A stretch of DNA of 64,000 nucleotides from an uncultured Erysipelotrichaceae bacterium. GTDB lineage: Bacteria > Bacillota_I > Bacilli_A > RF39 > UBA660. Positions within the stretch are counted from its first letter, which is position 1; every line of letters begins with the position of its first letter. The DNA is taken from the NCBI GenBank assembly GCA_902764545.1, contig CACWWC010000008.1, positions 9,191 to 73,190 on the forward strand. Direction: 5' to 3'. The notes under the pieces were generated by a model, which did no database searches, was not told the DNA's origin, and worked only from the letters and a program-made list of their open reading frames with translations. The position numbers and the translations under genes are program-made. Positions 1-64,000 of this stretch are shown piece by piece.

Positions 1-620
1 GGTCGTTCAGTAAGAACAATTACTCTGTCAGACATACTTATAGCCTCACCAATATCATGTGTTACCATTATTGCTGTTTTTCCTTCATTTTTAATAATTT
101 TGAAAATATCTTCTCCTATATTTAATCGTGTTTGATAATCTAATGATGACATTGCTTCATCTAACAGTAATATATCTGGTTTCAATGCTAATGTTCTAAT
201 TAAAGCACATCTTTGCCTCATACCCCCGGAAAGATTACTGGGATATTTATTCATAAAATCGTATAAACCATATTTTCTTAAAAGTTCAATAACATATTCT
301 TTTGATTCTTCAGTCAAATTATTATTAACTCTAAGACCAATTAGACAATTTTCCATAACAGTTTTAAAAGGAAGCAAACAATCATCCTGCAACATATAAG
401 CAAGTTTATACCCATTTAAAATTGAAATACTACCCTCTGATTTATCAATTATGTTGTTAAGAATTGATAAAATTGTACTCTTTCCACAACCACTTGGACC
501 AACAATAGAAACAAATTCACCTTCATAAATATCAAAAGATATATCATTTAAAGCACAAACTTCTTCATTATTTGTATGATAATTTTTTTTAAGATTAGAA
601 ATCTCTAAAATCTTTTTCAT
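1..620 (-). CDS. ABC transporter ATP-binding protein (NitT/TauT-like), C-terminal end cut by window edge
   Basis: Own translation of minus strand from ATG at 620-618 with GGAGG RBS upstream: MKKILEISNLKKNYH...VGPSGCGKST (Walker A), LSGGMRQR (ABC signature), LLLDEA (Walker B). Absent from the ORF track because it runs off the window. Confidence 0.9.
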   Translation of the reverse strand, partial: MKKILEISNLKKNYHTNNEEVCALNDISFDIYEGEFVSIVGPSGCGKSTILSILNNIIDKSEGSISILNGYKLAYMLQDDCLLPFKTVMENCLIGLRVNNNLTEESKEYVIELLRKYGLYDFMNKYPSNLSGGMRQRCALIRTLALKPDILLLDEAMSSLDYQTRLNIGEDIFKIIKNEGKTAIMVTHDIGEAISMSDRVIVLTER

Positions 621-693
621 AAAACCTCCATATATTAATTTATGAAATTAAAAAGATATTGTTAGTTATAAAAAAGAAAAGAAGAAAATATTT

Positions 694-1686
694 TTATTTA
701 TTTTCTTGCTTATAAATTAAGTCTTTATATGCTACTTTTTTATCTAACTCACCATAAGTTATCATTATATCCTGAAGATGGTCAAATGAACTTTTTTTAA
801 AGGTTGTGGTTTCAGGCCATACCTTTGACTTTCTATATCTTTTTACAGCGGCAGTTATATCAGACAGACTTGAATCTGGAAATTGAGGTAAAATAACTTT
901 TGCCACTTCTTCATCTGTATGTGTATGTACAAAATCAAGTCCTTTTTTTATAGCTTTATTAAATGCACTAATCTTTAGAGGATTATTATCTATATATTTT
1001 TTTCTCGCAGAGAAAGAAGTATATGGAACAATTCCACCAAGCTCACCAACACTCGCCACTACATATCCATAACCACTTTTTTCAACTTGACTCGCTGTTG
1101 GCTCAAATAAAGTAACAAAATCACCGTATCCACCTATAAATGTTCCACTCATTGCTGGAAAGGCGATGGATGTGTCAATATTTACATCATTCTTTGGATC
1201 TATTCCATTTTGTAGTAATGCATACTCCAATGTCATCTCTGGCATTCCAGCAGCCCTACCACCTATAATAGTTTTTCCTTTCAAATCATCTAATGTAAAA
1301 TCCTTGATTTTTTTTCTTGAAACAATAAAAGTACCATCCTTCTGTGTTAATTGTGCAAAAGTTTTTAAATAATTCTTTTCTCCACCATTATATACATATA
1401 TTGTAGCCTCTGCACCACATAGTCCTATGTCAGCATCACCTGATAGTAAAGCCGATGAGACTTTGTCAGCACCACTAGTAAGAATTAATTCAATATCAAG
1501 ATTATTATCAATAAAGTAACCATTTTCAATTGCAACATATAATGGTGCATAAAAAACCGTATGTGCAACTTCTGCCAGGGTAATATTTTCCTTCTTTTTC
1601 TCAGTGTTGAAATTAAATATTACTGAACCCAATACTATAAATATCGTGATAATACACAATAAATATACAAATAATTTCTTTTTCAT
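694..1686 (-). CDS. ABC transporter substrate-binding protein, NMT1/THI5-like (SsuA/TauA-type), N-terminal membrane anchor or signal
   Basis: 330-aa ORF with AGGAG RBS, hydrophobic N-terminus, and YAPLYVA / GDADIG / GGRAAGMPE motifs typical of NMT1-like periplasmic binding proteins. Same strand and adjacent to the ABC ATPase. Confidence 0.75.
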   Translation of the reverse strand: MKKKLFVYLLCIITIFIVLGSVIFNFNTEKKKENITLAEVAHTVFYAPLYVAIENGYFIDNNLDIELILTSGADKVSSALLSGDADIGLCGAEATIYVYNGGEKNYLKTFAQLTQKDGTFIVSRKKIKDFTLDDLKGKTIIGGRAAGMPEMTLEYALLQNGIDPKNDVNIDTSIAFPAMSGTFIGGYGDFVTLFEPTASQVEKSGYGYVVASVGELGGIVPYTSFSARKKYIDNNPLKISAFNKAIKKGLDFVHTHTDEEVAKVILPQFPDSSLSDITAAVKRYRKSKVWPETTTFKKSSFDHLQDIMITYGELDKKVAYKDLIYKQENK

Positions 1687-1790
1687 AAATCTCTCCTAAC
1701 AATATATAATATGAAGAAAATAGAAAAGTGCTATTAAACATAATCATAAATAAATAATTGAAAAATAACTGAAAAAAATAACTGAAAAAC

Positions 1791-1819
1791 TTGCAAATAA
1801 TAAAAAGTTATGTTATAAT
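1791..1819 (+). promoter_or_regulatory. sigma-A type promoter for the adhesin-sortase operon
   Basis: TTGCAA (1791-1796), 17-nt spacer, TGTTATAAT extended -10 (TATAAT 1814-1819), about 30 nt upstream of the RBS GAGGGGGAAAG. Confidence 0.65.
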
Positions 1820-1848
1820 ATAGCCACATTGAGTGAGGGGGAAAGAAA

Positions 1849-3141
1849 ATGAAAAACAAAATTAATATTGCAAAAAAAATGCTAATTACTATTGTCACAT
1901 TAGTAATATCATTAGCATCAACAACAAAAGTTTATGCAGCAGCAGATTCTATTCAACTTGGATCAGCTTCATACGCAGGGAACTATATTGCAGGAGTATA
2001 TTTTAGTGATAAAAAGACAACTGATGGAAAGTATCTATATTGCTTAGATATGCCAAAGACAACAGCCCAAAATGTGAAAGCAACATTAGTAAGTAACAGT
2101 AAATATACAGATGGAGGACTAGTATACATACTAAAAAATGGTTATCCAAATAAATCAATAACTGGAGATAATCAAAAAGATTATTATATTACCCAAACAG
2201 CAGTTTGGTGGTATCTAGATGAAGTTCACGGTACAACAAACTTAGGTGACCAATTTAAAAATAGCGGTTCTGATTCATATGGATTAAGAAAGTATGTAAA
2301 GAACTTGGTTACAGAAGGAGTAAAGCATAAAGGTGACTCAACATCTTTAGCTAATACAAAATTAAAATTATCAACTAGTGATATAACAATGAAATTAAAA
2401 GATAATTATTATGTATCAGATGCTATTAAAGCAAGTGTTGCCGAAAATGTAAGTACATATAAGGTTACTTTGTCAGGGGCACCAGCAGGTACTATCATCG
2501 AGAAAAATGACACTAAGTCTAACTACAATGGAGAGTTTTCAGTAAATAAAGATGAATCGTTTAAAATAATGGTTTCAAAGGATAAAATGACTGAAAAATC
2601 ACTATCAATAAAAATAAATGCAACTGCAGTTGGTACAGCACAATATAAAGCCTATGAATATCAACCAGTTGACAAATCAATGCAAAATGTTGCCTTATTA
2701 GAAAAAACAGCAGTGAGTGTTACATCAGCATTAACATTACAGATTACTAAGGAAGAAAAGCCAGTAATAAGCATAATAAAAGTTGATCAAGAAACACAAC
2801 AACCATTAGCAAATGCAACTTTAGTAATCAAGAATTCAAAAGGGGAAAATGTATATAAATTTAACACAACTACAAATCCAGAAATTATAACTGAGATAAC
2901 TGAGTATGGAACATATACTATTGAAGAGGTAAGTGCACCTGAAGGATATATCAAAAGTGATAGAAAAATTTCATTCACAATTGATGAAAATCACCTATCA
3001 CATCAAATTACCTTTGAGAATGCAAAAGAAGTCTACGTTCCAAATACTGCAAATACTTCATCAATAATAATGATAATTTTAGGTATTGTTATGTTAGGAG
3101 CAGGAATTGAAGTTGTATACAAAAACAGAAAAAAAGCATAA
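1849..3141 (+). CDS. Cell-wall-anchored thioester-domain (TQXA) adhesin with CnaB/SpaA-type stalk domain and LPNTA-like sorting signal
   Basis: Signal peptide ending VYAAAD. Cys65 in YLYCLDMPK (TGC 2041-2043) and TQTAVWWY (2191-2202) match the Cys plus TQxA(I/V)W thioester signature. GTYTIEEVSAPEGY is CnaB-like. C-terminus has VPNTA (3037-3051), a hydrophobic helix and KNRKKA. Confidence 0.8.
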   Translation: MKNKINIAKKMLITIVTLVISLASTTKVYAAADSIQLGSASYAGNYIAGVYFSDKKTTDGKYLYCLDMPKTTAQNVKATLVSNSKYTDGGLVYILKNGYPNKSITGDNQKDYYITQTAVWWYLDEVHGTTNLGDQFKNSGSDSYGLRKYVKNLVTEGVKHKGDSTSLANTKLKLSTSDITMKLKDNYYVSDAIKASVAENVSTYKVTLSGAPAGTIIEKNDTKSNYNGEFSVNKDESFKIMVSKDKMTEKSLSIKINATAVGTAQYKAYEYQPVDKSMQNVALLEKTAVSVTSALTLQITKEEKPVISIIKVDQETQQPLANATLVIKNSKGENVYKFNTTTNPEIITEITEYGTYTIEEVSAPEGYIKSDRKISFTIDENHLSHQITFENAKEVYVPNTANTSSIIMIILGIVMLGAGIEVVYKNRKKA

Positions 3142-3760
3142 TAAAAATAATAATAGAAACTCTCCTAGTTTAATAGCTTTTATTGGAGCTATATTGACAC
3201 TAATAGGAGGTTTCTTTATTTCTTATAACTATATTCAATCTGAAAAGTTATTAGCATATGATTATATGTCTAATACCTTTTACAATAATTCAGATGTTGT
3301 TATTGTATCTGAGAATAGTATTTCAAACGAGGAAGAACTGCCGGACGAAGTAACAGATGAATATATTGGATATTTAACAATACCAAAAATTAATTTAACC
3401 AAAGGTTTTCTGGATAAAAGATCATCAGAGAATAATGTTGATAAAAACCTACTTGTGGTTGAAGGTTCAAATTATCCAGACCATGAAGCAGGGAATTTAA
3501 TTATTGCAGGTCATTCAGGCACAGGTTGGAATTCATTTTTTAATGATTTATATCAACTTAATATAAATGATACTGCATATGTTAATTATAAACAAAAAAA
3601 ATATATATATAAAATTGTTAACATATATAAACAACCTAAAATAGGCAAATTAGCAATATACAGAGATTATACAAAAACGACTTTAACACTAATTACGTGT
3701 ACAAATGATGATGATACTACACAAACTGTATACATTGCTGAATTGGTAAACATTGAATAA
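3107..3760 (+). CDS. Sortase (class D/A-like transpeptidase)
   Basis: TTG start 6 nt after AGGAG, overlapping the adhesin 3' end. N-terminal TM helix, catalytic His in LIIAGHSG, catalytic Cys in TLTLITCT (TLxTC motif). Confidence 0.85.
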   Translation: MKLYTKTEKKHNKNNNRNSPSLIAFIGAILTLIGGFFISYNYIQSEKLLAYDYMSNTFYNNSDVVIVSENSISNEEELPDEVTDEYIGYLTIPKINLTKGFLDKRSSENNVDKNLLVVEGSNYPDHEAGNLIIAGHSGTGWNSFFNDLYQLNINDTAYVNYKQKKYIYKIVNIYKQPKIGKLAIYRDYTKTTLTLITCTNDDDTTQTVYIAELVNIE

Positions 3761-3787
3761 AAAAGAATATAAGGGGGAGGTATAGAG

Positions 3788-4645
3788 ATGAGTAAGCTAT
3801 CTTTTATGGATAAAATTGGCATTTTAGTCAATGAATCTAAAAACAGTAAAATTTATTTGATATTAATAGTAGTATTACTAATCACAGGGGTAATTCTTAT
3901 AAAAACAAATAAATCTAATGAAAAGAAAAATAAAATTATTTTTATTAGTATAGCAATTATTTCATTATTATCTATTATCTTATCTTTTTATAATTCACTT
4001 GGGAAATTAATGAATTACATGATGAATCATTTCTTTATTGGTATTTTTTTCCCAAATATTGCAATGTATTTTGCGGCAATCATAGTAACAAATATTATAC
4101 TATGGATAAGTCTATTCAACTATAAGTCGTCAAAACAAATAAAATTATTAAATATAATAGTATATATGATAATTAATTATCTTATGTTTTTATTACTAAA
4201 AATAATAAAAGTTGGAAACATAGATATATATAGTCAAAGCTCAATTTACGAAAATGAATCAGCAAATGCTATTATCTCTCTCACGAGTACTGTTTTTATT
4301 ATTTGGATAGTATTTTTAATAATATATAAAATTTTATTAATATATTTAAAAAAAGATTATAAAGAAAAAATAAAAAAAGTGGTTATTAAAAAAAGCGTAA
4401 AAAAGCTCCCTGATAATTACGAATCAATAGAAATTCCGAAGATGGTATACAAAAAAAGTAATAGTAATTTATATTTGAATGATATTCAAATGAAAAAACA
4501 ACTAGAAAATATGCTTACATTAGAAGATTATAAAACACTAATAAAAATATTAAATGAACATAAAAAAACAAAAAGAAAGAAAGAGCAAGAAGAAAAAGAA
4601 TTAAAAAAATATAAAGAATTACTAGAATTATATGAATTACACTAA
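3788..4645 (+). CDS. Polytopic membrane protein with K/E-rich cytoplasmic tail, unknown function
   Basis: GGGGGAGG RBS. About 5 hydrophobic segments followed by a lysine/glutamate-rich C-terminus. No recognisable family motif. Confidence 0.6.
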   Translation: MSKLSFMDKIGILVNESKNSKIYLILIVVLLITGVILIKTNKSNEKKNKIIFISIAIISLLSIILSFYNSLGKLMNYMMNHFFIGIFFPNIAMYFAAIIVTNIILWISLFNYKSSKQIKLLNIIVYMIINYLMFLLLKIIKVGNIDIYSQSSIYENESANAIISLTSTVFIIWIVFLIIYKILLIYLKKDYKEKIKKVVIKKSVKKLPDNYESIEIPKMVYKKSNSNLYLNDIQMKKQLENMLTLEDYKTLIKILNEHKKTKRKKEQEEKELKKYKELLELYELH

Positions 4646-4646
4646 T

Positions 4647-4677
4647 AAATCAAATTTAATTATTTGATTTTTTTTTG
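4647..4677 (+). terminator. Rho-independent terminator (AT-rich stem)
   Basis: AAATCAAAT / ATTTGATTT 9-bp stem with 6-nt loop, followed by a T-run at 4671-4676. Confidence 0.5.
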
Positions 4678-4721
4678 ATAAAAATTTATATTTATAATTT
4701 AACTAAATTTCTAATAACCTC

Positions 4722-4750
4722 TTGAAAAGACAAGAAATAATTGCTATACT
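4722..4750 (+). promoter_or_regulatory. sigma-A type promoter heading the TasA-like locus
   Basis: TTGAAA (4722-4727), exact 17-nt spacer, TATACT (4745-4750). About 65-nt leader to the GTG start at 4818. Confidence 0.65.
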
Positions 4751-4817
4751 TTTAATGATACAATGTATAGTCACAAGATGCGAAAGGCTAGGTGGAGCTG
4801 AATGGTGGTGAGATGAG

Positions 4818-6035
4818 GTGGATAATTCTTCTCAGAATGAACAAGCAGAAAAAAGAAGAATTCGCAAAATATGTTTATTAATTGTAATTATAGTCATCAC
4901 TACTGTTGTATTGATTACAGAAACATATGCATGGTTTGTTGGAATTACAACCGTAAATGTTGATCAGTTCACAGTGAGCGTATCAGGAGGAGAAGGATTA
5001 GAGTTCTCACTAAATGCAAGTTCTTGGACAAGTGGAACACTGGCTGTGACACAAAGTGGGGTAAAAAGCGCATATACAAACAATAAAAATAAATGGGAGA
5101 CAACCACAACATTAGATCCAATATCTACAAGTGGAGAAATAAAAAACCCAGGTGCATTAAAACTATTTGGAAAAGGCTCATTAGCATCAACTATGGGAGG
5201 TTATAAATTAATATCATCAGAACTTCCAAATGTCAGCAGCTCGACAATCTCGGAATTAGATGGTTATATTGCCTTTGATTTATTTATTAGAAATGGTAAT
5301 AAAGCTGCCTACATTACAGATTATAACGCAAATGACGATGAAGCAATATATTTAAGCAGAAATTCTAAGGTAGTAATAACTCCGTCAGGAACAAGTGGAG
5401 CAGGAAGCCCGGATTACGGTTTGGAAAATTCAGTTAGAGTTGCATTTGCTCAAATTGGAAGAATTGCAGCAAATGGTGCTACGGCAACAACAGCACAAGG
5501 CATTGTATGTAACCCTGGAACATCAAGTGGTGTGACAAGTTTATGCACAAACGTTGGAACGACGATATGGGAACCAAATGACACAGCTCATAAAGCAAAA
5601 CTCATAAATTATTATAATACAGCATGTAAAAACAAAACAGGTGCTACGAGCTATGGAAGTGGTGCATGTACAACAATTGGAACAGTAAATAATGGTACGG
5701 TAAGCAACTCCGTTTTTGTTCAAACTAACACAGTTCGTACTACAATAGCAGCAACAAATAATGTTGATATATATGATGGCTTGAATGGATATACCTCATC
5801 AATAGGTGATAACAAATTTCTAAAAGCAACAGATACATTTACAGATACAGACAAAAATGCTACGGGAGATGCAAGGCCAGAATTTTTCAAATTAGCAGCA
5901 AATAGTGTTACAAAAGTAAGAGTATATATATACCTAGAGGGACAAGACGTTGATAATTATGATTTAATTACAAAGGGGAAAAAAATAAATATTAAATTTG
6001 GATTTACAAAAGATAAATATGAAATTGGCAGTTGA
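4818..6035 (+). CDS. Expanded TasA/camelysin-like secreted protein with SipW-type signal peptide (paralog A1)
   Basis: GTG start after GGTGGTGAG, with no in-frame ATG before the TM helix. K/R-rich N-terminus and TM helix ending in TYAWF (compare G-T-x-A-Y/W-F in TasA/CalY signals). Paralog motifs YIAFDLFIRN, NSVRVAF, IWEPNDTAH, RVYIYLEGQDVDNYDL, KFGFTKDKYE. Confidence 0.65.
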   Translation: MDNSSQNEQAEKRRIRKICLLIVIIVITTVVLITETYAWFVGITTVNVDQFTVSVSGGEGLEFSLNASSWTSGTLAVTQSGVKSAYTNNKNKWETTTTLDPISTSGEIKNPGALKLFGKGSLASTMGGYKLISSELPNVSSSTISELDGYIAFDLFIRNGNKAAYITDYNANDDEAIYLSRNSKVVITPSGTSGAGSPDYGLENSVRVAFAQIGRIAANGATATTAQGIVCNPGTSSGVTSLCTNVGTTIWEPNDTAHKAKLINYYNTACKNKTGATSYGSGACTTIGTVNNGTVSNSVFVQTNTVRTTIAATNNVDIYDGLNGYTSSIGDNKFLKATDTFTDTDKNATGDARPEFFKLAANSVTKVRVYIYLEGQDVDNYDLITKGKKINIKFGFTKDKYEIGS

Positions 6036-6073
6036 AATATATAGCACAATATTATTATTAAGGTGGTGTAAAA

Positions 6074-7450
6074 ATGGAAAAGAAGGAAGTAACTAAAAAA
6101 AGGTATAATAGAAAGAAACGAAAAAGAGCAATTAAAAAAAGTAAAAAAGTTGTAATAGCAATGGGGCTAACAGCAATAGTACTTGTTGTTGCAACATATG
6201 CATGGTTCATTGGTATAACAACAGTAAATGTTAATCAATTTGAAGTTAATATAGTTACAACAGAAGGTTTGTCAATTTCGTTAGATGGTAAGCACTGGGA
6301 AACAGTTTTAAATGTTACAAAGGGAATTATTGAAGGAACAGACCCAATGGTAATTAATGGGTCAACTTCAGCAAATAAACATCTAAAAGCTGATGGTACA
6401 GACGGTGATTATGGTGAATATCCAGTTGCAAATGGAAACAATGACCATTGGGCAACTGCAGGTGATGATTCATCACATACAGGACTTGAGCCAGTTTCCT
6501 CATCAGGACAGTTAGATTCAACTTCATCACAAGCTAAATTCTATTCAAAAAGTACAATGACAGCTGAAAGAGGCGGATATAAGTTGGCTGCAGGTGATAT
6601 AACATCACCAACTGCAACAGGTTATATTGCTTTTGACATATTCATTAGAAATGCAACAGGATCTGCATATGAAGCGGCCTACAATAAAGACAATGATGAA
6701 GCATTATTTTTAACAGGTGGTTCAAACGTTACATATAATACATCAGGATCAAGTGCAGGAGATGGTATTCAAAATTCAGTACGTGTAGGTTTTTATTCTT
6801 TAGGCAGAGTTGCTGCAACTGGAACAACTGATGCCACAATACAAGGAATTAGTTGTTCAGCATCAACAGGAGTCACAAGTCTATGTAATCTTCAAGAAGG
6901 TGAAGCAGGATCACAAACAGCAGTACCAAGAGGATACAACTGGAATATCTGGGAGCCAAATGATACTGCTCATACAGATAAAGCGATAACTAGATTCAAC
7001 AATGCATGTATAAAAAGAAGTTCAACAGGAGAATATCAACTAACTGGGGATGACAATAAGTGTAAACCTATAGGAGAAGGTGCAAGTGCACAACAGCTTT
7101 CAGATAACACCTATATTAAAACGTTTACAATAAATGATACAATTTCAGCATCTGCAAACCCACCAGCTAATATATATGATGGACTAAATGGATATACAAA
7201 TCCAAAAATGTCATATATTCAAACTTTGACTGATACTGAAAATAGCGCTGAAGATACTAGAAACCCTCTTTTATATATCGCACCATCTAGTATTACAAAA
7301 ATTAGAGTATATATTTATTTAGAAGGACAAGATGTAGACAATTTTGATTTGGCAACGGTTTATCAAACATTGAGATTTGAATTTGGATTTACTAAGGATA
7401 GATATGAAGCAGCTGAAGAAGAAACACCAACCCCTACAACAGGAGAGTAA
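6074..7450 (+). CDS. Expanded TasA/camelysin-like secreted protein with SipW-type signal peptide (paralog A2)
   Basis: AAGGTGGTG RBS. ATYAWFIGITTVNVNQFEV, YIAFDIFIRN, NSVRVGF, IWEPNDTAH, RVYIYLEGQDVDNFDL, FEFGFTKDRYE. Acidic/Pro-Thr tail. Confidence 0.65.
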   Translation: MEKKEVTKKRYNRKKRKRAIKKSKKVVIAMGLTAIVLVVATYAWFIGITTVNVNQFEVNIVTTEGLSISLDGKHWETVLNVTKGIIEGTDPMVINGSTSANKHLKADGTDGDYGEYPVANGNNDHWATAGDDSSHTGLEPVSSSGQLDSTSSQAKFYSKSTMTAERGGYKLAAGDITSPTATGYIAFDIFIRNATGSAYEAAYNKDNDEALFLTGGSNVTYNTSGSSAGDGIQNSVRVGFYSLGRVAATGTTDATIQGISCSASTGVTSLCNLQEGEAGSQTAVPRGYNWNIWEPNDTAHTDKAITRFNNACIKRSSTGEYQLTGDDNKCKPIGEGASAQQLSDNTYIKTFTINDTISASANPPANIYDGLNGYTNPKMSYIQTLTDTENSAEDTRNPLLYIAPSSITKIRVYIYLEGQDVDNFDLATVYQTLRFEFGFTKDRYEAAEEETPTPTTGE

Positions 7451-7469
7451 GAGGAACATTATAATTTAG

Positions 7470-8501
7470 ATGACAAAGAAAAATAAAAAGAAAAAAGAAA
7501 GAAACAGTGTAAAATTCTACTTTATATTGTTTCTTATCCTTATTACAGGAGTAATACTTGTATATTCTACTTATGCTTGGTTTTCTTCTTCACTAAATGT
7601 TCAAATATACGGATTTAATGTAAGAGTAGATCACGACTCAGATTTGGCAATATCACTCGACGGATCTGATTGGCAACAAAGTATTAACATTACACAAAAT
7701 ACATTGGTTAATGAACTAAGCAAAGTATATCCAAATCACACAAATCGATGGTCAGAATATATGTCTACAGTATCTTCAATAGGTTTGTTAGATCAAGGAT
7801 ATAAATTTTCAATGTTTGAAAACAAAAGACCTTTAACAAAAAAGGGAGGACTGGCAAATAATAATTATATATATCCTAAATTAACTGAAGAAAACAAACC
7901 AGAATTAAATTCAACGTATTTTGCATTTGATATTTTTATAAGAAATAATACAAATTCACCGTATAGTGACAATCTATACATTAGAAACGAAAAAAAACTC
8001 TTTGTTCCAGAAAGCGAAGATGATTTATTTATATTAAACTCATTACGATTTGGAATGGTTTACGTAGGAACAGTAGGTAAAAATGCACCACTGAATGAAA
8101 TACAAAATATGGACTGTCTTTCAAATGGATGCAAGCAATTTATCTATGAACCAAGTACTACTCATACAGATGGAACAGTTGAATTATTAAAAACAAGAAA
8201 AATAGAAATTACAAACGATATGGAAGTACCAACATATGCTGTATACCATGAAGGAGATAAAATTAATCTATGGTCAGGAGTACATAATTCAAGAGTTCAA
8301 TTTGATGAAAATATTTTCGCATATCAAAATACTATAACAAACTTAGAACAACCAATATTTGAACTTCCATCTGGCATTTCAAAATATAGAATATATCTTT
8401 GGGTTGAAGGCTCAGATATTGATGTTATAAAAACAGAGTCTCCAGGATATAGATTAATATTTGGAATTGACTTTGAAAAAGACACAGCAGGATATAATTA
8501 A
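7470..8501 (+). CDS. Divergent TasA-like secreted protein with SipW-type signal peptide (paralog A3)
   Basis: STYAWFSSSLNVQIYGFNV, YFAFDIFIRNNTN, IYEPSTTHTDG, RIYLWVEGSDIDV, FGIDFEKD. Shorter and more divergent than A1/A2. Confidence 0.6.
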   Translation: MTKKNKKKKERNSVKFYFILFLILITGVILVYSTYAWFSSSLNVQIYGFNVRVDHDSDLAISLDGSDWQQSINITQNTLVNELSKVYPNHTNRWSEYMSTVSSIGLLDQGYKFSMFENKRPLTKKGGLANNNYIYPKLTEENKPELNSTYFAFDIFIRNNTNSPYSDNLYIRNEKKLFVPESEDDLFILNSLRFGMVYVGTVGKNAPLNEIQNMDCLSNGCKQFIYEPSTTHTDGTVELLKTRKIEITNDMEVPTYAVYHEGDKINLWSGVHNSRVQFDENIFAYQNTITNLEQPIFELPSGISKYRIYLWVEGSDIDVIKTESPGYRLIFGIDFEKDTAGYN

Positions 8502-8515
8502 GGATGTGAATATAA

Positions 8516-8674
8516 ATGGATAATAAGGGGAAAGTAACATATAAATTTGAATTAAAAGATCTTACATATTTAGAATTATATGAAGTATATAAAGAAATGA
8601 TTGAGTTTGTATCTTTTTTAACAAAGACAAGAGACACAGCGGAAGTTGTAAAAGAAGAAAAAGAGGGGTCTTAA
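8516..8674 (+). CDS. Possible 52-aa cytoplasmic mini-protein (below ORF-track threshold)
   Basis: Own reading: ATG 8516, MDNKGKVTYKFELKDLTYLELYEVYKEMIEFVSFLTKTRDTAEVVKEEKEGS, stop 8672-8674. AAGGA lies 11 nt upstream. Fills the only gap between A3 and the next gene and ends 3 nt before its ATG. Confidence 0.35.
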   Translation: MDNKGKVTYKFELKDLTYLELYEVYKEMIEFVSFLTKTRDTAEVVKEEKEGS

Positions 8675-8677
8675 TTC

Positions 8678-10291
8678 ATGAATTTTAAGGAATATATAGA
8701 TAAAGATATTGAAGACAAAAAAAATTTATTAGAACTTCTTCCGATGAATACAGAAGCAAGAGTAAAAAAATATAAGGATACTATTGATAACATTATAAGA
8801 GTTTATCAGCCATCAATTGAAAGTACAAAAAAATATATAGATTATAAGTATAACAAACTTTATCCAACAAAAATAGATAGAACTCAGCAAATAGAACAAA
8901 TAAAAAGTAAAATAACTGTCTATAAAGAAAATTTGATTTCAACAAATCCAAATACAAGTTACTATGAAAGACTTGGCTTTGATATGCTAATATTTGAACT
9001 AGAACATTATTATAATTACACACTTCATGAAAATAATGATATAATTGTCAAAATTATTTCCAAATTCGAATTAGCATCAGTGAAAATATCTGCTGAAGAC
9101 TTTAAACTTAATATTTTTTCATATAATTATATGATTTATATATTTAAAAGCATAAGAGGAGAATTAATTAATACTGAAACTCTAAAGAAAATCTTTTGGA
9201 AATGCCCAAATGTATATGAAAATATAATTATTAGTTTTAGAATCTTAATAATAAAAAATCAAAAAAGATTTGAAAGTTATTTAAAAATATTTGAATCAAA
9301 AATATTAAGTCAATATAACTATAAAAGTAGAAATGAATTAATTCAAGCCTTATATAATGAAGAAATAAATAAAGAACAATTAGAAGAACAAGATGAAGCT
9401 GATATAGTATCTGATTTTATAAGTGGTGAATTAGACTTTAGTATTTATCAAAATACTATGAATAATCTATATGGCGAATTAGATTACTTTCTAATTAATC
9501 CAATAGATGTAAGCAATCAAGATTTACTTGCACAAACTCTAATAATTATAGATAACTTTTATCAAAACATTATGGAGTATCAAAAATATTCCACTAATGA
9601 AGTATTATTTGAAAATCTTAAAAATACATATAATAAAAATATATTTAACCTACAAGAAAAACAAATGAAAAAAGACTATAAAGCACAACTAAATAAAATT
9701 AATAAACTTCAGGCAAAGGCAAAAAAACAGTTTATAAATAAAATAATTAACGGAGAAAATATAGACCAAATACTAAACAAAGACGAATTCAATAAATGTA
9801 TTGAACAACAAAAAATGCTAAATGAAATATATATTGAATATTCAAATTACGACAAAATGTATTTTAATTTAATTCTAAAACAAAATATACATGAGAACTC
9901 TTTTATATCCAGTATTGTTGAGCTCATAGTGTCGTATCCGTTTTTCTCTAGATCAATTATAAAAAGTGTTTTTGAATTAGAAAATAATGAAGAAGTTACT
10001 GATAAATATAATGAAATATTTGATTTACAGTACAACAGGCATAGAAAATTGATAGATATGAAATCTATTTTTTCAAAGGAGAATTTTGAAAGACGATTGA
10101 TGGACTCCTATAGATTTGACAATCTTAATATTAATGAAACTACTTTTGAAGAAGATAATCAAACACTTGCGATTACAAATTATATAAAACTCAAAAATAA
10201 GCTAAAAATTTCAAAATTCCAACGTAGTCTTGATGAAATAGAATTTTTAATAAATATAAAGAAACTAAAGGACGAAGAAGAAAAAGTATAA
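8678..10291 (+). CDS. Cytoplasmic helical protein of unknown function (locus protein B)
   Basis: 537 aa, no signal peptide or TM helix, K/E/N-rich helical composition, no family motif recognised. Tightly packed between secreted-protein genes. Confidence 0.6.
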   Translation: MNFKEYIDKDIEDKKNLLELLPMNTEARVKKYKDTIDNIIRVYQPSIESTKKYIDYKYNKLYPTKIDRTQQIEQIKSKITVYKENLISTNPNTSYYERLGFDMLIFELEHYYNYTLHENNDIIVKIISKFELASVKISAEDFKLNIFSYNYMIYIFKSIRGELINTETLKKIFWKCPNVYENIIISFRILIIKNQKRFESYLKIFESKILSQYNYKSRNELIQALYNEEINKEQLEEQDEADIVSDFISGELDFSIYQNTMNNLYGELDYFLINPIDVSNQDLLAQTLIIIDNFYQNIMEYQKYSTNEVLFENLKNTYNKNIFNLQEKQMKKDYKAQLNKINKLQAKAKKQFINKIINGENIDQILNKDEFNKCIEQQKMLNEIYIEYSNYDKMYFNLILKQNIHENSFISSIVELIVSYPFFSRSIIKSVFELENNEEVTDKYNEIFDLQYNRHRKLIDMKSIFSKENFERRLMDSYRFDNLNINETTFEEDNQTLAITNYIKLKNKLKISKFQRSLDEIEFLINIKKLKDEEEKV

Positions 10292-10305
10292 TAAAGGAAT
10301 TACAT

Positions 10306-13300
10306 ATGATGAGTAAAAATATTAAAAGGTTAACGATTTTTAATATAATTATTATAAGCATAATCAGTGTATTAGGCATTGTTATGCTTTTTAACCCATC
10401 ATATGCAAGAAACCTAGCCAATGAATATTATAGCACTTGGGATGGAGAAACAGTATCCACGACTTTATCAGGCTCTGGAACATCATCAGACCCATACGTT
10501 ATAAGTAATGGAGCAGATTTAGCCTTTTTCTATAAAAATTGTACAAATAGTAACTGGAACGATAGATATTACGTACTTGATAATGATATATACTTGAATG
10601 AAGGATATTTCGACTATATTGATGATGGCAATTTTAAGTATCATCTAAATAATAAAACTTACTATATCGCAAAAGACAAATATTACACAACAAAAGATGA
10701 TCTAAATAGTGAAACAAATGGTCAAAACATACACGTATTAAAAAATAGAAAATATGACCCATTCTATGGGACATTTGATGGCAATGGACATGCCATAATA
10801 GGCATGTTTTTTAACGACTCTAATGCAGATAGCAATCATTTTATAAGTCATAATTATGGTGTAATTCAAAATGTTAAGTTTTTTAATTCAATAATTATAT
10901 CAAAGAAAAATAGTTCATTGATAGGTGATATCTATGAATCAGGCACAACAAAAAATATTGTTTTTAATGGAACAATAAAAAATTATGCTGTAGGTAATGC
11001 AGGCATTATAGGTACTGTTGTTAATAAAGGCAATATTTCAAATATTGCTATGCACGGTAGAGTTGAAGGATATGGAAATATAGGAGGCATAGTTGGAAGA
11101 TATGTAACACCAAATTCAGGTTTAAGTAGTATATTAAATATCAGCAATAGTTATAACACTGCAGAAGTTATATCTGATAATGTAGCTGGCGGAATTATTG
11201 GAAAAAGTGAAAATACAAACTATTTAAATTTAACAAACGTCTTTAATACGGGAAACATTTTGGGAGAATACTCTGGAGGAGTTTTAGGATATCTAACATC
11301 AACATCAGTTGCTAATAGCATAAATTTTACAAACTCATTTTCAAGTAATGCAGATAATTTTATTGGATATATTCCAATTAGTGCTACAATACATGCAAGC
11401 AATAATTACTACACTAATGCGAATACTAAAGCCGTAGGAAATTATAGTACAGCAGTTTCAGGAATTGAATATAAACACTACATGAATTTATTTGCTACAA
11501 ATAACCTTTCATCCATGGGATATTTACAATATGATGAAAATCAAGTATCTAGTGGTTATATATGGAAATATAGACTTTATCAATCTCCATATTTGTATTT
11601 TGATGATGTAACAAAACCAGATGTCACAATAAACTACAATACCAATACATGGACACCAAGCAATAACAGTAGGACAATCTCAATAATTACTGCTAACTCC
11701 ACAGGAAATATAAGTGTATCAGTAAGTGACGATAGTGATATAGCAAAGATAGAATATTACATCAAAAATAAATATGATACTACAACAGAAAATATAGAAA
11801 ACCTTGATTTAAAGTTGTACACAGATGATACGACATTTACCGTAGAACCCAATACTTGTCAAACAATATATATAAAGGCAACAGATATTTATGGAAACAG
11901 TAGTTACGCCTTTTCTGATATGATATTTTATGATGCTTATGTACTAGATTTTAGTGAAGGAATAAATCACAATTCGTTAGGAATAAAAAGTAATACAATT
12001 TTTAAATATTTTACAAAAAATTCAGAAATAAACATAAGAGGAAAACACTCAGTTAATACTGACTCCTATATTTATAACGCAGACAATAAAGAATATATGT
12101 ATTTTTATTATATTCCACCAACTGGAACAGTAATGACATTATATGATTATACCAAGAACAAAATATATAAATATACTGTCAACAATACCAGTGACTTTTC
12201 ATACAATTATTCAGGAGTTTCACTTTATAGGTTAGATTTATCAGTATTTAAGTCAATTTATGATAGCAGTATCGCTTATGATAATACTGTATATGGGCAT
12301 TACGACTCAGTAAAAAAGAAAATAGATGAAGATTTTGAAATATCATTTGACTTTTCAAAATGCTCCTTCCCAAATTCATATGTATTAAAAGGATATATAA
12401 GATCGTATTCAACAACAAATCAAACTGTAGTAATGTCATATAGAAGTTCAATTTTTGAATTTGAATTAATGACTGATCAAGAGGCAGAATATTCATTAGA
12501 AATAATTCCTGATTCTACAAATGCGATTGATAATATATCAAATACAATTAGCATGGACTTAGTACTAACAAAACAGTTAATGAATACCCAAAATTCAACA
12601 TATACACATGAAGATACTTTTATATATGATCCTTCATTTTTTAATGCAGACTATACTATTGTTCTTAAAGTAGTTGATGAAAATAATAACGTTATAAAAA
12701 GTACTTCCGGTAATAATATTTCTTACCAAATAAAAAATGGTGCATCATTCAATAATAAAACTGATAACAATGCTTATATGAAAGTAAACATTCCAGCTCG
12801 GAGCTATAGCTGGTATAATATGTTTGGATACCGAGGCATGGTATCATTTAAAATAAAAGTTCTAAACAATAGATATATTGATATTGCAAATGGAACATAT
12901 CAACTAAATGTATATCTTCAAGACTTAAGTGGTACAACTATAGCAACAGCACAAACTCCTTTGACAGTAAGTAAAGCCATACAAATAAATAATGCAAGTT
13001 ATAACTTCGCTATTACAGATAAAAATGATAGAATAATAGAGGCAGGAGAAACAGCAGCGGGCAATAACTATATGGGATTTAACTATACACTTTCACTTAA
13101 TAATCCAACCAGTTCCTCCTTACTTGTTAAAACATATAAAATAGAAGAAGTAGATGATGAAGTAGTAAAAACCGAGGTTAATCCATCAACAATTTTTAAT
13201 TCTACATATAATTTTCCGGTTTTAGATAACTACTATTTACTTCAAATAAATCATCACAATCTTGATAATGTTTTAAATATTAAAAGTGACACTCCTAGCG

Positions 13301-13380
13301 GAGTTTATGACGTTGAGATATTTTTTCAGAATAATGGAAAAATACAAACAAGTGAAAACTTTAACATTTTAGTCAAATAA
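10306..13380 (+). CDS. 1024-aa secreted protein with SipW-type-like signal and GLUG-motif (beta-helix-like) repeat region
   Basis: N-terminal TM helix ending PSYARN. Repeats NAGIIGTVVN / NIGGIVGRY / NVAGGIIGKS / SGGVLGYL (about 10.98-11.34 kb) resemble GLUG motifs. Long Ig-like/beta-rich remainder. Confidence 0.6.
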   Translation: MMSKNIKRLTIFNIIIISIISVLGIVMLFNPSYARNLANEYYSTWDGETVSTTLSGSGTSSDPYVISNGADLAFFYKNCTNSNWNDRYYVLDNDIYLNEGYFDYIDDGNFKYHLNNKTYYIAKDKYYTTKDDLNSETNGQNIHVLKNRKYDPFYGTFDGNGHAIIGMFFNDSNADSNHFISHNYGVIQNVKFFNSIIISKKNSSLIGDIYESGTTKNIVFNGTIKNYAVGNAGIIGTVVNKGNISNIAMHGRVEGYGNIGGIVGRYVTPNSGLSSILNISNSYNTAEVISDNVAGGIIGKSENTNYLNLTNVFNTGNILGEYSGGVLGYLTSTSVANSINFTNSFSSNADNFIGYIPISATIHASNNYYTNANTKAVGNYSTAVSGIEYKHYMNLFATNNLSSMGYLQYDENQVSSGYIWKYRLYQSPYLYFDDVTKPDVTINYNTNTWTPSNNSRTISIITANSTGNISVSVSDDSDIAKIEYYIKNKYDTTTENIENLDLKLYTDDTTFTVEPNTCQTIYIKATDIYGNSSYAFSDMIFYDAYVLDFSEGINHNSLGIKSNTIFKYFTKNSEINIRGKHSVNTDSYIYNADNKEYMYFYYIPPTGTVMTLYDYTKNKIYKYTVNNTSDFSYNYSGVSLYRLDLSVFKSIYDSSIAYDNTVYGHYDSVKKKIDEDFEISFDFSKCSFPNSYVLKGYIRSYSTTNQTVVMSYRSSIFEFELMTDQEAEYSLEIIPDSTNAIDNISNTISMDLVLTKQLMNTQNSTYTHEDTFIYDPSFFNADYTIVLKVVDENNNVIKSTSGNNISYQIKNGASFNNKTDNNAYMKVNIPARSYSWYNMFGYRGMVSFKIKVLNNRYIDIANGTYQLNVYLQDLSGTTIATAQTPLTVSKAIQINNASYNFAITDKNDRIIEAGETAAGNNYMGFNYTLSLNNPTSSSLLVKTYKIEEVDDEVVKTEVNPSTIFNSTYNFPVLDNYYLLQINHHNLDNVLNIKSDTPSGVYDVEIFFQNNGKIQTSENFNILVK

Positions 13381-13394
13381 TGAAAGGAGTAAAA

Positions 13395-13946
13395 ATGAAA
13401 AACAAAATAAAATATGCACTACTCCTATTAATTGTTTTACTTTTATTTTATACTATTAAAGGAAGTTATGCCTTATACAACAGCATAGCTAATGGCAAAA
13501 TAAAAGACGAAAATAATTCTCAAGAAATAATAGCAAAATTTATTGTAAATAATCAATTGTCGGATAGCATTAATTTCGAAATAAGCGATTTATCTCCGGG
13601 AGACACAAAAACTTTTAATTTCAGTGTATCAAATACCATTAATACCACTCATTCAGATGTTTCTATAAAATATAAAATCAATATACACTCATATAGTTTG
13701 CCACTAACATATATTTTGACTCAAGACCAAAATACTAACAATTTACTAACATGTTCTGGAGAAGTAGATATTTCATGTGAAAGTAGTGAGCTAATCATGA
13801 ATTATAATGACAATACAATTAAAAACTTCACACTAAAAGTTACACTGCCAGAAGCAAATACAAATGAAGAGGCATTTGACTACACATATGCAAATAATAT
13901 TGATATTGTAACATTAACAATTGATTCATGGCAGATTATTAGCTAA
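13395..13946 (+). CDS. Small TasA/camelysin-size secreted protein with SipW-type-like signal (protein D)
   Basis: ATG 13395 lies 5 nt after AAGGAG. The track ORF starts at 13380, overlapping the upstream stop. TM helix ends GSYALYN. ISDLSPGDTKTFNFSVSN and C-terminal TLTIDSWQ resemble TasA strands (LKPGD...N, ...FEATQ; recalled from memory). Confidence 0.6.
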   Translation: MKNKIKYALLLLIVLLLFYTIKGSYALYNSIANGKIKDENNSQEIIAKFIVNNQLSDSINFEISDLSPGDTKTFNFSVSNTINTTHSDVSIKYKINIHSYSLPLTYILTQDQNTNNLLTCSGEVDISCESSELIMNYNDNTIKNFTLKVTLPEANTNEEAFDYTYANNIDIVTLTIDSWQIIS

Positions 13947-13960
13947 AGGATGTGATAGAA

Positions 13961-15019
13961 ATGAAGAAAGGAAGCTATATTATATTTATATCTATTTTTT
14001 TCCTGATAATTATAGCGATAATTTTAACAATCTTTAAATATAGTCAGGCAAAATACCGGAAGTCTGATACATGGGACTATAACTATGATACATCAGGATT
14101 TTATATATCAAGTAACTTTCTACAAGATACCAATTATGACGTATATAACAGTAATAATAATTTGGATTATACATATATTACATATCTAAACTTTGATACT
14201 AATGCATTAAGCTTTAAAGTCTATAATTATCAATCTGATACCCAAATAAGCAAAGAAAATATTAAATATAATATCTCATGCGAAATACAAGGTGAAGAAG
14301 CTCATACATGTTTTATAGATGGTTCACCAAGTAGTAAAGGAAATATAAGTCTAAATAAAGCATACACTTGTTCCGTAAGTGGATTAACTGAAGAAGAATG
14401 TAAAAACAATCAAAATGCAACCCTTACATACAATAAACAAATTAATACTCATGATATCTCAATACAAAGAGCTTCATCATCAAATTCAGATACATTAATC
14501 GTAAATATAATCTTAACAGTCACATATCCATACAAAAAAGTTTTAAAAGGAAATTTAATGTTAAAATACAATGAGGATGAGCAGGGAATAAACATTGCAA
14601 ATATATCTAGCAGTGACTATCAATGCGAATACATAGTTACAAATTATGGTGGAGCGACTTACCCCAGTGTTACTCTAAAAGGAATAGAAAGTAGCGTACT
14701 TTTTCAATCAAATAACTTGACTGAAGTAACAAGATATATGAACAAATATGATAGGTGGAAAGTAAAAGTTAATAAAAGCAAATATATCCCATGTTCAAAA
14801 GCTATATACCAATATACAGGAACAAACTACCTTTTTGGTGATGCCAACAACGATGGCAGAACCGATACATTGGATGTAAACAGAATAGATAAACATATTT
14901 CAGGTAATGAGCTTTTAACTGGAGTAGGCTTTATAAATGCAGATCTTAATAATGATGGAGCAGTAAATGATTACGATAAATTATTACTTCAAAGATATAT
15001 ATCTAACCCAACTATGTAA
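13961..15019 (+). CDS. Secreted protein with C-terminal type-I dockerin module (protein E)
   Basis: ATG 13961 lies 10 nt after AAAGGA (track GTG 13952). N-terminal TM helix ending YSQAKY. C-terminus (14837-15016) has two Ca-binding loops, GDANNDGRTDTLDVNRI and ADLNNDGAVNDYDKLLL. Confidence 0.65.
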   Translation: MKKGSYIIFISIFFLIIIAIILTIFKYSQAKYRKSDTWDYNYDTSGFYISSNFLQDTNYDVYNSNNNLDYTYITYLNFDTNALSFKVYNYQSDTQISKENIKYNISCEIQGEEAHTCFIDGSPSSKGNISLNKAYTCSVSGLTEEECKNNQNATLTYNKQINTHDISIQRASSSNSDTLIVNIILTVTYPYKKVLKGNLMLKYNEDEQGINIANISSSDYQCEYIVTNYGGATYPSVTLKGIESSVLFQSNNLTEVTRYMNKYDRWKVKVNKSKYIPCSKAIYQYTGTNYLFGDANNDGRTDTLDVNRIDKHISGNELLTGVGFINADLNNDGAVNDYDKLLLQRYISNPTM

Positions 15020-15026
15020 ACTATAA

Positions 15027-15076
15027 AAAATGTATCGGAAGAAATTATACAATATATTCTCGATACATTTTTATTT
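15027..15076 (+). terminator. Rho-independent terminator
   Basis: AAAATGTATCG / CGATACATTTT stem around a long loop, followed by TTTTATTTT. Confidence 0.65.
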
Positions 15077-15134
15077 TATACCAAATTACATATTTTGATA
15101 TATGAGTACATTAATAAACCATCTATTATAATTA

Positions 15135-15163
15135 TTGAATTGGTCTTTTTTTTGATGTATAAT
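15135..15163 (+). promoter_or_regulatory. sigma-A type promoter
   Basis: TTGAAT (15135-15140), 17-nt spacer ending in TG, TATAAT (15158-15163). Confidence 0.6.
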
Positions 15164-15180
15164 TATGATAGGGTGATAAG

Positions 15181-15813
15181 ATGGAGAGGATAGAGTTAAA
15201 AATATTTGCATTAATAATATCTATATTTGTCTTATTGTCAAATATCAACTCAAGTTACGCAAGATATTTATCAGAATCAACAGGAACGGCAGACATTGAT
15301 TTTAGTACCTGGAAAGTACTTGTAAATAACACTGATATCACAAACAGTACAGTTACAAATATGATTATAACACCTACTATTATTTCAAATAGTAATGTAA
15401 GAAACGGTACACTAGCACCAGGATCTATAGGATATTTTGATCTTATGATTGACTGTTCTAATGTTGAAACTTCATTTAACTATCAGATTAGCATTAATAA
15501 AACCGGCGAAATTTCAAATTTAAAGGTCATTGGTTATTCTCCAAATAATACATCTACAACGCCATCAGTATCATATAAAAATACAACTAATCATACATAC
15601 CCAGATACAAACACAATATCAGTTAATAAAACATTGCCAACAAGTGGAACATTTTCCACATTTTATGTAAGAATCTTTTTTCAATGGATTGATAATTACA
15701 ATAATTTAAATACTGATATAAATGACACATCAATTGGTTTGAAATCTGCAAATAATCAAACAATTAACTATAATATAAGTGTGACACTTCAATTCAGACA
15801 AATTTCTTCATAG
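15181..15813 (+). CDS. Small TasA/camelysin-size secreted protein with SipW-type-like signal (protein F)
   Basis: TM helix ending SSYARYLSE, DIDFSTWKVLVNN first strand, LAPGSIGYFDLMIDCSN, C-terminal ISVTLQFRQ (TasA-like terminal strand). Confidence 0.6.
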   Translation: MERIELKIFALIISIFVLLSNINSSYARYLSESTGTADIDFSTWKVLVNNTDITNSTVTNMIITPTIISNSNVRNGTLAPGSIGYFDLMIDCSNVETSFNYQISINKTGEISNLKVIGYSPNNTSTTPSVSYKNTTNHTYPDTNTISVNKTLPTSGTFSTFYVRIFFQWIDNYNNLNTDINDTSIGLKSANNQTINYNISVTLQFRQISS

Positions 15814-15907
15814 TTGGTAAAAATGAATAATACGTTTGTTGTATTTTGACATGAATATGTGATATAATTTTTATGATTGGATTAAGGTAAGATAGGAAGG
15901 GATTAAT

Positions 15908-17863
15908 ATGAAAAAAATACTATTTTCAAAACAAAGTATTATTATATCTATGACTATTTACCTAATGATGATATGTTTTTTTTCAATACTAGTTATTAGC
16001 AAAAATAACTATGGTGTAACACAATTTGGAAATAGATTTTTTATAAGTGCATCATCTAATAATAAGCTATATGGATATAAAGAAGGAGATCTAATTGAAA
16101 TAGAAAAAAAGAACATTAGTGAACTGCATGATGGTGATAATGTTTATATCTATAAAATGCAAGAAAATGAAAAAAAAATAGATATAATCAATTCCCAGGT
16201 ACAACAAGTACATGCTGAATATCCAAACAGTTATGTAATATTAAAAAATGACAACTACCGCTGGGAAGAAAAGTATATTGTTGGGATATCAAGAAATATA
16301 TACCCTAAAATGGGATACGTAATGACGGCTCTAACATCAAGTTGGGTATTTTTTATATTATTTTTTATCCCTGCAGTAATCATTTTTATATATGAAATCT
16401 ACACTCTATTTAATGAATTAAAAAAACTTAAAAAAAACAATATTAGTATAGAAAAGGAAGATGAAAAAAAAGAAATCAATCAACAAGAAAACAAAATACT
16501 AAATAATAACACTCAACCTATTAACCAACGGTTTAATATTGAGTCTCAAAAGTTAATAAGTGAAAAAGAAAACAATATTGGTGATAATATCATGGACGAA
16601 CCAATTATTATTATCCCCAATATAAAAGAAAAAGGTGACTATATAACAGATGAAAACATTGAAGATGAGCTAAGTACTATTACAATTAGTGATGAATTAA
16701 ATAAAGAAAATGAAAGTGAACCAGAAGAAAAAACTAATAATAATAAAACTGATAATGAAGATAGTCAAGAAGTGAATTCAGATGAATCTAGTAATAACAT
16801 AAAAACAGAAAATGAGCCAATAGTTATAGGAAAAGGTATTAAAAATTTTATTTTAAAAATACTAGAATTAAAAAAGTATGAAATATTTGATATTTTATCA
16901 ATTATTAATAATGCGAAAAATCAAACGTTTCCACAATCGGTATTAAAAAATATTATTTCAACATATGTAATGGATAAATATATTCAGCCAATTGATTATA
17001 ATGAAGAAGATTTTAAAAATAAAAATAAAATTCTTATAGAAAAAATAGAAAAATATGCATCTAAAAAAAGAAATCTCGATTCAACTCAAAAAAAAGAGCT
17101 CACAGAAACGTTATTATTCTATAATAAACTAAAAGAGGATTATAGTAACTTAAATAAAGAAATTACATCATTTATTACATTTGAATCAGAAGATGATAAA
17201 AAAATAATTGTAGACTGTATAACAGAAAAAGGTAAAAGCTACATAAAATTAAGAAAAGCGTTTACAGAAAGAATTTCAGCATCAAAAATGTTTCAACTTA
17301 TCGTAAGTGACACGATAATAAAAAAAGTCTATAATACACAGTTAAAGTCAAATATTAAATTTAGTAAAATATTTAGTGAATATGTTATTGATAAATCGTA
17401 TAGCCAATCAGTTGTACTAGAAAATTTAGAAGAAGTTCTTTTGAAATTGGTAGGATCTATGCTTATAAAGGAATTATTTAATGGTGATTATGAAAAACAG
17501 TACATTATTCACTTTAATGAAACACTATATAAGAAGGAAAGAAAAATTAACAATTTTATAGATAATTTCAATGATCCTTTTTCTCAGAAAAAAATATTAA
17601 TATTAATTAATGCTGATAATATAAAAAAGAATAAAAATATTTTGGATAAATTAAAAAATCAAGGATTTAATTTTGTCATTCAGCTACCAAAGAAGGATCT
17701 TATGAATGTTGAATTTGACAGAAAAATTCTAAACATAGCAGAATACATAATAATTATTGGTAATTTAACCGAAGGAGAAAAAAAGACATTAATACCCGTA
17801 AGTATGATTCCAAAGGTATATTGTATTAATGAGGCCATTGACAGTGAGGTGATTAAAGCATGA
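15908..17863 (+). CDS. Bitopic membrane protein: SipW-like ectodomain lacking the canonical catalytic motifs, plus ~470-aa cytoplasmic domain (protein G)
   Basis: TM1, then FGNRFF...EGDLIEIEKK...GDNVYIY...NDNYRWEEKYIVG aligns by eye to the SipW-like J/M proteins but lacks the GSM and THR contexts. TM2, acidic linker, then a large domain of unknown function. Stop overlaps the next start (ATGA). Confidence 0.6.
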   Translation: MKKILFSKQSIIISMTIYLMMICFFSILVISKNNYGVTQFGNRFFISASSNNKLYGYKEGDLIEIEKKNISELHDGDNVYIYKMQENEKKIDIINSQVQQVHAEYPNSYVILKNDNYRWEEKYIVGISRNIYPKMGYVMTALTSSWVFFILFFIPAVIIFIYEIYTLFNELKKLKKNNISIEKEDEKKEINQQENKILNNNTQPINQRFNIESQKLISEKENNIGDNIMDEPIIIIPNIKEKGDYITDENIEDELSTITISDELNKENESEPEEKTNNNKTDNEDSQEVNSDESSNNIKTENEPIVIGKGIKNFILKILELKKYEIFDILSIINNAKNQTFPQSVLKNIISTYVMDKYIQPIDYNEEDFKNKNKILIEKIEKYASKKRNLDSTQKKELTETLLFYNKLKEDYSNLNKEITSFITFESEDDKKIIVDCITEKGKSYIKLRKAFTERISASKMFQLIVSDTIIKKVYNTQLKSNIKFSKIFSEYVIDKSYSQSVVLENLEEVLLKLVGSMLIKELFNGDYEKQYIIHFNETLYKKERKINNFIDNFNDPFSQKKILILINADNIKKNKNILDKLKNQGFNFVIQLPKKDLMNVEFDRKILNIAEYIIIIGNLTEGEKKTLIPVSMIPKVYCINEAIDSEVIKA

Positions 17864-19419
17864 CAATTTTTAGGTTTCTATATGAAATATTATCTGTACT
17901 CTTTCAAGGTGTAATATACATATTTAAAGGATTATTTAATGGAATAAAAACAATTTTTTCTTTTGGAGACTATAAGAAAATCATTGATTTCTATTCAAAA
18001 GAATTAAATATAAGCGAATGGATACTAGTAACAATCTTAATTGTGGTATTAATTTTGATAGTAGGTTTAATTGCTTATATATTATATTACTTATTAAGAA
18101 AGTATATAATATTGAAAAAGAAATTGGTAAACCAAGAGTCACTGCTTGAAGAAATAAATACATTAAATGATCAGGTTGAAGGACTAGTTAAAGAAAATGA
18201 AAAAATAGCAGAAATATATTCTGGAATTACACCAAATTCTAATAATGGAAAGATAGGAGGCGCTAATGTTAATCCTATAAATCCAAATGAGCCACAAGTT
18301 GAAGGAGAAGAAGTAGAACAAGAAGAAGAGGTTGCAGATGAAAACATAAGATTCCCACAATTGTATAGAATTGATAAATTAAATAAAAAGACAAAAATAG
18401 TAAACTACAACAATACACAAACGTTGCCAGAATTGGTAGACGACTTTAGATGCTTTTCTGCAAGTCAATTACATCTATACTATAATGTAGAAATGATTCG
18501 TGTATTCTTCGGTGGACTAGCATGTGGTAAAATGTTAATATTCCAAGGTATTTCTGGTACAGGAAAAACATCCCTTGCATATGCATGGAGCAAATTTAAT
18601 AAATCGGACCCATGTATAGCATCAGTGCAACCTTCATGGCGTGATAGAACCGATTTCTTTGGCTACATGAACGAATTTACGAAAAGATTTAATGAAACAG
18701 GGGCTTTAGTTGAATTATATAGTGCATTATACGATGATAGATGTCACACAATTGTACTAGATGAAATGAATCTGGCACGTGTTGAGTACTATTTCGCAGA
18801 AGTACTATCAATACTTGAAATGCCAAATAGAGCAGAATGGATTGTTAGCCTTGTAACTAACACTGTTGAAAATGATCCAGTTAAACTAAATAATGGTAAA
18901 ATACGATTAAATGGAAATGTATGGTACATAGGAACAATCAATAACGATGATTCAACATTTGCAGTTACTGATAAAGTTTATGATAGAGCAATGCCTATTG
19001 ATATTAATACCAAAATCGATCCATTTGATTGTAGAAACCAAGAGGCCCTAGATTTAAATTCGGTTTATCTTGAATCATTATTTCACAAGGCATGTGAAGA
19101 TTTTCCAATATCTGAAAAAAGTCTTAAAAGCTTAAGTACAGTCGATAGTTTTATGATAACCAACTTTAAAATATCTTTTGGTAATCGTATCATGAAACAA
19201 TTAAACATATTTGTACCGGTATATGTTGCATGTGGAGGAGATGAAGTTGGAGGAATTGACTATTTCGTTGCAAAAAAAATATTACGTAAACTGGAACAAC
19301 AGAATATAGCATATATTCGTGACGCAATTGATCCATTCATAGAAGAATTGAATAGATTATTTGGAAAAGACAAAATGAAAGAATGTATTGAATACGTTAG
19401 TATGTTAAAGAAAGGTTAA
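17860..19419 (+). CDS. Membrane-anchored McrB-like (AAA_5/dynein-related) AAA+ ATPase (protein H)
   Basis: Hydrophobic N-terminus plus TM helix WILVTILIVVLILIVGLIAYILYYLL, coiled coil, acidic linker. Walker A GISGTGKTS (18547-18573). Walker B and downstream IVLDEMNLARVEYYFAEVLSILE (from 18751), a signature I recall from McrB-family ATPases. Confidence 0.7.
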   Translation: MTIFRFLYEILSVLFQGVIYIFKGLFNGIKTIFSFGDYKKIIDFYSKELNISEWILVTILIVVLILIVGLIAYILYYLLRKYIILKKKLVNQESLLEEINTLNDQVEGLVKENEKIAEIYSGITPNSNNGKIGGANVNPINPNEPQVEGEEVEQEEEVADENIRFPQLYRIDKLNKKTKIVNYNNTQTLPELVDDFRCFSASQLHLYYNVEMIRVFFGGLACGKMLIFQGISGTGKTSLAYAWSKFNKSDPCIASVQPSWRDRTDFFGYMNEFTKRFNETGALVELYSALYDDRCHTIVLDEMNLARVEYYFAEVLSILEMPNRAEWIVSLVTNTVENDPVKLNNGKIRLNGNVWYIGTINNDDSTFAVTDKVYDRAMPIDINTKIDPFDCRNQEALDLNSVYLESLFHKACEDFPISEKSLKSLSTVDSFMITNFKISFGNRIMKQLNIFVPVYVACGGDEVGGIDYFVAKKILRKLEQQNIAYIRDAIDPFIEELNRLFGKDKMKECIEYVSMLKKG

Positions 19420-19433
19420 AATAGGTAAATAAT

Positions 19434-20672
19434 ATGGAAAACTATTCATTAAAATATGAAAATCAATCTGATTTGTTTAATGATAAGTTCTTTAAAAATA
19501 TAAATCAAAGAGAACTTCTATCATCAGATTATACAGGATTAATAGTTAGCTTTGATTGGTTTGATTTAATCTTTGGAACTATACCATATGTAAACAATAT
19601 ATTTAATGATTTAAAATCATTCCTAAAGGAAGAAGAAGAAATACTTAAAATAGAAAAGGTTCGTAAAGTTGGACCGCCAACGTTCAAACATCTAGCTAAA
19701 CATACAAACTTTATTCAAGAATATGATGAAGAAAAAAATAAAATAACACCATCTAAACTTCTAAACACGTATAAGGAAGATACATTCAATACCTATGAAA
19801 ATCGTTTTATTTGTACTCTTGTTGATGAGCTGGCAATATTTTTGGAAGATATAAAGAATCAATTAACAGCACATGATACACATAATGAAGATTCATTTAC
19901 GTTTAATAGTAAAACCAAAGCAGATGGTGAGGAGATTTCATTCAATTTTATGCTAGATGCAAAAACAGACAGGTCGTCAGGCCTTGAAGAATTTGAGGCA
20001 AAATCAGAAATTGTAATGAATAATGTTAAGTCTTGGAGAGACAGTTTACTATATAAAACTCTAAAAAAAGAAAAAGCACCTGCAGTATCAGATCCAATTA
20101 AAAGAACTAATGTAATTTTAAAAAATCCAAACTTTCAAATGGCAGCTAATTTATGGGACTTTATTCACAACTTTAGTATAGATGCACATACCATAGAAAA
20201 CAATAGAGATGTATACAATCAATTACCAACAGTTTTCAATGATAAAGTTAATAATACTTTTTTATGTTTTTACTACATTATGAAATATACATGTGCAAAG
20301 AATAATTATCAAAAAGATATATATAACAAAGAATTAAATAAACTATTTTTGAAAGATATAAAAGAGAATATAAGATCACTTGCTAATGGAGATGATGCGT
20401 TAACAAAAGAAGATCTTGTAAATTTAGTAACATCAGAATATGATATCGTTAAAAAAGAAAAAGTAGTAGATTATTCAATGGTTGCAAATAAAATTAACAG
20501 TAGCTCAAAGAAATTTATGGATAAAATGGATTCAAGTTTCTTCCAAATAGGTGGAGATGGAGCAACACTTAATATGACACTCGACGAAGAAGAAGATAAT
20601 AAAGAAGAGAAAATCATAGTTGATGATATTGATAAAACATCAAGCAACTCAGGAGATGAAGAAAATGATTAA
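19434..20672 (+). CDS. Cytoplasmic partner protein, possibly DUF2357/McrC-like (protein I)
   Basis: No TM helix. NTYENRFICTLVDEL resembles the conserved core of DUF2357 McrC-like partners (memory-based). ADGEEISFNFMLDAK (LDAK at 19953-19964) could be a D...D-x-K nuclease remnant. Acidic tail. 14 nt after H, and overlaps J by 8 nt. Confidence 0.45.
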   Translation: MENYSLKYENQSDLFNDKFFKNINQRELLSSDYTGLIVSFDWFDLIFGTIPYVNNIFNDLKSFLKEEEEILKIEKVRKVGPPTFKHLAKHTNFIQEYDEEKNKITPSKLLNTYKEDTFNTYENRFICTLVDELAIFLEDIKNQLTAHDTHNEDSFTFNSKTKADGEEISFNFMLDAKTDRSSGLEEFEAKSEIVMNNVKSWRDSLLYKTLKKEKAPAVSDPIKRTNVILKNPNFQMAANLWDFIHNFSIDAHTIENNRDVYNQLPTVFNDKVNNTFLCFYYIMKYTCAKNNYQKDIYNKELNKLFLKDIKENIRSLANGDDALTKEDLVNLVTSEYDIVKKEKVVDYSMVANKINSSSKKFMDKMDSSFFQIGGDGATLNMTLDEEEDNKEEKIIVDDIDKTSSNSGDEEND

Positions 20673-21444
20673 AAATATTTTAAAAATAATAATGAAAATA
20701 TTAAAAATAGCATTAATTATAATAATTGTTTTATTCGCATCATTTGTATTACTACAACGTTTTTCCAACAATAACACATCCATATTTGGATATAGAATGT
20801 TTGCAGTTGTAACAGGTTCAATGGAACCAGTATATAGTGTTGGCGATGTTATACTATGTAAGGAAGTTGATACTAATAAATTAAAAGTTGGAGATGATGT
20901 TACATATTTAGGTAAAGAAGGCACTTTTAAAGATAAAGTCATTACACATAGATTAAAAAACATCACAGAAAAAGATGGAAAAAAGATATTTTACACACAG
21001 GGAGTTGCAACTAACAATATCGATCCACCTATAGAAGCAAGTCAGATATATGGTAAGGTATCAAGAAAATTATTAATTTTATCAGCATTTCACAGTTATT
21101 CTAGTACTAGCATTGGTTTTTTCCTATGTGTAATAATACCTATAATGTTATTAGTTGGAACCGAAGTAGTACAAACGATGCTTGAAAAACATGAAGAACA
21201 GCATGAAAAACATAATGAAATACAACAAAACAGCCAACAAAACAATTATACAACAGAGCAATTAAAACAAGAATTAGAATCGCTACAACAAATGGTAGAT
21301 GTTCAAAATGAACAATATGAAGCGAGGATAGCAAATAATGCACAAATGCAACCTCAAACTGTAGGAGTAAATAATATGAATGTGCAAGCACAGCCTCAAG
21401 CAGTAGGAGTAAATAGCACAGCCTCAAGCAGTAGGAGTAAATAA
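20665..21444 (+). CDS. SipW-like (ER/archaeal-type, S26B) signal peptidase I with frameshift-truncated Q/P-rich repeat tail (protein J)
   Basis: ATG 20665 lies 9 nt after AGGAG (track start 20620 sits inside the upstream gene). TM helix, VVTGSMEPVYSVGD (Ser box), ITHRL (His box), TQGVATNNID, second TM helix. Tail of 14-aa QPQxxGVNN repeats ends prematurely at a 28-bp duplication. Confidence 0.75.
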   Translation: MIKNILKIIMKILKIALIIIIVLFASFVLLQRFSNNNTSIFGYRMFAVVTGSMEPVYSVGDVILCKEVDTNKLKVGDDVTYLGKEGTFKDKVITHRLKNITEKDGKKIFYTQGVATNNIDPPIEASQIYGKVSRKLLILSAFHSYSSTSIGFFLCVIIPIMLLVGTEVVQTMLEKHEEQHEKHNEIQQNSQQNNYTTEQLKQELESLQQMVDVQNEQYEARIANNAQMQPQTVGVNNMNVQAQPQAVGVNSTASSSRSK

Positions 21445-21619
21445 TATAAGTGCACAAGTGCAACCTCAAACTGTAGGAGTAAATGGTATAAATGCACAAA
21501 TGCAACCTCAAACTGTAGGAGTATATAATATAAATGCACAGGTGCAACCCCAAGCAGTAGGAGTAAATAATATAAGTGCACAAGAGCAACCCCAAGCAGA
21601 AATAGACAGTAGTAAATAA
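21340..21619 (+). repeat. 42-bp (14-codon) tandem coding repeat array, about 6 units, interrupted by a 28-bp duplication
   Basis: Units such as GCACAAATGCAACCTCAAACTGTAGGAGTAAATAATATGAAT. After 21416 the array continues in the +1 frame to a TAA at 21617-21619. Confidence 0.9.
21388..21443 (+). repeat. Perfect 28-bp tandem duplication causing a frameshift
   Basis: GCACAGCCTCAAGCAGTAGGAGTAAATA occurs at 21388-21415 and again at 21416-21443. 28 is not a multiple of 3, and the stop appears at 21442-21444. Confidence 0.9.
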
Positions 21620-21676
21620 AATAGAGATAATCATTTACAGGGATTATAAACTTTGGTGGTAAAAGGAAGTGATAGT

Positions 21677-23002
21677 ATGAAACTGACTGAAAGAATGAAG
21701 TCTAAGTTAAGAAAAGTCAACTTTACATCAGTTGCATTTTTTGCTGTTTCCGTAATTTCTATCACTTTCGCATGGTTAGCATACAGTAATACTATTGCAA
21801 CCAATTTGGATGTTGATATTAAAAGATGGGATATCAATATAACAACTGGAAACACTGAAATAACCAATGAGTATGATATTAATGTTGACTCATTTTATCC
21901 AGGAATGGATGATTATAGTGACTCATTTACAATAAGAAATAACGGTGATTTAGCAGCCAAGATAGATTATAATATTTCATATTTCAGATTATTTGATCAA
22001 GAAATACCAACAAATAATTTAACATTTTATGAATTGCAAAGAGACTACCCATTTAAAATATCACTAGATTATGATACAAGATATTTAGGAATTAATGATA
22101 CAGCAACATTTAGCATTTCATGTGAATGGCCATTGGACTCCGGTGATGATGCAGCAGATACTTTATATGGAAATATGGCATCAGAGTTTTATGCTCAAGA
22201 ACAACAGATAAAAGCAAATAACCCATCATATGAAATAAGAAAAGGCCTAGAATTGAAAATCGAAATTGTAGTAAGTCAATATATTGATGAGACAAACTCA
22301 TTTGCGACTGACTCTTGGGACACTATTCAACTGGCAGTAGAAAAAGGAGATACAAGCAAATATAGTGTTGGAGCCACAAAAAATGTAAGAGTGGGAAACA
22401 AAAACCTTAAAGTAAAAATTGTAAATAAATCAGCACCAACATCATGTAATGGGGATTCATTTTCACAAACAGCATGTGGCTTTGTTTTAGAATTTGAAAA
22501 TGTTATTGAAGAAAAAAAGATGAATTCTTCAAATACAACTAACGGAGGATGGCCAAATAGTGAATTATATGAGTATTTGCACGGTGACTTTTTCTCAACC
22601 AAATTACCATATGAACTGAGAAAAGTAGTAGCAACAACACGTGTTGTTTCTGGGCATAACTCAAATGAAACAACAAATTATGTAACTTATGATAAATTAT
22701 ATTTGTTTTCCAAAAAAGAATATTATGGAGTAAGTGCACAAGATACCGCAGCAAACTCCACTAGGCAGATTGATTGGTATGTTGGTATGTCATCTACACC
22801 AATATATAATAGTGGAAGCCTTGTTGGACATGCCTACTTAAAAATGAAAAAGCTCGATTCATTAAACAACCCAAAAACATATTGGTTTCGTTCGGTAAAT
22901 GGTACACAATTGTTTGATGCGGTATATAGTAGTTCAATTTATTCTCCAAGAGCGGCAAATGAACCAAATGTTTGGTTTGCTCCTGCTTTTAGAATCACAT
23001 AA
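21677..23002 (+). CDS. Secreted fusion: TasA-like N-terminal domain with SipW-type signal plus DUF6273-like C-terminal domain (protein K)
   Basis: ATG 21677 after AAAGGAAGTGA. TM helix ending ITFAWLAYS. FYPGMDDYSDSFTIRNNGDLAAKIDY (TasA-like strand). The C-terminal half from about 22310 (GGWPNSELYEYLHGDFFSTKLPYELRKVV) resembles the W..S.lR.wLN-type DUF6273 domain. Confidence 0.6.
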   Translation: MKLTERMKSKLRKVNFTSVAFFAVSVISITFAWLAYSNTIATNLDVDIKRWDINITTGNTEITNEYDINVDSFYPGMDDYSDSFTIRNNGDLAAKIDYNISYFRLFDQEIPTNNLTFYELQRDYPFKISLDYDTRYLGINDTATFSISCEWPLDSGDDAADTLYGNMASEFYAQEQQIKANNPSYEIRKGLELKIEIVVSQYIDETNSFATDSWDTIQLAVEKGDTSKYSVGATKNVRVGNKNLKVKIVNKSAPTSCNGDSFSQTACGFVLEFENVIEEKKMNSSNTTNGGWPNSELYEYLHGDFFSTKLPYELRKVVATTRVVSGHNSNETTNYVTYDKLYLFSKKEYYGVSAQDTAANSTRQIDWYVGMSSTPIYNSGSLVGHAYLKMKKLDSLNNPKTYWFRSVNGTQLFDAVYSSSIYSPRAANEPNVWFAPAFRIT

Positions 23003-23011
23003 TTAAAGCTA

Positions 23012-23044
23012 AAAGTTAGACACCAAAGGTGTTTAACTTTTTAT
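23012..23044 (+). terminator. Rho-independent terminator
   Basis: AAAGTTAGACACC-AAA-GGTGTTTAACTTT 13-bp stem (one G-U pair) followed by TTTTTAT. Confidence 0.8.
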
Positions 23045-23100
23045 ATGTCATGACTTAAACTGATATTAAAACTATCATTATAAATTATAAATACCAGCTA

Positions 23101-23130
23101 TTTACAATTTGATTTCGAGTGTGCTATAAT
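23101..23130 (+). promoter_or_regulatory. sigma-A type promoter
   Basis: TTTACA (23101-23106), 18-nt spacer, TATAAT (23125-23130). It covers the track ATG at 23129, which supports the downstream start at 23162. Confidence 0.55.
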
Positions 23131-23161
23131 GATAATTGATAAAAAGGATAGAGGTATAACT

Positions 23162-24196
23162 ATGAAGAAGGTATTACGAATCATTCGAAATATTATTTTT
23201 GGCGTTATTTTTGTTGTGTATCTCTCAATAATCATTTGCGTAAGTACTTTGGTTTTAAATCGTAATGATTATGGATATACAGAGTTTGGAAATAAAGCAT
23301 TAATAGATATTAAAGAAAATACAGGAAATTATTTAAAAGGACAACTAGTAATAGTTGAAAAAAAGATTATTGATAACTTGAAAGCGGGCGATGAAGTCTT
23401 TGTATATGAGACAAACCAACAAGAAAAAACAGTAAAAGTGGTTTCTTCAACTATAAAAGAAATTAATAAGGAAGAAACTACCCCATATATAACATTAGAT
23501 GTAGATAATACAGCCTGGGGACAGGATTATATTGCTGGACAAAGCACAAAAATGTATGAATCTATAGGGGGCATACTAACATTTGTTGAGTCTAAATGGA
23601 TATTCTTTGTAATATTTATTATTCCTTGCTTTTTTATCTTATTATATGAGATTTATTCTGTAATTATTGTCATAAAATTCGATGGTGATGAAGCAATACT
23701 AGAAAATCCTAATGTTATCAGTGGTGATCAAAAAGATAAGGTGGATGATATTTCTGTATTGATGAGTGAAATAACTAATTTGAAATCTCAGCTAAATCAA
23801 AATGCCCAGCCTATTATGAATCAAAACTTAACTCAGCAATCAATGCAACCACAAACTATAGGAATTAATAGTGCGAATGCACAAGTACAACCACAAGCAG
23901 CAGGAGTAAATAATATAAATGCACAGGTGCAACCACAAGCAGCAGGAGTAAATAATATAAATGCACAGGTGCAACCCCAAGCAGCAGGAGTGAATAATAT
24001 AAATGCACAAGCGCAGCCCCAAGTTGGAGGAGTAAATAATATAAATGCACAAATGCAGCCCCAAGTTGGAGGAGTAGATAATATAAATGCACAGGTGCAA
24101 ACATCACAGAATACAAATATTGCTAATTCAAATTCAGAACAGCCACAAATTATTCAGACATCAGCCCAAACACTTGATTCACAAAATAATCAATAG
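23162..24196 (+). CDS. Bitopic membrane protein: SipW-like ectodomain lacking catalytic Ser and His, plus Q/P-rich 14-aa repeat tail (protein L)
   Basis: ATG 23162 after AAGGATAGAGG. FGNKALIDIKENTGNYLKGQLVIVEKK...AGDEVFVY...VDNTAWGQDYIAG aligns to the SipW fold, but GSM and THR are absent. Second TM helix. Tail AQVQPQAAGVNNIN x ~6. Confidence 0.65.
   Translation: MKKVLRIIRNIIFGVIFVVYLSIIICVSTLVLNRNDYGYTEFGNKALIDIKENTGNYLKGQLVIVEKKIIDNLKAGDEVFVYETNQQEKTVKVVSSTIKEINKEETTPYITLDVDNTAWGQDYIAGQSTKMYESIGGILTFVESKWIFFVIFIIPCFFILLYEIYSVIIVIKFDGDEAILENPNVISGDQKDKVDDISVLMSEITNLKSQLNQNAQPIMNQNLTQQSMQPQTIGINSANAQVQPQAAGVNNINAQVQPQAAGVNNINAQVQPQAAGVNNINAQAQPQVGGVNNINAQMQPQVGGVDNINAQVQTSQNTNIANSNSEQPQIIQTSAQTLDSQNNQ
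23837..24100 (+). repeat. 42-bp tandem coding repeat array (~6.3 units), homologous to the array at 21340-21619
   Basis: Units at 23879-23920, 23921-23962, 23963-24004, 24005-24046 and 24047-24088, e.g. GCACAGGTGCAACCACAAGCAGCAGGAGTAAATAATATAAAT. Confidence 0.9.
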
Positions 24197-24248
24197 AATA
24201 ATCAATTTAGCTGGTAAATAATACTATAAATAATAAGAAGGTGGTTTG

Positions 24249-24959
24249 ATGGCAAAGAAAATAGTTAATCTGATATTGAACATTTCAATTGTTTGCGCTT
24301 CAATAATTTTATTTGTTACCATCTTTTTAGATATTCAAACGACAGTATTAAAAAAAACATATAAATCATTTTTTGGATATTCTCTTTTTGAAATAAAAAC
24401 AGGAAGCATGAGCAAAACGATTAAAATAGGAGACTGGATATTAGTAAAAAATACCAAAGATGTTGACCTAAATGATATCATAACATATGAACAAAATGGT
24501 AATTTTATAACACATAGAGTTATACAAAAATATCAAGGAAACATTACTACGAAGGGGGATTCCAATAATACTATAGATAAACCTATAACTAATACGCAGG
24601 TTGTTGGCAAAGTAATCAAGGTATTACCAAAATTTGGTATAATAAAAAGTGTACTTTTAAATAGTGAAGTATTGATTCCATTTATTATTACAATATTTAT
24701 TATTTGTTTAATAATTGATGATAAAAATAATAAAAATGAATCATATATAAATAGATTTAAATCTTTATTTAAAAAAAGAGATAAAAATATAAATAATAGA
24801 ATTAAGGACATACCAATTCCTCAGAAAAATGATGAATCAATGACAACTATTTTAAGTAAAGTAGAAATTGATAATAATAATGAGGTTTATAGCAGATTGA
24901 AGGAAACAAAAAATGAAGAAGAGGATGATGATATTCCAAAAATAATCAAAATCATATGA
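24249..24959 (+). CDS. SipW-like (ER/archaeal-type, S26B) signal peptidase I, canonical motifs (protein M)
   Basis: ATG 24249 after GAAGGTGG (track TTG 24246). TM helix, IKTGSMSKTIKIGD (Ser box), ITHRVI (His box), TTKGDSNNTIDKP (GDxN..D box), C-terminal TM helix and K/N/E-rich tail. Confidence 0.8.
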   Translation: MAKKIVNLILNISIVCASIILFVTIFLDIQTTVLKKTYKSFFGYSLFEIKTGSMSKTIKIGDWILVKNTKDVDLNDIITYEQNGNFITHRVIQKYQGNITTKGDSNNTIDKPITNTQVVGKVIKVLPKFGIIKSVLLNSEVLIPFIITIFIICLIIDDKNNKNESYINRFKSLFKKRDKNINNRIKDIPIPQKNDESMTTILSKVEIDNNNEVYSRLKETKNEEEDDDIPKIIKII

Positions 24960-24978
24960 AACAGAGAGGGATTATTTC

Positions 24979-26175
24979 ATGAATAAAAAAGGAAAAAAAA
25001 GAATGCGAAGATTAATGATTTTATTCATAATGATTCTACTCACTTTATCTATATTGTTAGTTGGAACATATGCATGGTTTATTGGATTAAGAACAGTAGA
25101 TGTTTCAGAATTTAGCGTTACCATAACAGGAGTTGATGGGTTAGAAATATCTCTAGATGGTGAAAATTGGAAGATAGAAGGTGAGCCTTTACATATCAAT
25201 TCAAGTACAATCATTAATACAACATCCACAACGGATGATCATGCATATTCAGGGCATAAAAATATATGGCCAAGTGATGGGTTAGTACCGTTATCAACCA
25301 ATGGATTAATGGATGCGACAAACAGTAGATTAATACTATATGAAAAGACCGGATTGCCACCATCACCAGGAGGCTATGGAATAATATCAAACAGACTAGA
25401 TAACACTGGAACAGACGAAGCAGACGGATATGTCGCATTTGACTTGTTTCTTAAAAATGGAAAAGGTTCATCATACAATGAAACGTATGATCCAAATGCA
25501 GATGAAGATATTTATTTGACAAGCAACTCATATGCTAACAGTACACCAAGTGGTAGTAGTGAAGAAGCTTATGGAATTGCTAACTCAATAAGGATAGGTT
25601 TTTTCCAGATAGGACGAATAAAATCAAGCGGATATAGTTCATCAATATTAACTGGAATAACATGTAGTGGAGGGGAACATATTACAACAACTTGTACCAA
25701 TAGTACAAATTTAGACGAAAGAAGGGCCAAAACATGGAACATATGGGAGCCAAATGATTCAACACACGAAAGTAATTTAGTTCAACTTTTCAATAGAATA
25801 TGTAAGAAAAGAAGTGCAACGGGAGCCTACCTAGAAACCTCTTGTGATACTCTGACAGCTACAAGTAGTAATTTAACCTATGCAATAAATCAACCAATTA
25901 CTTCAACAGATCAAGTAGATGTTTATGATGGAAATAATGGGTACACTTCAGCAAAACTCACAGAAATGAATACATATAAAACAAATGACGCTGCAAATTA
26001 TGCAAGTGATAAAAAACAACTATTAAAAATTGCTGGAAATAGTGTAACAAAAATTAGAGTATACATATGGTTAGAAGGGCAAGACGTTGATAACTATGAT
26101 TTAATTGTCAATGATGCAAATGTGGCAATTAAATTTGGCTTTACAAAAGATAAATATGGTATTTCAACTACGTAA
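24979..26175 (+). CDS. Expanded TasA/camelysin-like secreted protein with SipW-type signal peptide (paralog A4)
   Basis: GTYAWFIGLRTVDVSEFSV, YVAFDLFLKNGKG, NSIRIGF, IWEPNDSTH, RVYIWLEGQDVDNYDL, KFGFTKDKYG. Confidence 0.65.
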   Translation: MNKKGKKRMRRLMILFIMILLTLSILLVGTYAWFIGLRTVDVSEFSVTITGVDGLEISLDGENWKIEGEPLHINSSTIINTTSTTDDHAYSGHKNIWPSDGLVPLSTNGLMDATNSRLILYEKTGLPPSPGGYGIISNRLDNTGTDEADGYVAFDLFLKNGKGSSYNETYDPNADEDIYLTSNSYANSTPSGSSEEAYGIANSIRIGFFQIGRIKSSGYSSSILTGITCSGGEHITTTCTNSTNLDERRAKTWNIWEPNDSTHESNLVQLFNRICKKRSATGAYLETSCDTLTATSSNLTYAINQPITSTDQVDVYDGNNGYTSAKLTEMNTYKTNDAANYASDKKQLLKIAGNSVTKIRVYIWLEGQDVDNYDLIVNDANVAIKFGFTKDKYGISTT

Positions 26176-26191
26176 ATAGGATGTGTATAAT

Positions 26192-26890
26192 ATGAATGGT
26201 GATATAAAAACGACTGCGGCGAAGTTACGGAAAAGGAAAAGAAACTTTAAAATAGCCTGTGTCTTACTAGTTATACTTATTATATTAATAGTTGCAGTAT
26301 ATGCAGCAGTTAGTTTTATATATAATGGATACTATTTTTCTATAACATTAGACAAAAATTTATATCTTAAGAATAAAGTTGTTATATATGATGATCCAAA
26401 ATACAAGGTATATAGAAGTGTTATGCAGGTTGAGTCATTAGACTTTTTTGATAATATATCAGAAAAGTGGCTGCCTGATAGTTTAGATAATGCAGGAGGT
26501 AGTCATAATGGGGAAAGTTATCTTGCATACACGTTCTTTATTGAGAATATGGGAGATGATGTTGTTGACTATTATGATGAATTAATTATCGATGATGTTG
26601 TAAAAAATGTAGACGAAGCGATACGTTTTAAGGTATACTATGATGGGAAGGATAAATTATATGCAAAAAAAAGCATTGATGGTACCCCAGAAAAAGGAAC
26701 AATTGCCTTTAAAGATGAAAATACTGTTTTAAGGCAGAAAGTAACAAATTTTGCTCCAGGTGAAATACATAGATATACAGTAGTAATGTGGGTTGAAGGA
26801 AATGATCTTGAATGTACTAATAATATTTTAGGTGGGGAATTAAAAGTACATTACGATTTTAAATCATATCATAAAGAAGGTAGGAAGTGA
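26192..26890 (+). CDS. Small membrane-anchored or secreted TasA-like accessory protein (protein O)
   Basis: ATG 26192 lies 10 nt after TAGGA (track GTG 26183). TM helix with VYAAVSF. YTFFIENMGDDVVDYY and RYTVVMWVEGNDLEC share the paralog strands. The stop overlaps the track GTG of the next gene. Confidence 0.55.
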   Translation: MNGDIKTTAAKLRKRKRNFKIACVLLVILIILIVAVYAAVSFIYNGYYFSITLDKNLYLKNKVVIYDDPKYKVYRSVMQVESLDFFDNISEKWLPDSLDNAGGSHNGESYLAYTFFIENMGDDVVDYYDELIIDDVVKNVDEAIRFKVYYDGKDKLYAKKSIDGTPEKGTIAFKDENTVLRQKVTNFAPGEIHRYTVVMWVEGNDLECTNNILGGELKVHYDFKSYHKEGRK

Positions 26891-26895
26891 TTAAT

Positions 26896-28296
26896 ATGTA
26901 TAATAATAATGATGAAGATATAGTAGAAGTGGAATATACTGAAGAAGATATTAAAAGAAAAAATAGAAGAGTATTTAAGATGATTACAGTTTCAGGACTT
27001 ACGTTAGTCGTACTTATAGTCGCAACATATGCATGGTTTATAGGTATAACAACAGTTAAAGTAAATGCATTTCAGGTTAATGTAGAGACATTTAAAGGAT
27101 TACAAATTTCATTTGACGCATCATCTTGGAGTGATAGTGTATCAATAACTGGAGATACAACATCTGATAATGCATATAATGCAACAAATAGAAGTGTTAA
27201 TAACCATTGGTTAGATTATAAAAACCCAAGTGATACAACAGAGGGATATAAAGGACTAGTACCAATATCTAGTGCAGGAGAATTTTCAACAACAGGGCAT
27301 TTAAAATTATTTTCTAATGCAAGTATCAACGCTATCACAGGTGGATATAGAATAAGAACCGAAAAAATATTAAATGAAGCATCTGAACAAGCTCAAGGAT
27401 TTGATGGAACAACAACATCACCAGAAAAAGGGCAATATATAACTTTTGACTTATATTTAAAAAATACTACTAACACTCAGGGAACATTACCAAATGCATC
27501 AGCGTATACGCCAGACGAAACAGAAGCAGTATATTTAACTACGAACTCATCAGTTACACTTCATGCAGAAGAAGGTAAAAATGATGACGACGGGTTAGAA
27601 AATTCTTTAAGAGTTGGATTTTATCAGGTTGCGTATGCTCCATTGGGGACTACTGAAGCTAAACTTAGAACAATGAACTGTACATCAGTTGCAGCTGATA
27701 GTATTGTAGGAACATGTACAACATCTGGAACAACAGGTAATAGAGGTTCCGCATGGAATATCTGGGAACCAAATGATATGACTCATGCTGATAAAGCAAT
27801 AAGTAACTTTAATCGTCTATGTAGATTGAGAACAGGAGCGGATACATATACTGCACCTGTTGCAGATGATTTATCAACAAAATGTAAAGCAGATGGAACA
27901 AATTTATTTGCTAATAATCAATATGTAACTACATATGGAGTAAGAGCAGCAATTGGAAATTCAGATAAAGTTAATATGTATGATGGAATCAATACATATA
28001 TGACAACAGTAGGAACTGATAAATTCCTTAACGCAGTTACAACATTAAGAGAATCACAAAATGTAATAAATACATCAGATCTATATGCAACAGATAGGTC
28101 ATCATTAATTAAGCTAGAGCCAAATAGTATTACAAAAATTAGAGTTTATGTATGGTTAGAAGGACAAGATCTTGATAACCTAGACTATGTTGGAGAAACA
28201 CAAAACTTACTTATTAATATGGGATTCACTAAAGATATATATGAAGAAGATGTTAACGCAACACCATCTCCTACAACAACTACAGAAGAGCCATAA
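26896..28296 (+). CDS. Expanded TasA/camelysin-like secreted protein with SipW-type signal peptide (paralog A5)
   Basis: ATG 26896 lies 8 nt after AGGAAG (track GTG 26887). ATYAWFIGITTVKVNAFQV, YITFDLYLKNTTN, NSLRVGF, IWEPNDMTH, RVYVWLEGQDLDNLDY, MGFTKDIYE. Pro/Thr tail. Confidence 0.65.
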   Translation: MYNNNDEDIVEVEYTEEDIKRKNRRVFKMITVSGLTLVVLIVATYAWFIGITTVKVNAFQVNVETFKGLQISFDASSWSDSVSITGDTTSDNAYNATNRSVNNHWLDYKNPSDTTEGYKGLVPISSAGEFSTTGHLKLFSNASINAITGGYRIRTEKILNEASEQAQGFDGTTTSPEKGQYITFDLYLKNTTNTQGTLPNASAYTPDETEAVYLTTNSSVTLHAEEGKNDDDGLENSLRVGFYQVAYAPLGTTEAKLRTMNCTSVAADSIVGTCTTSGTTGNRGSAWNIWEPNDMTHADKAISNFNRLCRLRTGADTYTAPVADDLSTKCKADGTNLFANNQYVTTYGVRAAIGNSDKVNMYDGINTYMTTVGTDKFLNAVTTLRESQNVINTSDLYATDRSSLIKLEPNSITKIRVYVWLEGQDLDNLDYVGETQNLLINMGFTKDIYEEDVNATPSPTTTTEEP

Positions 28297-28308
28297 TTAT
28301 AAGATAGC

Positions 28309-28346
28309 AAATATCATTTCAATTAGAAGTGATATTTTTCTTTTAT
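28309..28346 (+). terminator. Rho-independent terminator closing the TasA-like locus
   Basis: AAATATCATTTC-AATTA-GAAGTGATATTT 12-bp stem (one G-U pair) followed by a TTCTTTTATT tail. Confidence 0.7.
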
Positions 28347-28394
28347 TGATATCTAAAATAATGTATAATGTAAAAAGACAGGAAGTGTAAAAAT

Positions 28395-30494
28395 ATGAAT
28401 TTAGATGAGTTAAATGATAAGCAAAGAGAAGCAGTGCTATATAATGAAGGACCATTATTAATTATTGCCGGAGCTGGAGCAGGAAAAACGAAAACATTAA
28501 CTACCAAGATAGCATTTTTAATCGAAGAAAAAGAGGTAAGCCCATATAACATTTTAGCAATTACATTTACAAACAAAGCTGCCAAAGAAATGAAAGACAG
28601 AATTTTTATGCAAATAGGTAATGTTGCTAAAAAACTTCAAGTATCAACATTTCACAGTTTTGGTTTAAAATTGTTACGCGAAAACTATAACATACTAGGA
28701 TACGATAAAAACTTTGTAATTATGGACAGTGATGATTCATTAACTGTAGTAAAAAAGATTATTAAAGATATGGGATATGACCCTAAAATATATAATCCAA
28801 GAGCTATAAGAAATAAAATAAGTAGTTGTAAAAATGAAATGATGTCTCCAAAAGACTATGAAAGACTTGCGGTAAGTGATTATGAAAAAGTAGTAAAAGA
28901 GGTTTATGAAAAATATAATACTAAATTACAACGAAATAATTCCGTGGACTTTGATGACTTACTATTATTACCAATAGAACTTTTTAAAAAGAATCCTGAC
29001 ATATTAGCTAAATATCAAGACTTATATAAGTATATATTAATTGATGAATATCAAGATACTAATGAGGCACAATATATATTAACAAAATTACTTAGTGAAA
29101 AAAATAGGCTTATTACATGTGTTGGTGATGATTCACAAAGTATATATAGCTTTAGAGGAGCAAATTATAAAAATATTTTAAATTTTGAAAAAGATTACAA
29201 GGATGCAAAAACTATCCTTTTAGAGCAAAACTATCGTTCCACAAGTACTATTCTTGATGCTGCAAACCAAGTAATAAAAAATAATAAAATGAGAAAAGAT
29301 AAGAATCTATGGACATCACGAGGAATAGGAGAAAAAATAAAATATTATAGAGCTTATAATGAAAGAGACGAAGCACAATACGTTATTAGAAAAATAAAAG
29401 AACTAATAAATAGAAATATTGAATATAAAGATATAGCTATTTTGTATAGAACAAACGCCCAATCACGCGTACTTGAAGAAGAAATGTTAAAAGAAAATAT
29501 GCCATATAGAGTAATCGGTTCATTCTATTTCTATTCGAGAAAAGAGATAAAAGATTTAATTGCATATTTAAGATTAATACACAATTCAAAAGACAATGTT
29601 TCATTACTAAGAGTAATCAACACTCCTAAAAGAGGAATAGGATTAAAAACAATTGAAAACTTAACAACAAAAGCTGATCTAGAAGGCATAAGTATATATG
29701 AAGCGATTTCTTCAGGAAAAGAATTAGAATTTAAAAATCTAATAGAAAGACTTAAAGAAGTATCCGAAAATTTAACCCTAACAGAGTTAATTGACAAAGT
29801 ACTTGATGCCTCAGGAATAAGACAAGATTTAGAAAGTGAAAAATCATTAGAAGCAGAAGTAAGATTAGAAAACCTAGAAGAATTTAAGTCTATTACAAAA
29901 TCATTTGAAGAAAGAGAAGGACTGATATCACTAGAAGACTTTTTATTAGAAATCAGCCTCATCAGTGATGTTGAAGAATATAAGGATGACCCAAATAGAA
30001 TAAGTTTAATGACTGTTCATTCTGTAAAAGGTCTTGAATTTGACCATGTTTTTGTAGTAGGAATGGAAGAAGGCATATTTCCACATATGAATTCTTTGAT
30101 GGAAAATTCAGAAGTAGAAGAAGAAAGAAGACTATGTTATGTTGCAATAACGAGAGCAAAAGAAGAGCTTCATTTAGTAAATGCAAGAAGAAGAACTTTA
30201 TTTGGTAATGAACAAATAAATCCAGTAAGTAGATTCATTGGAGAAATAAATAAAGAGTTAATAGAAACAAATGTTAAAGAAGACGAGCTACCTAAAAAAC
30301 AAGAAAAAATAAAAGTAGGAGAAATGTTTAGAGAGGAAGAAGTAGAATACCAAGTAGGAGACTTTGTATATCACGAAACATTTGGTACTGGAAAAGTTGT
30401 TGAAGTCACAAATACATTAGTTAGTGTAGCATTTAAACATCCTCATGGAATAAAAAAATTAATGAAAAACCACAAGAAACTATCAAAAGTATAG
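28395..30494 (+). CDS. pcrA: ATP-dependent DNA helicase PcrA (UvrD/Rep superfamily 1)
   Basis: LNDKQREAV, AGAGAGKTKTLT (Walker A), ILIDEYQDTN, VGDDSQSIYSFRGA, QNYRST, TVHSVKGLEFDHVF, RRLCYVAITRA. Located upstream of ligA as in many Bacillota. Confidence 0.95.
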   Translation: MNLDELNDKQREAVLYNEGPLLIIAGAGAGKTKTLTTKIAFLIEEKEVSPYNILAITFTNKAAKEMKDRIFMQIGNVAKKLQVSTFHSFGLKLLRENYNILGYDKNFVIMDSDDSLTVVKKIIKDMGYDPKIYNPRAIRNKISSCKNEMMSPKDYERLAVSDYEKVVKEVYEKYNTKLQRNNSVDFDDLLLLPIELFKKNPDILAKYQDLYKYILIDEYQDTNEAQYILTKLLSEKNRLITCVGDDSQSIYSFRGANYKNILNFEKDYKDAKTILLEQNYRSTSTILDAANQVIKNNKMRKDKNLWTSRGIGEKIKYYRAYNERDEAQYVIRKIKELINRNIEYKDIAILYRTNAQSRVLEEEMLKENMPYRVIGSFYFYSRKEIKDLIAYLRLIHNSKDNVSLLRVINTPKRGIGLKTIENLTTKADLEGISIYEAISSGKELEFKNLIERLKEVSENLTLTELIDKVLDASGIRQDLESEKSLEAEVRLENLEEFKSITKSFEEREGLISLEDFLLEISLISDVEEYKDDPNRISLMTVHSVKGLEFDHVFVVGMEEGIFPHMNSLMENSEVEEERRLCYVAITRAKEELHLVNARRRTLFGNEQINPVSRFIGEINKELIETNVKEDELPKKQEKIKVGEMFREEEVEYQVGDFVYHETFGTGKVVEVTNTLVSVAFKHPHGIKKLMKNHKKLSKV

Positions 30495-30567
30495 TTTCTT
30501 TTATATTATATTGGAAACTTTAATATAAAAATGTTATAATAAAGAAAACAAACAGAGGAGAAATAAG

Positions 30568-31509
30568 ATGAATAAAGACATAACGCTTGTTATATTAGCA
30601 GCTGGAATGGGAAGTAGATTTGGTGGGTTAAAGCAACTTGAACCGATGGGACCTAATGGAGAATTATTAATTGATTACTCTATCTACGATGCCATTAATG
30701 CTGGATTTACAAAAGTAGTTTTTTTAATAAAAGAAGAAAACTATGAGATATTCAAAGAGACAATTGGTTCAAGAGTTGAGCCGCATATTCATGTAGAATA
30801 TGCATTTCAAAAAATGGATAATGTTCCTCTTTACTATGATGAATTAAAAGATAGACAAAAACCTTTAGGAACAGCCCACGCAATACTTTGCTGTAAAGAA
30901 AAGGTAGCAGAACCATTTATGATAATCAATGCAGATGACTTTTATGGCAGAGATGCGTTTAAAAAGGGTGCAGAATTTCTAAGAAACACAAATATTGAAG
31001 AAATACCACATAAATATGGATTGGTGGGATATTTAGTAAAAAACACAATTACAGAAAATGGTGCAGTTAAAAGAGGAGTATGTAAAGTCAAAGAAGATGG
31101 AACACTAATAAGCTTAATAGAATGCTCAGTAGGCAGAGTTAAATCAGGAAATATTATAGCCACTCCACTAGATAAAACATTAGAAGCCTTTGAAGTAGCA
31201 GAAGATGATACTGTTTCCATGAACATGTTATTGTTTGATAAAAGTATATTCAAATATATTGAAGAGCATTTCGAAGCATTCTTAGAAAAGAATAAAAATG
31301 AAAATAATTTAGATAAATGTGAATATTTAATACCAGATGTATTATTTGATTCAATAAATAATGGTTATTCAATGTGTAATGTAATTTCAACTGATGCTAC
31401 GTGGTATGGCGTAACATACAAAGAAGACACGCCAGCTGTAAAAGAATCTATCAAAAAGCTAGTAAAAAATAAGGATAGTGATAATAAAGATTATCCACTA
31501 CATTTATGG

Positions 31510-31518
<9 letters not shown>
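30568..31518 (+). CDS. Sugar-phosphate nucleotidyltransferase family protein
   Basis: LAAGMGSRFGGLKQ N-terminal NTP-transferase G-loop and INADDFYG. AGGAG RBS. Confidence 0.7.
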
Positions 31519-33567
<2,049 letters not shown>

Positions 33568-33581
33568 GTGGAAGTGATAAA

Positions 33582-34577
33582 ATGCAAAATTTAGAAAATA
33601 ACGATATATATCAAATGGGATATAAATTGATGATACAAGCTTTAGAAAGTGATAGTATTTATGATGTCTTGACGGATATACTTGATACAATAAAACAAAC
33701 ACTAGAATCGGATGATATATATTTATATAGAAGAGAAAAAGATGAGTTATATCATCTTTTTAAAAAATCAAGTTATGTTAAATTTAAAAAATCATTCATA
33801 GATAACTTTATTAATCATTATTATGAAAAGAAAATAGATTCTAATTACATGGATATAGATGTAAATGGAACTAAGCTAAAAAAAATGACTATCATAAACA
33901 TAAATAACAATCAATCTTTTTTATTACTAATAATTAATAGTGAAATTAATGGCAAAAATAATAAAAAACAGATATATTCCATATTAAAGAAATCGATGGA
34001 GATTATATTAAAGAGAATGGAATTATATCATCAAATAAAAAAGAAGAGTGAGTCAGATGGACTTACTGGGCTAAAAAATAGAACATCATTTCAAGAAAAA
34101 ATTTACTATTTGAATCAAAATAAACATATCCCGGTAACATTATCAGTATTAGATTTATTCAGATTAAAATATATAAACGATAATTTAAGCCATTTAATGG
34201 GAGATTATTACATAAGAAAAACAGCAGAAATACTAAATAAATATTTTCCAGATTATATTTATGCAACAAATGAGTGCGGTGATAATATTAAACAAAGTAC
34301 AGGGGATAATATTTATAGAACTGGTGGAGATGAATTTATCATAATATCAGAAAATAAATCAAGCGCATTAGTAGAAGCATTATTAAAATTTGTTACAGCT
34401 GAAGTTGAAAAATTAGAATTTAAAGGCAGTGACACATTTATTAAAGGAATTAATTATGGTATTGCTCACAGAAGAGATGGGGAAAGTATAGAAGAGTTAT
34501 ATTACATAGCAGATAATAATCTCTCAAACGACAAAAGAAAAACATATCAAAAATTTGGTATAAATAGAAGACAATAA
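33582..34577 (+). CDS. Diguanylate cyclase (GGDEF domain, intact active site) with N-terminal GAF-like sensor region
   Basis: DGLTGLKNRTSF and YRTGGDEFIII motifs. Confidence 0.8.
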   Translation: MQNLENNDIYQMGYKLMIQALESDSIYDVLTDILDTIKQTLESDDIYLYRREKDELYHLFKKSSYVKFKKSFIDNFINHYYEKKIDSNYMDIDVNGTKLKKMTIININNNQSFLLLIINSEINGKNNKKQIYSILKKSMEIILKRMELYHQIKKKSESDGLTGLKNRTSFQEKIYYLNQNKHIPVTLSVLDLFRLKYINDNLSHLMGDYYIRKTAEILNKYFPDYIYATNECGDNIKQSTGDNIYRTGGDEFIIISENKSSALVEALLKFVTAEVEKLEFKGSDTFIKGINYGIAHRRDGESIEELYYIADNNLSNDKRKTYQKFGINRRQ

Positions 34578-34604
34578 AATGATTACATAAAATGATAGTC
34601 TTTC

Positions 34605-34633
34605 TTTACAAATACTCTCAAAAGATGTATAAT
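34605..34633 (+). promoter_or_regulatory. sigma-A type promoter
   Basis: TTTACA (34605-34610), 17-nt spacer ending TG, TATAAT (34628-34633). Confidence 0.6.
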
Positions 34634-34657
34634 ATGTGCCGAATGAGGTGACAGTAT

Positions 34658-35482
34658 ATGAAAAAGGCGAAGAATAAAAAAGTGACTGAAGAAATAAACT
34701 TATCTAATAAAGAACAAGAAATAATTAATTTATATAATAATGATATTATAAAGATATCTGATGATAAGTCTGAAGTAATAGAAGAATTCGAACTAGTCTC
34801 AGATGATGATTTAGAATATGATGAATATTATATAAACAATGATAATACAAATGATGAAAATGATGAGTTTGAAATAGTTGCCAAGACGAATAATACCTCA
34901 ACAAAGTATAAGAGAACAAAGAAAATTATAAATATAGTATTTGTGATAGTAATCATGTTAATAATAATGGTTAGCACAGATATCATATGTGTATCAAAAT
35001 ATAATATAGGGCCTTTTTTTGCAATTCCAGTAAAAAAATATAATGATGGTGGAACAAAAGAGTATTATGGAATTGGATACAAAGTAATAAAATATAAACA
35101 AATACAAGGAAGAAGAGACAAAGAAATTGGAGGATATAAACTTAAATACAATACTAATCCAATTGATATAGACATAATAGATTTGGCAATAGAATTTAAG
35201 ACAGATGCAAATAGCGCATATAAAAAGTATTATAAGAAATTTGTAAGAGTAACAGGAAACCTAAAGAGTGTTAATAAGAATGAAAATACAATAACAATGT
35301 CATATGAAGATGATGGATTAAAATATTCAATAAACATAAAGTGCAATATGGAAACATTAAAAAAAGAACTTAATAGTCTAAATATAGGAAATGAAATTGT
35401 TGTTATTGGAACAGTCAATAATTATAAAGAAAATACGAGCCCAGCAACAATATATTTAACTAATTGTTTTGCTGAACAATAA
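34658..35482 (+). CDS. Membrane-anchored protein with acidic N-terminus and OB-fold (tRNA_anti-like) C-terminal domain
   Basis: D/E/N-rich N-terminus and a single TM helix. ANSAYKKYYKKFVRVTGNLKSV resembles the start of the tRNA_anti-like OB-fold family. Confidence 0.55.
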   Translation: MKKAKNKKVTEEINLSNKEQEIINLYNNDIIKISDDKSEVIEEFELVSDDDLEYDEYYINNDNTNDENDEFEIVAKTNNTSTKYKRTKKIINIVFVIVIMLIIMVSTDIICVSKYNIGPFFAIPVKKYNDGGTKEYYGIGYKVIKYKQIQGRRDKEIGGYKLKYNTNPIDIDIIDLAIEFKTDANSAYKKYYKKFVRVTGNLKSVNKNENTITMSYEDDGLKYSINIKCNMETLKKELNSLNIGNEIVVIGTVNNYKENTSPATIYLTNCFAEQ

Positions 35483-35546
35483 AAGAATAGGCAATGTCTA
35501 TTTTTTTCTTTTAGAAAAAATGTGTTAAAATGATATTGGTGATAGA

Positions 35547-36416
35547 ATGCAAGAATCATTAAATATTTTAATTAACATTGACGAAAACTATATTGATAGA
35601 GCAAAAGACTTAATATATACAATAAAGAAGTATAACGATGTATATATTGCCTTATACTTAATTTATAACAACATCAACAAAAAGCATATAGACGACTTAT
35701 CAAAATATATGACGGATAATAATTACGGAGAATTACATTGTATATACTGTAATATAAATGATGAGATTTTTCCACAAAAGTTTGAATATATTTCTAAAGT
35801 AACTTATTTAAGATTATTTGCTCCTTTTTACTTGAAGGACAAAGTTGATAAAATATTATATTTAGACTGTGATATTTTATGTAATGGTAATATTGTTGAT
35901 TTATACAACACAGATTTTGAAGATAATATTTTTATTGCATGTGAAAACATGTTAAAAGAAGAACTCAAATTATGGGGTATAGTAAATAATAGAAGACTTC
36001 GTGTAAAAGATGATTACAAATACATAAATGCAGGAGTATTACTTATAAATGTAAATAAATACGTAGAAGTAACAACCCAAGAACTAATTATTAAGTTTAT
36101 AAAAGATAATTATGAAGCACTAATATTTCAAGATCAGGATGTGATAAATAAAGTTTTTCATAAAAAAATAAAAATTGTAAGTAATATATATAATTATCAA
36201 ATTAATAGTGTAGTGAAAGACTATATGAATGATGTTAGATTAGTTCATTATTCTGAAAATCAAAAGCCATGGAATGATGACTATAAAAGCCCAAAAAAAG
36301 CACTATATTATTATAAGTTATTGAGGGAGCAAAATAAAATCGATAGACTAAGAAAGTTAATAAAAACTCACTGTCAGAATATGGCGGACAATATCTTTGA
36401 AATGATAATGAAGTAA
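35547..36416 (+). CDS. Glycosyltransferase family 8
   Basis: LYLDCDILCNG (DxD), INAGVLLINV, FQDQDVINKVF, YSENQKPW. These are typical GT8 blocks. Confidence 0.8.
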   Translation: MQESLNILINIDENYIDRAKDLIYTIKKYNDVYIALYLIYNNINKKHIDDLSKYMTDNNYGELHCIYCNINDEIFPQKFEYISKVTYLRLFAPFYLKDKVDKILYLDCDILCNGNIVDLYNTDFEDNIFIACENMLKEELKLWGIVNNRRLRVKDDYKYINAGVLLINVNKYVEVTTQELIIKFIKDNYEALIFQDQDVINKVFHKKIKIVSNIYNYQINSVVKDYMNDVRLVHYSENQKPWNDDYKSPKKALYYYKLLREQNKIDRLRKLIKTHCQNMADNIFEMIMK

Positions 36417-36440
36417 ATATATATAATGATGGATTTGAAC

Positions 36441-36469
36441 TTGTTTCAGATCTTTTGTTTTGGTATAAT
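36441..36469 (+). promoter_or_regulatory. Candidate sigma-A promoter for gatCAB
   Basis: TTGTTT (36441-36446), 17-nt spacer, TGGTATAAT extended -10 (TATAAT 36464-36469). Confidence 0.5.
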
Positions 36470-36492
36470 AGATTAGTTAAGGAGGCCTTAAT

Positions 36493-36801
36493 ATGAAAGA
36501 AAAATTAACAGAAGAAGAGGTATTACATGTTGCAAAATTAGCTCGTATTAAATTATCGAAAGAAGAGATAGAAAAATATCAGATTGAATTAAAAGAATTA
36601 TTAAACGATGTTGAAAAAATTAATGAAGTGGAAAACTTTGACGATGATATTCTTATTGCATGCTGGGAAGAAAATACAGAATTAAGAAAAGATAAACCAG
36701 GACAAATGTTAGAACCGAAAGAAGTATTAGAAAATGCTCCAAGACATAGTGGGAATTATATTTCAGTACCAGTAGTAATTAGTGGTGGAGAAGGTGCTTA
36801 A
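36493..36801 (+). CDS. gatC: Asp/Glu-tRNA amidotransferase subunit C
   Basis: AAGGAGG RBS. Sequence LTEEEVLHVAKLARIKLSKEEIEKY. About 100 aa, immediately upstream of gatA and gatB. Confidence 0.9.
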   Translation: MKEKLTEEEVLHVAKLARIKLSKEEIEKYQIELKELLNDVEKINEVENFDDDILIACWEENTELRKDKPGQMLEPKEVLENAPRHSGNYISVPVVISGGEGA

Positions 36802-36802
36802 A

Positions 36803-38254
36803 ATGAAGTATTTAAATAAAAGTATTAAGGAAATAAACGAGTTATTAAAACAACAAAGAATAAAGCCAATAGATTTAGTTAATGAAGCATTTGAAAATAT
36901 AGAAAATAATAACGATTTAAATGCATATATTACTCTTAACAAAGAAGAAGCAATAAAAAAAGCAAAAGAATTAGAAAATCAAGAAGTAGACAATATTTTA
37001 TTTGGACTACCAATTGCCATAAAGGATAATATTGTTACATCAGGATTAAGAACAACCTGTGCATCACATATATTAGAAAATTTTATTCCAATATATGATG
37101 CTTTTGTAATAAAAAAAATAAAAGAAAAAAATATGATAATTATTGGAAAAACTAATATGGATGAATTTGCTATGGGATCGTCTTCAAGAACATCATATTT
37201 TGGTCCACCACGTAATCCATGGAACAAAGAAAAAATATCAGGAGGTTCATCTGGAGGTTCGGCAACAACAATATCTGCAGGAGATGTTCTATTTGCATTA
37301 GGAAGTGACACAGGAGGATCAATAAGACAACCAGCTAGCTACACAGGAATAGTAGGAATGAAACCAACATATGGTAGAGTATCACGATTTGGGTTAGTAG
37401 CATTTGCCTCTAGTCTAGATCAAATAGGTCCAATGACAAAAAAAGTAGAAGATAATGCCATATTACTTAATGCTATAGTTGGAAAGGATGAAAAAGATCT
37501 AACATCTGCTCGAGTAGAAGAAGAAGACTTTACAAGGCTAATTGGCAAAGAAATAAACGGAGTTAAAATAGCTGTACCGAATTATTTCATGAGTGATATT
37601 GTTAATAATGAAATAAAAGAAAGTATTAAAGCTACAATAAAAATATTAGAAAAGAATGGTGCTATAGTAGATTATATTGATATTAAATATATAGAAAATG
37701 CAGTAACACTATATCAAATAATAGCCATGGGAGAAGCAAGTTCAAATCTTGCTAGATACGATGGAATAAGATATGGAACATCTGAAGAAAACCCAAAAGA
37801 TATAGAGGATTTATATTTATCCACAAGAGCAAAAGGATTTGGAGAAGAAGTAAAAAGAAGAATCATGGTTGGCTCATATTTATTAAGTGGCGAAAATGCC
37901 AAGATATACTATAATAAAGCTCTATCAATAAGAGATGATATGAGAAAAGAGTTTAAAAAAATCTTTAAGAAATACGACTTTATTATAGGACCAACAACAA
38001 CTACTACAGCCTATAATCTATCAGATCCTATGGATGATCCAAGAAAAAGTTTTATGGATGATGTACTAGTAATCCCTGTAAATATGGCGGGTTTACCAGG
38101 ATTAAGCATGCCAGTTGGATTTGATTCAGAATCTATGCCAATAGGAATGCAAATAATTGCAAATTCATTTGAGGAAGCAAAAATTTATCAATTAGCAAGT
38201 TTAATTGAAAAAGAATTAAAATTAAATCTTAATCCAAATGGGGGTGAAGAATAA
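36803..38254 (+). CDS. gatA: Asp/Glu-tRNA amidotransferase subunit A (amidase signature)
   Basis: ATG 36803 lies 1 nt after the gatC stop (track start 36782 overlaps gatC). KDNI, GGSSGGSA, GSDTGGSIRQPA amidase signature. Confidence 0.95.
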   Translation: MKYLNKSIKEINELLKQQRIKPIDLVNEAFENIENNNDLNAYITLNKEEAIKKAKELENQEVDNILFGLPIAIKDNIVTSGLRTTCASHILENFIPIYDAFVIKKIKEKNMIIIGKTNMDEFAMGSSSRTSYFGPPRNPWNKEKISGGSSGGSATTISAGDVLFALGSDTGGSIRQPASYTGIVGMKPTYGRVSRFGLVAFASSLDQIGPMTKKVEDNAILLNAIVGKDEKDLTSARVEEEDFTRLIGKEINGVKIAVPNYFMSDIVNNEIKESIKATIKILEKNGAIVDYIDIKYIENAVTLYQIIAMGEASSNLARYDGIRYGTSEENPKDIEDLYLSTRAKGFGEEVKRRIMVGSYLLSGENAKIYYNKALSIRDDMRKEFKKIFKKYDFIIGPTTTTTAYNLSDPMDDPRKSFMDDVLVIPVNMAGLPGLSMPVGFDSESMPIGMQIIANSFEEAKIYQLASLIEKELKLNLNPNGGEE

Positions 38255-39675
38255 TGTCAGAATATATACCTACAATAGGTGTAGAAGTACATTTGGAGTT
38301 AAAAACAAATACCAAAATATTTTCAGACTCAATAAATGGTTATGGTGAAATGGCAAATTCACTAACTAACGTTATTGATTTGGGTTACCCAGGGACATTA
38401 CCAACTTTAAATGAAGAAGTAATTAATTTAGCAATTAGAGCAGCTACGGTATTAAATTGTAAAATAAGAAAAACTATGCACTTTGATAGGAAAAATTACT
38501 TTTATCCCGATATCCCAAAGAATTATCAAATTACCCAAGCAAGAACCCCAATTGGATATGACGGATATGTAGAAATAGAAGTAGGTGGAGAAAAGAAAAA
38601 AGTATTTATTGAAGAAATGCATATAGAGGAAGATACATGTAAAAGTGCACATAGAGGAACAAAAACACTTCTTGACTTTAATAGAGCAGGTGTTCCACTA
38701 ATTGAAATAGTAACAAAACCTTGTATGAAAAGTGGCGAAGAAGCAAAAGCATATTTAGAAAAACTAAAGGAAATTATGTACTACTGTGATATAAGTGATT
38801 GTAAAATCGAAGAAGGATCAATGAGAGCAGATACAAATGTTTCAATAAGAAAGAATGAAAGTGATCCTTTTGGTACAAAAGCAGAAATAAAAAATATTGG
38901 ATCGATTTCAAATGTTGGAAAAGCAATTGAGAAAGAAATCGAAAGACAGGCAAAATTATATGATAACAACGAAACTTTTAAGCCACAAACAAGAAGATTT
39001 GATGATAAATTACAAGATACTGTATTAATGCGAATAAAAGAAACAGGCAACGACTATAGATATTTTCCAGAACCTGATATTCCATATGTCATATTAACAG
39101 ATGAGATAATTGAAGAAGCAAGAAAAAAAATACCAATGTTACCAGATGAAAGGAAAAAAATCTATGTTGAAAAAGGAGTATCAGAGTTAAACGCAAAAAA
39201 ATTGATTCAAAACAGATCGCTAAGTGATTATTTTAATACATTATTAGAAGAATCAATTAATTTTAAAATTGCAAGCAATATGCTATTAGGTGATATTTCC
39301 GCTTATTTGAATAAATATGAGAAAACGATTTCAGAGACAACACTAACACAAGAAAGATTTATCGAATTAGTAAAGTCATATGAGGATAATATTATAACTA
39401 GTAAAAATCTAAAAGATATCTTAGAAATAGTTTTAGAAAGTGATAAATCCATAAAAGAAATAATTAAGGAACAAGGTATAGAAAATATTAGCGATGATAA
39501 AGAAATAAGGCAACTAATAAAAAGGATAATTGAAGAAAACAAGGAGAGTGTAGAGGACTATAAAGCAGGGCATGATAGAGCAATAAAATATTTAATGGGA
39601 CAAGTAATGAAAGAGACAAAAGGAAAAGCTAATCCTCGAATTGCAAACGAAATATTGGTAAGTGAATTAAAATAA
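38254..39675 (+). CDS. gatB: Asp/Glu-tRNA amidotransferase subunit B
   Basis: ATGA overlap with gatA. IGVEVHLELKT, FDRKNYFYPD, HIEEDTCKS, RADTNVS, C-terminal GatB/YqeY domain. Confidence 0.95.
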   Translation: MSEYIPTIGVEVHLELKTNTKIFSDSINGYGEMANSLTNVIDLGYPGTLPTLNEEVINLAIRAATVLNCKIRKTMHFDRKNYFYPDIPKNYQITQARTPIGYDGYVEIEVGGEKKKVFIEEMHIEEDTCKSAHRGTKTLLDFNRAGVPLIEIVTKPCMKSGEEAKAYLEKLKEIMYYCDISDCKIEEGSMRADTNVSIRKNESDPFGTKAEIKNIGSISNVGKAIEKEIERQAKLYDNNETFKPQTRRFDDKLQDTVLMRIKETGNDYRYFPEPDIPYVILTDEIIEEARKKIPMLPDERKKIYVEKGVSELNAKKLIQNRSLSDYFNTLLEESINFKIASNMLLGDISAYLNKYEKTISETTLTQERFIELVKSYEDNIITSKNLKDILEIVLESDKSIKEIIKEQGIENISDDKEIRQLIKRIIEENKESVEDYKAGHDRAIKYLMGQVMKETKGKANPRIANEILVSELK

Positions 39676-39681
39676 TCAAAG

Positions 39682-39710
39682 TTGAAAATAGACAACATAT
39701 AGTGTATAAT
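39682..39710 (+). promoter_or_regulatory. sigma-A type promoter
   Basis: TTGAAA (39682-39687), 17-nt spacer ending TG, TATAAT (39705-39710). Confidence 0.6.
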
Positions 39711-39739
39711 AAATTATATTAGGATGTGAGGATATAATT

Positions 39740-40204
39740 ATGAAGTTTATTAAATATGCAAAGAAAAATTCAAGTGCAGTTATAGGAATATCAGTTTTTG
39801 TTCTAGTTATAGTTGCATTATTATTAATAAAAAACTTATTTATGTTTGATGAATCTCAAGCAATATATGGAACCAGACTAGAAGGAATAGACAAAGTTAA
39901 AGTTATGGATAATCAAAAAAAGGACGTTCAAGAAAAGCTTCGCGATTCGACAAAAAAAGTAAGTGTAAGAGTCGCTGGAAAAACTATTCAAATAAATATA
40001 ACAACCAATGAAGATGTATCTATTGATACCGCAAAAGAATTGGGAAATAAATCATTAGAAGCATTTACTGAAGAACAAAAAAAATATTATGATATACAAA
40101 TTTTTATTCAAAATAAAGGTAATGAAGAACAATTCCCAATAATAGGATATAAACAACATACACGAGATGGAATAACATGGACAAAGGATAGAGCGGGGAA
40201 TTAG
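39740..40204 (+). CDS. Membrane-anchored extracytoplasmic protein, unknown function
   Basis: GTGAGGA RBS, single N-terminal TM helix, 154 aa, 2 nt before the next gene. Confidence 0.55.
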   Translation: MKFIKYAKKNSSAVIGISVFVLVIVALLLIKNLFMFDESQAIYGTRLEGIDKVKVMDNQKKDVQEKLRDSTKKVSVRVAGKTIQINITTNEDVSIDTAKELGNKSLEAFTEEQKKYYDIQIFIQNKGNEEQFPIIGYKQHTRDGITWTKDRAGN

Positions 40205-40206
40205 AC

Positions 40207-42249
40207 ATGAAAAGAAGATTATTAATATCATTACCAATAATTATCGCAATAGTTGCTTTTATCTTTGTTTATAAATATTATAATAAAGAAGATAAAACCA
40301 CGACATTAACAGTAACAGAAAAAAGATGGGTAGAGGATAATAAAGACAAAGAATTTGATTTTGAAGTAGTTAATGACTATCCATTGTATGGATTAAATGG
40401 AACAGGAGTAATTTTTGACTTTATTGATGACTTTGAAAAAAATATAGGTATTGAATTTAACAAAATATCATATCTTAAAACACAAGACTCTACATCAACA
40501 AGTTATAGAATAAGAATATTAAATAATGATGAAAGACTAACATCAAAAGACTTATTTTTATTTAATGATAATTATGTCGCAATAGGTAAAACACATGAAA
40601 GAATTAATCACATCAAAGATATGAAAAATATTAAATTTGGAGTTTTAACAGAAGATGAACAAGAAGTAAGTTTCTACCTAAAGAGTGGCACTAATATATC
40701 ATTTACGACATATGAGGATATTACAAAACTATATAGCGCTTTAGATAATTCCGAAGTAAATATGATTATTGTTCCAAACATAATGTATTTAGACTATACA
40801 ATAAAAAAAGACACATATTTTATAAATTATTATTTTACAGAAATTAACAAACAAATAGTCTTAACATTAAGTGATGGAGATAAGGAGTTAAATAAAATTG
40901 TTGAGAAATATTATAATAAATGGAAACTAACTAAATACATAGAAGAGTACAATAATGAATATTTGAATTATTATTTGGAAAATAATACTTTAAGCGCAAA
41001 GCAAAAAGCACGACTAATATCAAAGAATTATGTATATGGATATATAGAAAATGAACCTTATGAAAAAAAGGTTAATGGAAAAGTTGTAGGTATAGCAGGA
41101 GAATATATTAACAGAATTTCAAGACTTACAGATATTAATTTTAAGTATAAAAAATATAGCAACATAAAAGAATTTGAAAAGGCAATTGATAAAGGTGAGA
41201 TTGATTTATATTTTGATTATTATAATTATTCTAGTGATAATTATTTAGCAACCGTATCAACTTTTATTGAAGATTATTCAGTATTAGGCAGACAAAAAGA
41301 TAATCATATTATAACTTCATTTGAGAGTTTAAAAGGAAAAAAGATTGCCATGCTAGCAAATGACTCACTATATAATTATTTTAAAAACAATTCAAGAGCA
41401 AACATTAAAACATACAATAATCTAGATGAGCTGGTAAAAAAAGCCAAAGAAAGATTAATTGTAGTTGACAGTGAAATATATTCTCACTATCAAAATAATA
41501 AATTTGCCAAATTAAAATTATTGTATAAAGATAATATGATGAATGATTATAAATTCATGATTAAAAATAATAACCAAGCATTCTATGATTTATTTAATTA
41601 CATAATAAATACAAATTCATATTATAATTATAGAAACTCAGGTATTGCAAATTTACATGCATCAATAGTAGAAGACTCAACATTAGAACAGGTATATATA
41701 ATAGTGTTAATAATTATATTTACACCATTGATACTAATTGGAATCTTCTATCTATTTATAAAGAAAAAGAAACAAAAAAAGAAAGTAAAAATAACAGATA
41801 GACATAAATATACAGACATGTTAACTTCTCTAAAGAATAGAAATTATCTTAATCTTAAAATGCCAGAATGGGAAGATTGTGAAGTATTCCCACAGGCAAT
41901 AGTAATGGTAGATTTAAATAATATAAAATATGTTAATGATAATTATGGACACGAAGAGGGAGACCAACTAATCATTAAAGCTGCAGGTATACTTGTAAAT
42001 ACTCAACTAGAAAATAGTGAAATAATTAGAACTGACGGAAATGAATTCTTAATATACCTAGTAGGGTATAGTAATAGACAATTAAATACATACACTAAGA
42101 AACTTTCTAAAGAGATGAAAAATCTGCCACATCAATTTGGCGCAGCAATAGGGTATAGTATGATAATGGATGAAATAAAAACCTTAGATGATGCAATAAA
42201 TGAAGCAACATTGGAAATGTTGACGAATAAAGAGGAGTATAAAAAATAG
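40207..42249 (+). CDS. Membrane sensor with two extracytoplasmic solute-binding-like domains and a degenerate GGDEF domain
   Basis: N-terminal TM helix, about 480-aa ectodomain, second TM helix. DMLTSLKNRNYL, and RTDGNEFLIY in place of GG(D/E)EF. Confidence 0.7.
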   Translation: MKRRLLISLPIIIAIVAFIFVYKYYNKEDKTTTLTVTEKRWVEDNKDKEFDFEVVNDYPLYGLNGTGVIFDFIDDFEKNIGIEFNKISYLKTQDSTSTSYRIRILNNDERLTSKDLFLFNDNYVAIGKTHERINHIKDMKNIKFGVLTEDEQEVSFYLKSGTNISFTTYEDITKLYSALDNSEVNMIIVPNIMYLDYTIKKDTYFINYYFTEINKQIVLTLSDGDKELNKIVEKYYNKWKLTKYIEEYNNEYLNYYLENNTLSAKQKARLISKNYVYGYIENEPYEKKVNGKVVGIAGEYINRISRLTDINFKYKKYSNIKEFEKAIDKGEIDLYFDYYNYSSDNYLATVSTFIEDYSVLGRQKDNHIITSFESLKGKKIAMLANDSLYNYFKNNSRANIKTYNNLDELVKKAKERLIVVDSEIYSHYQNNKFAKLKLLYKDNMMNDYKFMIKNNNQAFYDLFNYIINTNSYYNYRNSGIANLHASIVEDSTLEQVYIIVLIIIFTPLILIGIFYLFIKKKKQKKKVKITDRHKYTDMLTSLKNRNYLNLKMPEWEDCEVFPQAIVMVDLNNIKYVNDNYGHEEGDQLIIKAAGILVNTQLENSEIIRTDGNEFLIYLVGYSNRQLNTYTKKLSKEMKNLPHQFGAAIGYSMIMDEIKTLDDAINEATLEMLTNKEEYKK

Positions 42250-42256
42250 GTGAAAT

Positions 42257-43087
42257 ATGGAAAAGGCAAGAAAAGTATTATTAAAAATAATGAAATATTT
42301 AATGAAACCAGAAATGCGAATACTACCAGGACAACTTGCCTTTTTTTTAGTAATGTCAATGATACCATTATTAGCAATGATTGCTACAATGGCTGCGGCA
42401 CTATCAATATCAACAGATTCTATTAGAATAGCTATAAGTCAATCAATTCCAAAAGAAATTGCTGAATTATTAAATGGAATTGTACAACGAGGAGGAATTA
42501 ACTTTAATATTGTAATTTTCTATTTTTCCGCATTTTTACTAGCAAGTAATGGTACATTTTCTATGATCAATACATCAAACGAGATTTACAAAGTAAAACC
42601 AAGAAACATTCTTAGTAGAAGAATAAAAGCCATAGTTATGATTTTTATATTGATGTGCTTATTTTTATTCTTAATAGTAGTACCAGTTTTTGGAACAACA
42701 ATTTCAGATATTATTATTCAAGCGACGGGAGATACTAAAGCAGTATTATTAGTAGGTAAGATATTATCAATTTTAAAGTATCCATTAATAATAATTGTAT
42801 TATTTATAAATATTAAATTAATGTACATTATAGCTCCAGATGAAGTAATCCCATCAAAAACAACGAATAAAGGAGCCGTTTTTACGACAGTTCTCTGGGT
42901 ATTATCTACAGAAATATTTGCGTTTTATATTGGGAAATTTGCATCATATGATATATTTTATGGAAGTATTTCTAATATTTTAGTATTACTATTATGGGTT
43001 TATCTATTGTCATATATATTTGTACTAGGAATGATAATAAATGCAAGTTCATATAAAGGAGATAATAATGAAGAACTAACTCAATAG
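42257..43087 (+). CDS. YihY/BrkB (ribonuclease BN-like) family membrane protein
   Basis: MRILPGQLAFFLVMSMIPLL N-terminal signature and about 6 TM helices. Confidence 0.7.
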   Translation: MEKARKVLLKIMKYLMKPEMRILPGQLAFFLVMSMIPLLAMIATMAAALSISTDSIRIAISQSIPKEIAELLNGIVQRGGINFNIVIFYFSAFLLASNGTFSMINTSNEIYKVKPRNILSRRIKAIVMIFILMCLFLFLIVVPVFGTTISDIIIQATGDTKAVLLVGKILSILKYPLIIIVLFINIKLMYIIAPDEVIPSKTTNKGAVFTTVLWVLSTEIFAFYIGKFASYDIFYGSISNILVLLLWVYLLSYIFVLGMIINASSYKGDNNEELTQ

Positions 43088-43163
43088 TTCTTTTTTTGTG
43101 GTCATAGAATCATCTTAAGAAGAAAAGTACCAAGTCAAATATAATTACCAATCACTACACTGG

Positions 43164-43192
43164 TTGAAAATATGTACATAAAATGATATAAT
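43164..43192 (+). promoter_or_regulatory. sigma-A type promoter
   Basis: TTGAAA (43164-43169), 17-nt spacer, TATAAT (43187-43192). Confidence 0.6.
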
Positions 43193-43212
43193 CTAACAAG
43201 TGAGGTATAAAA

Positions 43213-45279
43213 ATGAAAATAATAAAAAATACGTTTCAGAAGCAAGTAAAAAAGATTAAAAAACAGCTTAAGATAATAAAAGAAGAACATATAATAAGCC
43301 AATTTTGTCAAAATAATCTTTTATTACTAACATTCATAATAACGAGTGTAATAAATTCAACAATATTACGATTCTTTTGTATGAACTCTATAGAAAATTA
43401 TTTATCAATAAAAGCGATATTAGCCGACTTAATTGTTACCACTTTTATTGGATCATTTTCATTTCTTTTTAAACCAAAAAATCGTTTTACATATTTATTA
43501 TCTTTTAATATATTTTTAACACTAATATGTATTATTAATTCAGTTTACTATACATTTTATACATCCTTTGCCTCAGTATCAATGTTATCACTAACGCAGT
43601 ACATAAGTGACGTAGGAGACGCTGTTGTAGAAAACGTTATTCAATTAAAAGATATGATCTATATAATCGGACCAATTGCTCTTATAATAGTTTACTTACG
43701 TCTAAAGAAAAAGAATCATAGAAAAATTGATATTAAATCTGAGAGAAAGAGAAAAACACTAAAAAGTTTAGGATTTACAGGGATATTATTATTGATTTAT
43801 TTAGTAACAATGAATTCATTAGATGTATCTCGATTTATGAAACAATGGAATAAAGAATATATAGTAATGAGATTTGGAATTTATGTATATCAGGCAAACG
43901 ATGTAGTAACATCACTTCAACCAAAGATAAGTTCAATGTTTGGTTATGATAAGGCAAATAAGGAATTCAATGATTATTTTGCAAATATATCAAATGAGCC
44001 AGAAACAAATGAATATACAGATTTATTTAAAGATAAGAATGTTATAGTTATTCATGCAGAAAGCATGATGGAAAATGCTATGAGATTATCATTTAATAAT
44101 CAAGAAGTTACACCAAATTTAAATAAACTAGCTAGTGAGGGAATGTTTTTTTCAAACTTTTACTCACAGGTAAGTGTTGGAACAAGTAGTGATTCAGAAT
44201 TAACATCAACAACATCTCTTTTACCAACAAAATCAGGAACAGCATTTGTATCATATTCAAATAGAACATATATTTCTATACCAAAATTATTAAAGGAAAA
44301 AGGATATTATACATTTAGTATGCACGCCAATAACGCAGATTTCTGGAATAGAAGAAAAATGTATGAAAGTATAGGATATGATAGATTCTATAGTAAAGTA
44401 GACTATAAAATTGATAAAGAAAACATAATCGGTCTAGGACTATCCGATAAGGAATTCTTTGCACAATCAGTCGAAAAATTAGAGAAAATTAATAAGGAAC
44501 ATGATAAATGGTATGGATTGTTTATTATGCTATCAAATCACACCCCATTTTCTGATGTTGAAAAATATGGCGAATTTCCAACTGATATAAAAGAGACGAT
44601 AGTAGAAGAAGACGGAACAGAAAAAGAAGTTGTTTATCCATATATGGAAGGAACAAAACTTGGTAATTATTTTAAATCACTACACTACGCAGATAGTGCT
44701 TTAGGTGAATTTATAGATGAATTAAACGAAGCAGGATTATTAGATAATAGTATTGTAGTATTATATGGAGACCATGATGCAAGATTACCAAGAAAGGATT
44801 ATAATAGACTATATAATTATGATAAAGAAAATGACACAATTTTAGATGAAACTCATGAAAATTATAAAGAATATGATTCTTACCAATATGAGTTAGGCAG
44901 AAAAGTACCATTCCTAATTTGGACAAAAGACATGGCTGGAACAAAATTAAATATGAAGATAGAAGATACTATGGGAATGTATGATGTAATGCCTACATTG
45001 GGGAATATGTTAGGATTTTATAATAAATACGCACTAGGACATGATATTTTCAATACAAGAGAAAATAATATTGTAGTCTTTCCTAATGGTAATTGGGTTA
45101 ATAATAAAATGTATTATAATAGTCAAAAATCGGCATACTTATCTTTAGTAGAAGAGCCAATAACAGAAGAAGAAATATCTAATAATACAGAATATGCTAA
45201 TAAGCTATTGGATGTTTCAAATAATATAATTACATTTGATTTATTTAATCCAGAAAAAAATTTAACATTAAATAAATAG
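43213..45279 (+). CDS. Lipoteichoic acid synthase family protein (LtaS/YfnI-like; 5 TM helices plus sulfatase-fold ectodomain)
   Basis: Five N-terminal TM helices. VIVIHAESM, GTSSDSE, SNHTPF, LYGDHD are sulfatase/phosphoglycerol-transferase motifs. Confidence 0.8.
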   Translation: MKIIKNTFQKQVKKIKKQLKIIKEEHIISQFCQNNLLLLTFIITSVINSTILRFFCMNSIENYLSIKAILADLIVTTFIGSFSFLFKPKNRFTYLLSFNIFLTLICIINSVYYTFYTSFASVSMLSLTQYISDVGDAVVENVIQLKDMIYIIGPIALIIVYLRLKKKNHRKIDIKSERKRKTLKSLGFTGILLLIYLVTMNSLDVSRFMKQWNKEYIVMRFGIYVYQANDVVTSLQPKISSMFGYDKANKEFNDYFANISNEPETNEYTDLFKDKNVIVIHAESMMENAMRLSFNNQEVTPNLNKLASEGMFFSNFYSQVSVGTSSDSELTSTTSLLPTKSGTAFVSYSNRTYISIPKLLKEKGYYTFSMHANNADFWNRRKMYESIGYDRFYSKVDYKIDKENIIGLGLSDKEFFAQSVEKLEKINKEHDKWYGLFIMLSNHTPFSDVEKYGEFPTDIKETIVEEDGTEKEVVYPYMEGTKLGNYFKSLHYADSALGEFIDELNEAGLLDNSIVVLYGDHDARLPRKDYNRLYNYDKENDTILDETHENYKEYDSYQYELGRKVPFLIWTKDMAGTKLNMKIEDTMGMYDVMPTLGNMLGFYNKYALGHDIFNTRENNIVVFPNGNWVNNKMYYNSQKSAYLSLVEEPITEEEISNNTEYANKLLDVSNNIITFDLFNPEKNLTLNK

Positions 45280-45291
45280 AAAGGAGTTTAA

Positions 45292-45918
45292 ATGAAACTA
45301 AAAAAGAAAGTAAAAAGAAGACTAATAATATTGATAATGTTGTTATTAGTAGCAGTAGGTGGTTTTTTAGCATATAAATATTTATACAATAAGAATGATA
45401 CAAAAGAAGTAAAAGTTGTGGACAACATAAAAAAATATGGTTATACCCTAAAAGAAACAAAACCTGAAAAATATAAAAAAATGTTTGCTGAACTAAAAGA
45501 GATTTTAAATCAAGATAAAGTAGATGAAGAAGCTTATGCCAAACAAATATCTAAAATGTTTATATATGATTTTTATTCATTAAATGACAAAGCAGCAAAA
45601 ACAGATATTGGAGGAGTTGACTTTGTATACTCGGAAACTCTAGAAAACTTCTTAGAAAATGCTCAAAATACATACTATAAATATGTAGAAAGTAATATTT
45701 ATGAAAACAGAAAACAGAAATTACCGGTAGTATCTAATATTGAAGTTAAATCAATAGAACAAAAAACATTTACATATAACGACAAGACAGATGAGAAAGC
45801 ATATTACGTAGAAGTAGAGTGGTCATATTCAGATGAGAGTTATTCAGATTATCAAACAACAGCAACCTTGATATTTATTCATGATGATATAAAATTATGT
45901 TTAGTTGAGTTAGATTAA
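45292..45918 (+). CDS. Membrane-anchored extracytoplasmic protein, unknown function
   Basis: GAAAGGAG RBS, single TM helix, 208 aa, directly downstream of the LtaS-like gene. Confidence 0.55.
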   Translation: MKLKKKVKRRLIILIMLLLVAVGGFLAYKYLYNKNDTKEVKVVDNIKKYGYTLKETKPEKYKKMFAELKEILNQDKVDEEAYAKQISKMFIYDFYSLNDKAAKTDIGGVDFVYSETLENFLENAQNTYYKYVESNIYENRKQKLPVVSNIEVKSIEQKTFTYNDKTDEKAYYVEVEWSYSDESYSDYQTTATLIFIHDDIKLCLVELD

Positions 45919-45934
45919 TGCTAACTCTTTTTTA
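45907..45934 (+). terminator. Rho-independent terminator
   Basis: GAGTTAG-ATTAATG-CTAACTC stem followed by T6. Confidence 0.6.
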
Positions 45935-45977
45935 TTACAATTAGTTTGTGTTATACTAAAACAGTAGGAGAAAAGTT

Positions 45978-47408
45978 ATGGATAATAAAAAAATAAAAAT
46001 AATTGATACCAATAATAAAGAAAAGCATGGATCAAACAGATGTCCACAATGTGGGGCAAGTGATATTACATATAATATTAAAAAAGGGAAATTAATATGT
46101 AATTATTGTTTTACCGAATTTGATAGCCATGAAGTAGCAGGAATAGAAAAAAACATTAACAATTTAAAAGGAGAAACAAGAACAACAGGCACTAAGGATA
46201 TTACTAGTGATAATGATATAGTTACACTAAAATGTAGTGGCTGCGGGGCAGAAGTAGTAATAAATACAAAAGAAGCTGTTAATGCAAGATGTCATTGGTG
46301 TAGGAGTATATTATCAATTAATTCACAAATAGATAATGGAGCTGTACCGGACGTTGTTCTTCCTTTCAAACTAGAAAAAAAACAAGCAGAAGAAAAAATA
46401 GAGGCATTTGTAAAAAAAAGAAGATTTTATTCAAATAATAAATTTAAAAAAGAATTTAAATCAGAAAATGTTATGGGAGTATACTTTCCATATATGTTAG
46501 TCGATGCAAATTGTCATGGAGAGTATACCGGAAGAGCCGGACATGTAGCCAGAGAATATGAAATAGTGACTGGAAAAGATTCAGATGGTAAAGAGAAAAA
46601 AGAAACAGTATATGACATTGATCTATATCAAATAGAAAGAAATTTTGACATAACTATAAATAATTTGTCTATAGAATCTAATAAAGACAAACTAAATAAA
46701 ACAAATAAAGATAAAACAACAAATGTAATTAATGCTATAATGCCATTCGACACAGAAAATTGTATTAAATACGAAGCAAATTACCTTGTTGGTTATACAT
46801 CAGAAAAAAGAGATATTAACATAGGTGACATAGAAGAAAAAGTTGATGCTCAAATAAAGGATATTACTAGATATTCCTTAAATGATGATTTAAAATATTA
46901 TGATAGTGGAGTGGACTGGCAAGACGAAAGACTCGAAATAAAAGGAAAACAGTGGATTTCGGCTTATTTTCCAGTATGGCTATATTCATACCAGGACGAA
47001 AAAAACATTCTACATTACGTAGTTGTTAACGCAAGAACAGGAGAAACCATGGGAAGTATCCCATTAAATAAAACAAAACTAGGAATAATATCAATAATTA
47101 TAGACTTAATAATATTTGCCATAATATTTGCCTTATCATATAATTCAAGTAGTAAAGAAATAATGTTCTTATATTTATTATTAATAGTAGGTCCAATTTA
47201 TTTTTGCACAAAAAGCAATAAATATAGAAACAAACATGCAAGACATGCTTATGAGTTAGAAACAAAAAATACCCTAAAAATTAATAATAGAAAAGACGAC
47301 AAGATAAGAACTTTAAGAGAAGAATCGTTCAGAACATTGACAGGTGCTAATAATTACATTATTAATGGTGAAAAAATAAGTATAAAGGAAAAAATACCAA
47401 AAGAGTAG
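45978..47408 (+). CDS. Double zinc-ribbon protein with C-terminal TM helices, unknown function
   Basis: CPQCG...CNYC and CSGCG...CHWC Cys4 pairs. Two hydrophobic helices near the C-terminus. Confidence 0.55.
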   Translation: MDNKKIKIIDTNNKEKHGSNRCPQCGASDITYNIKKGKLICNYCFTEFDSHEVAGIEKNINNLKGETRTTGTKDITSDNDIVTLKCSGCGAEVVINTKEAVNARCHWCRSILSINSQIDNGAVPDVVLPFKLEKKQAEEKIEAFVKKRRFYSNNKFKKEFKSENVMGVYFPYMLVDANCHGEYTGRAGHVAREYEIVTGKDSDGKEKKETVYDIDLYQIERNFDITINNLSIESNKDKLNKTNKDKTTNVINAIMPFDTENCIKYEANYLVGYTSEKRDINIGDIEEKVDAQIKDITRYSLNDDLKYYDSGVDWQDERLEIKGKQWISAYFPVWLYSYQDEKNILHYVVVNARTGETMGSIPLNKTKLGIISIIIDLIIFAIIFALSYNSSSKEIMFLYLLLIVGPIYFCTKSNKYRNKHARHAYELETKNTLKINNRKDDKIRTLREESFRTLTGANNYIINGEKISIKEKIPKE

Positions 47409-47447
47409 GCATATATAACTAGAATCAGACTATCCAGATTATAATAT

Positions 47448-47476
47448 TTGAAAAAGAAATAATAATATGATATAAT
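47448..47476 (+). promoter_or_regulatory. sigma-A type promoter
   Basis: TTGAAA (47448-47453), 17-nt spacer, TATAAT (47471-47476). Confidence 0.6.
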
Positions 47477-47501
47477 AACTGCTAAATTTGAGGGGGATAA
47501 T

Positions 47502-48362
47502 ATGTACATTTATAGAGTTGTTCCTAATAGTGCAGTAAGTCATGTTACATCAAATATTGCATTAACAGATAGAGCATTTGTTGGGGCGGAAGATATTTAT
47601 TATAACTTGGGATATACATCTTTCATCAAAGAAAAAAATTGTAAAAATAAAAATTGGAATAGCACAATAAATACATTAAATACAAGTGGAAGTGGAAAAT
47701 ATTTCTTTTTATTTCCTGAGGACGCCATTATACATTCACATGACATTATAAATTCATTTGGTCAAAAAAGAGGATGCACCTTCTCTCTTTTAGTGTATGA
47801 CGTTCCAGTTGATATTGTTTTAAGCAATATTGGGTATGGGATTTATGGAGAAGATGGAGACCAGAAACTAGTAGAGACTTTTATAAGTATAGACAAGTTT
47901 GGTAATAGTATACTTGATAGTTCAATTATTGATGAAAAAACAAAACTAAAAGAACTTATAAAAGTATTTAAGACTATTTTTCATAAAGAGCGATTATATA
48001 TGGAATATAATTCTCCAACACTTTGTGATTACATGTTTGAATTAAATGATTTTGATTTACCATCACACATAGATGATGATGAATATATGGAAAGTTTAAT
48101 AAAACATAGTAGGTTATACAATAACTTACAAATATGTAATGGAAGAATAGTAAAAAGCGGTTATATTATAAATAAAAATATGCCTATTAATTCATATGAA
48201 AATGTTCACTATTTATGTAAAGACGAATTAGATATAACAGATATTTTAAGTGAAAATAATTTTAGGCCTACTTTATATAGTGAAATAGAAAAAAGAGAAA
48301 TATTAGAATTACTTAATAAGTCTGATATTGAAAGGAATAAAATTAAGTCACTATTAAAATAA
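47502..48362 (+). CDS. Hypothetical cytoplasmic protein
   Basis: GAGGGGGA RBS, 286 aa, no recognisable motif. Confidence 0.5.
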   Translation: MYIYRVVPNSAVSHVTSNIALTDRAFVGAEDIYYNLGYTSFIKEKNCKNKNWNSTINTLNTSGSGKYFFLFPEDAIIHSHDIINSFGQKRGCTFSLLVYDVPVDIVLSNIGYGIYGEDGDQKLVETFISIDKFGNSILDSSIIDEKTKLKELIKVFKTIFHKERLYMEYNSPTLCDYMFELNDFDLPSHIDDDEYMESLIKHSRLYNNLQICNGRIVKSGYIINKNMPINSYENVHYLCKDELDITDILSENNFRPTLYSEIEKREILELLNKSDIERNKIKSLLK

Positions 48363-48363
48363 C

Positions 48364-48409
48364 TTAAAAAAAACATATATGTCAAAATACAGACATATAT
48401 GTTTTTTTA
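48364..48409. terminator. Bidirectional rho-independent terminator between convergent genes
   Basis: ACATATATGTC-AAAATACA-GACATATATGT 11-bp stem, flanked by an A-run upstream and a T-run downstream. Confidence 0.85.
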
Positions 48410-50386
48410 ACTTTTTTCATCATCTTTCTCTTCATCATTTAATGGAGATTTTTCCTCATCATCAGTAGAAGGAGAGGAAACAGGTTTTACATCATCATCA
48501 TCTTCATCATCATCCTTAGCTGTCTTTTTATTTTTATCATTTTTATCATCAGTAGTCTTTTCATCCGTTTTCTTATTGCCAGATAATGTTAATTTTACAC
48601 TTCCTCTTATTAAATCCGTACGTCTATTTGCAGGTTCACTTTGTGAAACCACTGTACCACTTGTACCTTCAAATGTAACTGATATTCCAAGTCTTGATGC
48701 AGTTGCTCTTGCTTGAGCTTCAGTATCACCAGTAAAATCAGGCAAAAGAGTATACGTTCCAGTGCTTGAATAAGGACCCTCACCAATTATTTCTTTTTCG
48801 TATGGTTCGTTGATAGAGAAATGGAACTCCTTAATATCCTCATGCTGAACAAGTTCTAAGTTAACCTTCATGGCATTAATAATATCTTTTCTGCTTGACT
48901 TATTCGGAACATAATCCCATAACACCATTCTCGCTCTTTCATCATAAATCATTTGTCCAGAACCCTGTAAAAATAACTGCTGTATATTTACAAGATCAGC
49001 ATCATCACTACTTAAACTTCTTTTAATAATATCTTTTCCAATATCATAGAAAGATAATATTTGCTTAGTAGTTAAATTTGTATCCAAACTATTAGAAACC
49101 GTATCAAGAATACTCATAAAAGTTTTTATATCCTTAATCTCCTTCATTTTATTTACAAGTGCCATTATTATTTCTTGCTGATGTTGTGCACGACCAAAGT
49201 CACCATTGGCTAAAGATTTTCTATTTCTGGCAAATACTAAAGCCTCTTCACCATTTAGAACTCTTCTTCCTGGTTGAATACATACCTCTCCACCACGAGA
49301 TGAATCATCAGTACATAATTCTTTTGGAACATCAACCTCAACGCCACCAACAGCATCAACAAGTTTTACAAGTCCCTTAAAATTAATCTTAGCATAATAA
49401 TCAATATTGGTATCAAAATAATCCTCTATTGTATTTATCATACAGTCATTACCATATGCAGCAGCATGCGTAATTTTATTCTCAGGTTTTCCACTCCAAC
49501 AAGAAATAGGAACATAACTATCTCTTGGTATAGATAGCATTGTTGCATTTAACGTTTTAGGGTTAAATGTGATAAGAATTAAAGTATCACCATTAGCGAT
49601 AGCATTCTTAGTTAAAACTTCGTCTGTAGAGTCAATACCCATTAAAAGTATTGTAAAAGGTTCTGTAATACTCTTTCCAGTAGATGCAGCCTCAACTTTA
49701 GAAGTATCAGTCTTTTTCATAGTTTTACTTTTTTTAGTAATTACTTTAGTATCACTCTCAATATTTTCATATCCAGAAATTCCACTAAACATAGACGTAT
49801 AGTTACTAGTTATAAAAATAGCATCAACATCTCCAGCATATAAGTCAACCAGCATAGAAGTATAATCATCATAATTAATAATTTCATTATCATCTTGCAA
49901 ATTATTCTCTTTAATGATTAACTGTGGAATAATATAACCATCAGGACTCTTCTTATCATTTAACAAACCAATCTTTAAATCTGAAACATCACTAATATTA
50001 CTATATTTACTATCCTTCATCGCAATTAAATAAGATGTATAAGTAACATTAGTCTTATTAACCCCACTTATCTTACCATATACACTAAGTAGTGAATAAC
50101 CAACAACACCACAAATAATTGAGTATAGTAATAAGTCAAATATAAACAATTTTTTCTTAGGCTTTTTCTTAGTCTTGCCCTTTATATACTTTCTACATTT
50201 AAATATCAACCTTATATCATTAATCACCAAAAGACCAATAATAATGTATCGGATCAGTGTTTCAACACCATCATATAAAAATATTCCATATATTAATAAT
50301 CCACTACATATTAATGAAATTATTAAAAACAAAATAAGTAGTAAATTAATTCCTTTTTGTTTACTGTCTGAGCTATCTCTTGCCAT
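48407..50386 (-). CDS. LytR-CpsA-Psr (LCP) family cell-wall polymer ligase with extra N-terminal ectodomain and C-terminal PASTA domain
   Basis: ATG 50386 lies 5 nt after GGAGGG (track GTG 50404). TM helices. LCP core TILLMGIDS...LSIPRDSYVPI...INFKGLVKLVDAVGGVEVDVP. PASTA-like LPDFTGDTEAQARATASRLGISVTFEGTSGTVVSQSEP. Acidic tail. Confidence 0.8.
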   Translation of the reverse strand: MARDSSDSKQKGINLLLILFLIISLICSGLLIYGIFLYDGVETLIRYIIIGLLVINDIRLIFKCRKYIKGKTKKKPKKKLFIFDLLLYSIICGVVGYSLLSVYGKISGVNKTNVTYTSYLIAMKDSKYSNISDVSDLKIGLLNDKKSPDGYIIPQLIIKENNLQDDNEIINYDDYTSMLVDLYAGDVDAIFITSNYTSMFSGISGYENIESDTKVITKKSKTMKKTDTSKVEAASTGKSITEPFTILLMGIDSTDEVLTKNAIANGDTLILITFNPKTLNATMLSIPRDSYVPISCWSGKPENKITHAAAYGNDCMINTIEDYFDTNIDYYAKINFKGLVKLVDAVGGVEVDVPKELCTDDSSRGGEVCIQPGRRVLNGEEALVFARNRKSLANGDFGRAQHQQEIIMALVNKMKEIKDIKTFMSILDTVSNSLDTNLTTKQILSFYDIGKDIIKRSLSSDDADLVNIQQLFLQGSGQMIYDERARMVLWDYVPNKSSRKDIINAMKVNLELVQHEDIKEFHFSINEPYEKEIIGEGPYSSTGTYTLLPDFTGDTEAQARATASRLGISVTFEGTSGTVVSQSEPANRRTDLIRGSVKLTLSGNKKTDEKTTDDKNDKNKKTAKDDDEDDDDVKPVSSPSTDDEEKSPLNDEEKDDEKS

Positions 50387-50596
50387 ACATTCCCTCCATA
50401 TCACATCTTATTATAAAATTATATCTAAAAAAACGATTTTTATCAAGTTTGATAAAACTATATTTCAATCACATAGAAATAGATTTATAATTTTACAGTA
50501 AAAAAATGTAAACAAGTTAGTATTTTTTTCTAATTTCTTTCTTTACAAATATATAACTGATATAATAAGTATAGAAAAGTATAAGGAGGTATATAC

Positions 50597-53500
50597 ATGA
50601 AAAAAAATAAGTTATTAATTATGACATTTTTATTATCAAGTCTAATTACACTAAAACAAGTATATGCCTATGATGTAAATAACTATAAAGATAGAAATTT
50701 ATGTGGAAATTATGAAGTTGCGGGATTTCACACAGATGGATATATAGATAAAGTTGCCTGTTTTTCAAGTTTTAATGAAGCTAAAAGTTATATGAAGAAT
50801 AATGGGGCAGCCGATTTAGCTGTTATGACAAAGGTTAATGGTCAAACTAAAATAGTTGATGCTAATCAGGCATTACTAGATTTAAGTGTCAACCCAACAA
50901 CACTAACATACTTCTACGAAAATAGTGAATTAACAAGCAGACAATATACATATATGGATACTGGTTCCCTATATGGAGGGGTGGATGGAGGATTGCTTGA
51001 TACAAGCTACTCTAACTCAAAAGGAGTATTTACTGCAAAAGTTAGAACTGGAAATTTTACAGGATGGATATCACAAGAAGCATATGAGATGGTTCCAATA
51101 ACATGGTTAAAGTCATACAGTAGTTATACAGTAACAGCAGATTATATTAGACATAATTATGTTACAAAAATACAAAATGAATATAAATCATCAGGAGGTT
51201 CAACTATAGGACCTAAACCAGATATGCTCCCACAAGGAACATATTACAGTTTTGATGGTCATTATTTTTATACATCAATTGAAAAATTAATTAAAGATTA
51301 TAAAAATAATACATTTAACAGTTCTATAAACAAAGATAAGCCATATTATAATTATTATATGTATTTATCTAATCATACCAAAACAGCATACTCTAGTATA
51401 AACATAGATGAATATATAAGAAATAATTTAGGATATAGCAAGAATGTATATGGCCACACAGCAAGTAGCGGAACATCACGATTATATGGTTCGGGAACAT
51501 TCTTCTATTACGCTCAAGAAAAATATGGTGTAAATGCACTTTTAGCCTTAAGTTTAAGTAGAAATGAAACTGGAAATGGAAGAAGTAATCTTGCAATTAA
51601 CAAAAACAATGGATTTGGTCTAAATGCAGTTGATTCAAATCCAACACAAGCAGCAAATTGGTATTCAACATTCCAAAGTAGTATTTTAGGATATGCAAAT
51701 AAATGGATTACATATGGTTACGCACATCCAAGAGACTGGAGATACTTTGGACCACAATTTGGTGACAAATGGATTGGAATGAATGTAAAATACGCATCAG
51801 ATACATATTGGTCAGAGAAGATGGCAGCAAATTACTATAGTATGGATAAAGCACTAGGATTACAGGATTATAACTATTATCAATTAGGAGTGTTAAAAAA
51901 TCCAGCTAATGCATATCAGAATGCATCGACATCATCTAAATTTATATATCAATATCCAGAAGCAGAAGATGCCGTTGTAATCGTAGGAGAAACAACAGTT
52001 AATAATGAAAAATGGTATAAAGTAGTAAGTGATTTAAATATTGACTCTAATTATAATGAAGTAACCTCAGGAGCATACAATTGGAACTATGTATATGTCA
52101 AAGCAAGTGATATTAAAAAGATAAATACAGGAAAGAATGGTTATGTCAGTCCAACAGAAGTGATTGAATATACAAATAAAAACTATGAATATGATTTGTA
52201 TGACTCAAATAACACATACAATCCTAGAGTAGGAATAAGTACAAAAGATACAGATTATTATTATGATTCATCATTACAATCTAGAAAAAATCAAACACTA
52301 TTGAAAGACAGATATATAATAGTTTATGCAGTTGCAAAGCTAAATAATAGACCAGTGTCATATTTGGTTACAAGTGATTATTTCTATGATCAAAAACACT
52401 GGGTATCAGCAGATGCAATTAAGCTTACTGATACACCATATGGAAAAGTTACAGTGGATACGAATGATAATCAATATACATGGGTTAACTATAATACAGT
52501 AGATGAAGCATACTCAAAAATTGGAGGACTATATACCTACAGTTATGTTCCAGTTTTATCAAGCCAAGTAGTAGGAAATGATACATGGTATAAAGTACCA
52601 GTATCTCTATCTTCAAATGATAATGTATATGGTTATACACTAGCTAAATATAGTAACTATATAAGAATAGATTTATCCACACCAATTGTGGAAAAAAATC
52701 CTCCAGTAATAGAAGCTGTGGATAAAACAATATATGAAGGAGAAAAGTTTGATTCTAAAAAAGACATAAAAGCATATGACAACGAAGATGGTGATTTAAC
52801 TAACAAAATAGAAGTTATATCAAACAAAGTAGATATAAACACAATCGGTACATATGATGTTATATATAAAGTAGTAGATTCAACTAATGAAATAACAACA
52901 AAAACCATAAAAGTAACTGTAAAAGAAAACAAAGCACCAGAAATAATTGCAGAAGACACAGAAATATATGTAGGTGAAAAATTTGATGAATTAAAAAACA
53001 TTAAGGCATATGATAACGAAGATGGAGATCTAACAGCAAAAATTAAAATCAAAGAAAACACAGTGAATGAAGGAAAAGAAGGAACATATAAGGTTATTTA
53101 TGAAGTAAGTGACTCTAAAGAAAAAAGTACAATGAAAGAAATAAAAGTTGTAGTTAAAATTAAACCAGAAGAAGAAGATAATCAACCATCTAAAGAAGAT
53201 GAACTTGAAGAGAAGAAAGAAAACTATAACTTAGAAGAACTACTTGAAATGCAAGAAGAAGGAGAGTTTAACTTAGAAAGCATAGAGTTCAATAATACAA
53301 CAAAGAAATTTTCAATTAGTGGATACTTAATTATTAATGAAGTTAATAACGTTGATAAAGAATATGGTCTAATACTAGTTAATAAAAGTGATGATGAAGA
53401 CATCCATTTAATCGAAATAGATAAATGGACAAAAGATGTTCCATATAATTTAGGAACAGTTGATGGACATGACTATAGTGATATATGGTTTAGGGGTGAT

Positions 53501-54163
53501 ATTGACTTCTCAGACATACAAAATGGAGACTATGATCTATACATGATAGGTGCAACAGAAGATAGTTTTACAATTCAACCAGTAGAAAATTATTTTAATC
53601 AAAGTATAGATAGACGAGGAGAAGATACACAACACGGTTATAATTTTAAAGTCAATCAAAAATCAAAAAATAAAGAAATTTCATTATCAATAAGAGATGA
53701 ATTATATACAATTAGTGAAGCTCCAACCGATAGAAATATGGTCAATGGATATGAAGATATAACATTTAAAGACAATAAACTATATTTATATGGATATTCA
53801 TATGATTATGAAGGCATTTATAATAATGAACTATCAGTAACAAGAAAATTATTACTAGAAAATCAAACAACCTATAAAAATGAAGTTTATGAATTAGGTT
53901 GCAAAAAAGGTCCATTTACAATACAAACATTGGATAACAAAGATAAAACATATGCATGGTATGAAAAAGAAATAGAATTATCTAATTTAGATAAAGGTAA
54001 ATATAGTTTATATATTTACACAAAGACTAGCAACGCTACAAACTATGATGAAATAACTGATATGTTCAGAAGTATCAATGAAACAATGACTATTAACAAT
54101 AAAAAATATAGACTATACTATAATAGTAGCAGAGGAAACAGAATAGAAATAGAAGTTTCATAA
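50597..54163 (+). CDS. Secreted 1188-aa cell-wall hydrolase: N-acetylglucosaminidase (LytD-type) domain, SH3-like regions, two DUF5011 Ig-like repeats
   Basis: AAGGAGG RBS and signal peptide. GVNALLALSLSRNETGNGRSNLAINKNNGFGLNAVD matches glucosaminidase family blocks. Two copies of KAYDNEDGDLT...GTY.VIY.V.DS (about 52.69-53.16 kb). Confidence 0.75.
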   Translation: MKKNKLLIMTFLLSSLITLKQVYAYDVNNYKDRNLCGNYEVAGFHTDGYIDKVACFSSFNEAKSYMKNNGAADLAVMTKVNGQTKIVDANQALLDLSVNPTTLTYFYENSELTSRQYTYMDTGSLYGGVDGGLLDTSYSNSKGVFTAKVRTGNFTGWISQEAYEMVPITWLKSYSSYTVTADYIRHNYVTKIQNEYKSSGGSTIGPKPDMLPQGTYYSFDGHYFYTSIEKLIKDYKNNTFNSSINKDKPYYNYYMYLSNHTKTAYSSINIDEYIRNNLGYSKNVYGHTASSGTSRLYGSGTFFYYAQEKYGVNALLALSLSRNETGNGRSNLAINKNNGFGLNAVDSNPTQAANWYSTFQSSILGYANKWITYGYAHPRDWRYFGPQFGDKWIGMNVKYASDTYWSEKMAANYYSMDKALGLQDYNYYQLGVLKNPANAYQNASTSSKFIYQYPEAEDAVVIVGETTVNNEKWYKVVSDLNIDSNYNEVTSGAYNWNYVYVKASDIKKINTGKNGYVSPTEVIEYTNKNYEYDLYDSNNTYNPRVGISTKDTDYYYDSSLQSRKNQTLLKDRYIIVYAVAKLNNRPVSYLVTSDYFYDQKHWVSADAIKLTDTPYGKVTVDTNDNQYTWVNYNTVDEAYSKIGGLYTYSYVPVLSSQVVGNDTWYKVPVSLSSNDNVYGYTLAKYSNYIRIDLSTPIVEKNPPVIEAVDKTIYEGEKFDSKKDIKAYDNEDGDLTNKIEVISNKVDINTIGTYDVIYKVVDSTNEITTKTIKVTVKENKAPEIIAEDTEIYVGEKFDELKNIKAYDNEDGDLTAKIKIKENTVNEGKEGTYKVIYEVSDSKEKSTMKEIKVVVKIKPEEEDNQPSKEDELEEKKENYNLEELLEMQEEGEFNLESIEFNNTTKKFSISGYLIINEVNNVDKEYGLILVNKSDDEDIHLIEIDKWTKDVPYNLGTVDGHDYSDIWFRGDIDFSDIQNGDYDLYMIGATEDSFTIQPVENYFNQSIDRRGEDTQHGYNFKVNQKSKNKEISLSIRDELYTISEAPTDRNMVNGYEDITFKDNKLYLYGYSYDYEGIYNNELSVTRKLLLENQTTYKNEVYELGCKKGPFTIQTLDNKDKTYAWYEKEIELSNLDKGKYSLYIYTKTSNATNYDEITDMFRSINETMTINNKKYRLYYNSSRGNRIEIEVS

Positions 54164-54192
54164 AAAGCCAACAAATATTTGTTGGCTTTTTT
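54164..54192 (+). terminator. Rho-independent terminator
   Basis: AGCCAACAAA / TTTGTTGGCT stem followed by T6. Confidence 0.85.
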
Positions 54193-54234
54193 ACATAATA
54201 TCTCATCATATAGGTAAAATATTTACATATATTT

Positions 54235-54262
54235 TGTATTTCCTTTTAAAAAATGTTATAAT
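54235..54262 (+). promoter_or_regulatory. Candidate sigma-A promoter for the WXG/hydrolase operon
   Basis: TTGTAT (54235-54240), 16-nt spacer, TGTTATAAT extended -10 (TATAAT 54257-54262). Confidence 0.5.
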
Positions 54263-54299
54263 TAATTTAGTAAAAATAAAATGAAAGTATGGTGATTAT

Positions 54300-55250
54300 A
54301 TGGTAAGCAGTGGAACAGTTAATAGTGATGCAACAACATTAAATGGATACTTAACAAGTTATCAATCATATATAAGTGAATTGAGTGGTTCTTGGAAAGG
54401 AACATCATTTGATAGTATTAATTCGCAAGCTGAGTCCTTTGTATCAGAATATAAAGCAATAGTAACTCAGATGAATAGTTTTGCAAATGCATGTGCTGCA
54501 TATGAAAAATATATAAAGTTAAAAAATGAAATTGCTCAGACAGAAGCAGATAGAGCAAATGCAGCCGATCAATATAAGTCTACTTATGATGAGCCATTAT
54601 CAGCAATGAATAGTGACCTACAAACATTAAAAACTAGTATTCAAACCTATCTCTCAGAAGCATCATCACCAAGCCTGACGGCAACAGCAGTATCAGCTTT
54701 AGCTACTGCGACATCCTCAAAATCTTCATCAAGTTCAGGAAATTCAGATATTGCGGCACAAAATAAAGCTTTTGTTGAATCAATACTATCTGAAAAAGGA
54801 AAGACAATTGATGATTACCCAGGATTTTATGGAGAATGGTGTGCTCAATTTGTATCAGAAATGTTAAATAGAAATGGATATGATATACAGCCATCTGCAA
54901 TTGCAGGATATATTGATGATGGCTCAATATTTAAATCATTAAGAAGTGCAGGAGCTACTGTTCACTTAGATCTTGCATCTCAATACCATGATGGTGGAGG
55001 AGAAGGTAATTCAGAATATGATCCAAACTATTCTCCACAACCAGGTGACGTAGTACTATTTGATTTTGGTTATAATGGAATGGGTGTAACTGATCACGTT
55101 GGAATTGTTGTTCAAGATAATGGCGATGGTACAATTAGAACCATCGAAGGAAATACTACCGGTGATGCCGGGGACAGTTGTGTAGAAATAAAAGATAGAG
55201 ATCGAGACGAAGTATTTGGATATGCAACCCCAGTAAAGAAGAGCAATTAA
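54300..55250 (+). CDS. WXG100-like N-terminal domain fused to CHAP peptidoglycan amidase/peptidase domain, no signal peptide
   Basis: ELSGSWKGTSFDS (W-x-G) in a ~100-aa helical N-terminus, then a Ser-rich linker. CHAP: GEWCAQFVS (Cys), TDHVGIVV (His), TIEGNT. Confidence 0.7.
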   Translation: MVSSGTVNSDATTLNGYLTSYQSYISELSGSWKGTSFDSINSQAESFVSEYKAIVTQMNSFANACAAYEKYIKLKNEIAQTEADRANAADQYKSTYDEPLSAMNSDLQTLKTSIQTYLSEASSPSLTATAVSALATATSSKSSSSSGNSDIAAQNKAFVESILSEKGKTIDDYPGFYGEWCAQFVSEMLNRNGYDIQPSAIAGYIDDGSIFKSLRSAGATVHLDLASQYHDGGGEGNSEYDPNYSPQPGDVVLFDFGYNGMGVTDHVGIVVQDNGDGTIRTIEGNTTGDAGDSCVEIKDRDRDEVFGYATPVKKSN

Positions 55251-55269
55251 TAGTGCGGGAGGTATTCTA

Positions 55270-56619
55270 GTGAGCGTATTTATGATAGAAACCAGTAATC
55301 TAGATTCAGCATCTTCTTCTATCGGGAAAATTGCATCACAAATGTCTGATTTAGCAAGCAGTGTAGGCGGATATGATACAAGTTGTGATGATGGGTTTGA
55401 TTTTGCATCAGTAAAAGGGTTAATTGAATCTAACATCGAAGCATGCATTACTAAAGTTCAGAATACAGCGACAATATTAAATACAGTATCACAATCCCAC
55501 ACCGAATTACAAAGTAGTTTGAAGTTTGAAGATCCAGCAGAAACAACAAAGAAAAGCAGTAGTTCAGAAGGCACAAATTCAGAAAATAGTAATTCTAGAG
55601 GAAATACTTCAAGTGGTGGATACTCTGGAGGAGGTTCATCAGATGGAGGTTCTTATTCTGGTGGATACTCATCATCAGCAGTTCCAACTGCAGCAGCTGC
55701 ACTACAAAAAGTATCAACAACAAAAGAAACAAAACAAGATGAAGTTGTAGAAATAACAAACTCATTTAAAGAAGTTGGATATGTATATATAGACAAAGAT
55801 AAAATAAATGATGAAGCTAAAAAAGTGTTTGAAAATGAAGAATTTGAATATGATGAAAATGGTTATGCAAAAATTGGCAACAGGTATGTTGTAATGGTTG
55901 ACTCCTCAATTGCTAAAGAAGGAGATGTTCTTAAATTTACACAAGAAGACGGAACAGAAATAGAAGCAATTGTAGGGTTAACAACAACAGATAACAAATA
56001 TGCAGATAAAATAAACTTTGTTCTTTCACCTGATAAAGAATTTACGGAGGAAACAAAGAAGATATCTGAAAGTATATTAAAAAATAATAAAAAGATTGAA
56101 ATAATTGAGAACATATTAAAATCAAGTATTACGGGAGAAAATAGCGTGTTAATTGAATCAACAATGGACGAAGTAGGTAACACTATCAGTGATTATTCAG
56201 GATTAGGATTTAATGATGGAAACTGGTGTGCAGATTTTGTTTCTCATACATTACAAAAGAATGGATATGATGTAGACTGGTCATCAGTAGCTGGCGATGG
56301 AGATGGAGAAATATTTGGATGTCTTAGAGATAGTGGCGCCACAGTACATCTTGATTTAGGCGCACAGGCCAAAGGATTACAAGAATCTTCTGAATATGAT
56401 CCAAGTTACATACCACAACCGGGAGATGTAGTTATATTTGATTTTGAACAAGATGGATTAAACGATCATGTTGGTTTTGTTGTAAAAGATAATGGAGACG
56501 GAACCATAACCACACTTGAAGGTAATACAAGTGGAGAAGCTGGTGGAAGCTGCGTTGCAATACATACTGATAGACAAAGAAGTATTGTATATGGCTACGC
56601 AACCCCAGTAAAAAAATAA
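55270..56619 (+). CDS. Helical N-terminal domain (type ii) + G/S linker + small beta domain + CHAP domain, no signal peptide
   Basis: GTG start at the position equivalent to the ATG of paralog 56639. N-terminal 95 aa are about 80% identical to 56639. CHAP: GNWCADFVS, NDHVGFVV, TLEGNTSG. Confidence 0.7.
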   Translation: MSVFMIETSNLDSASSSIGKIASQMSDLASSVGGYDTSCDDGFDFASVKGLIESNIEACITKVQNTATILNTVSQSHTELQSSLKFEDPAETTKKSSSSEGTNSENSNSRGNTSSGGYSGGGSSDGGSYSGGYSSSAVPTAAAALQKVSTTKETKQDEVVEITNSFKEVGYVYIDKDKINDEAKKVFENEEFEYDENGYAKIGNRYVVMVDSSIAKEGDVLKFTQEDGTEIEAIVGLTTTDNKYADKINFVLSPDKEFTEETKKISESILKNNKKIEIIENILKSSITGENSVLIESTMDEVGNTISDYSGLGFNDGNWCADFVSHTLQKNGYDVDWSSVAGDGDGEIFGCLRDSGATVHLDLGAQAKGLQESSEYDPSYIPQPGDVVIFDFEQDGLNDHVGFVVKDNGDGTITTLEGNTSGEAGGSCVAIHTDRQRSIVYGYATPVKK

Positions 56620-56638
56620 GTAAGAAGGAGATATGTAA

Positions 56639-58057
56639 ATGAGCTTATTTATGATAGAAACTGGAATTTTAGATTCAGCATCATCTTCTATTGGTCAAAT
56701 TGCATCACAAGTATCTAACCTAGCAAGCAGCGTCAGCGGATATGATACAAGTTGTGATGATGGGTTTGATTTTGCATCAGCAAAAAATATTATTGCATCA
56801 AATCTAGAAGCATGTGTTACAAAGGTTCAAAATACAGCAAGCATTCTAAACGCAGTTTCACAGTCACATACAGAATTACAAAACAGCCTAAAGTTTGAAG
56901 ATCCTGCAGAAGCTGCAAAGAAGAATAGTAGTACAAAAAGTACGAGTTCACAAAGTAGCTATTCCGGAGGCAGTTCATCAAGTGGTGGATATTCCGGAGG
57001 TAGTGGATATTCAAGCGGTGGAGGCTACTCAGGAGGATATTATTCAGGAGAGTCTCCATCAAGTATAACCACAACAACCACCACGACAACTACTACAACT
57101 ACAGACGAAACACCAACATTAATCACAGAAAAGCCAGAAAAAGTTGACTATGACGTTGTAGAAAAAGATGATATGAATGAAGAACAAAAAGCGGTATTAA
57201 ATAATGAAGAATTTGAGTATATTGAAAATTACGCAATGCTTGGAGAAAGATATGTAGTAAAATGTGATTCATCCCTTGGAAAAATTGGAGATATTTTACG
57301 CTTCACTCAAAATGACGGAACAGTTGTAGAATGTGTTATTGGAGCAACAACAGTAGGAGCAGCTTCAAAAGGAATTCTACACTTCATAGTCAAAGATAAG
57401 GACAATATTAAAGAAAAAGATATCTGCAAAAATATACTTACGAACAATAATAAAATTGAAAATATTGGAAATATAACTGATGAGAAAAAGTCTGATACCA
57501 GTACAACTGGAGTTATGAGTAATGGTTTAGGAACAAGTACAGCAAAAACTACAGGTACATATGTCTTAAATGGTAATGTACTTGATACTACTAATCCTGT
57601 AACAACAGGGGAAAAGTATGAATTGTCAGATGACGATCTAGCATTCCTAGGATATGTAGCATCATCAGAACAAGGTAGTGTTGATGGTGCAAAATTAGAA
57701 CTATCCCTTATGGCAAATCTATATGAAGAAAATAAAAATAATTTTAGTAGTGTAAGAGATTATGTAGAAAATAGTGGATGGTTTGGAAGTTCCTATGGAA
57801 GCGAATATAGTTACCCAGGCGATGAGTATATCGCTGTAGCAAAAGATATACTTGTTAATGGAAATCGTTATTTAAACTCAAATGTTGTTGAACATGATTA
57901 CTTAGGCGATATTGTATATTGTAGTACAGGTGATGTATATGATACAGACAGCTATGTTCCGGGAGAAACAGTGCTAGAAAATCAATGGGGAGCAAAATAT
58001 GTCTTTGTAGGATTTGCTCCAAACGGTGGAGACCCATTCGGTTATCTTATTAACTAA
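56639..58057 (+). CDS. Helical N-terminal domain (type ii) + Thr-run linker + small beta domain + C-terminal domain X (possibly SleB/CwlJ-like cell-wall hydrolase)
   Basis: AAGGAG RBS. MSLFMIETGILDSASSSIG... and a T11 run. C-terminal LSDDDLAFLGYVASSEQGSVDGAKLELSLMANLYEEN resembles the start of SleB-type Hydrolase_2 domains (weak, motif only). Confidence 0.55.
   Translation: MSLFMIETGILDSASSSIGQIASQVSNLASSVSGYDTSCDDGFDFASAKNIIASNLEACVTKVQNTASILNAVSQSHTELQNSLKFEDPAEAAKKNSSTKSTSSQSSYSGGSSSSGGYSGGSGYSSGGGYSGGYYSGESPSSITTTTTTTTTTTTDETPTLITEKPEKVDYDVVEKDDMNEEQKAVLNNEEFEYIENYAMLGERYVVKCDSSLGKIGDILRFTQNDGTVVECVIGATTVGAASKGILHFIVKDKDNIKEKDICKNILTNNNKIENIGNITDEKKSDTSTTGVMSNGLGTSTAKTTGTYVLNGNVLDTTNPVTTGEKYELSDDDLAFLGYVASSEQGSVDGAKLELSLMANLYEENKNNFSSVRDYVENSGWFGSSYGSEYSYPGDEYIAVAKDILVNGNRYLNSNVVEHDYLGDIVYCSTGDVYDTDSYVPGETVLENQWGAKYVFVGFAPNGGDPFGYLIN
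57566..58057 (+). repeat. 492-bp module (domain X coding) duplicated at 59463-59954, roughly 85-90% identical by eye
   Basis: Collinear, equal-length match read directly, e.g. TCATCAGAACAAGGTAGTGTTGATGG and GAAAATCAATGGGGAGCAAAATATGTCTTTGT are shared. Confidence 0.85.
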
Positions 58058-58092
58058 TAATAAAAATATGAATATGTAAGGAGAAAATGAAT

Positions 58093-58380
58093 ATGGCAAA
58101 ATATGTATGTGATACAGATACAGTCAAATCTATTGGTGAAAAATTATGCCAAACAGCATCAGATATTAGTAATGGAGTACAAAGCTACTCATCATCAATT
58201 GAAAGTGATTTATCAACATGGACGGGAACAGCTAAAGAATCATTTAACAGCTCAAATGCGACTTATGTTACAACAGCAAAAACAGATGCGACATATATAA
58301 ATGCTCTAGGTGAATTTGTAAAAAATGCTGCTGAAAGCATCCAATCTCTAGAAGATGAATTAGCAGGATTACAAATTTAG
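58093..58380 (+). CDS. WXG100 (ESAT-6-like) family protein
   Basis: ATG 58093 lies 9 nt after AAGGAG (track ATG 58087 is only 3 nt after it). 95 aa, helical, DLSTWTGTAKESF (W-x-G). Confidence 0.75.
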   Translation: MAKYVCDTDTVKSIGEKLCQTASDISNGVQSYSSSIESDLSTWTGTAKESFNSSNATYVTTAKTDATYINALGEFVKNAAESIQSLEDELAGLQI

Positions 58381-58456
58381 GTGTAAAGATACTGCCAATT
58401 ATATTGTGTTAATGAAAAATATGTTTTATAATGAATTTAGATAGGAGGAATAGATT

Positions 58457-58753
58457 ATGTCAGGATTACATGCTGATACAAGCGCAATGAATACAAATGG
58501 TAAGGATACTGTAGCAAATGCTGAATATTTTTCAAACGAATTAGCAAATTTAAGAAATAATGTCGATGGACTAATGACTATTTGGAGAGGATTATCAGCT
58601 AATGAATTTAATAAATCTTATGAAGAACAGGCTCAAAATTTACAAGCCTTTCAACAATTATTAAATGAATTAGGTGAAAATATCAGCAAAAGTGCAAGTA
58701 TTCTTAATCAAACTGAAGAAGAGAATGCCCAAGCTGGAGCAAACTTATTTTAA
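58457..58753 (+). CDS. WXG100 (ESAT-6-like) family protein
   Basis: AGGAGG RBS. 98 aa, LMTIWRGLSANEF (W-x-G) in the centre of a predicted helical hairpin. Confidence 0.8.
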   Translation: MSGLHADTSAMNTNGKDTVANAEYFSNELANLRNNVDGLMTIWRGLSANEFNKSYEEQAQNLQAFQQLLNELGENISKSASILNQTEEENAQAGANLF

Positions 58754-58769
58754 GGAGGTTTATTAAATC

Positions 58770-59069
58770 ATGAATGAATTTGAAGAGAAAGATTATGCAG
58801 GAGCAAGAAGTTATGCAGATGCAGTAAAAACAAATGCAGATAATATCATGGGTATTTTCAATGATATTGATGGTGTTATGAATAACTTATACGGAGCAAA
58901 TTGGCAAAGTACAGGTGCAGATAGTGCCAGAGATAGATATAATCAAATTCGTAAAAATTATGAAGTTTTTTATGAAAAAGTTGTTGCAATGAAAACTCAT
59001 ATATATAATGTTACAGCTGCTAATGAAGAAGCAGATGCAGCTGCAAGTCAAACAATTTCAAGTATATAA
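58770..59069 (+). CDS. WXG100-like small helical protein (variant W-Q-S-T-G loop)
   Basis: AAGGAGG RBS. 99 aa, YGANWQSTGADSARDRY. Adjacent to a canonical WXG100 gene, as in EsxA/EsxB-type pairs. Confidence 0.65.
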   Translation: MNEFEEKDYAGARSYADAVKTNADNIMGIFNDIDGVMNNLYGANWQSTGADSARDRYNQIRKNYEVFYEKVVAMKTHIYNVTAANEEADAAASQTISSI

Positions 59070-59080
59070 TATTGAATCTT

Positions 59081-59107
59081 AAAGACTATGAGAATAGTCT
59101 TTTTTTA
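59081..59107 (+). terminator. Rho-independent terminator
   Basis: AAAGACTAT-GAGA-ATAGTCTTT stem followed by a T-run. Confidence 0.8.
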
Positions 59108-59141
59108 GAATAGATAAATAAAATAATTGGAGAAAAAAACT

Positions 59142-59954
59142 ATGAATGAATACAGTGTTTCAAACTATGATATTTTTAATAATGCTACTGAAACAGCTGA
59201 TAGCTTAAGTAAAACGTTAACTACTGCAAAAAGTGAAATTGAAAGTTGCTCAACTCAATTAAAAAATGAATCAATATTTTTTGGCCCAGTAAGTGATCAG
59301 GCAACAGAAGGTTGTGAAAAGGCCCTGTCAAAGGCAGAAGTATTAAATAATAATTCGGGAATTATAAAGAATTATTTACAACAAACATCTACAAATTATC
59401 AATTGGGAGATAATAAGGCAGAACAAGAAATACTATCTACTTCAACTGATGGCAAAATGATTTTAGATGGAAATGTAATTGACACAACAAAACCAGTGAC
59501 GACAGGAGCGAAATACAATTTGTCAGATGATGATCTAGCTTTTCTAGGATACGTTGCCTCATCAGAACAAGGTAGTGTTGATGGAGCAAAACTAGAGCTA
59601 TCTCTTATGGCAAATCTATATGAGGAAAATAAGGATCATTATAGCAGTGTAAGAGATTATGTAGAAAACAGTGGATGGTTTGGAAGTTCCTACGGAAGCG
59701 AATATAACTACCCAGGAGATGAGTATATAGATGTTACAAAAGACGTACTTGTAAATGGTAATCGTTATCTAAATTCCAATGTTGTTGAACATGATTATTT
59801 AGGAGACATCGTATCTTGCAGTACGGGAGATGTATATGATAAGAGTTGTTATGTACCAGAAGAAACAGTACTGGAAAATCAATGGGGAGCAAAATATGTC
59901 TTTGTTGGGTTTGCTCCAAACGATGGGGATCCATTTGGTTATTTAGTAGATTAG
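59142..59954 (+). CDS. LXG/WXG-like N-terminal domain (type iii, F-x-G loop) fused to domain X (same as 56639 C-terminus)
   Basis: ATG 59142 lies 9 nt after GGAG (track TTG 59127). MNEYSVSNYDIFNNA...ESIFFGPVSDQA parallels the 60046 N-terminus. The C-terminal 163 aa are nearly identical to the 56639 C-terminus. Confidence 0.65.
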   Translation: MNEYSVSNYDIFNNATETADSLSKTLTTAKSEIESCSTQLKNESIFFGPVSDQATEGCEKALSKAEVLNNNSGIIKNYLQQTSTNYQLGDNKAEQEILSTSTDGKMILDGNVIDTTKPVTTGAKYNLSDDDLAFLGYVASSEQGSVDGAKLELSLMANLYEENKDHYSSVRDYVENSGWFGSSYGSEYNYPGDEYIDVTKDVLVNGNRYLNSNVVEHDYLGDIVSCSTGDVYDKSCYVPEETVLENQWGAKYVFVGFAPNDGDPFGYLVD

Positions 59955-60045
59955 GAAAGGACAATAATTCGACATCCAGAATAATCAAATTATTGTATAT
60001 TAATCTTAAATATGATAGAATTAGATTATCATAGGGAGTGATTTT

Positions 60046-60831
60046 ATGAACGAATATAATGTTTCTGATTATGGTATATTTAATAACGCAGTAGGGACTG
60101 TAGACGGATTAAGCAAGGTTTTAAGCACTGTAAAAGATGAAATAAGTACTTGCTCACAACAATTAGGCAACGAATCAATATTCATGGGTCCTATAAGCGA
60201 GCAGGCTGTTGAAGGATGTACAACTGCATCATTAAGAGCTGACTCATTATCAACCAACTGCAGTACTATAAAAAGTTATTTAGTAGAAACCTCAACAAAT
60301 TATCAATCTGGAGATAGTAAAGCACAACTAAAAGTATTATCTACCGGAGCAAATGGAGAATTAGGTACATCAACTTCAAGTGCAAACTTTAGTGGAGATA
60401 CTAATCAAGATAAACTATATAGTTATTTATCATCTCAAGGTTTCAATAATGCAGCAATATGTGGTATTCTAGCTAATATTGAGAGTGAATCTGGATTTAG
60501 CACTACCGCACTTGGAGATGGTGGAACATCATATGGAATATGTCAATGGCACGAAGGAAGATGGGATAGTCTGAAAGATTATTGCAGTGAAAATAATCTT
60601 GATTCAGATTCTCTTGAAGGACAAGCTCAATATTTAGTAAGTGAATTAAAAAATAGTTATCCTGATGTATATGAGACATTACAAAATGTACCAAATACAG
60701 CAGAAGGAGCATATCAAGCAGCATATAAATGGACAACTGATTTTGAAATCCCTGAAGATAAATACAGTGAAGGAGAAAATAGAGGAGATAATGCTCAAAC
60801 AACATATTGGGAAAAGTATGGAAGCAAATAA
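60046..60831 (+). CDS. LXG/WXG-like N-terminal domain (type iii) fused to phage-tail-lysozyme-type muramidase domain
   Basis: MNEYNVSDYGIFNNA...ESIFMGPISEQA. C-terminal AICGILANIESESGFSTTALGDGGTSYGICQWHEGRW...LEGQAQYLVSEL matches the phage tail lysozyme family pattern. Confidence 0.7.
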   Translation: MNEYNVSDYGIFNNAVGTVDGLSKVLSTVKDEISTCSQQLGNESIFMGPISEQAVEGCTTASLRADSLSTNCSTIKSYLVETSTNYQSGDSKAQLKVLSTGANGELGTSTSSANFSGDTNQDKLYSYLSSQGFNNAAICGILANIESESGFSTTALGDGGTSYGICQWHEGRWDSLKDYCSENNLDSDSLEGQAQYLVSELKNSYPDVYETLQNVPNTAEGAYQAAYKWTTDFEIPEDKYSEGENRGDNAQTTYWEKYGSK

Positions 60832-60858
60832 AAAAGATGAAAAATTTCATCTTTTTTT
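60831..60858. terminator. Bidirectional terminator between convergent genes
   Basis: AAAAAGATGAAA / TTTCATCTTTTT hairpin, A-run on one side and T-run on the other. Overlaps the stop of the minus-strand gene. Confidence 0.7.
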
Positions 60859-62863
60859 ATTCTGCTAAAACAATTGAAATTGTACTACAAGAAGTAGTAG
60901 TACCACTTCTAAAACCGTCTATAAAATCATTTGTATTAAATCCATCTGCCTTTCTACATGAAACATTAACTGTTAATCCAGGATAACTAGATTCAAGTTG
61001 TTTTTTAACATTAGCTGCAGCATCACTACAACTATTAAAACCATCTGTAGCCGAAGAGATACGTGACTTTAATATTGTGTATTGTTCACAAGTTTTTACA
61101 GGAGCAGCAGGCTCTGGTGTTTTAGAACTACTATTATTTGAAGAGTTATTGGAACTACTACCATTACTATTATTGGTGTTGGAATTATTGCTTTTAGAAC
61201 CGCTATCTTTATTATTGTTAGCACTTTCAGAATTATTACTATTCTTTCTTTTATTAACTGTACTTTCATCACTCTTACCATTACTTAAATTAACAGTAAT
61301 AGTAGTAGTACAACTAACCTCACTTCCTGAACTGATAGATTGATTAACAACTTTATCTTTTGCTTTATCACTAGATACATAAACAAAACTATATTCCAAA
61401 TTTGCTTTTTTTAATTTAGATATCGCATCAGCCTTACTTAAGCCTTTTAAATCAGGTACCTTACAATTCTCACCATCACTTATTGTAACAACAATTGCTT
61501 CATCATTTTTTATAGTTTGTCCTTTTTTAATAGAATAACTAATAACCTCCCCAGCCTTAACAGACTGACTAAACTCATGTCTCACTTCATATTTAATTTC
61601 ATACTTATCAGCCCAGTTATAAAAATCATCAATTGTCTTAAAGCTAGGCATTTTTAATTTCCCACGAGATAGTGTAACTTTAATAACTGTCCCTTGTTCA
61701 ACAATCTCACCTTTTTCTCTATCAACATTAATAACATTACCAGACTTAACACTATCATCATATTTATCTATAAATTCTAGCTTTAATCTGTTTTTAACAG
61801 CCCATTCAGTAAGTTTAGTAATAGACATATTTTTAAGGCTAGGAATTTTAACTTTAGGACCTTTGCTTATGGTAACAACAATTTCCTTATCATCAACTTG
61901 AACAACCTCTCCAGCTGGAATACTTTGACTACAAGCAAATCCTTTTTTTATTTTATTAGAAAAGTCATATTCGAATTTGTATCGTAAATGATGCTGTTTC
62001 ATATAAAATTCAATCTCAAATTTACTTTTATTGGTAAAATCAATTAGTTTAACATCATTAGAGTTACCCTCATCACCATAAGAAAAAGTTAATTTTAATT
62101 CTTCATCTCTTTTTAAATTGCCACTTTTGCTTTGCTCAATAACGGTATCTTTTAACTTATCAGATTCAATAAAATCTATAACTACGTTATTTAAATAATT
62201 CTTTTTAACATAATTAATAACTCTTTCACTATCCCAAGTTAGCATACTAGGAATAATTATCTCTTTGTATGGACTTGGACCATCACTAACAGAAACCTTA
62301 ATACTATTAACATTTTTAAGACTAGAATCAAAATCTTTATCTTGACTGATTATTTTATACTCTTCAACCATATCACTATATTCAAAATCAGTATCTAAAT
62401 TAATATTATTCTTATTTGCCCATTTAATAGCCTCTGTTAAAGACTTACCCCTAAGATCCTCAACAGTATTAATAGGTGAGTTAAAAATATTAAGATTATT
62501 ATTAATATCATAAGAATAATATGCCAATAAAAGTATCATTAAAAACAAACTAGATATTTTATTTTTATTATTAGTAGTAAGACCAACAATAACAAAAATA
62601 AAAGTAAATATAATAAGAATAGAACAATTAATAATAGAATTAATTGAAGAAGAATTATCAACAATATTTAAATAAAAATAAATACCAGCAAAGATTAGTA
62701 CAATGCAACTAAAAATAATATTAAGAATAGATTTATTACAATTATTATTTTTAGTAGTCTTTTTATCTAAAACTTTATCTTTAGAAATAATCCTATCCGT
62801 GTCTTCTTTTTTAATCGTGTTTTTCTTTTCCATTTTATCATCACTATTTATGTTCTTGGCCAT
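60857..62863 (-). CDS. Multi-PASTA-repeat membrane protein without kinase or PBP domain
   Basis: AGGAGG RBS. Short K-rich cytoplasmic N-terminus, 3 TM helices, about 6 PASTA-like repeats (e.g. VPDLKGLSKADAISKLKKANLEYSFVY...VVNQSISSGSEV), S/N-rich low-complexity linker, Cys-containing C-terminal domain. Confidence 0.7.
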   Translation of the reverse strand: MAKNINSDDKMEKKNTIKKEDTDRIISKDKVLDKKTTKNNNCNKSILNIIFSCIVLIFAGIYFYLNIVDNSSSINSIINCSILIIFTFIFVIVGLTTNNKNKISSLFLMILLLAYYSYDINNNLNIFNSPINTVEDLRGKSLTEAIKWANKNNINLDTDFEYSDMVEEYKIISQDKDFDSSLKNVNSIKVSVSDGPSPYKEIIIPSMLTWDSERVINYVKKNYLNNVVIDFIESDKLKDTVIEQSKSGNLKRDEELKLTFSYGDEGNSNDVKLIDFTNKSKFEIEFYMKQHHLRYKFEYDFSNKIKKGFACSQSIPAGEVVQVDDKEIVVTISKGPKVKIPSLKNMSITKLTEWAVKNRLKLEFIDKYDDSVKSGNVINVDREKGEIVEQGTVIKVTLSRGKLKMPSFKTIDDFYNWADKYEIKYEVRHEFSQSVKAGEVISYSIKKGQTIKNDEAIVVTISDGENCKVPDLKGLSKADAISKLKKANLEYSFVYVSSDKAKDKVVNQSISSGSEVSCTTTITVNLSNGKSDESTVNKRKNSNNSESANNNKDSGSKSNNSNTNNSNGSSSNNSSNNSSSKTPEPAAPVKTCEQYTILKSRISSATDGFNSCSDAAANVKKQLESSYPGLTVNVSCRKADGFNTNDFIDGFRSGTTTSCSTISIVLAE

Positions 62864-62954
62864 ATTCCAACCTCCTATCTTTATATATATTTTACTAGAA
62901 TAGAAAAGAAAAGTCTATTTCTAGCAATAAAGTTGACATTTTATCTATATTTAC

Positions 62955-62983
62955 TTGACAAGCGTAAAAAATACACATAGAAT
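62955..62983 (+). promoter_or_regulatory. sigma-A type promoter
   Basis: TTGACA (62955-62960), 17-nt spacer, TAGAAT (62978-62983). Confidence 0.6.
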
Positions 62984-63002
62984 ATAGTTAGAGGTGATAA
63001 CA

Positions 63003-63593
63003 ATGCAACAAAAAGTAGGAGTTTTCTTAGCACGAATGCAACCAGTACATAATGCTCATTTGTTTTTAGTAGAAAAAGCATTAGAAGAAAATGATAAAGT
63101 ACTAATTGTACTAGGTAGTGAAAATAAGGTTGATATGTTAAGAAATCCATATGATATAAAACTAAGAGAATTAATGTTAAGGGAATGCTTAAGTGATGAG
63201 GAAAATGAGAAATTAGAAATAGTCACATTACCGGATTGGTCAATGGAGTCAGACATAGATAATGACAAGATTTGGGGAAGATATTTCTATTACAATGTCG
63301 TTTCAAGAATAGGTCAAAAGAGATTTTCGCTTTACTATTCAGACGATCCTAAAATATTAGATAGTTGGTTTAATGACACTGAAGTAAGAGATTTTATAAC
63401 ATATCGGAATTTTGAAAGAAGTGAATTATTTGAAGGATTATCTTCAACAAAGATTAGAGATGCTTTTATAGAAGGTAACAAACAATATATAAAAAGGTAC
63501 TGTCCTAAATCTGTCCAAGATAGATTTGATTATTTAAGAGGACATTATCAAGATGTGAAAAAAAATCCAAAAAGTGATTTTTCAATGGAGTAA
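63003..63593 (+). CDS. Nicotinamide-nucleotide adenylyltransferase, NadM-like (cytidylyltransferase fold)
   Basis: ATG 63003 lies 6 nt after GAGGTGA (track GTG 62994). GVFLARMQPVHNAH corresponds to the G-x-F-x-G-R-F-Q-P-x-H-x-G-H nucleotidyltransferase motif (partly diverged). Confidence 0.65.
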   Translation: MQQKVGVFLARMQPVHNAHLFLVEKALEENDKVLIVLGSENKVDMLRNPYDIKLRELMLRECLSDEENEKLEIVTLPDWSMESDIDNDKIWGRYFYYNVVSRIGQKRFSLYYSDDPKILDSWFNDTEVRDFITYRNFERSELFEGLSSTKIRDAFIEGNKQYIKRYCPKSVQDRFDYLRGHYQDVKKNPKSDFSME

Positions 63594-63596
63594 GAT

Positions 63597-64000
63597 ATGA
63601 GAGTAGGATATGAATTGTATAAAAACCAAGGAATCCATGTCATTACATCACTATTTACAGTAGAACAAGGAGTAGTAAAAGTATTACTAATAAAAAGAAA
63701 AAACGAACCTTTTTTTGGAGATTGGGTACTAACTGGTGGAGCTCTTTATAATAATGAGTCTCTAGAAGAAGGTGCATATAGAGAATTAAAAGAAAAAACA
63801 GGAATTGAAAATATTCCAATCAAACAATTTAAAGCATTTGGAAGAGTAGATAGATCACCCGTCATGAGAATGGTGGCCATAGCCTATATTGGAATCATTG
63901 ACTCTAAAAGAGTAAATATAATAAGAAAATCACGAAATACATCTGGTGCCGACTGGGTACCAATTGATAAAATACCACATTTAGGATATGATCATAACGA
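63597..64000 (+). CDS. Nudix-domain protein, NrtR-like (NAD-metabolism regulator candidate), 3' end cut by window edge
   Basis: Own translation from ATG 63597: MRVGYELYKNQGIHV...GDWVLTGGALYNNESLEEGAYRELKEKTGIE (Nudix box)...RVDRSPVMRMVAIAY...LGYDHN. Absent from the track because it runs off the window. Confidence 0.6.
   Translation, partial: MRVGYELYKNQGIHVITSLFTVEQGVVKVLLIKRKNEPFFGDWVLTGGALYNNESLEEGAYRELKEKTGIENIPIKQFKAFGRVDRSPVMRMVAIAYIGIIDSKRVNIIRKSRNTSGADWVPIDKIPHLGYDHN

Follow-up and report, generated by a model that had tools for sequence, protein, structure and literature searches.

Archaeal TasA-like filaments, such as the bundling pili (AbpA) and the cannulae (CanA), are composed of beta-sandwich subunits processed by signal peptidase I, and to our knowledge these systems have no NTPase module. 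We also know of no NTP requirement in donor-strand polymerization of either the TasA or the chaperone-usher type. Closer to the locus described here is an association named by Bell et al. (eLife 2024, PMC11090510), in which McrB-FtsB-like fusions are tied to signal peptidases; it was called CoCoPALM, for "pilus assembly linked to McrBC." The article text gives it two sentences, with the analysis deferred, in which the FtsB-like-McrB GTPase and a McrC homologue are linked to signal peptidases and pilus assembly. The supplementary-table text of PMC11090510 has no CoCoPALM entry, and a literature search for the name found no follow-up paper. The original prediction of an undescribed surface-fibre assembly system was therefore not quite accurate, since the association had a name by 2024, although in the article text it is uncharacterised.

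The locus lies in a 64,000-nucleotide stretch of DNA, hereafter the window. At an even level of confidence, we read it as a full-size CoCoPALM member, i.e., a multigene system for the export, processing, and assembly of a cell-surface protein structure. It forms a 23.5-kb cluster of 19 genes, all on the + strand (Table 1). This number results from 18 ORFs of at least 188 aa and one conserved 52-aa ORF; about 21 genes had been predicted, at positions and on a common strand that proved correct. The consensus promoter proposed at 4722 exists as a promoter-like site, but the AT-rich sequence offers many of these (5 found versus 3.5 expected), and it is therefore weak evidence. Similarly, the proposed terminator at 28309 is present as a hairpin with a U-tract, but it failed the GC criterion of the terminator scan and was not called. 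As predicted, no transposase or integrase was found in the flanks, which carry the gene of a sortase-dependent adhesin on the upstream side and pcrA-ligA on the downstream side.

Table 1. Features of the locus (positions within the window)
Feature	Position	Strand	Remarks
Promoter-like site TTGAAA-17-TGcTATACT, extended -10 TG	4722..4750	+	10/12 matches
A-type secreted protein 1, 405 aa, TYA↓WF	4818..6035	+	beta-rich, conserved Cys pairs, C-terminal EGQDVDNYD motif
A-type secreted protein 2, 458 aa, TYA↓WF	6074..7450	+	42% identity to protein 1
A-type secreted protein 3, 343 aa, TYA↓WF	7470..8501	+	24% identity to protein 1
52-aa acidic cytoplasmic protein	8516..8674	+	conserved; absent from the originally predicted gene list
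537-aa helical cytoplasmic protein, no signal peptide or TM helix	8678..10291	+	
Secreted giant, 1024 aa, signal end PSYA↓RN	10306..13380	+	
B-type secreted protein, 188 aa (B188), signal end GSYA↓LY, L-x-PGD strand	13380..13946	+	
B-type N-domain with C-terminal type I dockerin, 355 aa, signal end SQA↓KY	13952..15019	+	
B-type secreted protein, 210 aa (B210), signal end SSYA↓RY	15181..15813	+	
Fusion of pseudo-SipW N terminus, acidic linker, and ~330-aa cytoplasmic domain	15908..17863	+	TM-barrel-TM, catalytic Ser and His lost
Membrane-anchored McrB-like GTPase	17860..19419	+	TM helix ~54-78, coiled coil ~85-120, AAA+ core
McrC-like partner, DUF2357 N-domain only	19434..20672	+	DUF2357 2.3e-13
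Active SipW-type signal peptidase	20620..21444	+	probable start ATG 20665; TIGR02228 88.7 bits
B-type N-domain (signal end TFA↓WL) fused to DUF6273	21653..23002	+	
Pseudo-SipW with cytoplasmic Q/P/N-rich tail of 14-aa repeats	23129..24196	+	catalytic residues lost
Second active SipW-type signal peptidase	24246..24959	+	TIGR02228 62.4 bits; Peptidase_S24 match
A-type secreted protein 4, 398 aa, TYA↓WF	24979..26175	+	
235-aa membrane or secreted protein, helix end VYA↓AV	26183..26890	+	
A-type secreted protein 5, 469 aa, TYA↓WF	26887..28296	+	
AT-rich hairpin then U-tract, weak intrinsic-terminator candidate	28309..28346	+	dG -12.4 kcal/mol, z -2.6

A scan with a regular expression requiring [STGVPK][YFWQ]A after a hydrophobic stretch picked out 11 of the 18 large ORFs of the locus and none of the 29 outside it. 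These eleven encode TasA-type signal peptides that end in [ST]-[YFQ]-A. All eleven signal-helix ends that had been quoted were present (TYAWF in five proteins, PSYARN, GSYALY, SQAKY, SSYARY, TFAWLAY, and VYAAV). The motif agrees with the TasA cleavage site known from experiment, TWA↓AF, and the mature chain of 8AUR begins with AFNDIK. The claim of eleven secreted proteins with TasA-type signal peptides (T-[WYF]-A↓x-F) encoded beside SipW peptidases was thus supported. Among 58 A-type sequences, A38, W39, and F40 are invariant.

Both ER/archaeal-type signal peptidases scored above the TIGR02228 cut-off of 51.85 bits. According to the alignment, they retain the Ser of GSM, the His of THR, and the GD..N..D motif, and are catalytically intact as judged from these motifs. 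In the peptidase at 20620, a 28-bp duplication shifts the frame and shortens the C-terminal tail of 14-aa repeats. The two peptidase-like proteins said to lack the catalytic motifs keep the TM-barrel-TM layout in the alignment, with Ser and His absent; the one at 23129 has 49-50 orthologues in related loci. The ~330-aa cytoplasmic domain of the other is encoded just upstream of the GTPase gene in relatives, either as a gene of its own or joined to an active SipW. The fusion to an active SipW domain occurs immediately upstream of the GTPase gene in three loci (L008, L017, and L027). Therefore, the peptidase module is physically tied to the GTPase neighbourhood.

The membrane-anchored McrB-like ATPase of the original prediction, here named the GTPase, was confirmed by its Walker motifs and N-terminal TM helix, and its partner by DUF2357. 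The GTPase carries Walker A GISGTGKTS, Walker B LDEMN, and the signature INNDDS, in which N-N-D-D is invariant, and it matched McrB in the PDB (6hz4/6ut6) with an E value of about 1e-5. No DNA-binding domain was found in it; similarly, the conserved PD-(D/E)xK nuclease is absent from the McrC-like partner, whose conservation ends at about aa 260. Three cytoplasmic proteins in the locus have no recognised fold, including the product of the 52-aa ORF, which in L001, L002, and L003 has an equally placed counterpart of 48-58 aa (34-58% identity). The 537-aa protein is conserved in 26 loci and gave no match in Pfam, NCBIfam, or the PDB.

Conservation of the cluster extends to hundreds of uncultured gut Bacilli. 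The GTPase was found in at least 587 species genomes with stable synteny and is the best-conserved gene of the cluster, with 55-57% identity across families of MAGs, whereas A-type proteins reach about 45% and B-type proteins about 30%. Over 42 full ±10-kb loci around the GTPase gene, McrC was found in 42, SipW in 40, B-type genes in 38, a pseudo-peptidase in 33, and A-type genes in 20. L003 has the same gene set in a permuted order. The neighbourhood check thus supported, over hundreds of genomes, the view of the genes as one co-conserved unit that includes the NTPase, its partner, and the cytoplasmic proteins, beyond the complexity of tapA-sipW-tasA. Nothing apart from the general mobility of McrBC cassettes speaks for a chance juxtaposition of such a cassette with a SipW/TasA-like operon. 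This explanation, to which we give practically no weight, is effectively refuted by the co-conservation data, and the fusions joining a SipW domain to the cytoplasmic domain adjoining the GTPase also stand against it.

A defensive role has more in its favour, although we consider it unlikely. The module would then be a McrBC-derived, CoCoNuT-like immune sensor or effector in control of SipW-processed effectors in the membrane or at the surface, or of a coat that excludes phages. The closest library match of the GTPase AAA+ core was the PADLOC candidate phage-defence model PDC-M26A (1e-30), and the GTPase falls in the NxD branch of McrB, which Bell et al. read, in the text of PMC11090510, as Type IV restriction derivatives. 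Against this, no nuclease, nucleic-acid-binding domain, or other PADLOC match was found in the locus, which lies between housekeeping genes without mobile elements, and the identity and stable synteny of the GTPase contrast with patchy defence islands. We hold a division or cell-contact role to be highly unlikely. In that case, an FtsB/FtsL-like TM helix and coiled coil would account for septal targeting of the GTPase, and the structure built by the secreted proteins would lie at the septum, the pole, or a cell-cell junction. Bell et al. call the N-domain FtsB-homologous (PMC11090510), and in Pfam, FtsL was hit by 2 of 34 members, with a best E of 0.0014, and DivIC by 2 of 34 (E 0.07). However, these weak matches may reflect only a generic TM helix and leucine zipper, and division genes are absent from the neighbourhood. 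The link that Bell et al. drew independently, in their brief text, between this GTPase clade and signal peptidases and pilus assembly supports the CoCoPALM fibre reading instead.

About eleven TasA-like proteins had been predicted. This held, weakly, for only the four B-type proteins (13380, the N-domain of 13952, 15181, and the N-domain of 21653). They are probably distant TasA relatives, because they were connected to TasA by its HMM, by hhalign, and by a Foldseek match to 8AUR. When 4423 ORFs were searched with the TasA HMM using hmmsearch, the top 13 matches were all B188 orthologues (best E 9e-6), the alignment running through the LKPGD strand. B188 aligned with the real TasA family with an hhalign probability of 80.6% (E 1.3e-5), and B210 and the N-domain of the 13952 protein each aligned with B188 or its family at 97%. 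The 21653 N-domain gave 93% with B210 and 43% with TasA over 138 columns. The AF2 model of B210 (pLDDT 84) matched the TasA fibre 8aur_A in Foldseek (E 1.6e-3, probability 0.98), at a low TM of 0.32-0.34. It also matched the donor-strand pilin domains of FimG and PapG, and its best match was an unrelated MAM-domain protein. In most related loci, the B210 gene is on the opposite strand. No match to Pfam Peptidase_M73 was obtained among the locus proteins or 41 B210 orthologues. Among the proposed specialised subunits, the dockerin protein (Dockerin_1, 5.5e-10) and the DUF6273 fusion (9e-11) were verified in Pfam. GLUG was not detected by Pfam in the giant or four of its orthologues; about 200 N-terminal aa of the giant are conserved, and the remainder is Ig-like and variable.

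The five TYAWF paralogs, in contrast, did not bear out a TasA-like nature. Their hhalign probability with TasA was 0.8%, with no relation detected beyond the signal peptide. For A-type protein 1, which has more than 2388 unnamed homologues, the confident AF2 model (pLDDT 88) found no fold match in the PDB or BFVD with Foldseek. The paralogs are thus a new family that has only the signal peptide in common with TasA. Protein 3 is a divergent, shorter subtype forming its own group, with 17 orthologues in related loci. The 235-aa protein resembles the A-type family in nothing but the C-terminal EG-x-D-x-(D/E)C strand region (hhalign probability 67%), and its gene almost always adjoins an A-type gene in related loci.

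All eleven secreted proteins could also act independently at the surface or in the matrix, as adhesins, as an S-layer-like coat, or as carbohydrate-binding proteins, and have a dedicated SipW in common. The GTPase, McrC, and the cytoplasmic proteins would then regulate or quality-control their export and not power polymerization. We regard this joint proposal as doubtful. Adhesin- or docking-like accessory domains (dockerin, DUF6273, and fusions of homologues to PF16403, Big_3, and Big_2), the Ig-like domains of the giant, and an A-type fold matching no known pilin are in line with it. However, five A-type and four B-type paralogs encoded side by side, strongly conserved post-cleavage N termini, and the resemblance of the B-type proteins to TasA and Fim-type donor-strand subunits make a pattern typical of heteropolymer subunits.

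The function we consider most likely would be that of a heteromeric surface fibre or matrix whose subunits are processed by SipW and which is linked through the membrane with the GTPase module. A basic tail at the N terminus and a hydrophobic helix ending in [ST]-[YF]-A↓x-[FYL] would insert the eleven proteins into the membrane, and cleavage by the two SipW peptidases at the TasA-type site would expose a conserved new N terminus. In the four B-type proteins, this would be a flexible extension of ~14 residues that could serve as the donor strand for an adjacent subunit. The five A-type paralogs, disulfide-containing and beta-rich with an invariant acidic EGxDxD, are likely the bulk subunits, and tip, adaptor, or adhesin roles likely fall to the dockerin, DUF6273, and giant proteins. 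On the cytoplasmic side, the GTPase, anchored by its TM helix and coiled coil, would pair with the nuclease-less McrC-like activator, probably joined by the (pseudo)peptidase-fused 330-aa domain and the 537-aa and 52-aa proteins. Such a membrane platform might couple GTP hydrolysis to the peptidase/pseudo-peptidase complex, either gating or driving subunit release and polymerization or setting their place and timing. It is in this conditional sense that the machine may be "energised," as originally suggested, with the GTPase driving assembly into a filament. Several points count against the fibre reading: donor-strand polymerization is not known to need NTP, so that a GTPase would be without precedent in such assembly; the putative major subunits, the A-type proteins, lack similarity to known fibre subunits; B210 resembles TasA at a low TM and has a MAM-domain protein as its best match; Peptidase_M73 matches no locus protein; and the PDC-M26A match goes along with the predicted immune role of the CoCoNuT clade.

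Compared with known systems, the locus resembles the Bacillus tapA-sipW-tasA and B. cereus sipW-tasA-calY operons in having a dedicated archaeal-type signal peptidase beside T-[WYF]-A↓x-F substrates, and its B-type proteins resemble TasA in the N-terminal region, the LKPGD strand, and, weakly, the fold. Those operons have 3 genes, whereas the window has 19. None of its proteins reaches Peptidase_M73, its main paralog family, the A-type, is unrelated to TasA, and a homologue of TapA was not identified. The locus further contains two pseudo-peptidases, a membrane GTPase, a McrC-like protein, and cytoplasmic proteins. With AbpA and CanA, it would share beta-sandwich subunits processed by signal peptidase I and, possibly, Ca-binding acidic motifs, and donor-strand self-assembly is a plausible analogy; the A-type model had no Foldseek match to their PDB-era structures. 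As in McrBC of E. coli K-12, the gene for an AAA+ GTPase core is followed directly by that for its partner, a DUF2357 activator. In the window, however, a TM helix and coiled coil replace the DNA-binding N-domain, the McrC homologue has no PD-(D/E)xK nuclease, and the module is embedded in a secretion and processing locus. The likeness to CoCoPALM, as far as its brief description goes, is closest: a GTPase of the NxD branch, whose N-N-D-D fits "NxD usually followed by E or a second D," an N-terminal TM and coiled-coil (FtsB-like) fusion, a nuclease-less McrC homologue with DUF2357, and a tight association with signal-peptidase-family genes. To that text, the window adds the substrates (the new A-type family and the TasA-like B-type proteins), pseudo-peptidases, fusions of a peptidase with the cytoplasmic domain, the 537-aa and 52-aa proteins, and the size of 19 genes.

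The locus contains 18 open reading frames (ORFs) of at least 188 aa, which run unbroken on the + strand from 4818 to 28296 of the window (about 28% GC). The original prediction of about 21 same-strand genes was right about the strand, but the count came to these 18 ORFs and a 52-aa acidic ORF that it had not listed. A gene of 48 to 58 aa, with 34 to 58% identity, occupies the position of the 52-aa ORF in three related loci (L001, L002, and L003). A promoter-like site with an extended -10 element (10/12 matches) exists at 4722, where a consensus promoter had been proposed, but such sites are common in the AT-rich DNA here. Similarly, the terminator proposed at 28309 is an AT-rich hairpin with a U-tract (dG, -12.4; z, -2.6) but does not pass the terminator scan. 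The upstream sortase was considered as a member of the locus and rejected, as it pairs with a separate TED-SpaA adhesin. For the 285-aa membrane protein encoded next to it, neither a family match nor a homologue in any of the 84 related loci was found; it is therefore probably outside the conserved system, judging from sequence comparison. Downstream of the locus are pcrA, ligA, a gene for a GGDEF protein, and gatCAB-type genes. No mobile-element genes were found in the flanks, in agreement with the claim that neither a transposase nor an integrase borders the locus. Scans of the window for Rfam families and tRNAs gave no matches.

Features of the locus and its surroundings (window coordinates; single numbers are gene starts)
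Feature	Position	Strand	Remarks
TED + SpaA-fold adhesin, 430 aa	from 1849	+	Upstream; VPNTA sorting signal, TM helix, basic tail
Sortase gene	3107-3760	+	Overlaps adhesin gene; adhesin-sortase system spans 1849-3760
285-aa multi-pass membrane protein	3788-4645	+	Between sortase and locus promoter
A-type genes	4818, 6074, 7470, 24979, 26887	+	Five secreted proteins with TYAWF
52-aa acidic ORF	8516-8674	+	Between third A-type gene and gene for 537-aa cytoplasmic protein
Giant, 1024 aa	10306	+	
B188	13380	+	B-type
Dockerin protein	13952	+	B-type N-domain
B210	15181	+	B-type
Peptidase fusion	15908	+	N-terminal 190 aa peptidase-like; C-terminal 330-aa domain
GTPase	17860	+	McrB-like
McrC-like partner, 412 aa	19434	+	
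First SipW	20620-21444	+	
Array of 42-bp repeats	21352-21599		Begins in tail of first SipW
28-bp direct duplication	21387-21443		Perfect
DUF6273 protein	21653	+	B-type N-domain
Second peptidase-like protein	23129-24196	+	
Array of 42-bp repeats	23876-24100		C-terminal tail of second peptidase-like protein
Second SipW	24246-24959	+	
C235, 235 aa	26183	+	
GGDEF diguanylate-cyclase-domain proteins	33582-34577, 40207-42249	+	A few kb downstream, past pcrA and ligA
1188-aa surface protein	50597-54163	+	Glucosaminidase, Bact_surface_Ig-like (PF16403), Big_3

Two further features of the window may be mentioned here. The two downstream GGDEF proteins may have a link to the control of a surface structure. 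The PF16403 and Big_3 domains of the 1188-aa surface protein are also fused C-terminally to many homologues of the A-type proteins in other genomes.

Eleven of the locus proteins have a SipW-type signal peptide, T-[WYF]-A/x-F (the slash marks the cleavage site). A regular expression that requires [ST..][YFWQ]A after a hydrophobic stretch was matched by 11 of the 18 ORFs inside the locus and by none of the 29 outside it, and all eleven signal-helix endings quoted in the original prediction were found in the ORFs. The mature TasA chain in the fibre structure 8AUR begins with AFNDIK; therefore, the authentic SipW site is G-T-W-A/A-F. The sites in the locus, such as T-Y-A/W-F and S-Y-A/R-Y, have the same pattern from P3 to P1 and an aromatic residue at P2', and A38, W39, and F40 are invariant among 58 aligned A-type sequences. 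The NCBIfam model of the SipW-cognate signal, suggested earlier as a check, was silent at an E value of ≤0.1 on 20 locus proteins. The eleven secreted proteins belong to more than one family.

The B-type members, namely, B188, B210, and the N-domains of the dockerin and DUF6273 proteins, were mutually homologous according to hhalign (97%, 97%, and 93%). A TasA-family alignment was made from Bacillus subtilis TasA and ten plasmid-borne "TasA family proteins" of the B. cereus group. When its HMM was run against 4423 ORFs from the window and the related loci, the top 13 matches were all B188 orthologues (best E value, 8.9e-6). The E values ranged from 9e-6 to 7e-3 for 11 B188 orthologues and reached 0.25 for the B188 of the window itself, and the alignments began at the signal peptide and took in the strand LKPGD..F.v.N, a hallmark of TasA. 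Against the TasA family, hhalign assigned B188 a probability of 80.6%, the N-domain of the DUF6273 protein one of 42.7% (138 columns), and B210 one of 3.6%. An AF2 model of B210 built from database homologues (pLDDT 84) retrieved TasA (8aur_A) at rank 2 in Foldseek, with an E value of 1.6e-3 and a probability of 0.98 but a TM score of only 0.32 to 0.34; it also matched the donor-strand pilin domains of FimG and PapG. Its N terminus after cleavage, about 14 residues, was predicted to be unstructured (pLDDT 64 to 69), which would be compatible with donor-strand exchange without being evidence for it. The proposed search with the Pfam family Peptidase_M73 retrieved none of the 20 proteins at an E value of ≤0.01 and none of 41 B210 orthologues at ≤1, and PDB sequence and profile searches with B210 and B188 returned nothing meaningful. 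We conclude with moderate confidence that the B-type proteins are distant members of the TasA superfamily. The window differs from most of the loci L005 to L084 (e.g., L008:14501-15178) in the orientation of the B210-type gene: there, the gene is on the opposite strand and converges with the DUF6273-type gene, whereas here it runs co-directionally and precedes the peptidase-fusion gene.

The description of the secreted proteins as TasA-like thus applied to the B-type, at a distance, but not to the A-type proteins, which aligned with the TasA family only in the signal peptide (hhalign probability, 0.8%) and, we conclude, are not members of the superfamily. The A-type family includes more than 2388 clusters at 90% identity, which are unnamed and have no Pfam domain, although PF16403, Big_3, or DUF6273 is attached to the C terminus of some members. 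Cysteine pairs are conserved in it, and the C-terminal motif E-G-x-D-x-D is invariant. PDB sequence and profile searches gave nothing meaningful. An AF2 model (pLDDT 88; pTM 0.85) consisted of a helix at the N terminus and an all-beta body after it; for this model, Foldseek found nothing significant in the PDB (best E value, 0.8, nodavirus capsids, TM score about 0.1) or in BFVD (best E value, 0.19). Because these jelly-roll capsid matches were nonsignificant, a capsid-like or TasA-like fold of the A-type proteins was dropped. C235, whose gene nearly always adjoins an A-type gene in the related loci, matched the A-type family by hhalign (67%), and the C-terminal EGxDx(D/E) region was the only common part. 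The giant shared only its signal region with the other families. GLUG repeats, after which the original prediction had named this protein, were found neither in it nor in four orthologues, and this assignment was rejected.

Both ER-type signal peptidases proposed for the locus were recognized by TIGR02228, with 88.7 bits for the first SipW and 62.4 bits for the second (cutoff, 51.85), and in both, the catalytic Ser (in GSM) and His (in THR) are kept, as is a GD..N..D motif. The N-terminal part of the peptidase fusion and the second peptidase-like protein have the TM-barrel-TM layout of the SipWs, and the former scored 26 bits on the SipW model (cutoff, 190). As the original prediction had noted, the catalytic motifs are missing from these two. 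Since both lack the catalytic Ser and His, they are pseudo-peptidases by sequence. Both types are kept in related loci (49 and 24 loci), and three or four SipW-like genes occur in some relatives (L070 and L073 to L076). The window also has two near-identical tandem arrays of a 42-bp unit encoding the 14-aa NAQVQPQAAGVNNI. One of them forms the tail of the second pseudo-peptidase; the other extends beyond the stop codon of the first SipW. The 28-bp duplication shifts the SipW frame, and the +1 frame still reads through the repeats to about 21600. Therefore, the 209-bp "intergenic gap" after this gene is a truncated repeat tail, produced either by a genuine mutation or by an error in the assembly. 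This leaves the catalytic domain untouched.

The GTPase matched the NCBIfam McrB model (1.4e-6) and McrB chains in the PDB (1e-5 to 4e-5), with an alignment that takes in the signature motif and both Walker motifs. Walker A and Walker B are invariant, as is N361-N362-D363-D364 in 34 sequences. From the sequence, its N terminus has a TM helix (about residues 54 to 78) and a heptad-rich segment (about 85 to 120). The partner matched DUF2357, the N-terminal domain of McrC, above the Pfam cutoff (2.3e-13). A membrane-anchored McrB-like NTPase with a partner, as originally described, is thus present. In 41 aligned partner proteins, conservation ends at about aa 260, leaving the C-terminal half poorly conserved; no nuclease was detected there as a Pfam match or as a conserved motif. 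In Pfam, the GTPase family showed weak similarity to FtsL (2 of 34 members; E value, 0.0014) and DivIC (2 of 34; E value, 0.07). That the locus builds a structure at division or contact sites seems to us very unlikely. The AAA+ core of the GTPase (residues 205 to 328 only) matched PDC-M26A, a PADLOC model of candidate phage defence, at 1e-30, and no other locus protein matched PADLOC. A defence-related function, which would fit this match and the ancestry of the GTPase clade, is improbable in our view.

In many loci, the 330-aa cytoplasmic domain of the peptidase fusion has a gene of its own, which immediately precedes the GTPase gene; in L008, L017, and L027, the domain is joined to a SipW domain whose catalytic residues are intact. 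Neither this domain nor the 537-aa and 52-aa proteins had relatives in Pfam, NCBIfam, or the PDB. A degenerate EAL (c-di-GMP) domain, suspected from a G-x-F-A-x-x-L-D motif in the 330-aa domain, was rejected because a Pfam search with 23 members and a PDB profile search did not support it. The cluster members that were looked up had no name other than "hypothetical protein."

Back-translated GTPase motifs located relatives of the GTPase in at least 587 species genomes, nearly all of them metagenome-assembled genomes (MAGs) from the gut and rumen labelled Bacilli, Erysipelotrichaceae, Tenericutes/Mycoplasmatota, or Clostridia. The GTPase is the best conserved gene of the cluster (55 to 57% identity among the 120 clusters listed), with 670 representatives at 50% identity (E value, ≤1e-30). 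We counted the other components by BLAST (threshold, 1e-6) in those 42 loci where the flanks of the GTPase gene were complete to ±10 kb. McrC was found in all 42, SipW in 40, a B-type protein in 38, and a pseudo-peptidase or fusion in 33. The figures for the A-type (at least 20 of 42), C235 (at least 15), and the 537-aa protein (at least 14) are lower bounds because of the flank limit and the BLAST threshold. The neighbourhood is thus conserved, as had been predicted. In some genomes (L003), the gene order is permuted with the same content, which argues for selection on the gene set rather than inheritance as a block. A chance juxtaposition of these genes is hardly credible.

For the candidate surface-fibre assembly system put forward originally, the gene content, motifs, catalytic-residue status, fusions, and co-conservation are demonstrated; cleavage, polymerization, a filamentous product, and a role of GTP hydrolysis in its assembly are what we infer. 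In the proposed mechanism, the eleven secreted proteins would be inserted into the membrane, cleaved after [YF]-A by the two SipWs, and assembled extracellularly into a heteromeric fibre or matrix. The A-type paralogs may be the bulk subunits, with the TasA-like B-type subunits, the dockerin and DUF6273 fusions, and the giant as specialized parts. The 330-aa domain would tie the GTPase/McrC module to the peptidases and pseudo-peptidases, allowing a regulated or energized coupling from the cytoplasm. Although better supported than its rivals, the whole model is in our view an evenly balanced proposition. A non-fibrous coat or a set of adhesins, with the GTPase in a regulatory role, is an unlikely alternative. 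If the SipW-processed fibre or matrix is real, its assembly pathway would be distinct from those of sortase, type IV/Tad, and chaperone-usher pili and from the NTP-independent TasA system, and a restriction-type GTPase motor would have been recruited to envelope biogenesis. Because at least 587 species-level genomes carry the cluster, the majority being uncultured Bacilli, Erysipelotrichaceae, and "Tenericutes" MAGs of the gut and rumen, the model would offer a first functional entry point to the cell surface, and to host or particle adhesion, in this poorly understood part of the microbiota. It would also provide a context for the large hypothetical A-type, GTPase, B-type, 537-aa, 330-aa, and 52-aa families. 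Only tentatively do we suggest that the McrBC-derived membrane GTPase is a motor which, through its (pseudo)signal-peptidase partners, drives or gates the extraction and donor-strand polymerization of the TasA-like and A-type subunits. Such a motor would define a previously unknown NTP-dependent class of pilus or fibre assembly in Gram-positive bacteria, exapted from a restriction enzyme and widespread in uncultured gut Bacilli, Erysipelotrichales, and "Tenericutes"-like lineages.

Compared with known systems, the locus differs from sortase pili in that none of its proteins has a C-terminal sorting signal (LPXTG) and from type IV pili in that no Pfam match to their families was found in it. 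It shares SipW-type signal peptides with the TasA/Peptidase_M73 operon but is not M73 in the strict sense. Nor is it a canonical McrBC restriction system: the PD-(D/E)xK nuclease and the DNA-binding domain are absent, and the GTPase has the TM helix and coiled coil instead. The closest counterpart is CoCoPALM, a name given to McrB-FtsB-like fusions linked to signal peptidases by Bell et al. (2024; PMC11090510), who left its analysis for a forthcoming paper. In their account, the GTPase carries an FtsB-like domain made up of a TM helix and a coiled coil, the McrC homologue likewise has a coiled coil, and the signature of the GTPase is a shortened NxD, with E or a second D as the usual next residue. 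Among the papers searched, no later one used the name, and the supplementary tables of the CoCoNuT paper that were searched had no CoCoPALM entry. The locus has the McrB-like GTPase, the adjoining DUF2357 partner, and signal peptidases, two active and two degenerate. Its N-N-D-D fits NxD and a second D, although NxD and NxxD are formally ambiguous from the ungapped HMMER alignment to NTAD of Escherichia coli, and the FtsL/DivIC similarity is weak. The system is therefore not undescribed as a class, as originally claimed, but a rich and full-length representative of a named, uncharacterized class. Its substrate families and accessory components seem to be new to the literature, and the probable substrates and accessory parts missing from the CoCoPALM note are now supplied.

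Follow-up and report, generated by a model that had tools for sequence, protein, structure and literature searches.

The window analysed here, a 64,000-nucleotide stretch of DNA, carries at one locus five genes (A1 to A5) whose products, together with two orphan copies and a smaller protein, O, are members of a beta-rich superfamily of proteins not described before. The A family is the constant cargo of CoCoPALM, a poorly understood cluster of surface-structure genes in uncultured bacteria of the gut and rumen; the cluster already had a name but had yet to be characterised. To judge from the searchable literature, no earlier account exists of the A/O superfamily, of its sub-types or of the fixed order of its genes.

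The A family and protein O

The superfamily members in the window, and the sites of A1 discussed below, are:

4818–6035, plus strand: A1, long form, 405 amino acids (open reading frame, alignment, AF2 model with pLDDT 86, positional orthologue in L011)
4923–4937, plus strand: TYAWF of A1, with the predicted signal-peptidase cut between T-Y-A and W-F, lying where the N-terminal hydrophobic helix ends
5508–5546, plus strand: Cys loop 1 of A1, C231–C243, CNPGTSSGVTSLC (pair co-variation)
5625–5669, plus strand: Cys loop 2 of A1, C270–C284 (pair co-variation; pair missing in A3-type forms)
5937–5954, plus strand: EGQDVD acidic motif of A1, end of the penultimate core strand (conservation counts)
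6074–7450, plus strand: A2, long form, 458 amino acids, Thr/Pro-rich C-terminal tail (open reading frame, alignment, L011 orthologue at 70% identity)
7470–8501, plus strand: A3, short form, 343 amino acids (open reading frame, alignment, hhalign, synteny, AF2 model)
24979–26175, plus strand: A4, long form, 398 amino acids (open reading frame, alignment, tree)
26183–26890, plus strand: O, 235 amino acids, reduced distant homologue of the A fold (hhalign, synteny, motif and Cys counts)
26896–28296, plus strand: A5, long form, 466 amino acids from ATG, Thr/Pro-rich tail (open reading frame, alignment, RBS spacing)

The sequence-only reading had taken A1 to A5 for paralogues and named a multiple alignment as the check. 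Aligned with MAFFT, the five are homologous from end to end, far past the signal peptide, with 44 invariant columns and 25–43% identity of the other four to A1. The long-form and A3-type family profiles also match each other well above chance (hhalign 100%, E 1.7e-56). All of the motif blocks quoted earlier were found in A1–A5, including [FIV][AT]FD[LI][FY][IL][RK]N, NS[VIL]R[VIF][AG][FM], I[WY]EP[NS]..H and R[VI]Y..EG[QS]D.D; only the S or T placed before TYAWF was wrong, the residue there being E, A, S, G or A. Five copies do lie at the locus, but the whole genome holds seven, the orphans A6 and A7 being situated on contigs C21 and C9, and in the tree A4 clusters with these two. The A5 reading frame opens at GTG 26887 (469 amino acids); the ATG at 26896, already preferred in the sequence-only reading, is the more likely start on RBS spacing.

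At a threshold of E ≤ 1e-3 the A family comprises 2,412 clusters at 50% identity, and it has no match in Pfam, NCBIfam, PADLOC, PHROGs or the PDB sequences. At the C-terminus, members from elsewhere bear Ig-like, Big_3, LRR, InlB B-repeat or DUF6273 domains. The invariant polar set consists of D154, N159, N204, R207, E252, H258, K366, R368, E374, D377 and D379. Among 248 non-redundant members, E374, G375, D377 and D379 are kept in 244–247, and the EGxDxD-type motif is a signature of the whole A/O superfamily, appearing as EGxDxEC in O and as EGWDxDxF in the A-like proteins of compact loci.

The same 248 members were used to count the Cys pairs. C231 and C243 occur together in 242 and are both missing in 6, while for C270 and C284 these counts are 180 and 68; in neither pair is one Cys ever found alone. 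The loops between them differ in both length and sequence while the pairs co-vary perfectly: loop 1 measures 9–25 residues in long forms and 3–4 in A3-type forms, and loop 2 ranges from 12 to 30 residues. The two pairs reported for A1, A2, A4 and A5 are thus present, but A3 is not free of them, since it retains the first pair in the short-loop form CLSNGC. The Cys residues act as two independent pairs, which is compatible with the loop-closing disulfides suggested earlier. No DsbA, DsbB or VKOR homologue was recognised in the genome, which leaves disulfide formation in an anaerobe unexplained.

For A1, A2 and A3 alike, another MAG contains an orthologue in the corresponding position. Identity between orthologues is 59–73% for the A genes vs 28–34% for C and E, and the A genes are among the best conserved of the locus. 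Their gene-wide dN/dS is approximately 0.13–0.18, and there is no trace of gene conversion among the paralogues, the longest exact word in common being 22 nt. The paralogues are old. Antigenic diversification, one of two explanations offered for the five copies, finds weak support at best in such values.

The recurrence in O of the last A block is real. By hhalign, O matches A3 globally at 93.7% and the 'mini' A proteins at 95.1% locally and 97.4% globally (up to 95–97%), and five colinear blocks are shared with the A families. The O family has one conserved Cys, located within EGxDxEC. By motif counts it does not possess the TYAWF-type motif, so that O is probably an uncleaved membrane anchor.

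Gene order and the CoCoPALM cluster

The remaining genes of the locus to which we refer are:

8678–10291, plus strand: B, signal-less helical protein (after the A3-type gene in 47/54 loci)
13380–13946, plus strand: D, the genuine TasA-like protein of the locus (hhalign vs TasA family)
17860–19419, plus strand: McrB-like GTPase, membrane-anchored, CoCoPALM core (NCBIfam McrB 1.4e-6; PADLOC PDC-M26A 1e-30)
19434–20672, plus strand: McrC-like partner, DUF2357 (PF09823 2.3e-13)
20620–21444, plus strand: J, SipW-type (archaeal/ER-type) signal peptidase I (TIGR02228 3.5e-25, above cut-off)
24246–24959, plus strand: M, SipW-type signal peptidase I, directly upstream of A4 (TIGR02228 4.2e-17, above cut-off)

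In 54 complete related loci the gene order is O, one to six long A genes, one A3-type gene, B, C, D, E, the peptidases, McrB and McrC. A single A3-type and a single O gene were present in every one of these, the number of long A genes varying from 1 to 6, and the A3-type gene always closes the A run, usually followed by B. This conserved synteny agrees with the other explanation offered for the five copies, namely that they have distinct structural roles. Within the same class, other families have compact loci pared down to O, two A-like genes, SipW and the McrB-like gene, adjoining GGDEF-EAL genes.

The McrB-like GTPase possesses an N-terminal transmembrane and coiled-coil segment and, as in CoCoPALM (Bell et al. 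2024), it is co-located with a DUF2357 McrC-like partner and signal-peptidase-family genes. The A family and the McrB-like gene (H) are jointly present or absent in 59 of 61 related genomes (29 with both, 1 with A only, 1 with H only and 30 with neither; Fisher p 4e-15), and 29 of the 31 carrier genomes have both. Bell et al. 2024 (PMC11090510) named the class in a single paragraph, deferring fuller analysis to a later publication, and inferred pilus assembly from the peptidases alone. Their account describes no exported subunit or cargo, and it is here that the A/O proteins are added.

N-terminus, fold and proposed role

In 244/248 A proteins a TYAWF-type motif terminates the hydrophobic helix, and Y37, A38, W39 and F40 are each kept in 235–246 of the 248. 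We infer from this motif that the A proteins are exported and cleaved after T-Y-A. The locus's other exported proteins have motifs of a similar kind, [ST]-[YF]-A. In addition to J and M the locus contains two further peptidase-like paralogues, and SipW-type peptidase genes likewise lie near the A genes in related loci. None of A1–A5 reaches the 19-bit cut-off of TIGR04088 (SipW-cognate signal peptides); A2 scores 9.6 bits (E 1.1) at the correct position, residues 27–56, and the others nothing. Conservation is strong straight after the predicted cut, and this conserved putative N-terminus is the only pointer to polymerisation by an N-terminal donor strand.

AF2 models of A1 (pLDDT 86, pTM 0.84) and of the mature part of A3 (pLDDT 85, pTM 0.88) are mostly beta, with the conserved blocks on core strands. 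Submitted to Foldseek against the PDB, these two confident models gave no match with E<0.1, the best having E 0.38 and 0.11 and TM ≤ 0.18. As weak neighbours Foldseek listed sialidase CBM-like domains, capsid jelly rolls and adhesin domains, all of them generic beta-sandwiches that would suit a lectin or adhesin equally well. That no known pilin or fibre protein was matched in fold counts against the reading of the A proteins as subunits.

Our proposal, to which we give about an even chance, is that CoCoPALM loci chiefly export the proteins of the A/O superfamily and use them as structural subunits; that these proteins polymerise, and how they share out the roles, is deduced. The A proteins would be exported by Sec via their long N-terminal signal helix and cut after the conserved T-Y-A by the SipW-type signal peptidases of the locus. 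The new N-terminus (W-F-x-x-x-x-x-V-x-V) and the conserved core strands would then link subunits into a surface filament or lattice, perhaps by strand donation and possibly aided by the invariant acidic E-G-x-D-x-D site. The long forms, at 1–6 per locus, would be the bulk subunits, displaying two hypervariable loops closed by Cys pairs and tolerating C-terminal adhesin domains; the single short-loop A3-type protein would be a fixed specialist such as an adaptor or terminator, and O, present once and probably left uncleaved, would form the base next to the membrane. On the cytoplasmic side, B and the pair made up of the McrB-like GTPase and its McrC-like partner would be at work. It is possible, but doubtful, that the A/O proteins represent a class of Gram-positive surface-filament subunit without structural precedent, joined through the conserved N-terminal strand left by the cut and a Ca2+-type E-G-x-D-x-D interface upon a membrane-anchored base of O, with assembly driven or gated by a GTPase that is embedded in the membrane and originates from the McrBC restriction system.

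Alternatively, and in our view rather unlikely, the A proteins could be non-polymerising monomeric lectin-like adhesins or enzymes, secreted or surface-attached, whose paralogues differ in ligand specificity via their variable loops and which the SipW/McrBC-like machinery processes or exports as substrates. The weak structural neighbours do bind carbohydrate or act as adhesins (sialidase CBM-like domains, GH123 N-domains, ClfB and Sgo0707), the invariant polar residues from D154 to D379 could make a ligand or metal site, and variable loops with appended adhesin domains suit binding proteins. However, those neighbours are all non-significant (E>0.1, TM<0.2), no catalytic family was detected in the A proteins with Pfam or NCBIfam, and such strong conservation of the N-terminus after the predicted cut would be unusual for a soluble lectin. 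The fixed complement of one O and one A3 beside variable long A proteins resembles, rather, an assembly of defined parts.

It seems improbable that the A proteins make a two-dimensional coat (an S-layer-like lattice or sheath) instead of a filament, the paralogues giving coat heterogeneity. Seven copies in a 1.57 Mb genome and a length of 300–470 amino acids, large for a pilin, would fit a coat, and S-layer lattices often contain acidic motifs of the Ca2+ type. The cannulae of the TasA superfamily are moreover tubular two-dimensional sheets formed via strand donation and Ca2+ (bioRxiv 10.1101/2024.12.30.630787). Against this, the Pfam and NCBIfam profiles revealed no SLH, CWB2 or other wall-binding module in the A proteins, and even inside the genus the family is patchy, being absent from about one genome in five, which is odd for an essential coat.

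Comparison with TasA and other surface systems

The sequence-only reading had framed the A proteins as TasA/CalY proteins (camelysin, PF12389) with large insertions, in which case they would be fibre subunits joined by TasA-style donor-strand exchange in a jelly-roll; this is now very unlikely, PF12389, hhalign and Foldseek all failing to support it. Both this locus and the B. subtilis tapA-sipW-tasA operon specify Gram-positive exported proteins with dedicated SipW-type peptidases. The T-Y-A-W-F of the A proteins resembles the junctions T-W-A-A-F of TasA and T-F-A-Y-F of CalY; in TasA as in the A proteins this T-aromatic-A/aromatic-F junction is followed by a segment conserved straight after the cut, a predicted one in the A proteins. 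In TasA, residues 28–38 after the cut form the donor strand (Boehning et al. 2022, PMC9674648). The N-terminal 50–60 columns or so of the A profiles also align weakly to the TasA-like D family (35–58% probability).

The PF12389 (Peptidase_M73) profile has no match to A1–A5 at E ≤ 0.1, there is no match among PDB sequences, and although structure prediction, proposed earlier as a check, gave two confident models, TasA (5of1, 8aur) is not among the top 50 Foldseek matches of either. Against an alignment of 45 bona fide TasA/CalY proteins, its query verified against 8aur_A, hhalign gave 0.3% for the A3 family, 0.2% for the A2 alignment and 4.8% for 'mini' A, whereas the D family, our positive control, scored 95.7% (E 9.6e-9), which indicates that the test has power. 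A place for the A proteins in the TasA/CalY family is not supported. D itself falls below the threshold of PF12389 (16 bits against 22.5). Besides having no detectable sequence or fold homology to TasA, the A proteins are longer (300–470 vs about 260 amino acids), with Cys-closed loops and the EGxDxD signature, and their genes occur in 2–7 copies tied to a McrBC-derived GTPase which TasA operons do not possess. By analogy, O may be the counterpart of TapA, a minor partner able to nucleate or anchor.

The archaeal AbpA bundling pili (PMC9245690) and CanA cannulae (bioRxiv 10.1101/2024.12.30.630787) are chaperone-free beta-sandwich polymers with an N-terminal donor strand. In the cannulae, Ca2+ at subunit interfaces strengthens the joints (same preprint). 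The invariant acidic EGxDxD site of the A proteins may plausibly work in this way. Both TasA-superfamily members appear in the A1 Foldseek list, but only at noise level (CanA, 9hdi, E 2.5; AbpA, 7ueg, E 4.7; TM about 0.2).

Type IV pilins combine a conserved scaffold with a hypervariable surface loop (D-region) held by a Cys pair, and exist as several paralogues per genome. The likeness to the A proteins is one of design only, for the latter have neither a class III signal peptide nor an N-terminal alpha-helical spine; their conserved motif follows the hydrophobic helix rather than preceding it, and this assignment is rejected. No prepilin peptidase or PilB/PilT ATPase was detected among the locus genes scanned. 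Sortase-assembled pilins are rejected as well, the tails of A1–A5 being soluble or Thr/Pro-rich, with no LPXTG-type signal or C-terminal transmembrane segment. An anchor was found only in an unrelated thioester protein at 1849–3141.

CoCoPALM was named in 2024 as an unexpected reuse of a restriction-enzyme motor beside signal peptidases. Its constant cargo is now identified as more than 2,400 clusters of proteins, without annotation and with no detectable Pfam or PDB relative, whose fold is confidently predicted yet cannot be placed by Foldseek. With its sub-types (the long, A3-type and minimal forms and the anchored O) and the fixed order of their genes now defined, the vague label of 'pilus assembly' becomes a list of parts open to test. 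To label the A proteins 'TasA family' would propagate an error, the true TasA-like protein of the locus being D. Abundant in the guts of humans, ruminants, rabbits and poultry, the carriers are uncultured Bacilli with small genomes; their surface structures probably serve in attachment to hosts, to particles or to partner cells. If the filament and GTPase reading is true, uncultured Bacilli of the gut and rumen with small genomes would have a pilus machinery of a new kind that is specific to them.

The A family in the window and beyond

The five paralogous secreted proteins A1 to A5 are encoded within a same-strand gene run extending from about 1.8 kb to 28.3 kb of the AT-rich window (G+C about 28%). 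A1, A2, A4 and A5 are long forms and A3 is a short, A3-type form. Two additional complete long-form genes were found on other contigs of the same 1.57 Mb genome. These orphan copies lie outside any CoCoPALM locus, the gene-cluster class defined by an McrB-like GTPase with a transmembrane and coiled-coil N-terminus together with signal peptidases.

Open reading frames for A proteins (window positions unless a contig is named)
4818-6035, forward strand: A1, 405 aa
6074-7450, forward strand: A2, 458 aa
7470-8501, forward strand: A3, 343 aa
24979-26175, forward strand: A4, 398 aa
26887 or 26896-28296, forward strand: A5, 469 or 466 aa
G000:C21:3551-4735 (L085): orphan copy
G000:C9, L086:9257-10444, minus strand: orphan copy

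Judging from ribosome-binding-site spacing, A5 probably begins at the ATG at 26896, the start given in the sequence-only reading. The five proteins align end to end, with 25-43% identity to A1 and 44 invariant columns, and hhalign comparison of the long-form and A3-type family profiles gave a probability of 100% (E 1.7e-56). Every conserved block quoted in the sequence-only reading is present, and its description of a five-member paralogue family is correct and statistically solid. Threonine/proline-rich C-terminal tails, possible linker or O-glycosylation segments, occur in A2 (TPTPTTGE, 7420-7447) and A5 (TPSPTTTTEEP, 28261-28293) and are absent from A1, A3 and A4. A scan for promoters and terminators gave counts no higher than those in shuffled sequence; since it located no terminator between A genes, it points to no "major" subunit. 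Next after the orphan gene on C21 comes a 134-aa ORF that is similar to the DUF6273 end of K449, and A-DUF6273 fusions exist among family members elsewhere (P0114, P0145).

More than 2,388 relatives of the A family were recovered by a word-indexed search, and an exhaustive profile search yielded 2,412 clusters at 50% identity with E<=1e-3, 389 of them with E<=1e-30. Where the source gives any name, it is "hypothetical protein". Neither A1-A5 nor O, their distant homologue in the locus, matched models in Pfam, NCBIfam, PADLOC or PHROGs, and two A-family profiles found no match among PDB sequences. None of the plasmid and phage records searched by tblastn encodes an A relative, and a mobile-element origin was rejected on this ground. 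The carriers are uncultured gut and rumen metagenome-assembled genomes (MAGs), as are all relatives in our comparison, labelled Erysipelotrichaceae, Bacilli, "Mollicutes" or "Tenericutes" and derived from humans, goats, buffalo, deer, rabbit and chicken. Of 399 genomes sampled evenly across the class, 28 gave a match, the full-length ones mostly in the window's family and one other.

Cysteine pairs and divergence of the paralogues

Cysteines were counted in 248 non-redundant family members from 74 related loci. Both residues of the first pair (C231 and C243 of A1) were present in 242 members and neither in 6; for the second (C270 and C284 of A1) the corresponding numbers were 180 and 68. A single partner of either pair was never seen. 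The sequence-only reading was right about the paired cysteines, and A3 also retains one pair. In long forms the first loop spans 9-25 residues, in A3-type forms 3-4; the second is 12-30 residues long. The stretches between partners vary more than any other part of the A proteins. Co-varying partners around variable stretches are the pattern expected from two independent loop-closing disulfides. As a caution, no DsbA-like (PF13462), DsbB (PF02600) or VKOR (PF07884) gene was recognisable in the genome itself (G000, 93.5% complete), although it encodes seven exported A proteins with strictly paired cysteines; we infer such disulfide chemistry from the pattern.

A1, A2 and A3 are each closer to a positional orthologue in a rumen Erysipelotrichaceae MAG (L011) than to any paralogue of their own genome. 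In the tree, A4 clusters with both orphan copies; the long form A5 is divergent. Identities to L011 of 59-63% (A1), 70% (A2) and 72% (A3), compared with 63% (B), 50% (D), 34% (E) and 28% (C), place the A genes among the best conserved of the locus. Gene-wide dN/dS was roughly 0.13-0.18, with dS between closest orthologues saturated (1.2-2.6) and the paralogues too diverged. Exact DNA matches between paralogues do not exceed 22 nt, giving no sign of cassette-type recombination, and gene conversion or cassette variation was rejected. Most variation falls within the cysteine-bounded loops and a small number of other segments, and there is almost none in the core strands, post-cleavage N-terminus or acidic motif.

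Where loci carry two long A genes, the nearest neighbour occupies the same position in 56 of 62 cases, but the distance distributions overlap, and a universal division into alpha and beta types was therefore rejected. In one same-genus locus (L096, G024:C8), a long A at 5440-6670 is split into two ORFs and has in-frame stops; it is probably a pseudogene, the rest of the locus being intact.

Relationship to TasA

The sequence-only reading had placed the A proteins in a TasA framework, which is wrong on the present tests by PF12389, hhalign and Foldseek. PF12389 matched none of A1-A5, and as a search for TasA relatives it gave 7 weak N-terminal matches in 151 genomes of the class and none in 401 genomes of the phylum, so TasA itself was used as the database query. 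The B. subtilis query was confirmed to be identical to PDB chain 8aur_A, and 45 true TasA/CalY proteins were collected and aligned. Compared by hhalign, this alignment gave probabilities of 0.3% with the A3-type alignment and 0.2% with the 46-sequence long-form alignment, whereas the positive control, the D family of the same locus, scored 95.7% (E 9.6e-9). The method can thus detect relatives of TasA within the same locus, and TasA homology of the A family was rejected.

TasA-like genes of the locus
13380-13946, forward strand: D, the genuine TasA-like protein of the locus
13952-15019, forward strand: E, the N-terminal domain of D (95.6%) plus a type I dockerin

AlphaFold2 models of full-length A1 (pLDDT 86, pTM 0.84) and mature A3 (pLDDT 85, pTM 0.88) are confident and mostly beta. 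Foldseek searches of the PDB with both models returned nothing below E 0.1 (TM <=0.18), and TasA was absent from both top-50 lists. The A3 model had no match in BFVD; over PDB and BFVD together there was no hit at E<0.01 and TM was <=0.23. The A and D family profiles align over about 50 columns with 35-58% probability, the TasA-like resemblance not reaching beyond the N-terminal signal helix, T-Y-A-W-F junction and perhaps first strand. TIGR04088, which describes SipW-cognate signal peptides, hit A2 in the right place at a sub-threshold 9.6 bits (cut-off 19). We conclude that the A proteins share a type of export signal with TasA-like proteins, with no common fold detectable by these tools.

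The CoCoPALM locus and proposed roles of A and O

CoCoPALM is the name given to a clade of McrB-like GTPases that carry a fused FtsB-like segment with transmembrane and coiled-coil parts; the authors postponed its analysis to a subsequent paper and described no exported subunit (Bell et al. 2024, PMC11090510). We found no follow-up in the literature. All defining pieces are present in the window, two peptidase-like paralogues among them.

CoCoPALM genes and O
17860-19419, forward strand: McrB-like gene
19434-20672, forward strand: McrC-like gene, DUF2357
20620-21444, forward strand: SipW-type peptidase, above the TIGR02228 cut-off
24246-24959, forward strand: SipW-type peptidase, above the TIGR02228 cut-off
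26183-26890, forward strand: O

Comparison of the window's proteins with the ORFs of 74 related loci revealed a remarkably constant gene order: O, long A, one A3-type gene, B, C, D, E, peptidase-like, SipW, McrB-like, McrC-like, SipW, K and F. Among 54 loci including O, an A3-type gene and B, all had exactly one O and one A3-type gene, while long A genes numbered from 1 to 6 (mode 2, in 38 loci). A long A gene always precedes the A3-type gene, with B next in 47 of the 54. The fixed copy numbers of O and A3 against 1-6 long A genes fit the earlier suggestion that the paralogues have distinct structural roles. Of 61 related genomes, 29 have both A and the McrB-like GTPase, 30 have neither, 1 has only A and 1 only the GTPase (Fisher's exact p = 4e-15).

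Most genomes of the same genus carry a minimal O-A-B module with a single A of about 335 aa devoid of cysteine pairs. Compact loci in two other families of the class (L098, G273:C1:1030001-1040000; L099, G511:C5:3001-12000) consist of an O-like gene, two A-likes (303-322 aa), SipW and an McrB-like gene. Their A-likes have neither the EPN..H block nor cysteine pairs, retain YAWF, SLDG..W, FxFDLxF, NAxRVxF and E-G-W-D-x-D, and are homologous to the A3-type (100%) and long forms (99.9%). In the stretches retrieved for these two loci we saw neither the TasA-like proteins D, E and F nor the large C protein, and an McrC-like partner was not confirmed there. Since A-likes and an O-like are kept even here, the A/O superfamily is the one exported cargo in every locus form examined, from compact to expanded.

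Several further features of these loci were observed. Two GGDEF-EAL (c-di-GMP) genes lie upstream of each compact locus, and the window encodes a GGDEF protein at 33582-34577, 5 kb past A5. Expanded loci with long A and minimal O-A-B loci both occur within one genus (relatives G001-G036). The window's McrB-like protein has 59% identity to that of G042, from a different family, and 51-57% within its own genus, which hints at whole-locus exchange. Immediately upstream of the A genes (1849-4645) are a thioester-domain LPXTG-type adhesin, its sortase and a 285-aa multi-TM protein; this arrangement recurs in one distant MAG (L078), so that the link may be more than chance.

The last A block had been noticed in O, and the correspondence in fact extends to five colinear blocks: ISLDG; YxAFDxFxxNxG; NSxRxx; PTYA; and ITKxRVYxWxEGxDxD followed by the last strand. 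By hhalign, the O family scored 52% locally (E 1.4e-4) and 93.7% globally against the A3-type, and 95.1% (E 3e-8) and 97.4% against an alignment of minimal A-likes. On its sequence, O is a reduced A homologue of about 190 ectodomain residues, lacking the cysteine loops and the EPN..H block. Because a TYAWF-like motif occurs in only 1 of 61 O proteins, as against 244 of 248 A proteins, O probably remains anchored in the membrane by its N-terminal helix. Exactly one cysteine, within E-G-x-D-x-E-C, is present in 59 of 61 O ectodomains. A cysteine also follows the acidic signature in same-genus minimal A proteins (EGQDVDCED, L005-L010) and is replaced by N or V in A1-A5; it could form an intermolecular disulfide or serve as a metal ligand.

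We propose, with confidence about evenly balanced, that the A proteins are peptidase-processed structural subunits of a polymeric surface structure. They would be exported by Sec and cut after T-Y-A by a locus-encoded SipW-type peptidase, a cleavage that we infer from the observed conservation of the motif and presence of the enzyme. The resulting N-terminus, W-F-x-x-x-x-x-V-x-V (predicted to begin at W39 in A1), is disordered or of low confidence in the monomer models, yet nearly invariant. It may well be donated as a strand to the next subunit, as are residues 28-38 of TasA (PMC9674648). In the models the long penultimate strand ends in the invariant E-G-x-D-x-D, which might hold a cation at an interface, as archaeal cannulae do. 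The fixed copy numbers suggest that the components have separate tasks. O would be the membrane-anchored base or nucleator, by role an analogue of TapA; the long A proteins would be bulk, loop-variable subunits, and the one A3-type protein would serve as adaptor or terminator. On the cytoplasmic side, B would act together with the McrB/McrC-like pair.

Members in other genomes carry C-terminal Bact_surface_Ig-like, Big_3, LRR_5, InlB B-repeat, ALK/LTK glycine-rich or DUF6273 domains, which suggests that the A C-terminus is exposed and used for display. That the A proteins are a non-polymerising adhesin or lectin is unlikely, though it deserves to be kept in mind. A two-dimensional coat seems improbable, and we give little credence to a very remote TasA homologue, given 0.2-0.3% probability in a test that found D.

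A/O is an undescribed, widespread protein superfamily and makes up the core cargo of a system that has a name but has yet to be characterised; it deserves structural and biochemical follow-up.

Follow-up and report, generated by a model that had tools for sequence, protein, structure and literature searches.

The closest described relatives of the locus analysed here are systems in which McrBC-like proteins are encoded with signal peptidases. This association is treated in section 7 of PMC11090510, and Bell et al. (eLife 2024) already named such systems CoCoPALM, so the view of the earlier note that type I signal peptidases offered no precedent does not hold. In the excerpts available from these sources, CoCoPALM are Bacillota systems with an McrB-like GTPase of the NxD branch, which carries an N-terminal transmembrane (TM) helix plus a coiled-coil segment, a neighbouring McrC homologue with DUF2357, and tightly associated genes of the signal peptidase family. 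The present locus shares these traits and is a member of this already named kind. Bell et al. devote one paragraph to CoCoPALM, and the excerpt does not give their anatomy: it makes no mention of the EAL-like adaptor and its SipW fusions, the paralogous pseudo-peptidases or the secreted protein families nearby, all described below. A further difference from that text concerns a coiled coil in the McrC homologue, which was not demonstrated in the 412-aa McrC-like protein of this locus (I).

The locus lies in a stretch of DNA of 64,000 nucleotides (the window), and all features given below are on its forward strand. We consider it probable that genes G, H, I and J form a CoCoPALM-type core. Such a core would be an NTPase module that derives from McrBC, lacks the DNA-binding and nuclease parts of its ancestor, is tethered to the membrane and works specifically for SipW-type peptidases and their secreted substrates. 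The gene junctions are as tight as the earlier note had read them. The TGA stop of G (17861-17863) shares bases with the ATG of H (17860-17862) in an ATGA, the end of H (19419) is separated by 14 nt from the start of I (19434), and the stop of I (20670-20672) falls within J, whose ATG at 20665 makes the two genes share 8 nt. A GAGG precedes the ATG of H by about 10 nt, and the good AGGAG ascribed to J is found at 20651-20655, with a spacer of 9 nt. The alternative in-frame ATG of J at 20656 is a less likely start because it directly abuts this AGGAG. A sequence scan of G to J found no terminator-like sites. In the 94-nt gap 5' of G there is a possible extended -10 element, TGaTATAAT (15860-15868), but the nearby TTGACA (15846-15851) lies just 11 nt from it, too close for canonical -35 spacing. 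We regard this candidate as weak, since a consensus scan gave no excess of promoter-like sites over shuffled sequences. Hydropathy and the positive-inside rule predict membrane helices in G, H and J and none in I, in agreement with the topology proposed earlier.

H (17860-19419) belongs to the McrB family of AAA+ proteins, as had been suspected. From its N-terminus it consists of 53 conserved residues, a TM segment (aa 54-78) with a single strong predicted helix at aa 54-72 followed by RKYIILKKK, a heptad/coiled-coil segment (aa ~79-125), an acidic linker, the AAA+ GTPase core (aa ~195-411) and, at the C-terminus, a further conserved domain. The likeness of the N-terminus to FtsB/FtsL is weak (6 of 30 members, best E 1.4e-3). 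The core aligns over about 220 residues with canonical E. coli McrB (structures 6ut6, 7vsr and 6hz4; E 4e-5 to 8e-5), including Walker A, Walker B and the signature Asn/Asp; H also matches PRK11331 McrB (1.4e-6) and, with the core alone, the PADLOC candidate PDC-M26A (1e-30). Walker A (GISGTGKTS, aa 230-238; 18547-18573) is invariant in all 84 loci, and Walker B (LDEMN, aa 300-304; 18757-18771) in the 30-sequence alignment A1. The McrB signature (N-N-D-D, aa 361-364; 18940-18951) keeps N-N-D in 83 of the 84 loci, with D at the fourth position in 79 loci and E in 4, which fits the NxD-plus-D/E pattern that the excerpt of PMC11090510 gives for the NxD branch. Unlike E. coli McrB, H carries the TM helix and coiled coil in place of a DNA-binding N-domain, and no DNA- or RNA-binding domain was found in it. 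Characterised McrB-family members are GTPases, and by this analogy GTP is more likely than ATP to be the nucleotide that H would hydrolyse.

I (19434-20672) encodes a soluble McrC-like protein of 412 aa. Its residues 53-150 match DUF2357, the N-domain of McrC (Pfam, 2.3e-13; 50.4 bits against a cutoff of 23.3), and the two adjacent genes are ordered B then C, as in McrBC. Conservation over 75 homologues and in alignment A7 delineates an invariant YENR (aa 121-124) followed by F125 in 91%, a second conserved block (aa 221-241) and a variable, acidic C-terminus. In contrast to McrC, I lacks a conserved nuclease motif or PD-(D/E)xK residues across these 75 homologues, and its profile gave no sequence match to McrC structures. 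The context also differs from that of McrBC, with secreted proteins and peptidases instead of restriction-modification genes. I lies 3' of H in all 77 loci, and the earlier call of I as the partner of H holds.

J (20665-21444, 259 aa as read in the window) is a SipW/archaeal-type signal peptidase I whose two TM helices span aa 12-30 and aa 150-168, and it scores above the TIGR02228 cutoff (5.7e-25; 88 bits against 51.85). Alignment to SEC11A/C places the catalytic residues at Ser52 (20818-20820), His95 (20947-20949) and Asp120 (21022-21024). With all of them intact, J is predicted to be the active SipW that the earlier note had taken it for. Among 67 homologues in the position of J, His and Asp are kept in every one and Ser in 66.

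The N-terminal module of G (whole gene, 15908-17863; module, 15908-16399) is made of TM1 (aa 11-29), an extracytoplasmic SipW-like pseudo-peptidase (aa 30-145) and TM2 (aa 146-164). It matches the SipW model NF046067 far below the cutoff (E=5e-6), and the SipW HMM alignment has N in the column of the catalytic Ser and S in that of the His. G is peptidase-like, as the earlier note had it, but catalytically dead. A cytoplasmic linker of low complexity, rich in N/E/K/D and unconserved in homologues (aa 165-302; 16400-16813), leads to the cytoplasmic domain G_C (aa 303-651, ~350 aa; 16814-17863). Modelling with AF2 from a 65-sequence alignment (pLDDT 84.4, pTM 0.83) gave a confident model of a helical bundle joined by a beta/alpha barrel, which is EAL-like but degenerate and takes up roughly aa 462-651 of G. 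The top 43 Foldseek matches of the model in the PDB are all EAL domains (best E 3.8e-5), a likeness at the fold level only (TM 0.38-0.47). As modelled, G_C is a degenerate EAL-like cytoplasmic domain.

In LapD-LapG, FimX-PilZ-PilB and YdiV, which regulate surface structures, a catalytically dead EAL fold serves in the cytoplasm as a receptor or interaction module, through which LapD controls a protease outside the cytoplasm and FimX a pilus ATPase. This locus shares a cytoplasmic module with a degenerate EAL-like fold. G_C could be a receptor for a nucleotide such as c-di-GMP, with H and I as a GTP-dependent switch rather than a motor, and the extracytoplasmic peptidases would be turned on or off by a cytoplasmic signal. 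The receptor EAL domains of FimX and LapD are among the best matches of G_C, and G is laid out like LapD, i.e., a TM protein with a protease-family domain outside and an EAL-like domain inside. We hold such inside-out signalling to be unlikely because none of the catalytic or ligand-binding residues of EAL domains is conserved among about 70 homologues of G_C, and a semi-conserved Asp at its position 292 is missing in the window. Nor was an EAL signal found at the sequence level: G_C has no sequence matches in Pfam or the PDB, and hhalign found nothing against three E. coli EAL domains. In contrast to LapD, FimX and YdiV, G_C has no GGDEF or HAMP, and its partners are an McrBC-like pair and SipW-fold proteins.

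At least 587 GTDB species genomes encode a close homologue of H (45-58% identity). I is followed by an intact SipW in 66 of 75 loci, an active-type SipW lies within 10 kb in 57 of 59, and G_C is immediately upstream of H in 68 of 77, either standing alone or fused to an active-type SipW. These fusions, present at 24 loci in other genomes with Ser/His/Asp/Asp intact in all, provide Rosetta-stone evidence for physical coupling. Gene order is kept across loci and the flanking housekeeping genes vary. Distant loci labelled as Clostridia (Oscillospiraceae and Ruminococcaceae MAGs) keep the arrangement SipW-H-I-SipW/T and lack G_C. The median identity of H is 53%, against 25-31% for the secreted neighbours. 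The association of H and I with SipW is genuine, is conserved in hundreds of uncultured gut Bacilli and is not due to chance. H and I stand beside SipW genes in essentially every related locus, which supports the earlier suggestion that the NTPase pair and signal peptidases are functionally linked in a dedicated way.

The McrBC ancestry of H and I could also mean that type IV restriction gave rise to a system for conflict or defence here, in which this pair would sense an invader, the membrane proteins would be effectors, and SipW and the secreted proteins would be accessory or merely linked. The match of the H core to PDC-M26A agrees with this idea, and related CoCoNuT systems of the NxD branch are predicted to act in defence in the excerpt of PMC11090510. 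We find it improbable because domains for binding DNA or RNA are missing from H and a nuclease motif is missing from I, and because G, I and J have no PADLOC matches. Moreover, the block is nearly universal, with fixed order and strong constraint across these at least 587 species, its base composition is uniform with that of its flanks, and its neighbours are always structural secreted proteins rather than the genes of variable defence islands. H and I are clearly not confined to defence islands without sipW, since related loci carry SipW neighbours.

G-H-I-J is embedded in an island of ~24 kb that encodes proteins with SipW-like signal anchors. At 4818-8501 of its upstream part (4818-15813) lie the genes of three paralogous secreted proteins of the T family, in which the signal anchor is followed by a ...TYAWF motif. 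The other genes there encode a cytoplasmic protein of 537 aa (8678-10291), a surface protein of 1024 aa (10306-13380) and three small secreted proteins, one with a dockerin (13380-15813). J is followed by p449 (21677-23002), a secreted DUF6273 protein (Pfam, 9e-11) with an N-terminal signal anchor, whose homologue is found in 46 of 48 full loci and after the J-type SipW in most. Next comes G2 (23129-24196), a second pseudo-SipW that has lost Ser and His in the SipW alignment, and J2 (24246-24959), a second active-type SipW with Ser/His/Asp/Asp intact (TIGR02228, 4e-17). Matches of ~150 bits to the N-termini of the fused proteins show that J2 corresponds to the peptidase domain to which G_C is joined in other genomes. 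Gene maps place T4 (24979-26175), a 235-aa membrane protein (26183-26890) and T5 (26887-28296) in the downstream part (24979-28296). As in the biofilm-fibre operons tapA-sipW-tasA of B. subtilis and sipW-bsaABC of C. perfringens, a dedicated archaeal/ER-type signal peptidase is encoded with secreted substrates, but those operons have one SipW and no cytoplasmic NTPase, pseudo-peptidases or EAL-like domain. We take the cleavage-site region of the T proteins (...TYA/WF) to resemble that of TasA (...TWA/AF). No sequence similarity of the T family to TasA, camelysin or any PDB entry was detected, and none of the putative SipW-type signal peptides passed TIGR04088 (best T2, E 0.96).

Many of the putative substrates have unusually long, highly basic signal anchors, and a putative membrane-tethered AAA+ ring lies beside several peptidase and pseudo-peptidase paralogues. 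Both would suit membrane quality control, in which the ring builds no fibre but rids these subunits, by extraction or clearance, of signal peptides after cleavage or of uncleaved precursors that have stalled. We give this little credence, because the pore of the McrB ring is occupied by McrC in the E. coli structures 6ut6 and 6hz4 and, to our knowledge, threading of polypeptides is unprecedented in McrB-family rings. That an McrBC remnant came to lie next to a sipW/secreted-protein island by chance or through history alone has nothing in its favour beyond the single window. Dozens of divergent genomes refute it, since they show conserved synteny, reading frames that overlap and fused genes.

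In the preferred reading of a CoCoPALM-type core dedicated to SipW-type peptidases, the gene context suggests that NTP hydrolysis may be coupled to signal-peptide processing or fibre handling. H would form a ring like that of E. coli McrB, tethered to the membrane, which I would plug and stimulate, and G_C would dock this motor on the cytoplasmic face of the two-TM peptidase or pseudo-peptidase subunits. Cycles of GTP hydrolysis might then gate or drive the step in which subunits of a fibre or pilus are cleaved and released. The pseudo-peptidases would hold these subunits, putatively the small secreted proteins and members of the T family, by their signal anchors, and the cut would free an N-terminal strand that can polymerise, as it does in TasA/BsaA fibres. 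The logic recalls that of type IV pili and archaella, with a dedicated peptidase, a cytoplasmic hexameric NTPase and membrane-anchored subunits, but the components are unrelated: the peptidase is a signal peptidase of the Ser/His type whose active site lies extracellularly, instead of an aspartic prepilin peptidase, and the NTPase is of the McrB type instead of PilB/FlaI. In favour of this reading, secretion of the SipW-dependent, TasA-like BsaA oligomers is reported to need secretion ATPases in part, and SipW has been proposed to cleave after subunit addition (PMC11580942).

The position 21444, read in the earlier note as the end of J, is not the true end of the gene. J has a cytoplasmic Q/P-repeat tail of 42-nt (14-aa) repeats (21352-21619; TRF, translation and near-identical J proteins), in which two truncated copies of 28 nt at 21387-21443 shift the frame. 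The remainder (21445-21619) is out of frame and encodes the ...AQEQPQAEIDSSK end found in near-identical strains, where J has 266-350 aa; ancestral J thus reaches 21619. The G-J copy of the window may be partly degenerate, since the peptidase domain fused to its G_C is dead and the tail of J is frameshifted. The 42-nt Q/P repeat of J is shared by the cytoplasmic tail of G2 (23876-24100).

The genes G, H, I and J lie on the forward strand, in a region whose G+C content is uniform at ~28%. G (15908-17863, 651 aa) encodes a pseudo-SipW module followed by a cytoplasmic domain, H (17860-19419, 519 aa) an McrB-like protein, I (19434-20672, 412 aa) its McrC-like partner, and J (from the ATG at 20665 to 21444, 259 aa) a SipW signal peptidase. 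The junctions described in the earlier note (an ATGA overlap of G and H, a 14-nt gap between H and I, and an 8-nt overlap of I and J) can all be read directly from the sequence, as can an AGGAG 9 nt upstream of the ATG of J. A sequence scan found no terminator-like site inside the block, and the sites returned by the promoter and terminator scan were no commoner than in shuffled sequences. Hydropathy and the positive-inside rule predict two transmembrane (TM) helices in G (aa 11-29 and 146-164), two in J (aa 12-30 and 150-168), a single strong one in H (aa 54-72, followed by RKYIILKKK) and none in I. This agrees with the topology proposed earlier: the peptidase-fold domains would be outside, and the last ~490 aa of G, the AAA+ region of H, the whole of I and the tail of J inside.

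H is a predicted GTPase of the McrB family. Its aa 173-394 match the structures of E. coli McrB (E 4e-5, phmmer against the PDB), and the protein also matches the McrB model PRK11331 of NCBIfam (1.4e-6). The Walker A (GISGTGKTS) and Walker B (LDEMN) motifs are invariant in the alignments of H homologues. The signature motif reads N-N-D in 83 of 84 loci, with a fourth residue that is D (79) or E (4), and is N-N-D-D in the H of the window. Reading this N-x-D as a deletion rests on the D/E variability of the fourth position, because a gapless alignment to the NTAD of E. coli is also possible. The N-terminus of H comprises a conserved hydrophobic segment and the TM helix, after which come a patch of basic residues and a conserved, heptad-like stretch. 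Compared with Pfam, it shows weak FtsL matches in 6 of 30 members (best E 1.4e-3) and DUF6377 matches in 21 of 30; neither Pfam nor NCBIfam reveals a DNA-binding domain on it.

The partner protein I matches DUF2357 of Pfam, the N-terminal domain of McrC (2.3e-13). Two stretches are conserved across 75 homologues, the YENRF motif (aa 121-125) and a second one at aa 221-241. We regard I as lacking the PD-(D/E)xK catalytic motif because no residue past aa 241 reaches 90% conservation in these 75 sequences, K340 being the sole exception in a smaller alignment of 20; no D...(D/E)xK motif is conserved, and Pfam detects no nuclease domain. The profile of I gave no meaningful match in the PDB.

J and J2 (24246-24959), a second active SipW gene downstream of it, both exceed the cutoff of TIGR02228, the model of archaeal/ER-type signal peptidases (88 and 62 bits, respectively, for a cutoff of 51.85). 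J was aligned to human SEC11A and SEC11C around GSMEP and THR, and its putative catalytic triad is Ser52, His95 and Asp120. Among homologues at the position of J, the His and the Asp are present in 67 of 67 and the Ser in 66 of 67; in J-type enzymes the first Asp position is hydrophobic and the second is invariant. The family HMM alignment shows J2 with fully intact peptidase residues. In the same alignment the Ser/His columns read N/S in G_N, the N-terminal module of G, and T/S in G2 (23129-24196), a second gene of this kind downstream of J. The N-terminus of G scores 26 bits against the SipW model (cutoff 190). Judged from their sequences, G_N and G2 are pseudo-peptidases.

The cytoplasmic tails of J (21352-21619) and of the pseudo-peptidase G2 (23876-24100) carry nearly the same 42-nt repeat (14 aa, NAQVQPQAVGVNNI-like), the consensus units being identical at ~40 of 42 nt. 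Two truncated 28-nt units shift the frame in the J tail. Among near-identical strains, J ranges from 266 to 350 aa, with repeat number as the sole difference. The pattern points to rapid variation in repeat length, to gene conversion or else to a misassembly of the window. An antisense ORF in this region (21140-21634, minus strand, 164 aa) is the mirror image of the Q/P repeats and almost certainly no gene.

A functional linkage of the NTPase pair and the signal peptidases is strongly supported. Full-length homologues of H at 55% identity or more number in the thousands; the MAGs that carry them bear the labels Bacilli, Mollicutes or Tenericutes. When one genome per GTDB species was scanned, at least 587 contained a close relative of H. 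From these we took the 80 best loci, with 10-kb flanks, and compared them and two further contigs using iterated local HMMs. I follows H in 77 of 77 loci, and a SipW with intact Ser and His follows I in 66 of 75; in 57 of 59, there is an active SipW no more than 10 kb away. Directly upstream of H, 68 of 77 loci encode G_C (~325 aa), the cytoplasmic C-terminal domain of G (aa 303-651 in the window). This domain either stands alone (325-355 aa) or is fused to a J2-type SipW, and the Ser, the His and both Asp are intact in all 24 SipW-G_C fusions. The mean number of SipW-fold genes per locus is 2.4; about 1.7 of them are intact, the others being pseudo-peptidases. With a median identity of 53%, H is far better conserved than J (42%), I (30%) or the secreted proteins (25-31%).

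Two layouts recur in the gene maps: cyt537 - T/big - s - s - Sip0 - [Sip+ - G_C] - H - I - Sip+ - p449, and ...Sip0 - s - Sip+ - s - s - G_C - H - I - Sip+ - p449 - m235 - T. Here, Sip+ and Sip0 are intact and pseudo-SipW, cyt537 is a conserved ~540-aa cytoplasmic protein, and T, big, s, p449 and m235 are secreted or membrane families. Distant loci labelled Clostridia (L081-L083, from Oscillospiraceae and Ruminococcaceae MAGs) read Sip+ - H - I - Sip+/T, with an I of 709-821 aa. The fusion partner of G_C varies: other genomes (L001, L003, L005 and others) have it fused to an intact J2-type SipW, preceded by a separate dead SipW gene, whereas in the window it is fused to the dead domain (15908-16399) and J2, which is intact, stands as a gene of its own 6 kb downstream. 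Domains thus seem to have been swapped within the family. Two loci whose H is ~49-50% identical (L078 and L080) have a ~2760-aa surface protein directly after H-I and no same-strand SipW-fold gene within their ~10-kb flanks, so that a giant secreted protein can be the sole companion of the H-I pair.

Within the NxD branch of the McrB GTPases, section 7 of Bell et al. (eLife 2024, PMC11090510) names a large clade CoCoPALM and defers it to a later paper. That section characterises the clade by an NxD variant of NxxD usually followed by D/E, an FtsB-like fusion of TM and coiled coil, an adjacent DUF2357 homologue of McrC, usually with a coiled coil, and an association with signal peptidases. The window locus resembles it in the McrB core, the N-x-D with a D/E-variable fourth residue, the adjacent DUF2357 protein and the association with signal peptidases. 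H also has a TM helix and a heptad-like segment at its N-terminus, whose FtsB/FtsL homology is only weakly visible with Pfam. It differs from the canonical McrBC restriction enzyme, whose DNA-binding domain and nuclease it lacks. On these predicted features, the locus is a member of the already named CoCoPALM class. Among the papers searched, no later one uses the name, which is also absent from those supplementary tables of PMC11090510 that were searched. The published CoCoPALM paragraph mentions neither an EAL-like adaptor and its fusions with SipW nor the pairing of live with dead peptidases, the partner that lacks a nuclease or the families of cargo.

The candidate cargo includes five paralogous secreted proteins, the T proteins (343-469 aa), encoded at 4818-8501 and 24979-28296. 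They share a ...TYAWF motif behind a highly basic signal anchor, together with the conserved motifs AW (ending the signal anchor), FD, IWEPN..H and RVY.W.EGQD.D / R.Y...EG.D.D. They have no match in Pfam, NCBIfam or the PDB profile search, and no detectable similarity to TasA, CalY or BsaA. When TIGR04088 was applied to the N-termini of the neighbouring proteins, none passed the cutoff of 19, the sole match being T2 (9.7 bits, E 0.96); it is the ...[ST]YAWF pattern and the gene context that suggest a SipW-type signal peptide. The T proteins make up an uncharacterised family and are putative fibre subunits.

Type I signal peptidase processing is normally energy-independent. The sequences show which domains are present, that the NTPase and peptidase motifs are intact and that the parts for DNA binding and cleavage are lost, along with the predicted topology, the operon order and the fusions. 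From there we propose a mechanism in which H would form a membrane-tethered ring that I would plug and stimulate, by analogy with E. coli McrBC. The ring would dock via G_C on the SipW-fold membrane subunits, GTP hydrolysis would gate or drive the cleavage-coupled release and polymerisation of secreted subunits, and the pseudo-peptidases would hold signal anchors without cleaving them. C. perfringens offers a parallel: there, the TasA-like, SipW-dependent BsaA oligomers require secretion ATPases for efficient export, and SipW was proposed to cleave after subunit addition (PMC11580942). We suggest, tentatively and with considerable doubt, that the block could be the engine of a machine that assembles surface fibres (pili) in monoderm bacteria and belongs to a class not recognised before. 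It would combine a membrane-tethered ring derived from McrBC, a dead EAL-fold adaptor and peptidase/pseudo-peptidase subunits, with hydrolysis inside driving or gating polymerisation outside. If this is true, the machine would be mechanistically unlike sortase, type IV and chaperone-usher pili, curli and passive TasA assembly.

The adaptor of this proposed machine, G_C, has no match in Pfam (25 members) or in the PDB by profile search. When 1.84 billion representatives were scanned exhaustively with HMMER, only 203 proved to be relatives, all of them either ~320-370 aa long or the C-terminal part of 585-873-aa proteins; word-indexed searches found few of these (7 proteins with an alignment as query, 4 with a single sequence) because the query is of low complexity. 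The AlphaFold2 model built from a 65-sequence alignment (pLDDT 84.4, pTM 0.83) consists of a helical bundle (domain aa 12-155) and a seven-stranded beta/alpha unit (aa 160-349). Its top 43 Foldseek matches in the PDB are all EAL domains (best E 3.8e-5, probability 1.00, target-normalised TM 0.38-0.47), including those of Bd1971, BifA, MucR, FimX, MorA, RocR and YahA. A first model from 7 sequences was poor (pLDDT 50.6) and gave the same EAL ranking, with LapD among the matches; we took this ranking as a lead alone until the 65-sequence model confirmed it. The catalytic and metal residues of EAL domains are not conserved in the G_C family, nor is any acidic set, and hhalign produced no alignment with the EAL domains of E. 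coli PdeH, PdeK and PdeL. Because the model matches the EAL fold, yet these residues and the hhalign signal are absent, we call G_C a degenerate EAL-like fold, as predicted.

A less likely, rival explanation draws on the same fold: the block could be an inside-out signalling switch comparable to LapD or FimX. FimX is among the structural matches of the 65-sequence model and LapD among those of the first, and nucleotide sensing by G_C is possible; its role is most likely that of an interaction module. A second unlikely rival is quality control of signal peptides or precursors. The third, also unlikely, is a defence system. PADLOC matches the core of H alone, to PDC-M26A, with no relevant matches for G, I or J. 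By the earlier note's own criterion, its proposal would fall if H and I were confined elsewhere to defence contexts without sipW; this is clearly not so, since SipW adjoins H-I in a conserved order. On this context and the missing nuclease, we rejected H-I as a defence-island McrBC. Finally, chance adjacency is refuted. The housekeeping flanks vary between genomes, the pcrA neighbour being found in the window alone, and what is conserved is therefore the gene order inside the block.

If the coupling of GTP hydrolysis to processing is real, a restriction-enzyme motor would have been repurposed for cell-surface biogenesis, and type I signal peptidase processing would be under cytoplasmic GTPase control. 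Among uncultured Bacilli of the gut and rumen that have small genomes, the system is widespread (at least 587 species-level genomes). Its products probably rank among the major surface structures of common bacteria that live with hosts. Its anatomy offers concrete constructs for testing a system so far only named, namely the EAL-like adaptor-SipW fusion, the active/dead peptidase pairs, the nuclease-less McrC partner and the ...TYAWF cargo families.

The surroundings of the block hold other genes of interest. A soluble, apparently helical protein of 537 aa (8678-10291) matches no family. It is conserved in 20 of the 48 related loci that are complete, where it mostly lies at the upstream end of the cluster, and it is a possible additional part of the system in the cytoplasm. 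A small secreted protein of the island (13952-15019) ends in a type I dockerin (Pfam 5.5e-10), which hints that products of the island may be attached in the cohesin-dockerin manner. Immediately ahead of the island, positions 1849-3760 encode a separate pilus/adhesin pair of the sortase type, made up of a protein with a thioester domain (TED), a SpaA fold and an LPXTG-type anchor, and of a sortase-like ORF that overlaps it. The organism thus appears to have two unrelated surface-fibre systems side by side, this sortase-type pair and the island.
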